Positions 1 through 64,000 of a stretch of DNA of 64,000 bases are shown here, piece by piece. The notes under the pieces are model-generated. The model was not told where the DNA came from and did no database searches. It worked only from the letters and a program-made list of their open reading frames with translations. The stretch comes from Lytechinus pictus (lineage: Eukaryota): contig NC_087250.1 in the NCBI RefSeq assembly GCF_037042905.1, positions 15,378,001 to 15,442,000 on the forward strand. The letters run 5' to 3'. Each line of letters begins with the position of its first letter. The first letter of the stretch is position 1. The translations under genes were made by a program, and so were the position numbers.

Positions 1-3000
1 AATACGCATATCTGCCAAGTAAGAAAGGATAAGCATCAATAATAAGGAAATAAGAGCAAGTTCAAGTTGTGCTGGCATTATAGTGCATTTTTGCGTATTT
101 TGCTGATTTTCGGGAGCATTTTTCAGATATTTGGTCAGTAGTAAGGTATATATTTTTCTAAATGGCATGAAAGGGCATATCTTTAACACCCTAAATCTAA
201 AAAAGGGTACGGGTTTGGCCATGCATGACGCAATGAGGAGCATTCAAACGTAAGCGTTTTTGAAACTTTAGAGGGCGCTATTTCAATACCGGAAGGTCAA
301 TGATGCGTGAAAACTAACTCGTAAGTATGATATGTTGCCTGTAATAAGTCCTGAAAATATTAGATCGAATTGAATAAAAACAAGAAAGTTATGGCCATTT
401 TAGGATTTTTTGACTTTACATTTCAATAAATATGAAATTTTTGAAGGAAGGCTATTTCGGATTTGAATTTAGGGCATGAAGATGGCATTTTGAAGGTCAG
501 GTTATACGTCGCAAATGATGGAGCAACTCTTTGACTATCTATAGGAATTTGTTAGAAGTTTGTAGCATGCAGGATGCGGGAGTTAGGACGAGATAAGTAA
601 TGGTATGCAAATGGACTTGAAATTTACAAAATGGCACCTTGATGGTCATGCATGAGTGATTTTGGAAAATGGAAGACGAGGTGCACAACTAGGGATGCTG
701 GACAACATGTCTACAAAGTTTGGATTAATTTGGATGAGGGACGGAGCCAGGGTAGAGCTAACAAAAACCATGTGTTAAACAAATGGGATTTTGTGGAAGA
801 AGCAGAAGAAGAAGACTAGAACTGCAATCGTTTCAGAACGATGTGCATGCATTGACGCGTCTGATTGAAAGGTCAACTCCACCTCAGAAAAATGTTGATT
901 TGAATCAATAGGGAAAATTCAGACAAGCGCAATGCTGAAAATTTCATCAAAATCGGATTTAAAATAAGAAAGTTATGACATTTCAAAGTTTCGCTTATTT
1001 CTAACAAAATAGTTTTAATTATGAACGAGCCAGTTACATGCAAATGAGAGAGATGATGATGTCACTCACTCAAAATGGTGCATGCACTGTCATGCATGAA
1101 TGATTTTAGAAAATGAAATAAGAGGTACACAATAATGCATCATGGACAACATGTCTACCAAATCGGAATGATATGGATAAGCATACACATTTCCCTGACA
1201 GTTCATTAACGTAACTCAGTGTAAAGTACATAGCAGAACGATGTGCATGCATAATACGTTATGCCATAGACATTGTGTACAATTCTGTTGTTGATAATGT
1301 GTGCATTCTGAGTAGTATAACATGTGTTCAGATTGGCTTATCTTGAAATTTTCTGTTGTAACCTATGTCATATTTGGTATCACTGGAAAGAGCATTCAAA
1401 TGCGGTGACATTGATACCCCTTTTATTTGTGCTCAAGCAATAGACCGGAAGTAAATGCCATATAAAGAAAAACATTAAAAATGAAGGTTTTGCACAATAA
1501 TTTTAAGCTGACGTCAGATTTTTGTCAGTTTCTGTCACAAAAGGTTAACGAACGGTTGAAGTATATATCAATACTCATATCTGCCAAGTTAGAAAGGATA
1601 AACTTCAATAATAAGGAAATAAGAGCAAGTTCAAGTTGTGCTGGCATTATAGTGCATTTTTGCGTATTTTGCTGATTTTCGGGAGCATTTTTCAGATATT
1701 TCGTCAGAGGTAAGGTATATTTTTTTCTAAATGGCATGAAAGGGCATATCTTGAACACCCTAAATCTAAAAAAGGGTACGGGTTTGGCCATGCATGACGC
1801 AATGAGGAGCATTCAAAGATAAGCGTTTTTGAAACTTTAGAGGGCGCTATTTCAGTAACGGAAATTCAGTGATGCATGAAAACTGAGTCCTATGTATGAT
1901 ATTGTACCAGTATCAATTCCTGCAAATATGAGCTCAAAATGAATAAAAACAAGAAAGTTATGGCAATTTTACGATTTTTTTACTTTACATTTCAATAAAT
2001 ATGACGTTTTTGAAGGAAGGCTATTTCGGATTTGAATTTAGGGCATGAAGATGGCATTTTGAAGGTCAGGTTATACGTCGCAAATGATGGAGCAACTCTT
2101 TGACTATCTATAGCAATTTGTTAGAAGTCTGTAGAATGCAGGATGCGGGAGTTAGGACGAGATTAGTAATGGTATGCAAATGGACTTGAAATTTACAAAA
2201 TGGCGCCTAGATGGTCATGCATGAGTGATTTTGAAAAAAGGAAGACGAGGGGCACAACTAGGGATGCTGGACAACATGTCTACCAAGTTTGGATGAATTT
2301 GGATGAGGGACGGAGCCAGGGCAGAGCTAACAAACACCATGTGTTAAACAAATGGGATTTTGTGGAAGAAGCAGAAGAAGAAGAAGAAGAAGACGACGGA
2401 ATAGGAATACGGAACAAGAACAATGCATTGTCGCCAGTGGGCGTCAATGCAAAGACGACGGAATAGGAATACGGAACAAGAACAATGCATTGTCGCCATT
2501 GGGCGTCAATGCAACTAGAACTGCAATCGTTTCCGAACGATGTGCATGCATTGACGCGTCTGATTGAAAGGTCAAGTCCACCTCAGAAAAATCTTGATTT
2601 GAATCAATAGGGAAAAATCAGACGAGCACAATGCTGAAAATTTCATCTAAATCGGATGTAAAATAAGAAAGTTATGACATTTCAAAGTTTCGCTTATTTT
2701 TAACAAAATAGTTATATGAACGAGCCAGTTACATCCAAATGAGAGAGATGATGATGTCACTCACTCAAAATGGCGCATGCACTGTCATGCATGAATGATT
2801 TAAGAAAATGAAATAAGAGGTACACAATAATGCATCATGGACAACATGTCTACCAAATCGGAATGAATTTGGATGAGGAGCGGAGGCAGGGGAGGACTAA
2901 CAAAAATTACATGTTAATCAAATTGCATTTTGGTATATTTTGCGCCCCATAGGAAGCTACATTCTCGAGTCAACCATTTTAGACCATATGGCCCCCCATA

Positions 3001-4392
3001 AGTTAAGTTCGTTTTTGCGTGAAACAGATCCCATAGACATTGTGTACAATTCTGTTGTTGATATTTGTGCATTGTGACTAGTATACCATGTGTTCAGATT
3101 GGCTTATCTTGAAATTTTCTGTTGTAACCTATGTCGTATTTAGTATCACTGGAAAGAGCATTCCAATGCGGTGACATTGATACCACTTTTATTTTTGCGC
3201 AAGCAATAGACCGGAAGTAAATGCCATATAAAGAAAGACATTAAAAATAAAGGTTTTGCACAATAATTTTAAGCTGACGTGAGCTCTATGTCAGTTTCTG
3301 TCACAAAAGGTTGACGAACGGTTAAAGTATATATCAATACTCATATCTGCCAAGTTAGAAAGGATAAGCATCAATAATAAGGAAATAAGAGCAAGTTGAA
3401 GTTGTGCTGGCATTATAGTGCATTTTTGCGTATTTTGCTGATTTTCGGGAGCATTTTTCAGATATTTCGTCAGTGGTAAGGTATATATTTTTCTAAATGG
3501 CATGAAAGGGCATATCTTGAACACCCTAAATCTAAAAAAGGGTACGGGTTTGGCCATGCATGATGCAATGAGGAGCATTCAAACGTAAGCGTTTTTGAAA
3601 CTTTAGAGGGCGCTATTTCAATACCGGAAGGTCAATGATGCGTGAAAACTTACTCGTAAGTATGATATGTTGCCTGTAATAATTCCTGAAAATATTGGCT
3701 CGAATTGAATAAAAACAAAAAAGTTATGGCCATTTTAGGATTTTTTTGACTTTACATTTCAATAAATATGAAGTTTTTGAAGGAAGGCTATATCGGATTC
3801 GAATTTAGGGCATGAAGATGGCATTTTGAAGGTCAGGTTATACGTCGCAAATGATGGAGCAACTCTTTGACTATCTATAGGAATTTGTTAGAAGTTTGTA
3901 GCATGCAGGATGCGGGAGTAAGGACGAGATTAGTAATGGTATGCAAATGGACTTGAAATTTACAAAATGGCGCCTTGATGGTCATGCATGAGTGATTTTG
4001 GAAAATGGAAGACGAGGTGCACAACTAGGGATGCTGGACAACATGTCTACAAAGTTCGGATGAATTTGGATGAGGGACGGAGCCAGGGTAGAGCTAACAA
4101 ACACCATGTGTTAAACAAATGGGATTTTGTGGAAGAAGCAGAAGAAGAAGAAGACGACGGAATAGGAATACGGAACAAGAACAATGCATTGTCGCCATTG
4201 GGCGTCAATGCAAAGACGACGGAATAGGAATACGGAACAAGAACAATGCATTGTCGCCAGTGGGCGTCAATGCAAAGAAGACGACGGAATAGGAATACGG
4301 AACAAGAACAATGCATTGTCGCCGTTGGGCGTCAATGCAAATAGGAATACGGAACAAGAACAATGCATTGTCGCCGTTGGGCGTCAATGCAA
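1..4392 (-). mobile_element. Head-to-tail tandem array (2 units plus 1 partial, ~1.7-1.9 kb each) of a non-autonomous Helentron/Helitron-like element
   Basis: The same sequence recurs near 8, 1578 and 3344 (ATATCTGCCAAGT). On the - strand a complete unit starts TTGCATTGACGC (subTIR) followed by a (CTT)n tract, and ends GCGTCAATGCA + hairpin ATCGTTC..GAAACGAT + CTAG (CTAG at 816-819 and 2515-2518). Units: <1-815, 816-2514, 2515-4392. Confidence 0.7.
4153..4392 (+). repeat. ~59-bp tandem repeat (4 copies here; 2 copies at ~2393-2514) made of the element's terminal module
   Basis: Repeated (GACGACGG)AATAGGAATACGGAACAAGAACAATGCATTGTCGCCRKTGGGCGTCAATGCAA. Confidence 0.9.
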
Positions 4393-5035
4393 TAAGGAGG
4401 AGGATGAAGAATGAGGGGACAGGAGCAGAGGTTGAGAATAGCAGAGGATGGAGAATTAGATGAAGGATACTTTTCTAAGGAAATCAAGACTCATGTACAT
4501 GTAAGGCACTACATTTTTTTTGCAGAACTGCATTTTATTCATAAATCAATGACAAATTAACAACTTCATACAATGATATAAACAAAAAAATTATGTGACA
4601 ATCGAAAAGATAAATGATTTTATAATAGATAGTTAAGCATGATATAACAGTGGCGGATCCAGGGGGCACATCCGGCTGAATATAAATATGCCGTTCATAA
4701 AACGGTGTCCCCCCCCCCCCCTTTGAGAGTCAAAGCCATTTTCTTTAACGAAAATATGTCGTTCATCCACAAGTGAAAACTTTTTTTTTTTTGCTTGTAA
4801 AATTTTACGTGGACACAATGACTCGGTTTTTAAGTGAATTTTTTTCTTTCTTTTTGGAAAATCCCGGGTCGACCCCTGGCATCTAAAATAGTAATATTCC
4901 ATCACGTGTGTGTGTGTGTGTCTTTAAGTTGTGAAATACTGAATAAGTTATGTGAATGTGTACAGAATGATGCAAAGTGCTTTTTCTTAAGACGGAATAT
5001 CGTTTCTATTCTTGACTTACAAAATTTAAGTTTAA

Positions 5036-5642
5036 AGGACAAGTCCACTCCAACAAAAAGTTTATTTGAATACAAAGAGAAAAATCTACCAAAAAAACAC
5101 TGAACATTTCATCAAAATCAGATGTAAAATAAGAAAGTTATGACATTTTAAAGTTTCGCTTAATTTTACAAAACAGTTATATGCACATCCTGGTCTTTAT
5201 GCAAATGGGGAGACTGATGACGTCATCCACTCACAATTTCTTTTGTATTTTATTATATGAAATATTCTAATTTTCTCCTCATTGCCAAGTGAAACAACTA
5301 TATTAATTCCTCCCTGAACATGTGAAATTAGCATTGTTTACTTTCTTTCTACCTCCATGGTTTAATACTATATGGTTCAGTCAAGTCGGTCCTTATTGTC
5401 AAATTTGTAAAAAATGAAATATTGTATAATTCAAACAATAAAAAACAAAAGAAATAGTGAGTGAGGGACATCATCGACTATCTCATTTGCATGTCACTCA
5501 GTTGTGCATCACTGTTTTGTGAAAAATAATCGAAACTTTAAAATGTCATAACTTTCTTATTTTACATCCGATTTTGATGAAATTTTCAGTGTTGTGCTAG
5601 ATTGATATTCAAATCAACATTTTTCTGGGGTGGACTTGACCT
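5036..5642. mobile_element. TTAA-flanked MITE (Kolobok/T2-like), family A
   Basis: TTAA|AGGACAAGTCCAC ... GTGGACTTGACCT|TTAA, with long imperfect inverted arms. An inverted copy lies at 56509-57098, and fragments sit inside the 1-4392 array. Confidence 0.85.
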
Positions 5643-5739
5643 TTAAACATAAAAATCAAACTATTGTATGATAGTTTATAAAATGGCAATAATGTCAGTC
5701 TAAGCATGGACCTATCACCAATAGGTCCATGGTCTCAGG

Positions 5740-5940
5740 AAAATTTTCAGTTTATCAGTACGTGTTATGAAAGTATTACCCCATGCGACGTTACAATAAG
5801 TCACATGTGTTTGCACTAATTCATTTATATCAAGGAGATATGATACCTCCTTGAATATACAAAGTAAGTAAGACAATTTCGGGCAAGATATGACGTAACC
5901 TACCGATAACGCCGACATTTAATTCGAGAAACCTTGGCAG
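5740..5940 (-). pseudogene. Degraded LINE (L2/CR1/Crack-like) ORF2 fragment, C-terminal to the RT domain
   Basis: Frameshifted - strand peptides KVSR / NVGVIGRLRHILPEIVLLTLY / LVQTHVTYCNVAWGNTFITRTDKLKI resemble the post-RT motif of these LINEs (recognised by eye, no search run). Confidence 0.7.
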
Positions 5941-7069
5941 GACTCTCACTGGAAAAAGACAAGTCCAAGATTTGTGTAGGGTGATTCGAAGCCTCCGAAA
6001 CAGCCTTATCGTCATTCCCATTGCCCTCTCGCGTCCGTTGCACAAGTACTGACAAAAAATAAAAATAAAATAAAATTCGCAGGCCAGCTGGCAGGCATGA
6101 GCGCATTTATGTGGGGGTGGCTTGAATACCCCCAGCCGTTGGCGTACCTAGGATTTTCCAAAGGGGGGTAAATTCGTCCGCCCCCCCCAAAAAAAAGGTC
6201 TTCAACTGCAAGTTAAGGAAATTTCGCACCAGAAAAAAAATTGACAAGAAAAAAAAAAAAAAAAAAAGGTCTTCAACCGCAAGTAAAGGACATTTCGCGA
6301 CAGAAAAAAAATTGACAGGAAAAAAAAATGATGGTCTTCAACCACAAATAAAGAACATTTCGCAAAATTGAAAAGCAAAAAAAAAAAAAAAAAAAAGGTC
6401 TTCAAGTTCAAAGGAGGGGCCCACTAAGCTCGTCAGGGATCAGTTTTGACTCGTGTCTGCGCGTCTTTACATAGATTTCTTTTTAACAAAAATGGCAATA
6501 CTCTCATCTTTTTTTCGAAGTCTATATCGCATCTTTTCAAGCATCATTTCAAAGACGATATTAGTCGAGAAAAGTCTTATGAAATACTTCCTGATTGTAC
6601 AGGAATAACGTTAAGGTGTTGTTCTCAATAAATATATAATTTTTCTTCATTTTCATGTCAACATTTGGAGTAAATTCACCTAGAAAGAATGATGAAATCA
6701 ACGTCGCGGAGATAAAATAGCCCCGACCCTCTTTTAAGTTTATTCTATTTTTTCTTCAAAGTAACGTGGGCGCAAGCACATCATTCGCGTTGCAATGGCC
6801 AGATACGCGATGGGTATGTCTACGCAGGCATTGTTCTGTTGCGTATCATCTATAGATACGCAAGATAAAATTTATATGCAAGATAAAATTGAAAATTTTA
6901 TCTGAGAGATAAAATGTCATCTCAGAATACCAATTTCATTTTAAGAGATAAAATAAAATATTTTAAAGATAAAATGACCTCAGAATACCGCCCCAGGGAT
7001 TTTTTTTTTCAATTCCCTACCAAATTTCTTAAAGTGGTAAAATAAATCTCTCTGATTAACAATGACTGC

Positions 7070-7226
7070 TATGTCGCCATCTACGGTGAATGAATGACCA
7101 GTATTGTCAATAACATGGCGGAAGCTGCGACGGCGTCCAAAATGATATTTTTTCCTCTCTAATTTCTGCTGTTAGACCACCAAGAATAGGAAATATATTT
7201 GGAATTTAACATCGACACGAGAAGCC
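7070..7226 (+). promoter_or_regulatory. Putative promoter/5' UTR of the ARHGAP39-like gene
   Basis: Locally CpG-containing sequence just upstream of the start exon, with a YY1-like AACATGGCGG (7112-7121) and a CTCF-like GTCGCCATCTACGG (7073-7086). The TSS cannot be determined from sequence. Confidence 0.45.
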
Positions 7227-7237
7227 ATGAGCGATAG
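7227..7237 (+). CDS. ARHGAP39: ARHGAP39/Vilse-like RhoGAP, coding exon 1 (MSD-R)
   Basis: GCC-ATG-AGC-GAT-AG|GTAAGA: good start context and a strong donor. The phase-2 end fits the next exon, giving MSDRVEWVEII. Confidence 0.75.
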
Positions 7238-7622
7238 GTAAGAAATTCAGTGTTATTTGTAATTCGTATTGGTCAAAGAATAGAAGAGAAAACGGTTTTT
7301 TTATCAGTTGAGTCCCGAGAAAATCGATTGACTCACTCGGGCCATCCAGTCGGGGACTGTCCCGATTTCGTTTCGAAAGACGAAATTCCATTAATTTGGG
7401 TTTCCACTTCAGTTCCCAAATATACAAATTCTCTCTGATGAACTTGCAGCTTTCATATTTCATTGATAATTTTGCAATATGACTTGGGAAATCGAGTATA
7501 CTGGCTACTTTATGTCGTGATTCAGTTTTCACAGATCAGACGCAGTCTCCCGCGACAGGACTCGGGTCAGTCGGGAGCCTTCCCCGCAGCGCTGCTGGAT
7601 CGGCGAAGCCGACCAAGGCCAA

Positions 7623-7660
<38 letters not shown>

Positions 7661-8153
7661 CGATGCCCTGAATTAGGCGACAGGGTTTGTCTTTCAGTTG
7701 AATTAAGTCTAGATCTAATCAATGTATCATGTATGTGCACAAAATTTATTTGAAATTGCTTTCTTTCCCTAGACAGCTGGCAGCCGTCTGTTTTGAGGAG
7801 TTTTTAAAATAAAAATTTAAAAATTTTGTTCCTGCTCGACCTAGGCTAGAGTCTAGACCTAGTAGTAGTAGTACACACTCACAGACAGCTTGCGATCGTG
7901 CAGCCGCCATTAGGGGTTAACAATGCCAAATCCCCCGACGGGGCTCAACAAATCCTGTCTTTCATAAAAATATACAAAAAGAATGAGACCAAAATAAACT
8001 AGATTATTAGACCCTATTCTGTTTTGGCCTGAAATGCACCAAAACGGGAATAACCAAACTTAAAAGGAAAAAAAAACAGTGACTTACTTTGGCTGTCATG
8101 CAACTCCCACTTCCCTGGTTTATCCGAACTTCATTTATATGGCCATTGAGTCC

Positions 8154-8810
8154 CTGTATGGCAGTGAGTCCAAACTTCGCGCGTGTCCATACTTCGCGGA
8201 CGGTCATTATCTAAAAAACTAGCCAATATCCTTGAAATCTGACATCATCAACGTGAAAAGCGACCTAAAATTACCCTTTGGTGTAAGTTTCTTTAGGATG
8301 AGTTCAGTATTCATGAAAATATTGGCAAAAGATCGGCAAATTTGTCACCGTTAGCGCCCGTTTTGAAGAAATCTGATATTCTCAACAAGCATCACGATAA
8401 CACCATTTTGCAAGCAGAAATCATCAAAAATGTGAGTTAAATGTGGTACTAACCAATTCTATAGCATTTTGCCATCAATCTGATATAAATATTTCACTTT
8501 TTGAGCTTGAGTTTTTGTTTAAATGTCCACAAAAACTTTGGTCCGCGAAGTTAGGTCACACTTTTTCTGAACGTTTTCCAACACAGCGCGCATTCGCCGA
8601 TCGGAATAGAATTTTGAGATCGCGATACCGGCGAATTCCCTTGACCTACTTTACATTTTCGTCCATGATTTTATAGTTTACGATCTTGCCGTCAATGTGG
8701 TAACTATTTCTTGAATTGGTTTTGTATAATTTATGAATATTTTGTGAAAAAATTTAAACCTGATAAGTATTTTTGAAAAGTGCGCGAAGTTTGGACACCC
8801 CATCATACAG
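8154..8810. mobile_element. MITE with ~29-bp imperfect TIRs, possibly MULE-like
   Basis: CTGTATGGCAGTGAGTCCAAACTTCGCGC ... GCGCGAAGTTTGGACACCCCATCATACAG; flanks ATTGAGTCC / ATTGAGTGA (7 of 9 match). Confidence 0.7.
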
Positions 8811-10053
8811 ATTGAGTGAGAATTTCGGTCTCTTTAACTGGTGAGTGGAGCCAACTTAGTTCAGCGGAACAACCAAACAGAGACCGAAGCTTTTGGTCTA
8901 TCTTGTCCGGACAAATGAAAGGCGGTAATTATTAGCCTTGAGGACTCCATGATGATGTTTTTAAATATATACAACAAACTTTGTTTCCCATGGCAATGAG
9001 GAAAATATGAAAATATTTCATTATTCATTTTTTTAAATAATAAAATACAAAAGAAATAGTGAGTTGATGACGTCATCAGTCCGCTCATTTGCATAACGGC
9101 CAGGATGTGTACCATGTACAGACCTGAGATGATGAGGATTCTGTACACTATAAAATAGTATGGTAGTGGATCGTATTACCAAACACTTCATGAATTCAAT
9201 CTATCAAACACATTATTCTCATGAAATTCACCAAACTTTCACCATAAATACGCAGTTACCTACAAAATATAAATATGTAAAAATTTTGCCGAAATTGGTT
9301 TTCGTTTTAACGATATTCGCTTCCAATTGGACCTCTCTTCGCATGTGAAATATTTTGGTCACTTGAAAAAGGTACCAGTATTTACCGAAAGTGTGTTTTC
9401 TATGGGAAAATTTGAGAAAACAACAAAATCATTAATGAGCTATTTTGACCATATTTTACTATTTTTAGAATATGAAGACTTTGAAAATGTGTTTTTGACC
9501 ATTTTTCATCATCTTTCTATTCAAGTTCTCTTTGGAAGGATGTTGCAAAATTTTGAGCGTATGAAATTATTTTCTGACGCGTATGATGCGCACGTTCGGT
9601 AATACAAGGCCGGTCGGTAATACAATCATACTTGACAGATAAGTTTGTCAAACCTCCAGTTGTGTGTTCTTTTTTTTGTTTTTTTTGGTTAAAAACTACA
9701 TGTAATATATCACCAAATACCCATAAGGATGAACTTCCCCTTTAAGGTGTGTACTGTGAAGCTATTCTGGAAGCCACTTATTAAACACTCAATCAGTGCC
9801 GGAAAGAGAAAGAGGAAGAGTTTCAGTCAAGTTTCAGCAATTAAAGTTTGGCAGGAACTAACCCTAAAACTGCAGCAGAGAGATGTGTACTTTCAAAATG
9901 TGTTAATTGGCAAAATAAGTGGTTCTTTAATGTTAATACTTTTCCAAGAAATTGTTTACCTCCTACACTGTAGTACAGGGATACAGACTTGGACACAGTG
10001 TACACTTTACCATCTTGCCTTGACTTCTGGTTTGGCTGTTGATACAACATTAA

Positions 10054-10693
10054 AAGGGATGCTCCGGGCTGAAAATATTTTATCAAATAAATACTGTAAA
10101 ATTCACAAAGCAAAATGCCGAAAATTTCATCAAAATCTGATAACAAAAAGTGAAGTTGATATGGAATTATAAAGTTTAGCAAGATATTGTGAAAACAGTT
10201 ACATGCACATCATCATGAATATTCATTAGATTTAGATGGACTGATAAAAGGTGCACATCCCCACTTTCCTTTTTCTTACATGTATGTTATTACATATATA
10301 TGTAAAAATGAAATCATAATTTTTTTTTATACATGTTTGAATGATGTCTCCCTAGTAATGAAATGAGTTGCAGCTACAATGTATGAATCTAATGCATCAA
10401 TAATCAGTTATTCCAATATTCTTGGTTCTTGAAGGAACAAATAAAACCTACTGTACATGTACATGTAATTTCATATCATAAAATACAAAAGAACAAGTGG
10501 GGATATGGCATCAGTTGCTCATTGAATATTCATGAAGACATGCCTAGAACTGCTTCACCGGAATCATGCAAATCTTTAAAATGCCATAACTTTGTTATTC
10601 CTTCTCCAATTTTGATAAAATTTTCATTGTTTTGTTTGTCAGGTTTTTCTTGATCTGTTCAAATCATATCAGCCTGGAGTACAATGTACCCCT
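10054..10693. mobile_element. TTAA-flanked Kolobok-like MITE
   Basis: TTAA|AAGGGATGCTCCGGGCTGA ... TCAGCCTGGAGTA(CAATGTA)CCCCT|TTAA; shares the internal AAATTTCATCAAAATC motif with family A. Confidence 0.7.
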
Positions 10694-11308
10694 TTAACAG
10701 TGTTTTGAATGGGGATTTTCCTCTTTCAAGCATTTTGGGGCGAAATTGCCATGAGCCTCCGTGTGATTTTCCCCTGATGTTCGCAATTTTGTTATCAGTC
10801 ACCTTCCTCATAAATTTGATGAGACATACTTTGTTGTTTTTATAGGGTTTTCTTTTTTTGCTCCCCCTTCTGTTTATTGTCAGTGTATCAGTGTAGTGAG
10901 GGTGACAAGCGATTTCAGATCATTTCACCCCTAAATGACAGCCCAAATTGCCCCTAAAATCCCCCATACATGATTTGGGGCGACTATTCTTTCCCCAAGA
11001 TCTGTCATCATCAATATTCAAGATTATTTAGAAAATCAATATTCTATTTCCAGCTACTGTACATGCATGGCAGAATAATGATATGTGCCACTGCATAATT
11101 GCATTTTACTTCTATTGTAGCCCTTATTTTCTGCAAGCACTCCAATGTGTAAAAAAAATAACCCCTGAAAAGGCTGAAATGAAAATTATTTCCTACACGT
11201 ATCCTGCAGTGTACGTCTTACAATCCTTTTTAGTTTTTTTAGAATGTTCATAATTTTGTTTATCAAAACTTGACTTTTCTCCTGTTGTTTTTATTTTCAT
11301 ATATGCAG

Positions 11309-11410
11309 GGTAGAATGGGTGGAGATAATAGAACCCAAAACACAGCGGCCCATGTACGGCAATCTCAGGACGGGAGAGCTGGCATGGGAACCACCCTCAA
11401 GCGCAAAAGT
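11309..11410 (+). CDS. ARHGAP39: ARHGAP39/Vilse-like, coding exon 2 (first WW domain)
   Basis: Pyrimidine-rich tract and TGCAG acceptor, GTAAGT donor; 102 nt, phase 2-2. Encodes VEWVEIIEPKTQRPMYGNLRTGELAWEPPSSAK, matching the ARHGAP39 N-terminal EWVEIIEP...MY.NL.TGE..W.PP motif. Confidence 0.93.
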
Positions 11411-12259
11411 GTAAGTTTGTTTTTGTTGAATTGTTTTGATTTTAATACGAAGTTCCACGGTGAAGGCATGGCTCGATATTAGCAGTGGCCCGAGGCAACC
11501 AATACTGAGAGTCGGGCCACCAAAATTCTGTAAAAACCCAGTAGTGGTGCGGCCGGGCTGCCAAAGTTTTGATATAAATTGTTTTGTTTTTTGTTGTCTT
11601 TAGGCCACCAAGAATATTAAGTCGATGATTTTGGTGGACCGATCGGGCCACCAAGAAACAGGGGTGTGAGAGTTCAGATTTTTATCTGATTTCAGATTTT
11701 TTTGTTTTGATTTTCAGCTTAATTTCAGCTTATTTTTTGCCTTCCTCTGTCCAAAAAGTATGGGAGCTCTTTCTATTTCAGACTTTTTCAACACTCTTCA
11801 GCTTTTTTCAGATCTTTTTATGTGTGACCACTCACACCTCTGAAGAAAACAAGTTTAGTGTGGAGTCCTATGGGGGGGGGGGTAGTGGAGGAAATGGAAT
11901 GGGGAGAATGAGGAGAGGAGACTGAATGTAGAAAGTGTGTTTAATACTAGCAGGAAAGGGACTGAGAGGGGATGAGGAAGGATGGAGCAGGGATGAAAAG
12001 AAGGGAGTGAAACAGAGAGAGAGAGAGGGAGAGTGAGGTTGGGGAGGGGTGTATTCCCTGGTAGCATGTACACATGTGTAGGAGGCTGCTACATGTATTT
12101 TAATGTACCGGTATTCAGGGCTGTAAATAGATGTTGTCATTCATGGATGCGAAGGAGAGTTTTTTACATTCTGTACTGATGTTGGAATCACACTTCTTGA
12201 TCGGCCTACCCCAAATCGGATGGAGTCTTTTTTTGTGTGATGGCAACGCGATGTTTCCA

Positions 12260-12790
12260 TACTGCACACGTACATGTACATGTACACACCTACATGTACA
12301 TACAGGTACATGTATGGTGTAATGCACATACATGTACATGTAAGTTTTGTTATATGCCTACAGTATTCATGTACACGTGTACATGTACAATGACTGCAAA
12401 TAATGAAAGGGAGACAGATTTTTAGGCCTGTACACTGTACATACAGTACATGTATTTTGCACAATCCCTGCATACACTGTACACTGCAGTGCCAGTATAC
12501 TAGTCTGTATACTGTACTGCTTGTGCAGTTTCTGTGTACATGTATGTACATTGTACATGTGTTTGTGAAAATGATATTTGCAGATTTCTGTTCTGTTATT
12601 TTGCTTTCATACATGTACATGTACATGTACATGTAGATTGTCACCTTCTTCCATATTATGCCTGCATACATGTACATGTAGCCTACCTTGACATGTACAT
12701 GTACAAGTACTTGTACAGTACTTTTTACTTTAACATACATGTACATGTAGGCCTACACATATGTACAGGTGTACTGTATACTGCAAAGTT
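12260..12790. repeat. Low-complexity tract rich in (TACATG)n / TACAGTA / TACTGTA
   Basis: Directly visible; it produces the spurious MYMYMY/HVHVHV ORFs. Confidence 0.9.
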
Positions 12791-13185
12791 AATTTCCAAA
12801 TAGGCCTATACAGTGGGCTAGTACTATTCAGTACACCCTTCAGAGTTCAGTATGAATACATTCATTTTTCTGTAGGATAGGAAGTTGCTATTTATACCGT
12901 GATTGATACTGTACAATACTTCCACACACAATGACATTCCTAAGTGAGTTCATACAGGGACTGTTCAAGGCCATTGTATTTTATCCCAGGTCATTGTTTA
13001 TCATGTTTGTTTTCATATTTTGTTCCTCTCACAGAGTTTAGGTGAACAGTGTTTGTTTGCTTGAATTCAATGTCTCTGTAGAGATAAGATTGTCATAATT
13101 TGAACTTTTGAAAGTTCAGTGCACGTCCAATGACCCTACAGTGTATGGAAAGTTTAATGTACAATATATACAGAATTTACCACCC

Positions 13186-13374
13186 CTGGGGGCCGTTTCA
13201 TAAAGCTGTTCGTAAGTTAAGAGTGACTTTAAGAATGACTGGTGAACCTTGTGCTAAACCATCGCCTACATGTATGGTGTACATGTACATGTATACCATT
13301 TACCAAAAGAAAGGATCACCAGTCGTTCTTAAAGTCGCTCAAGATTACGAACAGCTTTATGAAACACCCACCAG
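13186..13374. mobile_element. ~175-bp palindromic MITE family (copies also at ~25555-25732, 56177-56355, 58063-58240, partial 61384-61549)
   Basis: GGCCGTTTCATAAAGCTGTTCGTAAGTTAAGAG...CTTACGAACAGCTTTATGAAAC; near-identical hairpin arms across the copies. Confidence 0.9.
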
Positions 13375-13658
13375 GCTTTTATTCAGGACTTTGGTCTTTA
13401 ATTGCCATCAGCTTGATATGAAAATGATGCATTACAATTTTAACACTTCAAGACTTCAAGTATTCAACAGCAATGAAGTTCAGGCACTGATAGGGCAGGC
13501 CTACAACAGGCTAGTCTGCAGGCACAGACCCTGATTGAAACTTTGATCAACAAGTGTGTCTCCACGGAGTCCACGCAAAGACTAGCACATTATACAAATC
13601 TTGCTGTTTTAATTCAGGAGAGATCCTTCAGTACACAAGGCATGAGTAGGCTGCAATT

Positions 13659-14394
13659 CTCGCTACCCCAAATAGGAACAATAATCTCATATTGCGCGAG
13701 ACGAGATAATTTTCACTCCGTCGGGTCGTCATCACCACTTCCGGTTCAGAGTCATACTCGCGCGAGGTTCGCGATACTGAGTTTTCCACCACGCTGAAAT
13801 CGATGCCAATCAGCGTAATATGTACAGATTATAATACTTTTTATTTAATTTGGTCAGTTTTGATTCCATTTGAATTATGAATAAAAAAAAATATATATTT
13901 CACGTGAAAATAATTTTTATTCATGTTTTTATTATTAGGTTATAAAAAATTAAACAAAAAATGAATATATTAAAATTTTGCATTTAGCGACATGCCTGAC
14001 ATCACGATCGTATTCGACTAGACGCTAAATATATACAGCATTCATTTCATTCAATTTTTCGTCGACCACAAAATGGATAAAAAATCAGTTTCGGAACTTA
14101 AAAAAAATCTTAACTGACAGAGGAATACCGTGCAATGGAAAGCGTCGGGCAGAATTAGTAACTTCAGCAGAAAAGGCCGTTAAACTGTATCGTGAAAGAG
14201 AGGGTTGTGATCACAAACTTTCATCGAAAGCGACGTTGTGTTGTTGTGCATGACGGCACTGTTGATCTGAATGGCAAAACAGTGCATTGGACTTCCGAAC
14301 AGGAAGTTGTAATACCTAAAAGCTATCCCATAATGCAATGCGCGTTACAGGGATTTTCCCGGATCTCGGCGAAATCGCTATTTGGGGTAGCGAG
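13659..14394. mobile_element. Non-autonomous DNA transposon, Sola1-like
   Basis: Perfect 17-bp TIR CTCGCTACCCCAAATAG and AATT duplicated on both sides. A homologous empty site GGCTGCGTATTCAGACC occurs at ~61951. Confidence 0.8.
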
Positions 14395-15205
14395 AATTCA
14401 GACCCTTTTCTCGAGTGAAGGGTTTACACAGCAGACTAACAACAGGCCTGCATATAATGTACATGTATGGGCCCTACAGAGAGAGGAAATTACACAGGAG
14501 GGCAACGGGTGATTTTGCCCTCATGATGACTTCCCAAATTGCCCATAAAATTCCCCTACAAAAAGGCAACAAGACATGCTTTGGGGGACAATGCTACATG
14601 TATTTAATACAATGTAGAGTCGCCCCAAGATCTGTCTGTGTCACAAACACTGGTATTCAAGATTATTAAAAAAATAAATATTCTAACTACATGTACACTT
14701 CTTCTTTACTACATGTACATGTATGGCAGAATAATGCTTGTTGCAACAAAAGAAGCAGCCCTTAAAATGACAGAAATACATGTAGCCCCCAAAACTCCGC
14801 AATTGCACCAATGTGGAAAAATAGCCCTAAAAATTAAAAAAAATTACCCTGCAATTTTTAAAGAGTTTCAGAAAAAAAGTCGGCCTAATACCTATTAAAG
14901 TAATGTAGGCATGATGTAAAATTGCAAAGCCAAAAACTGGCACTAGAGACAGTCTGCCCTTCTGTGCATTGGAAAGGAATGAGTGTTTTTCCTGTGCTAA
15001 GGGTGTGATCATGAAGCAACAAGGAAATGAATTCTTGGCATTCTTGAGACATTTGAGCTTCTCAATGAGCTTCTGTTTACAGTTGATACATACTGTATTA
15101 AATAGGCCTCCATATACAGGAAAGAATTAATTTTGTGCAGTGTGAATGCCAAAATCACAGAAACCATTATTAAAACCCAGGCAGTGAAGGCCTACCCTAT
15201 GCACT

Positions 15206-15556
15206 GGGTTTATTTTCATTTGGTCCAATGCCAATTCGTCCAATTGCCAACTTGTCTAGTATCATTTGGTCTACCATCAGTTCGTCCAATATCCACATGG
15301 TCTAATTGCCATTTCGTCCACTCAGTAATTGGGCAAAATGATTGAAAAAAATTACCCTGAATATTAGACCAACTGGTTATGAGATGAAATGGTCATAAAC
15401 GTACTGGTAATTAGACAAAGTGATGATTGGACCAAATGGTTGTTTGACGAAATCTTGATGGACGAAATGGCAGTAGACTATAAAAATGATGGTACAATGA
15501 ATGTAGACCATGTAGTGAGTGGACGAGTTGGCAGTGGACGAATTGGTAATTTACCA
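15206..15556. mobile_element. Degenerate MITE with short internal GACCA/GACGA repeats in opposite orientation on each arm
   Basis: Left arm CCAATTCGTCCAATTGCCAACT mirrors right arm AGTTGGCAGTGGACGAATTGG. Confidence 0.6.
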
Positions 15557-16722
15557 TGCACTGTACACTATTTGGTACAATCATGGATGCTACATATATG
15601 TACTGTACTATCTTTGGTGCAATGTATGTACATTGAAACTGTGTGCATGGAATCTTATTTCAAAACAAAGACTTTGTAATACACTGTTGGCCATCATGTA
15701 CATCATACATGTATCCATGTACATGTACATACAGTACAGTAGTACAATTAAAACCGTGTGCATACATGTAGAATCTTTATAAAGAGAAATGCCAGATCCC
15801 AAAATGAATTCGCACTGAATCCAATGAAAAAACACCTTTTAGTGTTTGTGTATAAAAAAAAGTTATGCCTACAGTATGCCAAATGGCTCTCGAAGAAAAT
15901 GTGTAGCCTACATGTACATGTAATTGCTGAGAAATGAGCAAAATAAGCACTGAATTCCATCAAATGTCAGGTATTTCCAAGCAATATTCCCATATACGCT
16001 TTTCTGTGTTAGTGATCAGTGTTGTCAGTTTTCACCTGAGATTTCATGATTTCACATTTTTTTTATAGATACAATATGTCTACCAGATCTACATGTACAT
16101 ACACGTACATATGTACATGTACATGTAGGTCTACATGTACTTGTGTATACTACAGTGTAACAGTGATTTTAAAGACTTGAAATAATTGTTTGCTGAAACT
16201 GCATTTTACATGTAGTTAAAAAAAAAAATGGAAAAGCATTGTAGATGTAGAACAGTTTCATTACATGTACATTGTAGAACTAGAATCAAAACTGAAGTTA
16301 AAGTCAATCTAACACAATGACCAGGCTGAAAACACTGTTGCGTTAGTCACACAAAAATAATAAATTAGCGCACCGGCACTCAGTCTCGCTTCGCCCGTCA
16401 TATATCGCCCTGAGGGTAATCTGCAATTAAGACGCATTGGACTCGCTCACTGGAGCGACAAGGTGATGTCGATGTCAGCGTGAAAATTGTCAACTTCATT
16501 GATATGTAATGACGAATGCATCATCCTTTGTTCGCCTAGTCTCTTCTGTTTAACTTTTAATCCTGCATTTTGATTTTTTTAATTATAAAGCTCGAGTGAA
16601 GTATGCATTGTGACTTTATTTCTGCTTTTTAATATTTGTTTACAAATTATACAATGCACGGAATAGGGCCTTCATACAGAGAGCATGCAAGAGGTATTAA
16701 AATATCTCCTTTTTTTTACTAG

Positions 16723-17544
16723 GGGTGCGTTTATCCGCCACTTTTTTACCCTAGAATCATGATCTGAATCATGATTCAAATCATGATTCTGCAGAATCAC
16801 GATTGCGTTTAGTCGAAATTGAATATAATCATGATTAGAATCACAAACATGAAACACGAAAAAAGGGGCATTTGGAAAGACGTTTCTGCAGAATCACGTA
16901 CGAAAATGTTCGAATAAACGATATCGTGATTACAATCATGATTCTATGACCTCACTGTTGTGTCGGGCTACTTTCGGTTTGACTCTTGCCAAGCTCAAGG
17001 CGCTCTATATGCGCATTGTATGTACATGATAATGTACTACGCATGCATTTCTTGTCATGTTCAAGTTCTGTGTTGGTCATCGCATCGTCCACTACTTTTC
17101 ATTTTTTGGTCACGTCTTCAACTTCAAGTTCTAGTAAATGAATTAACTGGACAGACAATGATCTCAGTTGTTGTTGAGTATACAGTATCAATATTAAATT
17201 GGATCTACGCTAAAATTCACTTCCGAACACCATTTTGGATAAACTACATGTAACAAGATGAATAGAAGCATATGGACCCTACATGATAGAAATAAACAAA
17301 ATGAGGTATAGACTGAATTCTGGAAGCAAAAGATTTTTCGAGAGCCAAAACGCAATAACGTGTGAAAAACTTCCTCTGTCAAACTGCGCACTAGTGATGC
17401 GCACTGGATTGGCCTGAATTTGAGGAGAAACAGCATTGGAATGAAAGTCGTCTAAACGCTGATTCTGTGATATTGTGATTCATGTTTGTGTTTTGAATCA
17501 TGATTCAAATCATGATTCTGGCTTGAGGTCGCATAAACGCAGCC
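16723..17544. mobile_element. PIF/Harbinger-like MITE
   Basis: TAG|GGGTGCGTTTAT ... ATAAACGCAGCC|TAG, with subterminal AATCATGATT repeats at both ends. Confidence 0.75.
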
Positions 17545-19641
17545 TAGATCTCATTGAATGGCCAGGGATCAGAGAGAGAGAGTGAGTGAGAGAGAAAGAC
17601 AGCGCAAGAAGCGGCAGGGAGCAAGGGAAAAAAATCACAGATACTATTGGCAATTTCACCCCGGAAATACCCCAAAGTGCCAGCAGATATGACAATACAA
17701 TGTATGTACATGTAGCTCCCGAAAAAAAAAAAAGGAAAAGAAATGACTGGTGGGGGGGGGGGGGGGGGGGGGGCGTTGAAGGATCATGAGAGAAGTTGAC
17801 ATCAATTGGTTTATGTACTTTTTTTTTTTTTTTTTTTGTGTGTGTTCAGTCTCCATCCCCTAAAGAAAAAAGCTACAGTGCTATAAACTAACTGTACTAG
17901 TGTACACTGTTCTACAACTGTATATTATAGTAATAAGACAAAGCGCAAACATTTGAATGAAGGACAAAAAGGTAGAGGACCAGGAGATTATCACCTTTGC
18001 AACGCAACAGGGCTTGTGAGAGGATTTTATGTTTAAATATAATCATGCAGAGCTACAATTTTATATGCCCCCTACATGTACATTGTATAAATTACAGACC
18101 TACAATGTACTGTACAGTACATGTAGGCCAATAACATGAATGTTTTGTAGAATGAAATGGGCAATTCCATAGGTTGGTGGACATGAGCTCAATGTGTCTT
18201 TGTACTGTATAGCAAATCTGAACCATAACGTGAGTAACCACTTTATCTGCACCCCTAGTAAAAACCATGTGTTCTTTATTTTTTGAATTATATACAAATT
18301 TGTCTCCCTAATATACTTCTTTGAAATGGATATAATCAACTTTCATAAAACACTTGTATGAGGACACTTTTCACTTACATGTATGTCCACTTTTCATTTT
18401 ATGCATGTCCAAATCATGTATTTTATGAGTAACCGACACATTTCAAAGATTTGCCAGGAGCACAATAAAATTTCCCAAGTTTTGTTTTTATACAAAGGAT
18501 AGTCAGACTGCGTACTTTGTTGTGATAAAGAGATGTTTAGTTCACTATCAATAATAATGGAGTTACAGCTCCAAGTATGAGTCAGGGTGTCTCCAAATGT
18601 AACGTGGGTAACTGTGGAATAGCCCAAATGTACATTTACAACAGAAGGGTTGCCTGAATCAAGTTATGGAGTGTAGGTACATGTACATAGTTTTCAATCT
18701 GACATGATAGCATCTCGACCTGTACTGTAAACCCTACTGCACAATGTATAATCTGGGGAGATTAGAGTATAATGGCCGGACCCCTTGTGAATCTTTATGT
18801 GATGTGTCTTCACCAGCTCTCACTTTAATATGAAGCCAAGTTCTTTGGCTGAATAACAGACTCAGCCAGGCCTGTAGGCTGTATTCTTGAAAGAGGTTTC
18901 AGTTGTACCATTGCCCAAAACCATGGAGTACATACATGTACATGTACACTTTATTCAGATTTTTGTAGATAAATTACAATTGTTTCATTGCATACTCTAA
19001 CAAAAATCCAGTCTACTACAAATTGGTGCTTACTCCAGTGGATTAATTACAATTTTACAAACAAACAGTAAAAATATGGCACTACCCTTTACAGGAAAAT
19101 GCAATGCTGCCATACTTGTTTCATATTCAAGCAAGAAAATGTAGAAATAGCCAAAATAGGGCCAATGAAAGCAAGGCTCCATTAGCGATTCATGCCACGT
19201 TTCTCACCACTCCCTTTTTCCCTGTGTCGCCTCTGCGGCCAGTAGAGAGCTTGGATATTATTCCAAGACATAGCCCATTGCAATAATTAGCCTAGAATCC
19301 ATTTTGATGTCCCTTCCAATCTCTTCATCCATCTTTCTTTTTCTCCCTCTGTCTACTCATTTTTCTTTTCTCTCCCTCTTTTCAATTGATCTCTTTCTTT
19401 TTAATATTCTCACTCTCAGACTTTGTCAATGATACCTTTCAATCTCTCTATTTATTCATCATTTAATCTCTGTCTAGAGCACAATTTTTGCTTTCCCTAT
19501 TTCATTTCAAATTTTTCATTACTCTCTCAATCTCTTTTTTAAAAATGAAGATCTCAAGATTTTCCCTCTTTGTGTATCAATCTTGACTAATTTACAAACA
19601 CTGTGTATCATGATTGACAAGTCACAAATATTTTACAAATC

Positions 19642-19755
19642 AAGGGGCTTTCACAATTGCTCGTACGATCGTTTGCGATCATTTGGTCACAACATATGTT
19701 GCACAGACTCGCGACGGTTGTAAGCAGTCGCACTACCAATTGTGAAAGGGGCTTT
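19642..19755. mobile_element. Short palindromic MITE-like element
   Basis: AAGGGGCTTTCACAATTG ... CAATTGTGAAAGGGGCTT. Confidence 0.55.
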
Positions 19756-20062
19756 AAAGTTTGATCATCCAAAGAGTTCCTCCCATCATACATTGCCTGT
19801 ACAGTATTACAAATCAAAACATAAACCACTATTCAGAATGGAATCTCAGCTCTAGACTTTCTTTCTGCAATTTTTATTCATCAAAGCTGGTATAAAAAGC
19901 CATAAACCCTTTGTTCTGTATGAATAGGAATACAGTCATATACCAGTAGGGTGTACAGTGGGCCTATTTATTTGAGCTGATTATCTGAGGGTTTTTTTTC
20001 TGAGAGATAAAGGGGATTATAATGCCCTACATTCAGTGACATGACATTTGCTCCAGTCTTAG

Positions 20063-20465
20063 AAGGCGGTGCTGCACCATCCTGAGTTTGCTCAATCTCG
20101 AGATTTTAGCCCGATCGGCCCTCTTCGCGATTAACTTCGAGATTCAAGAAACCCCGTCTCCACCATCGCAAGAAGAGCGATTCCTGCTCGAGCGAGGCAT
20201 CGATGCATGATGGTCTAACGCCGTGAATAAATAATCCTGAGTGCGTCTGCACCGACAAATTAGCGCGATAATTCGTAAAATAGCGCGCTATTTTGCAAAT
20301 AATCCCAAGTTGACTTGGGATTGCAATCTCGAGATTAATCCTGCGAACTAGCGCGATAATTGCGTCTCCATTGCAAATAATCTCGAGATTGTTCAGATCG
20401 GGATAATTTGCCGGATCAGAAATAGCGCGCTAATTTGAAAACTTGGGATGGTGCAGACGGCCCTT
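20063..20465. mobile_element. Harbinger-like MITE nested in an older element; partial inverted copy at ~32232-32450
   Basis: CTGCACCATCCTGAGTTT ... AAACTTGGGATGGTGCAG. The flanks (ACATGACATTTGCTCC, and GGAGCAATTGTCGCCGGAGC..ATGTCATAGAACC) match the element at ~54196-54410. Confidence 0.7.
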
Positions 20466-20677
20466 ATGTTTCAGAGGGCATTGGGATAGAGTAAGGATTG
20501 TGTTATAGAGTTTTTGATTCAGAAATCATTGAAGATAGGATTAGGGTTTATTTTAGTTTTGGAGATGAGATTTTATGTTTGGCTTTTAATCGGAGCAATT
20601 GTCGCCGGAGCACATGTCATAGAACCGTTTCCAGACCGCATCGTATCCTGTTGCCCATGTGTACATTTGCCACACTA

Positions 20678-22871
20678 CAACCAAAAAATTACTTTTTTTC
20701 TTTCCAGGGCTCTTTTTGGAGAAACTTAAAAATTTTCCAGGGCTACTTTTTCATTTTCCAGGGCTCTTTTTCCACTTTCCAGGGCTACAATTTCTGGAGC
20801 TATTTCGCGGCTTTTTTGCGTTTGTGTGTATGTGTGTGTGTGTATATATATACACGGTAGCTAGCATATACCAGGGAAGTATAACACTTCCCTGGTTTGA
20901 CCTTCGCATTGTTTCTTCGAAGTGATTGTTTATGATTTTAGTGTTGTGATGATAGATTGATTTTGATGCTTGAACGATATCTGAGTTGATTCATGGACCT
21001 AATACAGACCTATTCAGATTAAATCATGGAGGTAGAACCTCCATGAATTAATCAAAGTTTGAATGTTTGATACTTGGTTGACGTGAGCTTTGCGTGTTTA
21101 CTATTTAGTGTTATAGCCCATTTGCTAAATTAATCTAGAAAGATCTGTATTCGTGTCTAAAGACAATGTAAAAGAAAAAGAAAGTTCTGAATTTGTACAA
21201 TTCTGAGGTAATTTATTTTATCATACAATATAGGTACCTGCAAATGTTATGAAGTTGAACAAATATCCTTCGTACATATTTGACTGAAAGTTATTTAAAT
21301 GACACTTTTTAAAAAAGACTTAAAATTATTCATACAAAATAATGATATAAGTCATAAAGGTCATTGAATTGTTAAGCGTTCGTATCAGTTACACAGATTC
21401 ATGACAAAAAGGCCTACCAGAACCAAAACTGGCAATTTCCATCATCCATCATGAATGCCTAGCCTTGCACGGCCTCTAATTGAAATGAACTTATCCACGT
21501 CTTTGCAAATTTTACCTGACCTAATTTCTCCACACAGTGAGAGAGGCCATGTGGCAGCCAAACCAAAACAGAATGAAAAGGGCGGCAATCTCGTACCCCC
21601 CCCCCCCCACCACCACAAGAATATCAGATTTCCAAACATGTGCTTCTCAAGATTGTGCAATACATGACGGAGACAAAGAAAGTTATGTAAACAAATTGCC
21701 AAGGGTTGATGTCCCTGAATTAAGGGGCTAGTCTACGTTTTCAGTCACTTAAGAAAATGGCGAACTGGCCAAAGGTGAAATACATCATTGAAAAAAAAAT
21801 GAATGTTTGGATTAAAATAACGAAGATTAAATGAAATATGACTGAAAAATATCCATAGTTGAATCTCTACTTTTATTACTGACAGAACAATAACATCATT
21901 TTTTTGTATTAACTTCTTGCCAATATTCCAATAAGGCAAGACTCCCATTTAAGACTAGCAAGCAAACGTTATCAATGGGATTTTTGAATGAAAGAAAAAA
22001 AAAATCAAAGCGTGATTTTTTTTAAAGGGATAGACGAGACTCTTGTTTTGAACAGAGATATAAAAATATTTAAAAACAAACAAGAGGTGATAAACACTTC
22101 ATTAAAATTATAATGAAGTTCGTAGTGAATTACAACTTGTAAAAGGAGAAATTAACAAGAATAATAGGGAAATAAAGTTTGGAAGAAAAGAAGGAATGAG
22201 GAGAGACAAGCTTTGGGGGGAAGGATCAAGATGGGTGGCTGCAGCTCGACATGGGGCTAGAGAGTGTACATAAATGGGAGGGGGGGGGAGCAATCCAAAA
22301 TCTTACACCTTCAAACTTCTCACACAATCCACACACAAATCCCAGTTCATGATACAATCACAAGTGTCGCTCAACACATGCGCACGTGGTCTCTACTGGC
22401 ATTTTACAGTCACACACACAGAAATACACACTACACACAATGCACACGATGCATCCCCATACCACATGCAGTCACACTGAGCCTAAAGCACACAAGCAGA
22501 GAAACGTTCTGCTCGAAGTGTATGACTCCTCGGCTCCAAATTCTACATTTATTTTATCTCAGTGCTTGGAGTCGGCGCTGGGGCCGATTTTTGTCCATGA
22601 ATGAGAGAGCATGGCAAAGACTCGAGTCCCTTTATCTCAGAACCGCCGCCGCTTGGTACTCGAGTCTCCAGAGATCAGGGTCGACTCCCCGACTCTGGCA
22701 TCGAGAATCGGGTAGACTCGATTACCCGGCGCTGGCTCCCAAGCCTAGTTGACGGGGGCGATTATGAGTTTTGCAGTCGCCCTCGTGTGAATGTTTTTAG
22801 CCCTTTTCCGGGGCTCTTTTTGGACTTTCCGGGGCGAATTCGCCCGCCGCCCCCGTGTAATTTTTTGGTTG
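20678..22871. mobile_element. 2.2-kb non-autonomous DNA transposon (P-element- or hAT-like)
   Basis: Perfect 15-bp TIR CAACCAAAAAATTAC / GTAATTTTTTGGTTG; perfect 8-bp TSD CCACACTA (20670-20677, 22872-22879); subterminal TTTCC(A/G)GGGC repeats at both ends; no transposase ORF. Confidence 0.88.
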
Positions 22872-23659
22872 CCACACTAAACCCAGGTGATGTGAATGGG
22901 TGCCTCCAGGGCTGGAATGAATCCATTCATGATATGTGCTGTAGAAGGATTGTCGGGCTGCCAGAATAGAAACCTTTTATCACAAATAATTGAATATCAA
23001 GTACAGATTATACTGGGAAAAATGTAGGAGTTATTAAAAACGATTCCCTGTTTTACAAGTAGGAGTACATGTACATGTACATGTATTCTGAAATAATTAG
23101 GCCTCGTCATGGGGGAATTCATGCACTAGATGCAAATAAATGCATAACTTGCTGAGTTTAATTTGTATCGGCCTCCAGCCAATCATTTTTGTACACACAT
23201 ATTAAAAATTATCTTTACGATGCACAAAGTCCTGAGTTTCCTGACCCTGCATATTTGTGGTTAATTTCTGTCTATGAATCGTCTCGAGAATCAATTTCCG
23301 CTGTTAAATACAGCTTTATCATAAAAACCCCTCCCATTTCATGCATGAATACACACGCCCAATGCCCAATTTCCCCTTTTCCATCCTCAAGGCTCTATTA
23401 AATACATCTACAGACTGACTATGGTCACTAATCACTCGGCCCGAACGCAGCGCAACAAATTGGCAACTGAAGATTAATATTCCCATTTTGTCCTGTCGTT
23501 TGGCAAGACCGTTGGCTGTGGTAATTAAGGACTAATTAAGAGCTGCAGTTAATAGTTGGTTTTGTTTTATGAGCAGGTGCATGGAGAGGCCTCAATGCTA
23601 TATTTATGCATCGAGGGGCGAGAGTAAGGGGCTTCAATTGGACCTGATAAGAAATCAAA

Positions 23660-24122
23660 GAGGCTGTTCTCACTCAGTTCCTTAAACTAGTTTAGTGGAA
23701 ACTAGTTTAGTGGAAACTAGTTTAACGCTAAGTGAGAACGGTCGAAGCGCTCTTGGAAGCGCTCTTCCAAACCAGTTTGGAAGACCACCTCGCGATGTAG
23801 TTTTCAAGATTGCTTCGCATCGGAAAAGTGGTTTTAGCGTAAGTGAGGACACAACCGTTCTTCGGGAAGCGATCTTCGCACATTTTGAGCGCGCTACTCC
23901 ACACGACAGGTGTAGAATGCCTATGCTGCGGTTTCGAATTTCGCGCGAAACGTGTCTCCCCACTGAGAGCGTTTCCATAGCAACAAGAGCGCTATACGTG
24001 AAGTGATTTTGAAAACCACTTTCGTGTGATCAAGTGAGAACGCTAGCAAAGCGATCTTCCAAACTGGCTTTCTGAAACGGTTCCCAGTAAACTAGTTTTA
24101 GGAACGTAGTGAGAACAGCCTC
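23660..24122. mobile_element. Harbinger-like MITE
   Basis: GAGGCTGTTCTCACT ... AGTGAGAACAGCCTC with AAA on both flanks and internal AAACTAGTTT repeats. Confidence 0.8.
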
Positions 24123-24315
24123 AAATTGGGATACAAAATGGTTTTCATAAACTACATGTATCTACTTTTTCTCTCATTGTGTTTTTTTATCCCCCTCTTT
24201 CTGATAACTCTCTCTCTCTTTCCCTCTATCTCTTGGTCTCTACATGTGTATGTACCTGAGGAGTTGCTTTCACCCAACCATGATCACAAACAAATACCAA
24301 ACATTTTGACATATT

Positions 24316-24626
24316 GGCCGGTATTCTGAAGTCGGGTTTAACTTAAACTCAGGTTTAAAGTTGTGGTTTAAGTATGGATAGCCAACATAAATGATCACTA
24401 ACAGTAGAGATATCATATTTCATCTCATTTGGCTCTCAAATATCATTCATAATTGTCTAGGAAGTATAAATAGATGATTGTCTTCACCATGGATGAATCA
24501 GGAAAGAGCACAGTGAACATAAGAAACATACAACTTATTAATTTGGACACTTTTGGCTTCCCATAATGTTAGCACAGAGTTTATATACCATGGTCTAAGT
24601 TAAACCTGCCTTCAGAATATGGGCCA
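24316..24626. mobile_element. ~310-bp MITE; inverted diverged copy at ~31523-31830
   Basis: GGCCGGTATTCTGAAGTCGGGTTTAACT ... AGTTAAACCTGCCTTCAGAATATGGGCC. Confidence 0.8.
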
Positions 24627-27034
24627 TTGTGGTTGACATGGTTAACAAATTTGAAATGTAGTTTAATAAGGAAGAAATAAAATAATTAATTTTATACACT
24701 AAACATGACAGTCACACTGGGATGTACATGTACATTTGTAGAAATGATTTACAAACAAATAATATGAATAGAGATGGGGATGATCAGAGAGCTAAAAAAT
24801 CAAATTGAATGTATAGAATATTTGACAGTAATTTTGTCTTTAATAAAAATGTGAATTTCAGGTTTTTTTTTCTTGAGTTCTCAAATATTCTGAAGCAAAG
24901 ATGCACAGTGTACATATGTGCATGTATAATAATGTACAAGTAGTTTGGCAGGATTCTCTTTGACGATGCAAATTTATTCACAAATTTTCAGTCCGGTTCG
25001 GGAATTTGGAACAGTACTAGCCGAGTCCCTATGTAAACATCCTACATGTACATATATGTACATGTCGATGTGTTATAGTATAGTGAGAATAGGCCAAAGC
25101 AGTTGTCATCCATGAACATGTTATTCAATTCATGTTGGCCATGGCGAGCCAGTAAACAACAGTGTGTCAGTGCGACATTAATGTGTGGGATCGAGAGTCC
25201 TTCCCTGTCACTCAGGAAGGAGTATCAATGACACGCTGACATTTTCCACCAAACTACTTCTCTTGTTTCGTCAACGGAGACTGGGAACTTTGGTAAACGT
25301 CTGTTCCGATACATTCAAACCCGTGTTGACAGTCTTGCCATGAATGATGAAAGTATTCTGCGTCCAGATACTGCTCAAAACTTCTTGTAATAGTAGGCCT
25401 ACCGGTACTTACATGATAGCACACTGTAATGTTGAACCAGTATTCTGTTGAAATGAGACACAGAAAGACAGAAAAAAGAGACAGGCAGAGAGAGTAGCTA
25501 GAGAGAAAGGGAGAGAGCTGCAAAGGGGAAAAAAAACAGCATCAACACCAAAACCAGGGGGCCGTTTCATAAAGCTGTTCGTAAGTTAAGAGCGACTTTA
25601 AGAACGACTGGTGATCCTTTCTTGTGGTAAATGGTATATACATTGGTCATGGTTTAGCACGTAAGAAAGGTTCACCAGTCGTTCTTAAAGTCACTCTTAT
25701 CTTACGAACAGCTTTATGAAACGGCCCACTGGAAACGTGATTTCAGCACATACAGTAGTATGCCAAATTACCAAATTAAATAGCCTACAAACGATATAGG
25801 ACTACAAGTAGGCCTGTAATAGACACATCTACAATGTACACGTACAACATTCAGATCACTTAAGGAAAAATAAGAAGATAGCAAAAATAAAGAATTCTGT
25901 GTGAATATACATGAAGGTAGGTAGGCTATCTTCATGGGGCGATGTAGTGGGATTTTCTCTGCACCTTTGCCTATGACCTTCACATCTTGATACAGTATGA
26001 CCCCAGATGGCCCTCCAGTGACCTGGGATGACCCAATTTCGTTATTTAGGACCACTATCAGAGCACTGTTTACCCAAGAGTTAGCAAAACATTCCAGGGT
26101 CCTTTTTTTATGAAGCTCAAACTTTGCTCAGGTCCTAACAAATTGCAAGAAAACAAAGTGTTTACATGTAGGCCGACACTGTGTTCTGGGTAGTGGGGAA
26201 AGGGGCTGGGGGGGGGGGGAGGGGGTTGGGGTTGGATGGGAGAGAGATCTTTACAATAATGAATGAGTGTCCACACCATATTTTCTCATTTTTCCCATAC
26301 AGATTTAATAATCCCTATAATTCCCCAAAGTAAAATCTTTAGAAAAGGGTTAAAGTCATTAATAGAACTGTTTATACATGTAGGCCCTACTGAAGGCCCT
26401 GCATTTACTTTATTTTATTTCATTTCATTCCATTCCATTTCATTTCCAGACCTATACTCATAACAATAGTAAATTTCAGTACATTGAAAATAATCATCAT
26501 ACTGTACAATATCCAACATAATAGCTCCATGATCAAAATGAAAAAAAAAACACACCTAAAAAAGGAAAGAACACCAGCTAGGCAGCTATTAAATGCCTTG
26601 GCATTACGATTATCAAAAGAAATCAAGTTTCTGTTTAAAGACTCCTCATTTATAGCTGGTCTTATAAAGAACACTAACATTCTATTTTAAAAATTTGTTT
26701 GAAATAATAAAATGATTGAAGTCAGGGATCCCTCTTTTGCATATGAATAGGTGGAAAAATAAGGAATTTTATTTAAAAAAAAGTTTACAAGTGAATGTGG
26801 AAGGTGAATTGTTATCATGCCCCTCATGCCCAATATACAATGCAATAGTATGCAATATAACACTTCTGAAGGTGCAATAGCATCCATTATGGCATGCAAA
26901 GTGATTATTTACCATTCAAAGCCTATTTGGTCATGGAATAAGATGTTCTGAGAGCGATTCTTGGGTGAGCCTTTGGTATCTGAGGAATTTGGAGTGACAG
27001 CCTTGGTTATGCTACCAAGGAAAGATATCTTACT

Positions 27035-27356
27035 TGGGAACTGTCAACAGCTCGCTTGTAATGAGGTTTGAGATGCTCTTAATTGCTACGTTTTTTATAT
27101 GCATTCACACTGTGAATATTTTGACCGTTTGAAGTTTTAAGAATATGGTTCTGGGCAAGAAAAGATCCCAAAGCATTGTAGAGTATTTTGGGGAATTGTC
27201 AACAGCACGCTTTTAATGAAGTTTGAGATGCTCTTCATTACTACATTTTTTATATGCATTCACACTTTGAATATTTGGACTGCTTGAAGTTTAAACCCAA
27301 GTTCAGAATATGGTTCTGGGCAATAAGATCTCAAAGCGTTGTAGAGTATTTTGGGC
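27035..27356 (+). repeat. Diverged tandem duplication, ~155-bp unit
   Basis: GGAA(C/T)TGTCAACAGC...TTTGAGATGCTCTT...TGTAGAGTATTTTGGG occurs twice. Confidence 0.8.
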
Positions 27357-28048
27357 AGGGCTACATGTATGGGACCATACAACATTTTTTTTTTCTAAAA
27401 TATTTTTTAATTTATTTTTTATACACTTTTAGGACTATATTTTAAGTAATGGCATGTGTACACTATGCAAATAACTACGTGTATATTTGAAGTATACTGT
27501 AATTGATGGGGAGTGGAGTGGAAGAATGGAGGGAGCACTGAAAGTGGGGAGGAAACATGTAGCCCCCTGGGGCTTTTCTTAGAAAAGGTAGCTCTTGCCA
27601 TTGACCGCATGGTAATTATGAATACGAGGTCAGCTGCTACATGTACAATACATGTAGAAAATTGCTGAATTATTTCTACAATGTATGCTTTATGGAGGCT
27701 GGCTATGCCGTACTTGTATTTGTTTGATTTTTTTGGGAGGGGAAGGGGACACAGTGGGGGGGGGGGGGGGTGCCATCACGCCATTGAACTACACATGTAT
27801 TGAACCATGATTACACTGTAGACTGAATTTGAAGGGGTAGTAACATTTATACAGTATGTACCATTTATACATGTACATTAGGGGAAGTGGGATGGATCAC
27901 GAGGGTGGGGAAGGGGGGAGGGGATCGACACTGTTTAGTTTTTGTGTACAGGCGTTTTTTGCTGGCTATACTCGAAGGGATCATACTTATGTTGTGTGTA
28001 CTCATCTATTAAATTTATATGTTTCTTGTTCTATTTTTTGATGTCTTA

Positions 28049-28601
28049 TACCCTTTTTACACAGGATTTTCTTAACCCCGGACTATCGCTAACTCCGTAC
28101 TATCCTTAACCCCGTACTATTTTTTTTCCTTTTCACACATGCCAAATTGTTATCGCTAACCCCGGATAAGGAATGCTTGCTTTTCACACACGAAACTCGC
28201 TAACCCCGGACTAGTGGTTTTTGTCGATCATTCGTAGTACAAGTACTTCACTCGTACCTTTTTACACACGCTAAAATTTCCTTAACCCCGTACTATAGGT
28301 GGGGCTAAATTGCCATTTAGCCCCACCTATAGTACGGGGTTAAGCTTAGCCCACTTTCGTTTTACACTAGCGATCTTAACCCCGTACTATCGCTCTTAGC
28401 ACCGCAATTGCTGGGATAACCCTGCTTTTTTGCAGGGCCAAATAATCCCGTACTAAAGGTGGGGTTAGCCCACTTTGCAAAAATGCTGTGTAAAAAGAAA
28501 GTGGGCTAAGCTTAACCCCGTACTATAGGTGGGGCTAAATGACAATTTAGCCCCACCTATAGTACGGGGTTAAGGAAATTTTAGCGTGTGTAAAAAGGGT
28601 A
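28049..28601. mobile_element. PIF/Harbinger-like MITE with many TAACCCCGTACTA repeats
   Basis: TTA|TACCCTTTTTACACA ... TGTGTAAAAAGGGTA|TTA. Confidence 0.88.
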
Positions 28602-30393
28602 TTACATACTGTACATGAAATATTGATATTAATATCAATATTTTATGTATGTTCATGTAGGACATCAAAAAATAACGGTAAAAATGCTGATAATTATCAG
28701 CAAAACAATAATTTTTTAATCAATTTGTATGTTGCATTTTGATTCTTGTTGAGAATACAAATTCATTGCAGTGAACAATTTTTCTTTCATTGCATTTCAA
28801 AGACTGCTACACTAATAAAAAGTCTTGTGTAGCCAATTTTTTTCCCCATATAGGACTACAGAACATAGTTGAGATCTTTTTTCTAATAGTAGTAGTAGTA
28901 GTAGTAGTATGGTATTTATTCAATAAGAAAACTGGCAAAACAGTCCAAAGACTGAAAAATCCAGTGCACAGTATAAACAAAGGCAAATTACAATATTATA
29001 AAGATGAAATAAAAGCAAAAAATTACAACCAACCGATAATCATATTACACAATCATAAAAGATATACCAAAAGAAACATATTGATCAATGAAGCATGTAC
29101 AAACGTCAAGAAGTGTGAAAGTGTAATTCGAACAGAACGCAACTAGGGCATTAAATGCTATATTAACTGTACAACCAAGTAATACAGGGACAAAAATAAA
29201 GGGGAAACAGAGAAAGGGAGGGAGATAGTGAGAGGAAACCAATGTTACGGGAATCATAAATATAAAAAGCAAATGAGAAAAGGAAGATAAAGAAAAAAAA
29301 GAGAGGATGGGATAGGATGAATGATGAAAAAAGAGAGACAAGGGAAAAGAGTGGGAGGAAAGAAACAGAAAGGAAAGGTAAAGGAGGGGCAGATGAAGGC
29401 AAGATATGGAAAAGAAGACCAACAGAAGGGGGAAAAATAGTAGGAAAATATGGACGCAAAGCTGGTTAAAACCTTGTCAAAATATAGCAGTAAGTGATAA
29501 AAAAAATATACCAAGAATACGTCAATGAAGAGAAAAAAAGGTGAAATGTGTGGTCAATGACCAATAATGCTGATCCACTTTGGTATTATAAAAGCAAAAT
29601 TATTATCTGCTTGTATAATACAACCCTACACATATGAAACTGCAATGTTCATCAAACCTCTAGGCCCCTACTACTGACTAGTTTTCAGTTCCCTTTATAA
29701 TGGCCTTCTTAGCACTACATGTATTTGACTTCCATGCATAATGGAGGCATGAAGAGAACTGTTATTTGCGTTGGCATTGACCTTATTGCAATAACGTGAC
29801 TGTCACCCTCTGCAAATAACTGTCAGCGAAATGCTACGCACGGGTTAATGATGTAAAAGTCGTTTATGACGCGTACGAGATGACATCGTGACATGGTGTA
29901 GATGTGTAGGTTGGTTGACCATAAGAACTAGGATTTAAAGATTTGAAATTTAAAGGGGGGGGGGGTATTTATTGTACACAGTATGTAAATGGAATGAATA
30001 AATAAATGGATATACAATGTATAGAGTAAGAATGACTGAGTGAATGTATGAATGAATGAATGAATATTAAAGTAAATTCATAATGAATGAATGAACGAAT
30101 GAATGATCAAATAAATAAAACGAGTATTAGTATTTAACTTCATAATGAATATATGTGAATAAATGAATAATAACTAAATAGTAGCATAAAATGAATTGAT
30201 TATTGATGGTGCATGTAGATAAAAATAGATAAATGAATGAATATTAAAAGTGAATACATGTACTACATGTGTGACTAAAGGAAAGATTGAATGAATACAT
30301 CAATGAATGAATGAATGAATAGATGGACACATGAATAATAATGGATAAATGAAGGAAGGAATGAAGGAAGAAATGATTGAATTACTGTATTAA

Positions 30394-30982
30394 AGGAGAA
30401 TGAAACCCTTGAAACCAGCTGAATCTGTATCAAAGGGAAAAATCAAAGAAACATACATGTATTGTCGAAAGTTTGAGGAAGATTGAATGAATAATAAGAA
30501 AGTTATGAGCATTTGAATATTGAGATCACTAATGCCATGTACAGTAGTTCCTCCCATTGGCAATGCGACCAAGATCTGTGATGTCACACACGTACAACCC
30601 CCTCATTACTTTAGTACTTATTTCACTTATATTCTCACTTTTATAGAGTCTATCACAAGGTGAGGTGTTCTCATTACGAGAGGACAGAGGTTTCACAACA
30701 TTATATCATTGATGAATCGTTTTTCATATGATTAGAATGAGCAAAAAGAGATGTTTTGGGGTATATTTTCAGTGTCCAAAAGGGGAGAGTTGTTCATCTG
30801 TGACATCATAGATCTTGGTCGCATTGCCAATGGGAGGATTTCCATAGCATTAGTGATCTCGACATTCAAATGCTCATAACTCTTCTATTGCTAGTCCTAT
30901 TTTACTCAAACTTTTGTAGATCTTATTCTTTGATTTTTCTGCTTTCACAAAAGCTAGCTTGCTCCAAGAGTTTCATTCTCCT
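30394..30982. mobile_element. TTAA-flanked Kolobok-like MITE
   Basis: TTAA|AGGAGAATGAAAC ... GTTTCATTCTCCT|TTAA, with long inverted arms (CATTGGCAATGCGACCAAGATCT). Confidence 0.88.
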
Positions 30983-33532
30983 TTAAAGTGTTGTACTTGT
31001 AGGAAGAAAATTGTGACTTGTGAGAGAGATGGAGAAAGCGAGAGCGATGGGGAGTTGGGGATGGGGGATTGAGAAAGAGAACAAGGAGATGAATACATCA
31101 ATAGGGAGACCTTCGTTCACTCAATTACTCTTGAATCATTGTTTGCCCAACTTGCCATCAAATTCGGAAACAGTATGCACAAAGGAGTTTTGAATGACTC
31201 ACAAAACTCACATTGATAATGGTTGCGTTTGCACCATCGGGTACATTTCCTCTCTAATTCAGATAATGAGAGAAGCTTTGGACTGAGAAATGATGCCCAG
31301 CGGCCAGCGTCCAATTTGATGCAAAACTTAAATATATTTTTTTGGTAATTTTTATGTAGGGGCAATGCATATTTCGTTGCGACACTCCCTGATAGGGGGA
31401 GGAGGAATACAAATTTTAGAGAAAAAAGTTTGAAAAATGTTCGTCTGCTTTGATTTGTTTAATAATCATTTAAATTGAGAAAATAGTAGGCATGCAGTGT
31501 ACATCTACGTGTTTAACACATTGTCCCGTATTCTGCAGTCGGGTTTAACCTAGACCATGGTCTAACTCTGTGCTAAAATTATGGGAAGCCAGACGTTTCA
31601 AATTTTTTTTTAGTTAATGCTTCTCATGTTAACTGCGCTCTTCACTATAGATTATTTAATGGTGAAGACAACTGTCATACTTATCCTTCCCAGGCAGTTA
31701 ATAATGTTTTGGGAGTCAAATGAGCTGATATATTGAACCTCTACTGTTAGAGATTTATGTAACAACTGGTTTTCCATAGTTAAACCACAACATCCAGAGT
31801 TGAACTTAAAAACGACTACAGAATACGGGCAATACCTGTATGTTGGAAATTTTACAGGGTTCACAGTGCAGATTTACTGGGGCTATTTTGCCACTTGACC
31901 ACTTTACATAGGCTAATTTGGACACCCCTCCCCCTCAATACCCCAGTAATTGTATTCACATGTTTTGATGTACCAGTACATACTGCACAAGTAGAAATCA
32001 ACATTTGTTTTTGCACCTGTTGGTCTGTAGGCCTACTCTGCAGAGACACCCTTCTATTAATTTCTGATGGGTCAATCTTAGGCAATTTACGGCTCAGATT
32101 TAGGGCCAAATCCCTGTCCTTAGTCATCAATTAGGGACCTGAAAGTGGATTATTTTCTCCTAATTTTCACTGCATGTGATTCCATGCCCCCCATTCGCAC
32201 CATAAACTTCCATTGTATTACTGGGCACCATAGGGCCGTCTACACCAGCCAGAGTTTTCAAATTAGTGCACTATTTCTGATCCGATCTGAACAATCTCGA
32301 GATTATTTGTAATGGAGACGCAGTTATCGCGCTAGTTCGCTGGATTAATCTTGAGATTGCAATCCCAAGTCAACTTGAGATTATTTGCAAAAAAGCGCGC
32401 TATTTTACTAATTATCCCACTAATGCGCAGGTGCAGACACACTCAGGATTATTGCCTTTATCATTACCAATATAAACACTTGATACATGTAGGCTTTTTA
32501 CTACTGCACAAGACTTCATAAACATATTAAACATAAACTTGTAAAATAACTCTATAGTGTGAATGACCCTCATACATGTATGCCTCTGCTAATGTTACCA
32601 GTTGCAAGGGTTTATTAGGTCCGATTAGACTGGCAAACTCTGAGCATCTGTTGTCTAATTAAATGTCAATTGATTCTTCTCAATTGCTGGGATGTAGCTG
32701 TAAATTCTCATGTAATCATGGTGTATCAGTTTTTGTCAAGGAAATTTGCAGTTTGCAGGCGCAATGGGGGTGAATTATTAATTGTCGTCCTTGGATATAG
32801 AGTTATTTTGTAGTTCCCATCAAATTATAATTATGAATTGAAATTATCAAAGAACTTTATTTTGTTCATGAACAAAACAAAAACAAATAAGTAAATGAAA
32901 TATTAAAAATGGATGAATTATAAAAATATAATAGGAAAATTTTGCACCTTTTCTGGAGGAGACAAAGCAGTACAATATTGGGATGATTAAAAAAGAAATT
33001 GATGACCGAACCAACAACAAAAACAAAAGAAAAATAGTGTAAAATAAAACGTACAGAAATAAGTGGATAAATGATAGTAGAAATAATAGCTGGATTTATC
33101 ATTTGTCCAGAGGATACATGTATACAAAGCATTAAATTACAAAATGAATGACCAAAAAAAAAAAACGAAAATAGATAACACTTCTTTGGTGAATGGGTAT
33201 ATTTGAATGAACTAATTGAAATAAATGAAGAACAATGATTGAATGAATGAATGAATGATTGAAATGTAATAGTTAAAAAAAGTCTAGGCAAAATGATTGG
33301 CTTCTTGAAAGAATTTATAATTGAAAAAGGATAATTGAATGAATACTTCTAGAATGATTGGATAATTAAAAATTAATCATGGAATTAAATGGATACTCTA
33401 ATGAATGGGTGAATGGATAATTGAAAATTAATAATGCCAAATACATGTAATTGATTGAATGTACATAATGAACAAAATCAAATCAGTTTATGATGAAATG
33501 AATGGATGAAGAACTTTTTCAAATGTGCATCC

Positions 33533-34365
33533 AGGGCCCCATCTTACAAAGGGTTGCGATTGATCCAATCAACCACAACTATATGGAAAGCCAACAACGC
33601 CATCATAATGCATGTATTTTTCAAAAGAAAATTCTAGATATGATCTACATGTACACGCACTGTTGTCTTGACAATTCAATGTGCTTTGCTTTCTTTACAA
33701 AGGACATTGTGCAAATTTCCTGTAGAAAAAGTTATGACACTGATGGATTTCCATAGAGTTGAGGTTGATCAGATCAATCGTAACTTTTTTATACATGTAA
33801 AGACTGGCCCTGGGCCCGTTTTACAAAGAGTTGCGATTGATCCGATCAATCACAACTATGGACGGCCAGCAATGTCAACATATAGTATCCATGTTTGTTC
33901 AAAATATTTTCCAATTATGATGTATATTCATGCATTCATTGTTTTCTTAAAAATTCACTGTGCATGCTTCTCTTTATTTTAATACAAAGGACATTGTGCA
34001 TATTTCCTGTAGAAAAAATTTGACACTGATGGATTTCCATACAGTTGAGGTTGATCAGATCAATCGTAACTTTTTGTGTAAAGACTGGCTCTGGGCCCGT
34101 CTTACAAAGAGTTGCAATTGATCTGATCAATCACAACTATGAATGGCCAGCAATTTCAACATATAATATTCATGTTTGTTCAAATATTTTCTAGATATGA
34201 TGTATATTCATACATTCATTGTTTTTTTTTAAATTCATTATGCTTCTCTTTGTTTACAAAGGACATTGTGCAAATTTCCTGAAGAAAAAAATATGACATT
34301 GATAGATTTCCATACAGTTGAGGTTGATCAGATCAATCGTAAGTTTTTGTATGAAGACTGGCTTT
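33533..34365 (+). mobile_element. Three tandem copies of a ~280-bp MITE; two more tandem copies plus a fragment at ~37694-38320
   Basis: Units GGGCCC(C)RTYTTACAAAGRGTTGCRATTGATC ... GATCAATCGTAACTTT..AAGACTGGC begin at ~33534, 33812 and 34093. Confidence 0.88.
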
Positions 34366-36298
34366 GATCTACATGTATTGTACATTCATAAAACAAAATA
34401 AAAATCAGTTTTTGTTCAATACATTTGTGTTCATGTGTTTTGCCTTTAAATTTTCATTCAAAGTTTAATTGAAATTTTAGTTTTAATTGAAATTTTATTT
34501 CCCAGTAAAATAATCATCAATTCATCTGGACAGTCATCTTCCCAATCACACTCTGTGAGTTTGTGCATTCTGTTGGCCTACATCACAATAGTAGATGCTT
34601 TCACGGGGATTAAACACTTTCAATTAAATTCTCCAGATGAAACCCACCTACTCCAACAATCTAATCCAATTATCTGATATTAATTGATTGACAGTTTATA
34701 CAAAAGCGGAAAGAAGCTTTCTAGCGCAATGCTGAAATTTAATTTTGTTTCAATTATTAAAATGGTTGACGATAATAGAATGGAATACATGTCGTATGAC
34801 AGACATGGTGTGCGTGGTATTCATGCTTGTGTATAACAGTCATTACTTCATTTTGTTATAAAATTGAATTGCCTCAACGTTTAACCATTGTTTGATGCGG
34901 TTGAAATTAAAACACAATCGAAAGTAGAATTCAGACTTATTTTGAGATAATGGTGGTTTTGATGGTTGTTATCATGAATGATGGTGCTTATTATGAATAA
35001 AAAAGAAAAAAAAGAAAATGAACTGTTCATCTTCTCTATTGTACTTGAATGGTTTACAGTACAAAATTAATTCATTTTTAAGCTTCTCTTTTATACTTGC
35101 TACGAAGATGGGAGATATTCTGTATGATTTTGTTATTTAGCTTTTCCTTCTTTCTGTTTTCTATAAATCACATTGAGAAATTCTCCCACTTTCATGTACA
35201 TGTAGTTGTTCCAAATACAACATGTGACGTGTCTCAACAATAGTTTTTAAAAAGGTGTTTCAATCGGCATGGTCTGGCTTTGAAGTTTGAATCATGACTT
35301 TGTTTAGAATCTGATACAATAGGCCTTCATACCGTTTTTTAGAATTTTTTTTCAAGATCCCCCAAATCCAATTTGATATCAATATGTAGAAGTTTTGTAG
35401 CTTTCTCATAACTTCAAAAGTCAGACACAAAACAGAATTGACATGGGTATTACATGTATAGTGAACAGGATGGGTAATTATGTAGGGAGCGCAACAGAAA
35501 TAGGCCTAATCCCCAGAATTTTATCTGAGAGTTTTTGGGTCCCCCTTTTGTAATCTCTCTGTTCAGGTCCATCCAGCTCTGCAATACAAAATCAATGTTG
35601 CCATGGTAGTGGCTCATTTTTTTTAACCCAGAAAAGTAGGAACTTTAATAGCAAAATTATGTAGAATCAAATACCAGACTCAATGTTGTTGTCCGTCCTC
35701 CAGGCAGATACGTGTACATGTATTTAACTTCGAAACAACGTCAAAATATCTATTATTATAAAGAACAGGATGCGTTCAATTTAATAGCGTGTCAAGATTC
35801 CAAACAATAAGAGAGGCCTAATCCCCAGAATGTTCTCTTTGAGTTTATAATCCATCTTCTGTAACCTTTCTACAGTAACACCTGTAGTCTGCAGTGTCAC
35901 AGTTTGAATGTAGAAGGCCTGTATTGTATTTTACCTGTACTTGGCTTCACTAGACTCAGGGCCTTTTCACATGTGAATCTTGAATCATTGTCTTGATGAT
36001 TACTGACACTGTTGTTATCGTGCCTGTGATTAGCGTTCGTGATTCTAATCATGTTCTATTTTTTTTGTTTTTTTCACATGTGCTAAATATTCGTCATTAG
36101 CCTTATTTTTCACTGGAATAATCACTCAAATTACAATTTTTTTTACCTTGTGAAAGGGCGCTTAGTATTTTCTAAAAGAAAACTTCAAAACAGCTGGAAT
36201 TGTCCAATTATATTGAACAAGATGTGTTTTAGTAGTGTGCTCAGATTCCGCACAATAAAAGTGCCCTAATCCCCAGATTGTTCTCTTTGAGTTTTATA

Positions 36299-36539
36299 CG
36301 CTGTAAAAACGCTGGTGTTAATTTAGCACCATCCTGGTATCTATATCGGAAAACACCAGAGAGGTGTTGAAACAACACCAGCTTGGTGTTAGGCTAACAC
36401 CAATTTGGCATTTAAGCAACACCAATTAGTGTTAAACCAATATCGATTTGTTTCAACGCTTCTCCGGTGTGGACCAATCAATATAGGCTACATGTAGATA
36501 CCGGGCTGGTGTTAAATCAACACCAGTGTTTTTGCAGTG
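36299..36539. mobile_element. CACT-terminated (CMC/EnSpm-like) MITE; relatives at 62015-62258 and ~59232-59754
   Basis: C(G/A)CTGYAAAAAC ... GTTTTTGCAGTG with a 2-bp TSD (TA here, CA at 62013/62259) and ACACCA repeats. Confidence 0.78.
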
Positions 36540-36852
36540 TATTGTACAGTAATCAATCTTTTGTAACCTTTCCTTAGTAGTATAACACCTTGAATCTGCA
36601 ATAGGCAAGTGTGAACATGTAGTCTATTCCTCTAGTCTGTCACCAAACCTTGGCCCTGGCAAACATGACCCTTGACCTTCGGTAACATACTGCAGTCTAG
36701 AGTTTCAGGTGACAAGGATCTATTTCAAGAAAAAAAAACTCTAGATAATACTGGATCCTGCAATGGAATGAAGGTAGACGACAACATTGTACAACCAACT
36801 ACATGTGCTGTATGTACAGTACAGTGCATTCTCAAATTACTGTAAATGGCCC

Positions 36853-37180
36853 ATTTTTGTCTCGCCTGCATAGCAGAGTGAGACTATATTGTATGTAGGT
36901 GCCGCTTTTCCGACAGCGACGGCGGCGGCGTTGTCAATATCAAATCTTAACCTAAGGTTAAGTTTTTGAAATGACATAACTTTGAAAGTGTACATGTATG
37001 GACCTAGTTCATGAAACTTGGACATAAGGGTAATCAAGTATCACTGAACATCCTGCCTTGGTTTCAGGTCACATGACCAAGGTCAAAGGTCATTTAGGGT
37101 CAATGAACTTAGACTTTGTTGGGGGAATCAATATCAAAATCTTAGGTTCTTTGGTTCAAAAAACTTGGACATCAAGTAAC
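36853..37180 (+). mobile_element. Truncated copy of the Helentron-like (HINE) element at 44372-45268
   Basis: TTTTTGTCTCGCCTGCATAGCAGAGTGAGACTAT..CGGCGGCG followed by one core repeat. Confidence 0.85.
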
Positions 37181-37420
37181 ATTTGATTTAATAGAGCTTG
37201 TAGAGAGTCGGCCCTTCGAAACAACAAATTCTTCAGATTCTTCAGATGTATTTTTCACTGCCTGTCAACAACAATATGTGTCTCTGATTTCTTCGTTGCT
37301 AAATCGTGATGAGGTGATGGAAATCAAATGTGTTGCTGGAAAAGGAAATAATTGTTTGGCGACCTTTGGAAGCAAACATTTTCTAGACTAGACGGAGCAG
37401 ATTAGGAGGAAGATTGAAGT

Positions 37421-37566
37421 GGGGAGTGTTTCACGAAACATCTTGCCAGTGATTTTCACTGTCATATTAGCTCTCAGCCAATCAGATGCAAGGATTTCAG
37501 TAGCTTATAACCAAAGTCAGTGCAAAGTCACCAACTCCAAGTATCTGTTTTATGAAAGGTTCGCCA
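37421..37566. mobile_element. ~130-bp MITE-like family (also ~51177-51313, 54551-54690, 54730-54848, 59962-60088, 60106-60235)
   Basis: Shared core GCCAATCAGATGCAAGGATTTCAGTAGCTTATAAC in either orientation, with GGGAG..TTTCAYG / CATGAAA..CTCCC ends. Confidence 0.75.
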
Positions 37567-38347
37567 TTGGATATTAGTGTGCTATACCCTTTCCAAATTA
37601 GGAATATGTTAAACCTGTGAGCTCTGTTCATATTGCACATTGTAAGATAATCTGAATGCAGTGAATGAGTTCATGAATCATTTTATTTACATCAGGGCCC
37701 CCGTCTTACGAAGAGTTGCTATCGATCCGATCAACCACAAGTACATGTACATGTATGGAAAGCAAGTAAAGTCAACATCTATAATGCAAAATTTGTTCAA
37801 AATGTTTTCTACATGATGTATACAGTCATCACTCTCTTCAGATTCAGTGTGATTCTCTTCGTAATGCTATAAAAGGAGATTTCCTGTAGAAAAAATGATG
37901 GTACAGGTATGGATGGATTTCCATTCAGTTGAGATTAATTGGATAAATCATAACTCTTTGTAAGAAAGAGCCCAGCATCCCATCTTACAAAGAGTTACAA
38001 TTGATCCGATCAATCACAACTTCATGTATGGAGGGCCAGCAACGTCAACATCCATTATGCATGTTTGTTCAAAATTTTTTCTAATTATGATGTATATTCA
38101 AGCATTCATGGTTTTCATGTAAATTCACAGTGCTTCTCTTTGTTTTAATACAAAGGACATTGTGCAAATCTCCTGTAGACAAAAAATGATGACACTGATG
38201 GATTTCAATTGAGTAACAATTGATTGGATCAATCGTAGCTCTTTGTAAGACCATGGACCTACTACTCTAGTAGGTCCATGGTAAGACGGAGCCCAGGGCC
38301 CCATCTTATGAAGAGTTGTGTTGATACATGTGCATGAAATACACTAA

Positions 38348-38683
<336 letters not shown>

Positions 38684-39363
38684 TAATGAAATGTAACAGA
38701 AAATGGTCTGGTATATCCTGTACATGAACAAGCAGTCCAACTGTGACATCATACATGCATCACTTGCTATTAAACTACAGATAAGATCAGTATGGCAATC
38801 AATATTTTTGAAGAAAAAAAACCCACAGCGAATCCTAATCAATGAAATAAAAATCTAACGCAAGACTGGTGTACAAATGTAGGTGGTGGCTGCGCTCCCT
38901 CGTCTTCAGCATCAGAAGCATGGCTGACGTCCGGCGCAACAGCATCGGACTCGTAAGGGCAAAGACAAAAGCTACAGCCTCTGGCTACATGTAGATTAAA
39001 GACTGTAAATGTGTTTTGGGGAGAAAAAAATGCACACATCTGTACTAATGTACACAGCACTGTATAGTTTGAACACAACACCCAAAACAGAATGGATGTT
39101 GAACTACACTGTACATTGTAACACCATGAATTTGATACTGGCATCAAGTGCTTGGTTTGGTGTTGTCATCTGTAAGTTTCAGATGTGACCAGGTTTAACA
39201 CCGCTCTTCGTAGTGAACAAGTTTTGCCACCTTCTTCAGTAGAGCACGTTTCTCCCCATGCTCGCAGATGTGTAGTATATCTAGCTCAGATAGATTGAGT
39301 CTTGTTGGATAGAGAAACTAAAAGCTCTTAAAAGATTAACCAATCCCTTTGATAATTGAAGTA

Positions 39364-40084
39364 CAGTCCGACCTCTCTTATCCGGCCTCCCCTTATCCGG
39401 ATCTCTCTATTATCCGGACGCACATTTGCCGAGATTTTTTTTTTTTTTTTCAATTCAATCTAGTATGTGAGGAAATGAGATTTCAATCTAAACTCAATCC
39501 TATGCGCAAACTCACTTTGATTACATATATTTTCCAATATAGTCTACCTACAACATTATTTTTCATGAAAATCACTAAAAGAATTTAGGCAGGATAATTT
39601 TCCAGTAAATCAGGGCGCAGCGCAAACATTTCATCACGTTCTCTTTTCGTTTCCCGGGAAAAACAATGCGTGTCTCGCTAGCTAACGCTAGGCTTCAATA
39701 CGGACAGCGCCATCTATCATGTTTGAGCCTACAGTCAGTATAACAATGGCTGACATTGGGAAGCTGCGATACCCACCGCGATGATCTAATTGTAAAACTT
39801 TCATTCTCTTTCGAGGTATGCTCAATCATTTTAGCAGGTAAACTATCCAACAGTTTTGGCCATCGATCGATTTCATTTCCGTAAAAATACCGCCTATAAT
39901 TTGCACTGACACTGCAGTGAATACTGTCTGAACGCCCACTACAATTAATAACGTGTAGCTACCGCCGTTAATGTTGGGCAGGCAGCAGCTGTGTGTATTT
40001 AATATTGGGTCTCCCAGATCCGGATAAATCCCTTATCCGGATTGGTGCTGGTCCCAACGTGTCCGGATAAGAGAGGTCGGACTG
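39364..40084. mobile_element. Tc1/mariner-pogo(Tigger)-like MITE
   Basis: TA|CAGTCCGACCTCTCTTATCCGG ... CCGGATAAGAGAGGTCGGACTG|TA: perfect 22-bp TIR and TA TSD. Confidence 0.92.
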
Positions 40085-40295
40085 TACGTCTATATGTAGT
40101 TGTCAAAAGCATCTGGCAAAGATGGTAACTTTGAACAAGGAAATGAAAGGATCGGAGAATAGATCAACTGAAAAGGTTACATTATTGAATGGAATGTGCT
40201 GTAAGATGTCTCAAATCAAGAGTTCCCTTTCAATTGAAAAGGCATGTGGTAAAACAGTAATGATTTAATCATGAAAGAGTGTTCCTGGGGGGTAA

Positions 40296-40676
40296 TACCG
40301 CCTTCACACTGGCATCAAGCACCGCTTCAGTCCCGGGACTATCCCGAGACTCGCGGCGTTGCCTTCAGTGTGAATACTTGGACCCACAATAAACTACCCC
40401 AGGATAATCTTGCCTCATTATATTAAAGATACTACAAATTATCGCAAGGCAAGCCTCATAGTAATAGCATTGGAACAGTCACTACAATCCCGGGATAAAC
40501 CAACTGATCAGTGGTTTCCGGTCATATCAGGGTCACAAGCTTTACATGTGTTTGTTTCAGAGGTTATTAACATCACCCGCTGCAGTGTGAATGGTTTATA
40601 GTGGTGTCGCTATCCCGCGACAGCAGCAACAGGATACACGTATGTTAATAATTTGAAAACCACTGTGAAGACGGTA
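40296..40676. mobile_element. Harbinger-like MITE nested in an older short element
   Basis: TAA|TACCGCCTTCACACTGG ... CCACTGTGAAGACGGTA|TTA. Confidence 0.72.
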
Positions 40677-41236
40677 TTAGAGTTGCATTTAATGCCTTGT
40701 TGCGTACCTTATGAAAAGCATGACCGCATTGGTCAGATCATGCCAAGAAGACACGCACTCCTGCGTAATGCGTATTAATAACATTGCGCGTTGCGAATCA
40801 TATATGCGTTGGCACTTCAGTGCGACTCTAAGTCATACTTATATCTTTGTGAAACACCCCCTCTGGTCATATTTCTTGGGCCTATAAAACATAAATCATA
40901 GCAATTGATCATGGGGGTTGATTTTTATAATTGATTGTACACAAAAATCTTTGCAATGAATTAGTAGAAAAAAATCAGTACATTAGGTTGGTAAAATTAG
41001 CTCCTGAAAAGAAAAGAAATAATCGCCTGGTGATGATAGTGGTGTTGTTGATGATGATAAATGATTATAATGTAATAACAAAAATAGATGCTTTCATATT
41101 ATAACAATAATAATTTAAAGTTCATGGTAGATTAATCTCACCTTCCTGTGCACACAACAAAAACGATCATGCTATTATTTAATTTTGTCCTTGTCCTTGC
41201 CCTATAAAAATATTGAAAATTTTCAAAAGACCTTTG

Positions 41237-41376
41237 GTGATGTGATGATGATGGTGATGATGATGATGATGACGATGATGATGGTGATGATGATGATGAT
41301 GATGATGTTGATGATGGATAATGATGATGGTGATGATGATGTTGATGATGATGAAGACGGTGATGATAATAATGAT
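41237..41376 (+). repeat. (GAT)n microsatellite
   Basis: Direct observation. Confidence 0.95.
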
Positions 41377-42472
41377 TAAAGTTTGATTGTAGATTAATCC
41401 CAATATATGGACAAAAATCATCACTCATGCTATGAGTCAATTCCTAGGATGCAATAATCAATCCACCATAAAAAATGCACAAATTACCACATGATTCTCA
41501 CACATGCACTAGGCAACTCTAGATCTATCATAATTGTCCCAATTTCTCAAAGCACTTGTTTCTAATAATGAGGTCAATTGAGGTAGTGTTCAAATTGAAC
41601 AGATGTCTGTTTTGATAGTATGCATAATGATTTCTTTTTCTCATTTTTCAGAGTTTATGCTGTGGGATTGATAAGTGCGAACAGACAAGTGGGCGTTTGA
41701 CAAAAGCAGTTGCTATTATAAACCATTCGTTGAAACAGGCGTAATTCTATGGAAATGAGGGGGGGGGGGAGGGGAGGGTGACATAAATATGTACAATTGG
41801 CCTACATGTTCATAAGAACTGTATCTAATAGACTTTGGGACATACCACTATTAATTAGGCCTACATGTGTACAAGTGTACTGATAGGGAATGACAGGGAA
41901 ATTGTGAATGTCAATTAAAAAAAAAATGACTGCATACATGTACATTGTTTTCAATACAGTACAGCAAGAAATTTACCCACATTAATACTGCACTCAACCC
42001 AGGTGAAGTGAATGGTTGGGTACATGTTGACCTACCTGGCAGGATTAGATGGGAAGTTCACCCTGACAAAAAGTTTATTGTAAAAATAGCAGAAAAAATG
42101 AGAAAAAATATTTGTGAAGGTTCGATAAAATCCATCAAAGAATAAGAAAGTTATGAGAATTTTAATTATGATTTGTGACATCATATGCGAGCAGCATTCC
42201 TACATACCGTATGGTAAAAAATCAATGAAATATAATTTTCTCAGAATATTGAGAATGGTGTGTACTGTACCTTCAGTATATCAATAGACAAATCATTTCA
42301 CACCCGCTCCTAAAAATAAAACAAAAATAAGTCATCATGAACCATTGAAAAAATTGAAATTTATGCATATTATATTACATAACAAATGGGGTATCTCTTT
42401 GATGACGTTACAAATCCAAAACTTAAAACTCTAATAACTTCCTCTATATAAAAAGCGCTATACATGTACATG

Positions 42473-43058
42473 CCTGGGGGGGGGGGGGGCCCACTTACAT
42501 TGACGAGTGGATACTATGTGCGACCAAAAATACACGTAAAAAGGATGTTTTTTCACGATAGGGCACGTTACGTACGTAACATGATAAGGGTGTCAAAAAC
42601 ACTAAAATAATGAAATAAGGGTATGTATTTTCGCTAGGAAAGCTACGTGTTTAGGGTCAAATTTGCGAGGATGTAAAAAATTAAGACTATTGTTTAATAA
42701 AGGATGTACTTTTGCCCCAAGAGTCAACACTACATGTACGTGTTTAGAGTAAGATTTGGGCGAGATGTGGAAGGTTGGGCTGTACTAAACCCAATGATGT
42801 AGATGAAGGTAAAACCGACGACTGACGTCCGTGACATAACAATAAAAATATCGCTGTACTTGTTTAGGGGGTCAATTCAGGGAACTTGCCAAGAGTATTG
42901 TTTTGTTTCCAATAATGTTAAGGGTAGGTTTTCACACGCAAATACTTGTTAAGGGGTGCATTTTCAGAAAATGGAAAATACGTGTTTAGGGTGCTTTTTG
43001 AGACCCCATGGTCGCGCATGGTATCCACTCGTCAATGGAAGCGCCCCCCCCCCCCCGG
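42473..43058. mobile_element. MITE with poly-G/poly-C-containing TIRs
   Basis: CCTG(n)CCCACTTACATTGACGAGTGGATAC ... GTATCCACTCGTCAATGGAAGCGC(n)GG. Confidence 0.8.
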
Positions 43059-43852
43059 TATACATGTAGTCGAGTATTACATATATTTACAATTATATTA
43101 TTTTTTTTAAATTACCAATATCACTGTTTTGGGGACTAGAACTGGGAATGAGGGCGAGTTCTTTCGAGATTAATCTATCTGGATTTTTCAATGAGATTAT
43201 ACTTGTATGTATTTAATAGTATACATGTATAGTATTGGCCTTGTGTAAACACACTAGGCCTATTATAATATAGAAGAGGGAGGGATAGAGGGGGCAACAT
43301 GGTGTTGCGATCCAACATTTATGGCAGTAGTTTTGGTGATTCATACATTCACAATCAATAATCAGGTCACGCTAATCCCTTTTATTTTCCCCTCATTGTT
43401 TTAAAGTTTGACTTTCTCGTACATGATCCTTTTCTGCTATCTGTAATTTTCATTGCCATTGGAATGAATTTGATTGTCACTGGACACTACATTACACTGT
43501 ACGTTGTGCATACAACGACCATGGCTCTGTTCATTTAAACACTGAATTTGAAAACTGCAGTCAGCAAAAATGCTGCATTCTTTTTTTATTCCATTTTGAA
43601 AAATATAACGAGATGTTGAAGTCTATCAAACTTTGATGAATTTGTCTCAAAATCTGGCTTCTGTACACAAGAGAGTTTCTTGATTAAGTTTGGACTGCTT
43701 CCGTTTTGTTGGATACGGTAAAGTTTTGGAAGAAGTTTATTTGACGAGACATGGAACTTTCACAATCAATACGGAGGACTTTTAACTCTTTGGATTTGTT
43801 ACTTTTGGGATAATCAATGAAGATTTGATTTTAGCCTTAGAACTGTTTTACC

Positions 43853-43936
43853 ATGGATTGGATATTAGCCTTGCTCCAGACTTTTGTGTTACTCTACTCT
43901 CATGAAGTTCATCCGAATATTGCAAGGATCATTAAA
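43853..43936 (+). CDS. Candidate alternative first coding exon A (MDWILALLQTFVLLYSHEVHPNIARIIK)
   Basis: ACCATGG Kozak context, 28 codons, then AAA|GTAAGT. Phase 0 is compatible with exon 4. No homology evidence. Confidence 0.5.
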
Positions 43937-44110
43937 GTAAGTTTTTGTGTTTTGTTTGAACTTGCAATAAAGTGTAGGCATATACATAATAATAATAATA
44001 ATAATAATAATAAACAGTTCTTGTATATCGCATATCATGATTATGAATAATGTCTCTATGCGCTTCCAAAGGACTTGGACTTGGATATACATACATGTAG
44101 GCCTATATTA

Positions 44111-45410
44111 GGGCGATTCCATGCTAGAAAAATCAGCCATTTTCACAACATTTTTCACTCTACTGTCCAAACGAACAAAGAACTTCAATTTGCTTTGTGG
44201 TAATATTAACGTACTACTGGGTAGACATGCAAAAAACTGACAACCAACAAAAATATGTTGTCCATAGGTGAATTAGAGCTTAAAATGTTGGGTGTCGTAC
44301 GGGACATTTCTGCGTCCCGTAAGACACACAACATTTTCACCTATAATTTACCCATACCGGTTATCAATTTTTTGTCTCACCTGCATAGCAGAGTGAGACT
44401 ATAGGCGCCGCTTTTCCGACGGCGACGGCGGCGGCGACGGCGGCGGCGGCGTCAACACCAAATCTTAACCTGAGGTTAAGTTTTTGAAATGACAGCATAA
44501 CTTAGAAAGTATATGGACCTAGTTCATGAAACTTGGCCATAAGGTTAATCAAGTATTACTGAACATCCTGCCTGAGTTTCATGTCACATGACCAAGGTCA
44601 AAGGTCATTTAGGGTCAATGAACTTAGACCATGTTGGGGGAATCAACATCAAAATCTTAACCTAAGGTTAAGTTTTTGAAATGTCATCATAACTTAGAAA
44701 ATATATGGACCTAGTTCATGAAACTTATACATAAGGTTAATCAAGTATCACTGAACATCCTGCATGAGTTTCACGTCACATGACCAAGGTCAAAGGTCAT
44801 TTAGGGTCAATGAACTTTGGCCGAATTGGGGGTATCTGTTGAATTACCATCATAACTTTGAAAGTTTATGGATCTGATTCATGAAACTTGGACATAATAG
44901 TAATCAAGTATTACTGAACATCCAGTGCAAGTTTCAGGTCACATGATCAAGGTCAAAGGTCATTTAGGGTCAATGAACTTTGGCCAAATTGGGGTATTTG
45001 TTGAATTACAGCCATAAATTTGAAAGTGTGTTGGTCTAGTTCATAAAACTTGGACATAATAGTAATCAAGTATCACTGAACATCCTGTGCGAGTTTCAGG
45101 TCACATGATCAAGGTCAAAGGTCATGTAAGGTCAAAGAACTTTGGCCACGTTGGAGTAACCAAGTATCACTGAACATCTTGTGCGAGTTATAGTAGTTTT
45201 CAAAATCAGCACTGCTGCTATATTGAATCGCGTGATGCAGGTGAGACGGCCAGAGGCATTCCACTTGTTTTAGTTGGATATTAGTTTTTCACATGACTAC
45301 TCACTATAGCTTTATCATTGACAAAAAAGAATATTTTATTGCTCAAGCATTCGGCTAGGAAACTCGAAATTGTTGTCAAAATGTCCCGTACGACACGTAT
45401 GGAATCGCCC
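44111..45410. mobile_element. Harbinger-like MITE interrupted by a HINE
   Basis: GGGCGATTCCAT ... ATGGAATCGCCC termini. Confidence 0.7.
44372..45268 (+). mobile_element. Complete non-autonomous Helentron (HINE) carrying an internal satellite array
   Basis: 5' subTIR GTCTCACCTGCA + short IR + (CGG)n, about 4.5 tandem 162-192-bp units, 3' subTIR TGCAGGTGAGAC, ending CTTG; inserted in a T-run with no TSD. Confidence 0.85.
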
Positions 45411-46931
45411 ATTACGTGTACGGTATTTGACTCTACTATAATGGAGCCTACACGTGCATGTTGGACATGTAAACAAAAAAAAGATCGATATTGATCTCCA
45501 AATACAGATAAAGGCCTAGAGGGCCTACCCTATGAACCTGTTCAGTAAAATTCATTTGCATTTTTGGATATTTTATTATTCGAGCTACATGGCTACATGT
45601 ATCGGTCTTTGATTTAAAGGACTAGCTCACCCCAATGAAAATTTGATTTGAACAAAAAGCGGAATATCCATCAAACATTGAAAATTTCATCAAAATCTGA
45701 AAGTTATGGCATTTTAAAGTTTTGCTTTTAATTTCACAAAACTGTAAGTACTGGCATGCATCTCTCTTTATTAATATTTTTATCTAGTTACATGTTCCTT
45801 CTTGTTCAATAATTTTTAATCCTCTCAGGGCCTACATGTACATGTATACTAAGATTATTCCTTCATTGACAATTTTGACATTGTCTCTTGATTGTTTGCA
45901 AACTTGATCAATGTCAGATGCATACTGTATACATGTTCACACAAATATGTTGATTCGTCCCTTTAAACGAAATCTACACCAAACTGTTGTTGCCACGCAC
46001 CCCTAGCCATCCATCTGTTCCTTGCACAGATGTGATCCAGAGAAACACCACAGCTTCTTCAATAATATCCTTGTTGCTACCGGTAGGGATTCCCTTCCCC
46101 GAGGGATTATTGGCAGATTAGAAACGGCTAAATTTAGCTAAATCTTCTCTTTTCTCTCCCTGTGATGATACTTTTTGGCTAGAACTCCAGGGGAAAGGCC
46201 CTGTTCAGACTAGTGTTTATATACCAAGTTCCTACTGTCACGACTTGCGCCACGATTCAAACAGGATACATGTACTTAATAATCGTAGCAATCGTAGTGA
46301 TCTTTATCAGACCGTATCAGATCAGTCGTGGCCATCGTATTGACCGTAGAAAAACTTTGAATAGTTAAAAAAATTTGCGTTAAATCATGAGAGGCCTCTC
46401 TTGGTTTTTGTAAAGGATTGCACGGCAGTGGGAAGGAGACCTATTAATGTTAATATTAACAGGTTTTGATAAAAACTGATTTTAGCTATTTTTTCTTTAT
46501 TAACTCGGCTTTCTGTGTGCTAGAAGCTTTTGCAATAGCTCATTTCTTTTAATAGCTGACACTCACACTATAGACTATAGTCTGCAGTCACAAGTGTATT
46601 GTTGGTTTGCGCATAGTGTATCATGCAGAGTCTGGATTGGGAGACTACTTTCACTCATCTCCTATGGCTGTGGCACATACATGTTCATGTAGAGTGTGGA
46701 GTCTAGTCTAAACTCTAGACATGCAGTTCTTTCAAAGTTGAGTCTGTGCTTGCAGACTTTGTTCAGAACAAAAACAATAAAATACAAATCCTAATATTGA
46801 GAATGGCCCATTTAGGCCAAGAAGGCCAGACAGTGGCGGACGTGTGGATGAAACACATGTACATGTAGGCCAACTGTTTTATAATTTTTTTTCATTTAGA
46901 GAAAATATCCTTGTTCCTAATAAAGCCTTTC

Positions 46932-47093
46932 AGGGGAGGTGTTTGAAGAAAGGACTTGTCGGACGTAATAATCCGAAAGTCCTGTTTTATCCGACAGTTA
47001 CCATAGTAACAGTGCTTGTCAGCCAATCAAAATCCAGGAAAGATGTCAGATCTGACAACTTGTCGGACGAAAATGTTGATGAAACGCTCCCCA
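46932..47093. mobile_element. ~160-bp MITE; second copy at ~63819-63978
   Basis: GGGAGG..TT..AAGAAAGGACTTG ... GATGAAA(C/T)GCTCCCCAG in both copies. Confidence 0.75.
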
Positions 47094-49382
47094 GTAGTAC
47101 ATAGGAAACATATTTTACAGAAAATCATGATTGATGAAAGCATACTGGTAGCCAGGTGCAGCCTGAATTATCATGTACCAGGGTAATTAAATTTCGAAAC
47201 CGTTTTTTCATTTGGTTGGAAAAAGTCAATAATAAAATTGGTGTAGAAATACACAATAGTGCCTACACGTGTAAATGGACATGAATACATACATGTATGA
47301 ACACTAATAGGTCTGCGCCCTATACACCGATGTGTAACTTCACATGTGAACACTACTACATGTACATGTGCATGCAGGTCTACGCCCTATTCACTGATTT
47401 GTGCTAGTCTAAATGAATCTGCATACTAAAGTATTGCTTTAATGAGTAGCTTGCTGAGGCCCATGCTGTTCCAGTGTGATGGTGTGAAAAGTAATTAAAA
47501 TATACATTAATTTATTAGTGCGCATGGGGCCTTGAGTCCTATAGGTTGAGTTTATAATGAAAGAATGATGTTTGAATGGATTTTGAAGTTACACTATGTA
47601 CATGTAGGTTGAGCTTTATAATGAAAGAATGATGTATTAAATTATGGATTTTGAAGCTACACGTATGTATCGTTTTATAGTGAATACATGTAACATTTGC
47701 TATATAACATAATGCACATTATGCACACTGAAAAAAGGTTGGGTGTTAATTTTAACACCAAATTTTATAAAAAGCTTAAAACTGAGGGGGGGGGGGGGGT
47801 GGTACATTTAGGCCTACAATTTAGTTCTTGATTTCAAACTTTAAACAGAAAAAGATATCATTCCTGATCAAATACTTGATGTATATAGAGCTATTGTGAA
47901 ATTACATTCACATTTTATAGTACACATTCAAAATAGGGGGAGTGTTCTCATACCCTCAGGTGATCCAGTATTTGTCCATACAGTGTATATATTTACCATT
48001 GTGAAAGGCATTTTAGGCCTTTTATTTCATTAAATTTCATTTTTTTGTACCCACTTCTGTTCTTTTGTTTGCAAATCCATCAAAAATGTCTAGGAAATTA
48101 CCGCTAGCGCTAGATAAGAAGTGACTATCAACGAACAATGCCATTTAATTTGATAGAAGAACATAGAACTAAATGTACATGTATATGACACAAACTGAAA
48201 AAAATGAGGGTCTTGTATGAAGGCTATCAGCGACCTTAAATGACCTCTGTGTGGTTTGGTTATTGAATGAAGCATAATGTGTACCTCCTTATTCCCTGCT
48301 ACAATGTATATTTGGTCTGATGGGTTGGGAAGTGAAGCTTGCATTGGTCCATTATACGCCTAATGAGCTGTAAACATGTAATGATTTTCTTGCACCTAAC
48401 CCATCCAGTACTGACACAGAAACGGGCTTGTGGGACTGAAGAATTGTATTATTTGCCCAACCCTAATATTTGAGGAAAAAGGGATAAACCCCCTTTGACA
48501 TTGTGAGAGTTAAACAAATTAATCCAGTAATGATGTAGTTATTTTTAGTACTTTAAATAGCAGAAAAATTAAGAGGAAATATATTAAGGTTTGATGAAAA
48601 TCCATAGAATTTTTGAGAGTTATAAAATTTTACAATTTTTGATTTGTGATATCATACATGTCGTACAGCATTATTATTGCTTGAAAATAAATAGTTTATC
48701 ATTTACATCGTAATTGTTACAGTAATTTACATTAATGATTAATCATTTAATTTTTGAAATTGCATACTAAAATTACTATGTAAATGTATGGAGGCTTCCT
48801 TAATACATGTATGGTAAAAACTTTCTTTATGATTATGAAGAGCATACAGTGTAATGTAGGCCCACAATCTGTATTATGCTTTATCTTACAATAACAGAGA
48901 TCTAATTTCTTTAAGATTACATCAGTCCCACGCTAATGTAAGTCATGTTAGTTTAATCCTTATAAATGCAAGGGTTATCGACCTTCAAGGCATCGCAGGC
49001 ATTATGCATGCTTCCAGTGGAGGGTGATGTCGATGTGTATTCATAGCAGCACTTTTAGCTGTTATTCTATTGACGATTTCTTGGCATATGGTGCAGTAGG
49101 GTTGCGTATCGCGTTACGCGGTGCTCCCATTCACCGGACGAAGTCTGCCCAAGGGCGTTGCATGGCACTCACTCACACACAGGAGTGGTTGAATAGTATA
49201 CATGTAACTAGTAGCTCTTGACTGCTGTTAAAAACTTGAAGGAACTCGATGGATGCAGACCTGTCGACCATTTTGAATTTGGAGGAAAGATTATGAATTT
49301 TTGACCATTCGGACGGTTCTGACCTCTACATGTACAATGTATATTTCAATATGAATTACCACTTTCCTATTTCTCTTGTTAA

Positions 49383-49987
49383 AGGGAAATCCAACCCAAA
49401 TGAAAACTTGTTTTTATAAGGAAAAGAAAAATCAGACAAGTTAATAGGTGAAAGTTTGAACAGTATTGGACAAACAACAAGAAAGTTATGAATTTTTAAA
49501 AATTGTAAATCTTGGTAATCACTATACCCATGGAGACTTCAAATTGGCCACATATGGGATGTCATAGTGATGTAAGGCAAGGACTACTCTTTCATGTACT
49601 CCAATACATATTATGGCTAAAATTTCATTTTTTCCTAAAAGTTTTATTTCAAATCATATTTTTCTTTCATGAAGACCATAAAAGAATATAATACTTGGGT
49701 TATATGTACATGTAGATTACTGCCCCAGGGGAATGGGCACTTAGGAGAAAACCAAAAATCCCTGATAATAAAGTACATGGCCTAGATGGGAAAGTTGTCC
49801 TTGCCCCTTGTCATAATTTACTTCCCCAGTTGCCAATTTGAAATCTACATAGTATTAGTGATCTCAATTTTAAAACAGCTATAACTTTCTTATTGCTTGT
49901 CCGATTTCTTTCAAACTTTCACCATTCTGTTTAATTCATTTTTCTCCTTCCCAACACAACAGTTTATGACAAAGGCTGGATTCCCCT
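49383..49987. mobile_element. TTAA-flanked Kolobok-like MITE
   Basis: TTAA|AGGGAAATCCAACC ... GGCTGGATTCCCCT|TTAA. Confidence 0.82.
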
Positions 49988-52900
49988 TTAACTTCACTGT
50001 ACAATCCTATGGGAACTCCTTTTTGTCCCCCTATTTCTTTTATCATAGCAAAATCATTCCTATTTTCAAATCATATGGAGATTATGAGCTGGGAGATCTG
50101 CGTCCAGGTTATGGGGGGGAAATAGTGTTTATATTTTAGGGGCTATTTTTTTTGTCCACCTTTGTTGATTTTTTTTTGCTTCTCCTTTCATTTCAATGGC
50201 TACTTTTTTGGCTGTATAATAAGGGCATCATGACATGAAGTGATCGGTCATGGGGCTGATGTAGTCGATTGATTGCTTTGATCATTGTATATGATCGATC
50301 GTAAAATTAGCCCAAGATCAATCGCCTATAAAAGTTTTATGTTTAACAGGACCCAGGTACAGTTACATGTAGATCTGGGGTGGTCAAAATTTCTTGATCT
50401 CAACGGGAAAGTGGGTAGGAGTGTGGAAAACGTGAGAAAGAGAATGACTTGATTATATGTGTTGAATTGTAGGTTGGGACTAGTCTGTACATGTAGGTCC
50501 AGGCTCTGATTGAATCTGTGATCAACAGGTGGGTATTCACACAAGACTAGCACATGTAACACTTGCTGTACACAAATAACTGTAGGCTACACATTCGATC
50601 AGACCCCTTATTAAACTTGAGTGAAGGGTTTGCACATCAGACTTGGATGGGACACCCTTGCTGGAATAAGATGGAGACTACAAAAGAGGGAGCCCTATTT
50701 TCCATCGTCTGGCTCCTAACAATTGATCTGTCTGACGTACCTAAAGAGGGGGCTATCATATTTACCCCCGAAGTAGGCAATGTAGATCTTCTTACAATCA
50801 TTCAGATGTTCGAAGCCTTCTTTCCAATAGCCTCGCAGTCACATGTACACTGGATTGTGAGGCCCCTTTGTCAGACTTCAAGCTCTACTTACAGTACGCT
50901 TGATGACATAGTCAGGGACTACACAATAACTTTCGGAGGTAGAAGTACATGTTCTGTTCTGTATCCAGTCAGGGCCTTTGTTCATCCTGATGGAGCTAAC
51001 ACTGTAGTGATGATTCATGGGAACTCTCTCTTGCCTCAAAATTTACCTGTAAATGGTGTATTTATTAGATGGCAATGACCCCCCCCCCCCGGGCTCTCCA
51101 TCATCCTCCCTCATTTCTTCTCCAATGTCCCATGTATTTGATTTTGTCTGGGTTTGGATGTATTCAATTCTGTCTTGGGAAGCACTTCACACACAAAAAT
51201 AGTCTGTGATTGTCACAGATTTGTTATAAGCTACTGGAAATCCTTGCATCTGATTGGCTGGGAACAGATTTAGTCAATGAAAATCAGGGACAAAACTTTT
51301 CGTGAAACACCTCCTCGAACACCCCAGTCTCTACTATCATGCAGCTCTGCGAAATATTCAGTAGGCTACTGCAGTCAGTAGAGCAAGGCACAAATCTGGA
51401 AGACCATATCTGCAGAAAACTTCTTACATAATGTACAAGTTGTACTTACCGTACAATGTACCTTCTGTTCAGAAACTCTTGCAGGACTGGTCCGTAATAT
51501 TCAATAAAGTTTCATTGTAATCTCGCCTGGATGTATCTTTTTTAATAGTGAATGCTACTCAGTGGATCATCAAAATTACTATACACATTTGTATTGTTGG
51601 AGAGTGGATGTTTTTCATCATTTTTTGAGACAGTATTTGACAGCAGAGAACTGAAGGAGTGTATGTTTATGTGTTCTTCTGGATATAAAATCTTTCTGGG
51701 ATTGTCCATTGCATTTGTCCATAGGTTTTCTTTTCAGTGATCCAGATTCTTTTTGTCACAGTTGAGCAAGTTTTATTAATGAATTTAATTTTCATTAATA
51801 AAATATAACTAAAATTGACTGTCTTCATTTTCAAATCATAAAGAATGAATTTCCTGTCATTCCGACTACAAACTCATCAACAATCATCTCTAATCTGTTC
51901 TAAGTTCCACTCCTAAAAGAGTGAACATTTTCATTAACTTTATTTGCAAAATTATTCAAAAAGTGAAAATTACTACTCATTTTGTTTAATGAGAAATATA
52001 TGAATATAATTTGTAGTCAGATATTTTAACCAGGAAGTCTTATTTCCAGAATGTACCAAGCTCAGATGTGTTTGTGCTTAAGTGTATTTCCTACTGTAAA
52101 CATTTCAATGGCATTTGATATAAGGTATTCCACTTAAAACGGACTTGAGAATCGGATATGACATGTCATATTGATGACAGTTTATAGAAGGTTTTCTCAA
52201 ACATTCTTGATACATTAATTCAAGTATGGTATTATGATATCAAAGATGATGGGTGTTTAAGGAATACTTGAATAAAAGCTCTTGAATATTTTCTTTTACT
52301 ATAAGAAAAGGACAGGACGTACCTATCATCCTCTTGCTCCTTGGTATGTATTTTATACATGCAATAGCATTGATTAGTGTATACATGGTCAATTATAACA
52401 AAATTAGCCCCTCAACCAATTGCTGTTGCTGTACGTTACATGGCATATACATGTATGTACATGTAAATCAGACAATTGAAGGGGCACTGGCGTAAATCCA
52501 AGCGTTGAACCTTTTGTTCAGGGGAAATGAGCTATTCTTTCATTTCGCCCCACTTCGAATAGTACATGTATGACATATCCTGATGACATCACAGATTTAC
52601 GCCAATGGAAGGGGAATTCTCTGAGACCTTGTTCAGGGAAAAGTCTGATTGGTTGACTTGCCCAGAAAATGTACTTTTTCCAATCATATGTGGGCCCAGT
52701 ACTTGTGAAATTTGCGCCATTCTGATCGATCTTCTCGCGATCAGATTTCAAAAGAATCTTTTTACCAAAGGGGGAAACAAAAACAAGCATCATATCCTGT
52801 TTTCTCTTAATTAATTTTCCCTTTTGAAATTGTTACAACTCAATACTTATTAGGGGCAATTATATTCATACATACACTCAAGGACTATTCACTATTGTTG

Positions 52901-53124
52901 ATATTGTCAACATTCTCATATCTTTAAAAGGAAACATTTGAAGGTCATGGGCTAAAAACAGATGAAATTACAGTATATAATATATATCTATCAAGTGTTT
53001 GTATTTCGCCTACATGTTAAAGTATCGAGTTCCAGTACATATAAGCCTAAAAAACTGTATGTAATGATCACTTGTTGATTGCAGCGTGCTGGCAGGGACA
53101 CTGTTATATTTCACATGAAATTAT

Positions 53125-53687
53125 TTTGTAATCTTGGAACATATAAGTTTGTGATCTTGGAACATATAAGTTTGTGATCTTGGAACATATAAGTTTGTGA
53201 TCTTGGAACATATAAGTTTGTGATCTTGGAACATATAAGTTTGTGATCTTGGAACATATAAGTTTGTGATCTTGGAACATATAAGTTTCTGATCTTGGAA
53301 CATATATAAGTTTGTGATCTTGGAACATATAAGTTTGTGATCTTGGAACATATATAAGTTTCTGATCTTGGAACATATAAGTTTGTGATCTTGGAACATA
53401 TAAGTCTCTTAATCTTGGAACATATAAGTTTGTGATCTTGGAAGTTGGAACATATAAGTTTGTGATCTTGGAACATATATATAAGTTTGTGATCTTGGAA
53501 CATATAAGTTTGTGATCTTGGAACATATAAATTTGTGATCTTGGAAAATACATGTACATGTAAATCTTGGAACATATAAGTTTTTTTTATCTGGAATGTT
53601 TTTTTATCTTGGAATATATATAAGTTTGTGATCTTGGAACATTAAAGTTTGTGATTTCGGAACATATAAGTTTGTGGTCTTGGAACA
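53125..53687 (+). repeat. 23-bp minisatellite (ATCTTGGAACATATAAGTTTGTG)n, roughly two dozen copies
   Basis: Period 23 (53131, 53154, ...), with no unique spacers. Confidence 0.95.
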
Positions 53688-56508
53688 AATGCAATGCCTA
53701 TCTCTGGCTGCTTCAGACGCATTGCACATGTAGGTACATGTATACAGTGTACCCGGTATGATTAGATTTGATTAGATTGAGGAGATTTCTTCAACGTAAG
53801 CGGAAAATGTGATCGATCGCGGAATGAGGTCATGTTTACAATTGCTCATTCACAACAAGTATTGGCGATTCCTAGTTCTACTTTTACCTTGCGTTCAAAG
53901 AAGTTTTTTCTTGATTTTCTTATAAACAAAGGCCTTTCTTTATTCCTATGTACATGTATCTTGGCTGCCCGCTGCCAAACAGGCTTCAATCAATAGGAGT
54001 GTGATTTGATTTTCATGATTTTCTTCTCTATTTTTTTGCAATTCAAATTTTGGAGCTTGAAAAATATTATTTCCCATGTTGGCCATGAAATATAGAATGT
54101 GAATCCTTTTTTTTGGTTCTCTGTATCGCTGAAATAAACCCTACTGTAGTGTAGTGTCCAGTGTATTTTGACCCACCATGGTATGGTCGATATGGTGACA
54201 CGACATATCCTCCTGCGACAATTGCTCCGGTCTTTATATCTCAGAAGGCATAGGGTTAGACTATAAAAGATTGTAGTAGAGCTTGTGGTTCAGAATGATG
54301 TAAAGATTAGGATTAGGGTTTATTTAGTTTTGGGGGTTATGTTTTATGTTTCGCTTAATGTGCAGATTTTCCATTAGAGCAGTTGTCGCCAGGGCGAATG
54401 TCAAGGAACCGGTCGGTACATTTACCCACAGTATGTCCATGATTTACCCGACTACCTGTGCCATATGATGTACAGTGTATCTATTTTCTCAAGTACTTGA
54501 CAAGGTAAATCAAGGATTCCTAAATTGGAACATCCAAATCAGATAGAGAGGGGGAGTATTCCATGAAGAGTTTTGACATTGATTTCACTGACTAAATCTG
54601 CTCTCAGCGGATCAGATGCAGGGATTTCAGTAGCTTATAACATCTGTTAAGTGCAAATCACTGACAGCCCTCTTCATGAAACTGTCCCCAGGTTGAAGTG
54701 GAGAAAGTCACCTAGCAGTTATAGAGCGAGGGGAGCATTTCATGGAGAGTTTATCCAGTGAATAATCTGCTCTAAGCCAGTTAGATGCAAGGATTTCAGT
54801 AGCTTATAACATCTATAGGTGCAAGTCACTCTTCATGAAAGGCTCCCTGTGTTGAAGTGGAGAAAGTCACTTAATCTGTTATGAGTCACAAGAATACTTG
54901 TCATGGAGGTAGTCAAGAGAAGCGATCCTCCCGCCTTTTCTCTGAAAGTTGCCAAAGATACAATCAAATGAAGATGTTGATATGCCCTTGCTGCCACTCA
55001 ATTCTGATGCTTGTCAGAACTTTGAGATGCAATCACTGGTGTGTTCACACTCCAACCATTTTGGGCTATGCTGTAGAATAGGCGTTTTTTAAAAGGATTT
55101 CACGTTTTGTACTCCTTTTCATACCAATAGGCCCTTCCTTTATATGCACTGCCAAATTAGCTTCAACTTTCACCTGATTTGTAGTGTAAATAATCCCTTG
55201 TAAAGATACGCATGACTTTATAAATGACTGAAATATCTAGTGCCAAAATGTGAACCCAAATGTTCATGACATTTTAAATAGTATTACAAATTTGTTTAAT
55301 TTGTAAAGAAAAAAAAAACAAATATCATATGCCCTGGAAAAAATGTATAACAATGAAAATGTTGTTCATCACCTGCATATATTCCAACTATAGCTTTTTA
55401 ATAGAAGGCAATTGAGAGACATATTCTAGCTTTGCTATATTCCACTTGTTTGCAAAAAGTTTGTTTGATCATTTATTTCACATTCACATAAAAATAGGTC
55501 ATTACAATATGGATACAATTATATACAAATGGATACAAATAAAAAAAATTCATCTAAAGAAATAACAGTGTCATTACAAATCCTTTCACATACAAAATTT
55601 AGCAGTTGGAAATGAAAAAAAGGAAAACTCAAATAAGGCCAAGTGGCCCTTATACGCAATACAATGAAGTATTAAGTTACAGGTACTGGAAAACATAAAA
55701 CATTGAAAAAAATAAAGAAAATATAACAAGCTATGAAAGTATACAAACAAGTTTCAGAAAGCAGCCGGGATCTGATGGTCAATCCAACATGAAATGGAAA
55801 TTTACTCAAAATTAACCCTAAATTCATTCTTTTTAATTTAATTCCTTTATGAGTGGACCTTTTCACCATTTAATATTCAGAGCTTGCACTCTCATGCTCT
55901 TGGCCTATATAGGTATTGTTCACTGTGAATGCAACAGATTAATGGCTATTTTTAAATGGAAAATGTCCTTGTCAAAAATTGGCAGCCATGATGGTATTGT
56001 CATGTAGGTTTTACTGTCTGTTGATGAACCCATGAATAAATGAAATCTACTTTTGATCTCTCCTCTTGATAAAAATATTGAGTTATTAATAGGATGTTCG
56101 CACAAGGCCATAACTCTTGCTGCCTGATAGGTAAAACAAGAATTAAAAAACAACTTGTTTCAATGTACATGTATGGCCAGGGGGCCGTTTCATAAAGCTG
56201 CTCGTAAGTTAAGAGCGACTTTAAGAACGACTGGTGAACCTTTCTTACGCGCTAAACCATCGCCAATGGTGTATACCATTTACCAAAAGAAAGGATCACC
56301 AGTCGTTCGTAAAGTCGCTCTTATCCTACGAACAGCTTTATGAAACACCCACCTGGCTTCATATGAAATAAGGCTTTAAAACTGCAAAGAGTAAAAAAAA
56401 TATATAGATACATGTATTTTAAACAGGACGGTGTTCAACAGTTTAACCTGTAATTTAAAAGCAAGGAATGATAGAAATTGAACATTGTTAGACATTTTTG
56501 TTTGTTAA

Positions 56509-57098
56509 AGGTCAAGTCCATCCCAAAAAATTTTGATTTGAATAAATAGAGAAAAATCAAACAAGCATTATGCTGAAAAATTTCATCAAAAACGGATGTA
56601 AAATTAGAAAGTTATGACATTTCACTTATTTTCACAAAACAGTGATATGCACAACTATGTGACATGCAAGTGAGACAGTCGATGATGTCCCTCACCTACT
56701 ATTTCTTTTGTTTTTTATTGTTTTAATTATACAATATTTCATTTTTTACAGATTTGACAATAAGGACCAACTTGATTGAACCATTTAGTTTTAACCAATG
56801 CTAATTGCACATGTTCGGGGAGGAATTAATCATTGTTTCACACGACAACAGGGAGAAAATTGGAATATATCATATTTCACATAATAAAATACAAAAGAAA
56901 TAGTGAGTGATGTCACCAGTCTCCTCATTTGCATACCGACAAGGATGTGAATATAACTGTTTTATGAAATTAAGCGAAACTTTAAAATGTCATAACTTTC
57001 TTATTTTACATCTGATTTTGATGAAATTTTCAGTGTTATGCTGGTTGGATTTTTCTCTTTTTATTCGAATCAACTTTTTTTTGGGGTGGACTTGTCCT
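56509..57098. mobile_element. TTAA-flanked Kolobok-like MITE, family A (inverted relative to 5036-5642)
   Basis: TTAA|AGGTCAAGTCCA ... TGGACTTGTCCT|TTAA. Confidence 0.88.
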
Positions 57099-59023
57099 TT
57101 AAAATTATTAAGATATGTGTTGTTCATGTAGCCAAATCAAAAGAATAACCATAAAGTAGGCCTACATGTATCTTGCATACAATACATGTATATATGCATG
57201 TATAGCATAGTGTGTTTAATTACCTAACGATATTGGCCTATATTTTCAAGCCTGTATTTTTATTGAGAAATTACTCAAAGTCTTCGAGGTGACACAATCT
57301 AATTACCTTGTAATTGAATTAACTCTAGTCTTTACATGGTTCATTCCTCAACCTTGAGAGATCTGTAAAACACACGACAGAACAAACAGGACAGAGTTCT
57401 GCTGCATTTCAGGCAACATCACTTTTCATGGAAATTATTATTCTTTCTCTGGTTGTTGTTGTCGTATTATGACTGTTCTTGATTTAGCTGTCATATTTAA
57501 TAGGCCTACCTCTTTTTTTCTTCAATTTTTCTAATTAGTCTTTTGTCCTTTTCTTTCTTTTCTTCTTGAACATGTTCTTGAACAGTCTAATTTCTCTTTT
57601 CTTTTGTTCTCCCAGTTTTTTTAATTTTTCTCCTTCTGCCATTATTTGTTTTCCTCTTGTTCAAGATGAAAGCAGTTAATACAGCCAATAGTCAATCTCA
57701 TTTGCCTTCCTGATTTTAGAAAATATTTGTAGGTATTAAAGGATGATCACCATCATCCTAGTAAAATAGGTTTGTAACAAATTTACTACCATTAAATAGG
57801 GGCCATGGACTTTTATTATGCTCATTTTAGTTTTATTGAATTCCTTGATGAGGTTTTTAAATTGCTTGTACATGTATACCAGCAAGTAATCAAGAAGAAA
57901 GTGCATGTTTACACCAGTGAGTGATATAATGAGAAGATTTGAGCTGATATGAGGATTGCCAGTTTGTCACACTGCTAAACTGACTCCAAAACAATCATTT
58001 CTCTTCCATTCATACTAGTGTCCTCATCTGTGCAAGTAAATTCCTTTGACCTTCCATTGTGACCTGGGTGCCGTTTCATAAAGCTGTTCGTAAGTTAAGA
58101 GCGACTTTAAGAACGACTGGTGATCCTTTCTTACGTGCAAAACCATTGCTAATGAATATACCATTTGCCATAAGAAAGGATCACCAGTCGTTCTTAAAGT
58201 CGCTCTTAACTTACGAACAGCTTTATGAAACACCCACCAGGGCCCTGTATTCACGTGCAAGTTTCAGTCATAATTTTCAAACAACTTTCAACTCCCTGGT
58301 ATAAGTTTAAGCTTATTGGAATTTGAAACATTTCATGCATGAAGCAAAAATTATTTTAAGTTTGATTTTGAACTCTTGTGTTATCGGGCCCACATCTGTG
58401 GGAGGACAATATCTACTGTACCCTATGCAGCTAATAAAGCAAGGCAAACAGGTCTTTAAAATGATTTGTGATATATTAAAGTTTAATGACAACTCTTATT
58501 GGTCTAAAGTGAGTAAAATTTAAAATTTGAACTGAACATATACGTAGGTCCTTCATACAAATTCACAATATCTCGTGTAGCACTGGGATTAATATTGAGG
58601 AAGTCCTCTAACTTTCATGAATGATGAAAGTTCATAAAAATTACTATTGATTGTAGATTCTTGTGATGCTAGGCCGTGATATTTTCAAATAAAAGGACAA
58701 TATACTTGTACTTTGCAAGGAAGTAATAACTCTCAAATTAAATGCATTCTGAACATACATGTACATGTATTATGATGTAGGATTTGTTCCTTGAATGCAA
58801 TTTGCTGGTACCTCCTTTCTTGGCAATGTTTGTTTTGATCCCACTGTTTTGACAAGATGTTTTTCTTCATCCATGCAAAAGTTATATGTGAGTCAAGGTA
58901 CAAGGTTGAACAGATACCTGGACTGTACTGTACATATATTTGAAGTGGTTGCATTGTGATCTGTACCTTCACTTCTTCAGAGTCAAATTTCTACGTTCAC
59001 ATCTTCGTAGCCGTTGTGGTGTG

Positions 59024-59143
59024 ATGCAATTTTTACGCTCCATATTTGGATTTATAATTGAGCCTTTATTTTGGCTTTGTTCTATGATGTGGTTGATAGA
59101 TATTGTTATGGATCTCCTTTGTTGCCTTGCTAAATTTATTCAG
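59024..59143 (+). CDS. Candidate alternative coding exon B (MQFLRSIFGFIIEPLFWLCSMMWLIDIVMDLLCCLAKFIQ)
   Basis: 40 codons, then CAG|GTATGT; phase 0 is compatible with exon 4. A possible acceptor TTCTTCAG ends at 58980. No homology evidence. Confidence 0.45.
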
Positions 59144-59267
59144 GTATGTATGTAGATATTTTTAGAGAATATTTTTCAAGTTAAGTACTGTAATTTGCTT
59201 CACCTATTGGTATCGGAGATGTGGTGAATGCACACTACAAAAATATTAAAGTTAACTCCACCCTCTT

Positions 59268-59525
59268 ATGGAAGCGTTATGGTGTTGAGGAAGGACATGA
59301 CTTTGTAGCATGTTTCTTTCAGCAAGAAATTTATCCATTGTGCTGCACTCAACCCAGGTAAAGTGAATGGGTACCCGCCAGGATTTATTTCTTGAATGCA
59401 CTGACCGCTGGAATTCAGCTTGAGATATTAAAAAGCGGTGGGGGGGGGGGGGGGTAATAGATATAGTGTGCTTCGGAATAGATTATTTTTAAAAGATCTA
59501 TACAAATGCCTATTACAATTATTAT
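59268..59525 (+). mobile_element. Degenerate SINE-like repeat (fragments also at ~41965-42045 and ~22872-22970)
   Basis: Shared core (GCACT)CAACCCAGGTRA.GTGAATGG in three places. The SINE classification is inference. Confidence 0.5.
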
Positions 59526-60434
59526 CTGTATCATAAAAAATAGAGATGTGTTCATACAACACCTGTTTATAAATAACAAAATTGTGTTATAAATACACTG
59601 ATGGGTGTATTGTTTAAATGTCTTTCTAGTGTATTATTAAGCCCAATGTCAGACTGGTGTTTCAACACTTCTCCAGATGGTAGTTTCCAATATACATGTA
59701 GATAATGGGCTGGTGTTAAGAAATAAGTGTAACACATCTAGTTCTTTTGTAGTGTCTATTTTTTGAGTTTTAGTGTTCAAGATGTGCCTACAGGGAATTG
59801 ATTTACACTGAATTTGTTAGCATTTTTATGGGGCGGGGGGGAGATTTCAACTCTACAGTCCTAATCATTCCTATTCACTGTAGCTGTTATACACAAAATA
59901 CAATTTAGTTGAAGCAGGAATTAGAAATGCAACATTGGCACTCTCGATGCAATACAGTCAAGGGACCTTTTCACGAAAGAAACCTCTTCCGTTCTGATAA
60001 TAAACTGCCCAAATCCTTGCGTTTGATTGGCTCAGAGCAAATTTCTTGGTGAAAATCACAGAAAAGAAGCTTTATGAAACAATCCCTAGGAGAGAGAGAG
60101 AACAGGGGAGTATGTCACAATCAGTGATTTAAAATGACAACTGTTATAAGCTACTGAAAACCTAGAATCTGATTTGCTCAGAGCAAATATGCCAGTGAAT
60201 ATCACCGACAAGAAGCTTCATGAAAGACTCCCCAGGATTTTAGCAATCGGATGAAAACAAACCGCATTATTGTCTCTTTTGGGAGCAATATTAATATTAA
60301 ATTCATCGGATTGAAATATATACTCCAACTGCTGGCTGGAGTATCATCCATCACTCTACTTCTAAATTGATTCATGATATCAGGCAAAATATCTCAGTGT
60401 ATGGGGATACTCACTCTCACCATAAATCAAACGA

Positions 60435-60925
60435 TTGAATTCCCTATGCATCCTATGAAAAAAAGTACAGCCTTCTACCTGCATTAAGGCTGCTGATCTA
60501 TTACTAATTGAATTCCCTATGCATCCTATGAATAGAAATGCAACCTTTCATGCCACGTTGTTCGTCGCTGCCTACACACCTGTAGTAAAGCTGCAAATCT
60601 GTTGAATTAATTCCCTTTTCGTCCTATGAATAAAAAGTGCAGCCTTCTACGCTACATTGTCCGTAGCTGCTTACGCACCTGTAATAATGCTGCAAATCTA
60701 TTATTCAACTTAAATTCCCTATAGATGCATCTTAAAGAAAACAGTTTCCACTGTCTACACTTTACACACAGATAAATGTACCTGCATCCCTACAGGTAAT
60801 AAGGCCACAAATCTACTATTAAAATTGAATTCCTGATGCATCCTATAGAAAAAAGTGCATCCCATACGTGACGTTGTCTATACAGATGCCTGCACGGCTG
60901 TAATAATGCTGCGAATCTATTATTT
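60435..60925 (+). repeat. Old diverged tandem repeat, ~70-115-bp units (about 5)
   Basis: Recurring AATTCCCTATGCATCCTATGAA ... GCTGCAAATCTA. Confidence 0.7.
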
Positions 60926-61589
60926 ACATGAAGGACACGTTTAATAATTCGTGACGTTACACCACCATCTAACCATCTATCAGCCCAGACCGCAGATGCG
61001 TGGCTAAAGGTTGGAGATGGATGGGCAAGGTTTTAAGGAAATTCATTCTGACCTTAAATGTGATATCTCTGCACCTGAGCAACAGACATAAAAAGTTTCA
61101 ATGTATATTCATTTAATTTTCTCAGTCTGGAAGGCCGAATTGCCATTGAATTCAATATTGATGCATTTTATGCAATAATGCACAAGGAATTTCAAACTAC
61201 AATGTCAATTTCAATTCAGATTTCTTTTTTCATTTATCTTCTACTAGTGATACAAACATACGAAATACAGATTTGAAATTAATTTGCATAGATTACGAGA
61301 CAAAAAATGCAATTAGAATGAAACATGTATAGGAAGTGAAGGGAAAACATTCAGTAACATTTGATACTAAAATCATTACAATTCATAAAAAGTTAAGAGC
61401 GACTTTAAGAATGACTGGTGATCCTTTCTTATGCGTTAAATAATCACCAGTGATCATTTAATGATGAATATCATTTACCACAAGAAAGGATCACTAGTCG
61501 TTCTTAAAGTCACTCTTAACTTGCAAACAGCTTTATGAAACGGCCCTCAGTAACTGATGATTCAATGTGGTTTTTTATTCTCTTTTCAG

Positions 61590-61658
61590 ACTCTGAAGTT
61601 AAATACAGAAGCCAGACAGGATGATGGAGACGTTCATAAACACAAACAACAACATTCA
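61590..61658 (+). CDS. ARHGAP39: ARHGAP39/Vilse-like, coding exon 4 (gene continues beyond the window)
   Basis: TTCTCTTTTCAG acceptor, GTAAGT donor; 69 nt, phase 0-0. Encodes TLKLNTEARQDDGDVHKHKQQHS, continuing the conserved LAKLQ-TLK.NTE motif. Confidence 0.9.
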
Positions 61659-62311
61659 GTAAGTATTCGGAACATCATTTTTTTGTGCTTTTTATCTACC
61701 GGGTATGACAATTTGTAAGATTTAATTATTACGAGTATATTTAAAGGCTAACATTTTATGATCATTTTTAATAAATCCAATTATTATTCATGCATGTATG
61801 AAATGCTATCTGTTGTTACGAACACCAAAAGCTAGTCTGTAGGCACAGACCCTAATTGATTTTTTTTAAATTAACAAGTGGGTCTTCATTATAAGACTAG
61901 CACAAACACAACTTGCTGTTTCTGTACACAAGTCATTGACAGGGACTTTAGGCTGCGTATTCAGACCACTTTCCTCGACAAAAAAAAAAACCGACAAAGA
62001 CATCCTTACTGCCACACTGCAAAAACACCGGTGTTGATTTACCACCAGCCCGGAATATGTATATATGTCCACACCAGAGAAATATTGAAACAACACCATT
62101 TTGGAATCAAATCCATGCTGTTTTAATTATATTTGGTGTTGTATAAACACCTATCTGGTGTTAGACCGAAACCAAACTGGTGTAGTTTAACACTTCTCTG
62201 GTGTGGACATATATAGATTCCGGGCTGGTGTTAAATCAACACCGGTGTTTTTGCAGTGCATAAAAGTTTACGGTACATGATTATAATCAAGGGCTGTGCC
62301 CAGGGATCCTT

Positions 62312-62694
62312 TGGCCAGGATTCACAACAGGTGGTTTTTAAAACCATCGGTTGAACCCATAGTTCATGCAGATTTCCTGTATAAATTACGCTTATTTACT
62401 GTGTATATTAAAAAATGTCCAATGCTGATGCATGCTTCTGTCACAGTACACCAAATTGACGCCTGTTGCCATGGTTAAGTATGCTATTTTATTCATGAGT
62501 CCACTGTTTTGAATTATTGAGTTCACTCTTCAAATAGTAGACTCATGAATAAAATAGCATATTTAACCATGGCAACAGGCACCAATTTGCACATCAGCAT
62601 TGGACATTTTTTACGCGGTAAATTATATAGGAAATCTGCATAAATCATGGATTCTATAAATGGTTTAAAAAACCATCTTTGTGAATTCGGGCCT
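62312..62694. mobile_element. Fold-back MITE with long inverted arms
   Basis: GGCCAGGATTCACAA ... TTGTGAATTCGGGCC; inner arms GCCTGTTGCCATGGTTAA / TTAACCATGGCAACAGGC. Confidence 0.8.
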
Positions 62695-62957
62695 TTGTGT
62701 CCGAGATGATGTTGCCTGCCACCATGGTTCCAGAGGGACGAAACTAGTCGGTTATTCAGCCTGTCTTAAACATTAAAAATGTCATGCTTCTACATGCTGT
62801 ATTTATTTGCACCTGAGCTTATTTTTTCTTAGATATTAATTAATACTTTGCTATGATTGGCATTGAGTGCCTTGGTGACAGCGTTGGTGATTTATGAATG
62901 AACAAAATAATGGTAATGATATCATTACTGTCATAATTGATCTTGAATATAAGAGAA

Positions 62958-63051
62958 TGATGATAATGTTGATGATTATGATGCATGATGATGCTGATGA
63001 TAATGCTGATGATGATGATGGTGATGATGATGATGATGATGATGATGATGT

Positions 63052-63101
<50 letters not shown>

Positions 63102-63105
63102 GTAA
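62958..63105 (+). repeat. (GAT)n microsatellite
   Basis: Direct observation. Confidence 0.95.
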
Positions 63106-64000
63106 TGGCAGGGATGAAGTTATGTCGGCAGTGACACTCCTCTCTAAAGGACTCCAATTATTGCCAAACCTAATAAAATACATTACCATTACAGCAACGT
63201 CATCGCCATCGACATCGTGAGGACAATCGCCACGCCCGCCACCACCATCACCACCATCATCAGCAAGGTCAACGGGGTCATCTCCATGACAACGAGAGGA
63301 TGGACGGTGATGGACAAGCTGAAATGGTCGGACAACCCGTAAGACAACGCAGGGCTTCCGACCAAGTAGAAAGGTAAGAACTAGGTTGTGTTTCACAAAG
63401 ACTTACAATCAATTACAGATTTCAAACAAATGTCTTCCTGTGATACGTGTACCTGCAAGAAAATGCAGGGCTTGTTCTGACAAGATGAAGTAAAGAGGTG
63501 AAATATGGGGAGATGTCGTATGAAAATGGCGATCTGTTTAAATTCAAAGCAGTGGTTCTGATAAAGAGATTTCTGTATAAAAGACAATGCTGGGCTTCTA
63601 TTTAGAGAGAGGTAGTGTTTCACAAACATCTACAATCAAATACCATCATCAAACAACTATTGTGATTGGTTGATACCTGTCAAACATGCATCTTTTCAGA
63701 CCAAGTAGATAGGTGAGGTCTAGGGTGTGGTTGATTAAGTTTGATTAAGTTGATTAAATCACAAATTCTGAATTCTGATCCAGTGATACTTGTAAAGCAG
63801 TGAATGGCTGTAAGACCAAGGGAGGGCTTTCAAGAAAGGACTTGACAGACGCTTTATCAGACATGCCCGTTTTATTTCAATATTACCATAGCAACTGTGC
63901 TTCTCAGTCTATCAAAATCAAGAAAAGATGTCAGATCTGGCAACATGTTGGAGAAAAAGGCTGATGAAATGCTCCCCAGGTAGAAAATAAAGATCTAGGG

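Follow-up and report, generated by a model that had tools for sequence, protein, structure and literature searches.

The introns of ARHGAP39 in the sea urchin Lytechinus pictus carry about 200 short words in which a small core lies between two TA dinucleotides, and these words appear to be 5–7-base insertions at TA that are probably, judging from their sequence, excision footprints left by several cut-and-paste transposon families of Tc1/mariner type that target TA. Five observations from the window (the whole 64,000-nucleotide stretch that we analyzed) carry this reading: insertion at TA, the direction of the change, a constant core over varied flanks, length variation at the center only, and mixed chains of units that share TAs. 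A preliminary description of this DNA had likewise taken the words for TA-anchored insertions of Tc1/mariner footprint form, which held up; its suggestion that the process may be a major source of intron sequence found no support, nor did any special targeting of the new TAs that each event creates.

Abundance and form of the words

We compared word counts in positions 9601–61590 with expectations from an order-2 Markov model. The highest-count 8-mer of this region is TACATGTA, with 118 copies against 4.3 expected, and excesses were also found for TACAGTA and TACTGTA (together 45 against 15.4, in equal numbers, 22 and 23), TACAATGTA plus TACATTGTA (15 against 2.3), TACAGTGTA plus TACACTGTA (12 against 1.2) and TAGGCCTA (11 against 0.46). 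Positions 1–9600 contain a single TACATGTA and none of the other counted words. The scarcity first reported for these 9.6 kb is thus real, and the objection that the words might not exceed background fails, but part of this DNA is not upstream, the start codon being at 7227. Nearly all of the CATG excess falls on the TA flank (118 against 2.7 among the 16 direct flank pairs XY-CATG-XY), with AT ranking second (10 against 2.6). Exact units make up 2.7% of 9.5–61.6 kb, versus 0.23% of simulated sequence.

Palindromes might also result when CpG is deaminated in TACGCGTA-like words, or when the flanks undergo hairpin (P-nucleotide) repair; unit density drops as CpG o/e climbs (Spearman −0.45, 64 bins), and 40 of 72 isolated TACATGTA words have TG or CA alongside. 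However, the equally likely sister products of deamination are few (TATGCATA 2, TACACATA 2, TATGTGTA 0 and TACGCGTA 0, versus 118), and decay can neither yield GGCC nor add length, which the alignments below show to have been gained, so we reject it. In hAT-type hairpin footprints the added bases are an inverted copy of the flank; here the core stays CATG over varied flanks, and the other 32 of the 72 isolated words lack any neighboring TG or CA that might act as template. We regard these routes as extremely improbable.

Length variation is confined to the center of the core, as expected from the joining of two transposon ends. Central deletions number 45 against 12.2 expected and central insertions (CA-N-TG) 27 against 2.6, whereas the outer positions are at background, with 18 outer-core deletions against 16.1 and five insertions at two other tested positions against 3.6; the added bases thus read as the junction of two inverted ends. 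The "3+1" cores CAAG, CACG and CAGG, each one substitution from CATG, were set aside as possible decay products of that core.

Most chains (172 of 203) are single units, and 18 of the 31 multi-unit chains mix cores. Could slippage of the self-complementary TACATG repeat have made most units? Arrays of up to four units do occur, and 19 of the 42 adjacent pairs are CATG–CATG, above the ~7–10 same-core pairs predicted from local density. This small excess is all that resembles a (TACATG)n microsatellite, in which one-unit arrays grow from an existing unit: 22 of the 42 pairs mix cores, GGCC, CAG and CA-N-TG cores do not repeat a neighboring unit, and units are present where sister repeat copies and a source exon have no TACATG. 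The predominance of single units and the mixing of cores rule slippage out as the main cause, and we consider it highly improbable as the source of most units; it may be a minor contributor of about ten. Nor do the chains bear out the idea that new TAs are favored targets, since the 22 mixed pairs exceed the 10.5 expected under a uniform model but not the 17–22 expected when local density is modeled in 250–1000-bp blocks. Likeness to the Tc1 target consensus, CAYATATRTG (PMC9635669), was discarded as evidence: the match at scar sites (3.8 versus 2.8 of 8) is inflated by neighboring scars.

Insertion at TA in repeat copies and in a decayed exon

In alignments of repeat copies the added bases are bordered by TA at either end, in line with the flank counts. 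All five copy comparisons quoted in the preliminary description are in the sequence, four of them a few bases from the positions given (corrected: 13276, not 13261, versus 56268; 36985 versus 44506; 37738 versus 33853; 36486 versus 62208; and 10677). The insertions at 37742 (+12) and 36989 (+6) are seen in the alignments, and the 13.2-kb copy aligns with +18, three units, one more than first counted; copies of its family at 13250 give a consensus with loose ends. Extra bases are also present at 36486, but the partner at 62208 has gaps of its own; the terminal repeat at 10.68 kb is indeed interrupted, by +6 rather than +7 relative to its other arm, itself diverged. Among 11 distinct 5–7-nt gaps between repeat copies, four parse automatically as TA-core-TA and two more by eye, where chance would give 0.1–1.4% per gap.

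The decayed copy of the second-WW exon contains three insertions (15, 6 and 3 nt) and no deletions, which fixes the direction of change; two insertions lie at TAs of the exon, and the site of the third is CA in the exon but TA in the copy. Together with the multi-copy alignments it documents net gain over a single ancestral TA, two anchors needing one substitution to read TA.

Table 1. Features of the window (strand given as + or, where none applies, as a point).
Feature	Position	Strand	Remarks
First coding exon of ARHGAP39	7227..7237	+	Met-Ser-Asp-Arg, then GT donor; CpG-rich DNA; MSDR start of P0122, P0123, P0127
Zone dense in TA-core-TA words	9697..59700	.	201 of 202 window units (8 clearest cores) in 9501–61589; last at 59693
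TTAA-flanked terminal-repeat element	10050..10697	.	7 units, one in right end at 10680
ARHGAP39 exon, first WW domain	11309..11410	+	
Hottest patch	12250..12800	.	27 units in 550 bp, mixed chains; CpG o/e 0.06–0.37
Palindromic repeat copy	13183..13378	.	Three extra CATGTA units (13267; two at 13280), absent from four other copies
TA-flanked element, 823 bp	16720..17546	.	GG...CC ends, high copy number; candidate donor type for GGCC, GGC cores
Mixed chain, four distinct cores	18101..18125	.	TA-CAATG-TA-CTG-TA-CAG-TA-CATG-TA
TA-flanked element, 549 bp	28049..28601	.	CCC...GGG ends; candidate donor type for CCGG
Terminal-repeat element	36297..36541	.	GGC and CATG units at 36484; sister copy 62015–62258
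Repeat copy labeled HINE in the preliminary description (label alone)	36850..37144	+	+9 at 36887, +6 at 36989
Two repeat copies	37690..38255	.	+12 at 37742, +6 (CAGG core) at 37905, +6 at 38021
ARHGAP39 exon, second WW domain	38416..38554	+	46/46 residues identical to Lytechinus, Strongylocentrotus and Diadema proteins
Decayed copy of second-WW exon, 3′ part and donor	38682..38792	+	
TA-flanked element, 721 bp	39362..40086	.	CAG ends, 22-bp perfect terminal repeats; candidate donor type for CATG, CAG, CTG cores
Alternative first coding exon	43853..43936	+	Matches start of P0121
Alternative first coding exon	59108..59143	+	Matches start of P0129
ARHGAP39 exon	61590..61658	+	
ARHGAP39 exon	63195..63373	+	Donor read from sequence

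Candidate donors and known scars

Under the footprint reading, a TA-targeting element would insert and duplicate TA, and its later excision would leave two or three terminal bases on each flank. End joining would then fill in and ligate the overhangs (CA+TG, GG+CC or CC+GG), with loss of a central base giving CAG, CTG or GGC and retention of one more giving CA-N-TG; some ten tandem CATG units could reflect slippage or the return of the same family. The window does contain TA-flanked elements whose ends are CAG, GG and CC, candidate donor types for several of the cores. The CAG-terminated element that the preliminary description had placed at 39364–40084 is real, and its ends match the cores clearly; for the GG and CC candidates the ends can also be parsed another way, as a CTAG and a TTA duplication, respectively. 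No CAA-ended element was found in the window for the CAATG and CATTG cores, and the family with CAC ends was discounted as a donor specific for TA because its sister copy at 62015–62258 has CA flanks. Searches gave no Pfam match, hence no transposase, for 27 of the 152 window ORFs, no Pfam family for two ORFs tested in the 721-bp element, no Rfam match, and no further copies of two window elements that were sought by scans.

Alternatively, a transposase or repair might add end-like bases at TA with no full element ever resident, by abortive integration or templated patching, a route for which we know of no precedent. Consistent with it, the same 52 kb has ~200 scars, highly uniform, to about three resident candidates with TA flanks, and no three-state site was found among the loci examined. 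However, the scars match products reported for full excision (PMC3520976; 10.1101/659086; PMC6943129), and in the Triticeae beta-amylase intron Stowaway left several distinct scars of terminal-repeat fragments between TAs, with re-insertion beside a scar, a record of repeated insertion and excision at one TA (PMC1925063). We therefore consider abortive addition unlikely.

Scars described elsewhere both support and delimit excision as the source. The Tc1 scar of Caenorhabditis elegans, taCATGta (PMC3520976, citing Eide and Anderson 1988), is the identical 8-mer, TA plus two bases per end plus TA; it is described there as rare, whereas here 118 exact copies are fixed in 52 kb of genome, interspersed with other cores. 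Sleeping Beauty leaves the same two 7-mers, TACAGTA and TACTGTA, by end joining of terminal overhangs that retain the "first or last 2-4 nucleotides" (PMC6943129; 10.1101/659086), but its shorter scars (TACATA, TATGTA, TACTA, TAGTA and TACGTA) show no excess here at order 2, and TACATGTA, our commonest word, is missing from the eight scars listed for it. The Stowaway case traces one site on a phylogeny with the element present, whereas we have ~200 sites and saw no element-bearing allele. Excision sites compared between Asian and African rice likewise form a genome-scale record of excision-driven sequence change, but the rice events are mostly deletions and filler DNA, with only 8 of 94 excisions clean (PMC4423477), so the small set of uniform net insertions seen here would need unusually precise repair.

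Four public runs were aligned to 7700–17700, with repeats dominating the results, and no polymorphic footprint was found among the 12 indel rows and 15 joints listed (of 183 and 898, respectively). In one run (X12), two contigs over 12050–12623, at a depth under 5, differ by 16 gap letters and one substitution, a difference to which we attach no weight. We also collected 67 loci of other organisms, chosen for carrying a chain; none shows one site as empty, element and scar, and of two candidates among large collinear gaps neither is element-versus-scar. Core counts, made with the matched chain masked, used 53 of the 67, after 14 had been removed, 13 as near-duplicates or members of one family and one as an array locus (L042). 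These contigs show the same chaining, with GGCC dominant (68 against 2.0 expected; CATG 29 against 4.4), and in one of their repeat families CATG and CCGG units have been added at an internal TA. Five 6-nt TA-anchored CATG gaps occur among the matches listed, three of them in a query-selected repeat and thus not independent. In viral contigs the chain pattern occurred at 0 and 1 loci.

Distribution along ARHGAP39

The dense zone has fairly sharp edges: it begins ~2.4 kb into ARHGAP39, at a drop in CpG, and thins out near 59.7 kb. Two further parts of the gene, the opening 2.3 kb of intron 1 and almost the whole of 59.1–64 kb, lie outside it. It is therefore not simply the gene body, and any preference for the gene body is confounded with the contrast between young and old DNA. 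Strand skews do not mark the gene edge in this window.

Sharp edges could also be expected if the words were selected binding sites of a DNA-binding protein, and TACATGTA is an abundant Phytophthora promoter motif and a preferred Irx site (PMC3520976). That palindrome was read as a conserved transcription-factor site upstream of genes, whereas the words here are intronic, insertional and decaying: ~54 excess one-substitution variants accompany an excess of 115 exact copies. Units have also arisen within repeats and within the dead exon copy, have several cores and avoid the promoter region, and we give selected binding sites very little credence.

There is a weak indication that scar density is high in old intron sequence depleted of CpG (and probably methylated) but low in young insertions and close to the promoter; targeting or easier excision might lie behind this. 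Scars might instead build up everywhere with time, empty stretches being young DNA, with no preference for gene body or methylation. Eleven CpG-rich elements inside the zone, picked by eye, have 0.37 units per kb versus 4.5 elsewhere; the unit-poor 7.7–9.7 kb is wholly high-copy repeat, and 1–4.4 kb is a young tandem triplication; the correlation with CpG is weak within the gene (−0.25, p 0.075); and many chain-bearing loci of other organisms have CpG o/e near 1. Age does not obviously explain 59.1–64 kb, however, which is CpG-depleted (0.5) yet has only 2 units in 4.9 kb (0.4 per kb), and before 9.5 kb five copies of one repeat family have no unit at 81 TAs, versus 10 units at 204 TAs in six copies beyond that point (p 0.035, though a single copy holds 7 of the 10). 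As an account of the spatial pattern, age by itself is plausible, though we lean somewhat against it. Methylation enhances excision of Sleeping Beauty, Frog Prince and Minos but not of Tc1, Himar1 or Hsmar1 (PMC3680223), and such enhancement would be only a lead to the pattern seen here.

Scars as a possible record of transposition

The scar type is already published; on a density such as this, our literature search found no paper. The scars do not explain intron size: they account for about 2.5% of the stretch, whereas repeats with another copy in the window cover ~21%, and only the hottest 551 bp reach ~36% scar sequence. In the decayed exon copy, three insertion events at 7–8 TAs compare with 11 substitutions in 88 aligned bases, and on this tally we suggest, tentatively and with more doubt than confidence, that the rate of precise 5–7-base scars per TA is close to that of point mutations per base. 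Such a domain-restricted, insertion-biased process, with TA transposons cycling through methylated introns, might map past germline chromatin, with its edges near promoters and its core spectrum naming the active families.

Where motif searches of such genomes turn up TACATGTA, the word may be a scar rather than a binding site. Excision of DNA transposons is normally invisible afterwards, and its natural rate and chromatin preference are poorly known. If the footprint reading is true, the ~200 TACATGTA-like words in this 50-kb stretch of sea-urchin intron are a readable record of past jumping; scar counts would then record transposition directly, by family and by chromatin domain, and would test whether gene-body methylation draws elements in or promotes their exit.

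TA-flanked words in the introns of ARHGAP39

The window contains the 5′ half of the sea-urchin ARHGAP39 gene on the + strand, and a zone within this gene is rich in units, short cores between two TAs, which form chains where units share TAs. The word TACATGTA, built on the commonest core, CATG, occurs 118 times in 9601–61590, compared with 4.3 expected from an order 2 Markov model (31.7 from an order 4 model, which has partly learnt the word), and once in 1–9600. The enrichment claimed in the preliminary description, whose quoted strings all occur in the sequence (four of them shifted by a few bases), is real and strong. An unbiased scan of core lengths 3–5 placed CATG, CAG/CTG, GGCC, CACTG/CAGTG and CAATG/CATTG at the top, and when the 16 direct flank pairs of CATG were compared, TA was prominent (118 versus 2.7 expected), followed by AT (10 versus 2.6). 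Decay of CpG-containing words, one of the refutations proposed in that description, fails to explain the words, as its sister products numbered only 2, 2 and 0. No unit was found in the five main coding exons.

Features of ARHGAP39 in the window
Feature	Position	Strand	Remarks
Start codon, 11-base exon	7227	+	Yields MSDR, with which Lytechinus variegatus isoforms begin
Coding exon	11309-11410	+	
WW-domain exon	38416-38554	+	46 residues identical to Lytechinus, Strongylocentrotus and Diadema proteins
Decayed tandem copy of the second WW exon (3′ part plus donor)	38682-38792	+	~200 bases downstream of the original
Alternative first coding exon	43853-43936		Matches an annotated Lytechinus isoform; scar density does not drop after it
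Alternative first coding exon	59108-59143		Matches a second annotated Lytechinus isoform; scar density falls after it
Coding exon	61590-61658	+	
Coding exon	63195-63373	+	

Exact units of 17 cores make up 2.7% of 9.5–61.6 kb (0.23% in simulations), too little for the major source of intron sequence that had been proposed. The hottest 551 bases consist of ~36% units, a raw figure that includes two-base cores and has no null. Repeats present more than once in the window take up 10,952 bases.

Bases gained at TA in repeats and in a dead exon

Bases added at TA between repeat copies, as originally reported, were seen in four families. A palindromic repeat with five copies has 18 additional bases in one of them, corresponding to three CATGTA units, the first of which is also absent from the loose-end consensus of family copies from four public runs. 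A second family showed gains at TA of +12, +6, +6 (one with a CAGG core), ~+5 and +2, a third gains of +6 and +9, and a fourth a gain of GGC plus CATG. An automatic tally yielded 11 distinct gaps of 5–7 bases, of which four parsed as TA-core-TA, two more did so by eye, and five did not; the chance of such a parse is 0.1–1.4% per gap.

The best control for the direction of insertion, absent from the preliminary description, is the decayed WW exon copy, in which the direction of change is known because the source exon is protein-constrained. Its 88 aligned bases contain 11 substitutions, three insertions (15, 6 and 3 bases) and no deletions, and its donor GT is now AT. The gain of 6 bases corresponds to a CATG unit that has since acquired one substitution, and the 15-base gain lies at an exon CA that is TA in the copy. 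The words are unlikely to be a selected binding site, given that units appear in non-functional DNA and subsequently decay.

Two other structures carry units. In a 23-bp tandem array of ~20 repeat units (53120–53690), several have acquired an extra TA or two, and a double CATG unit occurs in one repeat unit at 53549. A small palindromic element (28032–28674) has a CCC-ended element inside its left arm and, in its right arm, a decayed CATG unit at approximately the matching position.

Excision footprints as the probable source of the words

The scar left by Tc1/mariner excision is textbook knowledge, and we consider it probable that the words are accumulated footprints of this type from more than one family. 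A word made of two joined element ends is expected to vary at the joint, and variation was indeed located at the centre of the core, both for deletions (central, 45 versus 12.2 expected; outer core, 18 versus 16.1) and for insertions (central, 27 versus 2.6; other positions, 5 versus 3.6). In addition, 18 of 31 multi-unit chains have mixed cores. Published accounts describe Tc1/mariner scars as an element's first or last 2–4 bases flanked by TAs (PMC6943129), give TACAGTA and TACTGTA, the same form as our CAG/CTG-core words, as the canonical scars of Sleeping Beauty (10.1101/659086), and list taCATGta as a rare scar of Tc1 (PMC3520976), whereas the matching word has 118 copies here. The TA-flanked, CAG-terminated element noted earlier is the one clear donor type in the window; GG-ended and CC-ended candidates have an alternative terminus parse. 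No transposase was found in the 27 ORFs tested of the window's 152, and no site with empty, occupied and scarred states was found among 67 loci from other organisms or among the indel matches listed from public reads, where repeats dominate.

Slippage was weighed using local density: CATG–CATG pairs number 19, compared with 7–10 same-core pairs expected, so about ten CATG units may reflect slippage or return of the same family, but single units and mixed chains cannot be seeded that way. Mixed pairs, 22 in all, are more frequent than a uniform model predicts (10.5) but not more than local models of 250–1000 bases do (21.5–17.2, p 0.12–0.49), suggesting that new TAs are used like any neighbouring TA and are not favoured. 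Repair templated by the flanks could draw on a TG or CA adjoining 40 of 72 isolated words, but it cannot account for the other 32. An abortive route, adding end-like bases without an element ever being resident, seems to us quite improbable.

The 67 loci came from scanning metagenome contigs for a three-core chain. With the match masked, 53 pooled loci had GGCC in the lead (68 versus 2.0 expected; CATG, 29 versus 4.4), and in one repeat family, two of the eight copies that span an inner TA had gained CATG and CCGG units there. A core spectrum that differs between organisms, seen here in pattern-selected loci, would fit dependence on resident families. In a ~1-kb CAGGG-ended family of another organism the chain is fixed in nine of nine copies (L006, L010, L015, L016, L029, L031, L043, L055 and L062), so an element carrying scars can spread them. 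Locus L042 is an array-like extreme with a GGCC core (TAGGCCTA, 28 copies in 2.6 kb), and a GC-rich palindromic family (L013, L018, L022, L026, L027, L038, L057 and L065) reads CAG-TA-GG or CAG-TA-CATG-TA-GG at one site, depending on the copy.

Edges of the zone

The gene-body preference suggested earlier would fit the density in introns 1–3, up to 5.5 units per kb compared with 0.14 upstream, but the edges of the zone differ from those of the gene. Intron 1 has no units over its first 2.3 kb and 5.5 per kb thereafter; the values for introns 2 and 3 are 4.7 and 2.8, and introns 4–5 have none. Near 9.6 kb, where density rises, CpG o/e drops from ~0.9 to 0.2–0.55, and 7.7–9.7 kb is entirely high-copy repeat; the fall comes after the 59.1-kb alternative exon, where CpG o/e is still near 0.5. 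CpG-rich elements within the zone are almost unit-free (0.37 versus 4.5 units per kb). Within one repeat family, 81 TAs before 9.5 kb had no unit and 204 after it had 10 (p 0.035), seven of them from one copy.

Several structures in the window lack units. A 3-kb CpG-rich block in intron 2 (20000–23000) has none of the eight clearest cores, and a young duplication of three tandem units (1–4400; ~1.6–1.8 kb each, 94–98% identity, inner 62-bp repeat) is scar-free. So is a 927-bp, presumably Mutator-like element adjoining the hottest patch (13512–14438; TAGTCTG ends, perfect 9-bp target duplication, CpG o/e ~1.3), which has a short relative of its ends near 61833. Separately, copies of a CACTG-ended family that we take to be CACTA-like (62015–62258 and 36299–36539) have differing 2-bp duplications, CA and TA.

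The CpG depletion suggests that the zone is methylated. Methylation raises Frog Prince excision at least 16-fold, also raises that of Sleeping Beauty and Minos, and lowers that of the simple-ended group (PMC3680223); PMC9635669 places worm Tc1 slightly below its expected frequency in active chromatin. Repeated insertion and excision at a single intron TA is described for Stowaway (PMC1925063), and rice DNA-transposon excisions are mostly messy (PMC4423477). Listings and abstract openings in the open-access literature showed no paper on TACATGTA scars at high density, either in sea urchins or in other marine invertebrates. The scar is known and its density here unusual; this window contributes the placement of variation at the core centre, the control offered by the exon copy and the mismatch between the edges of the zone and those of the gene.
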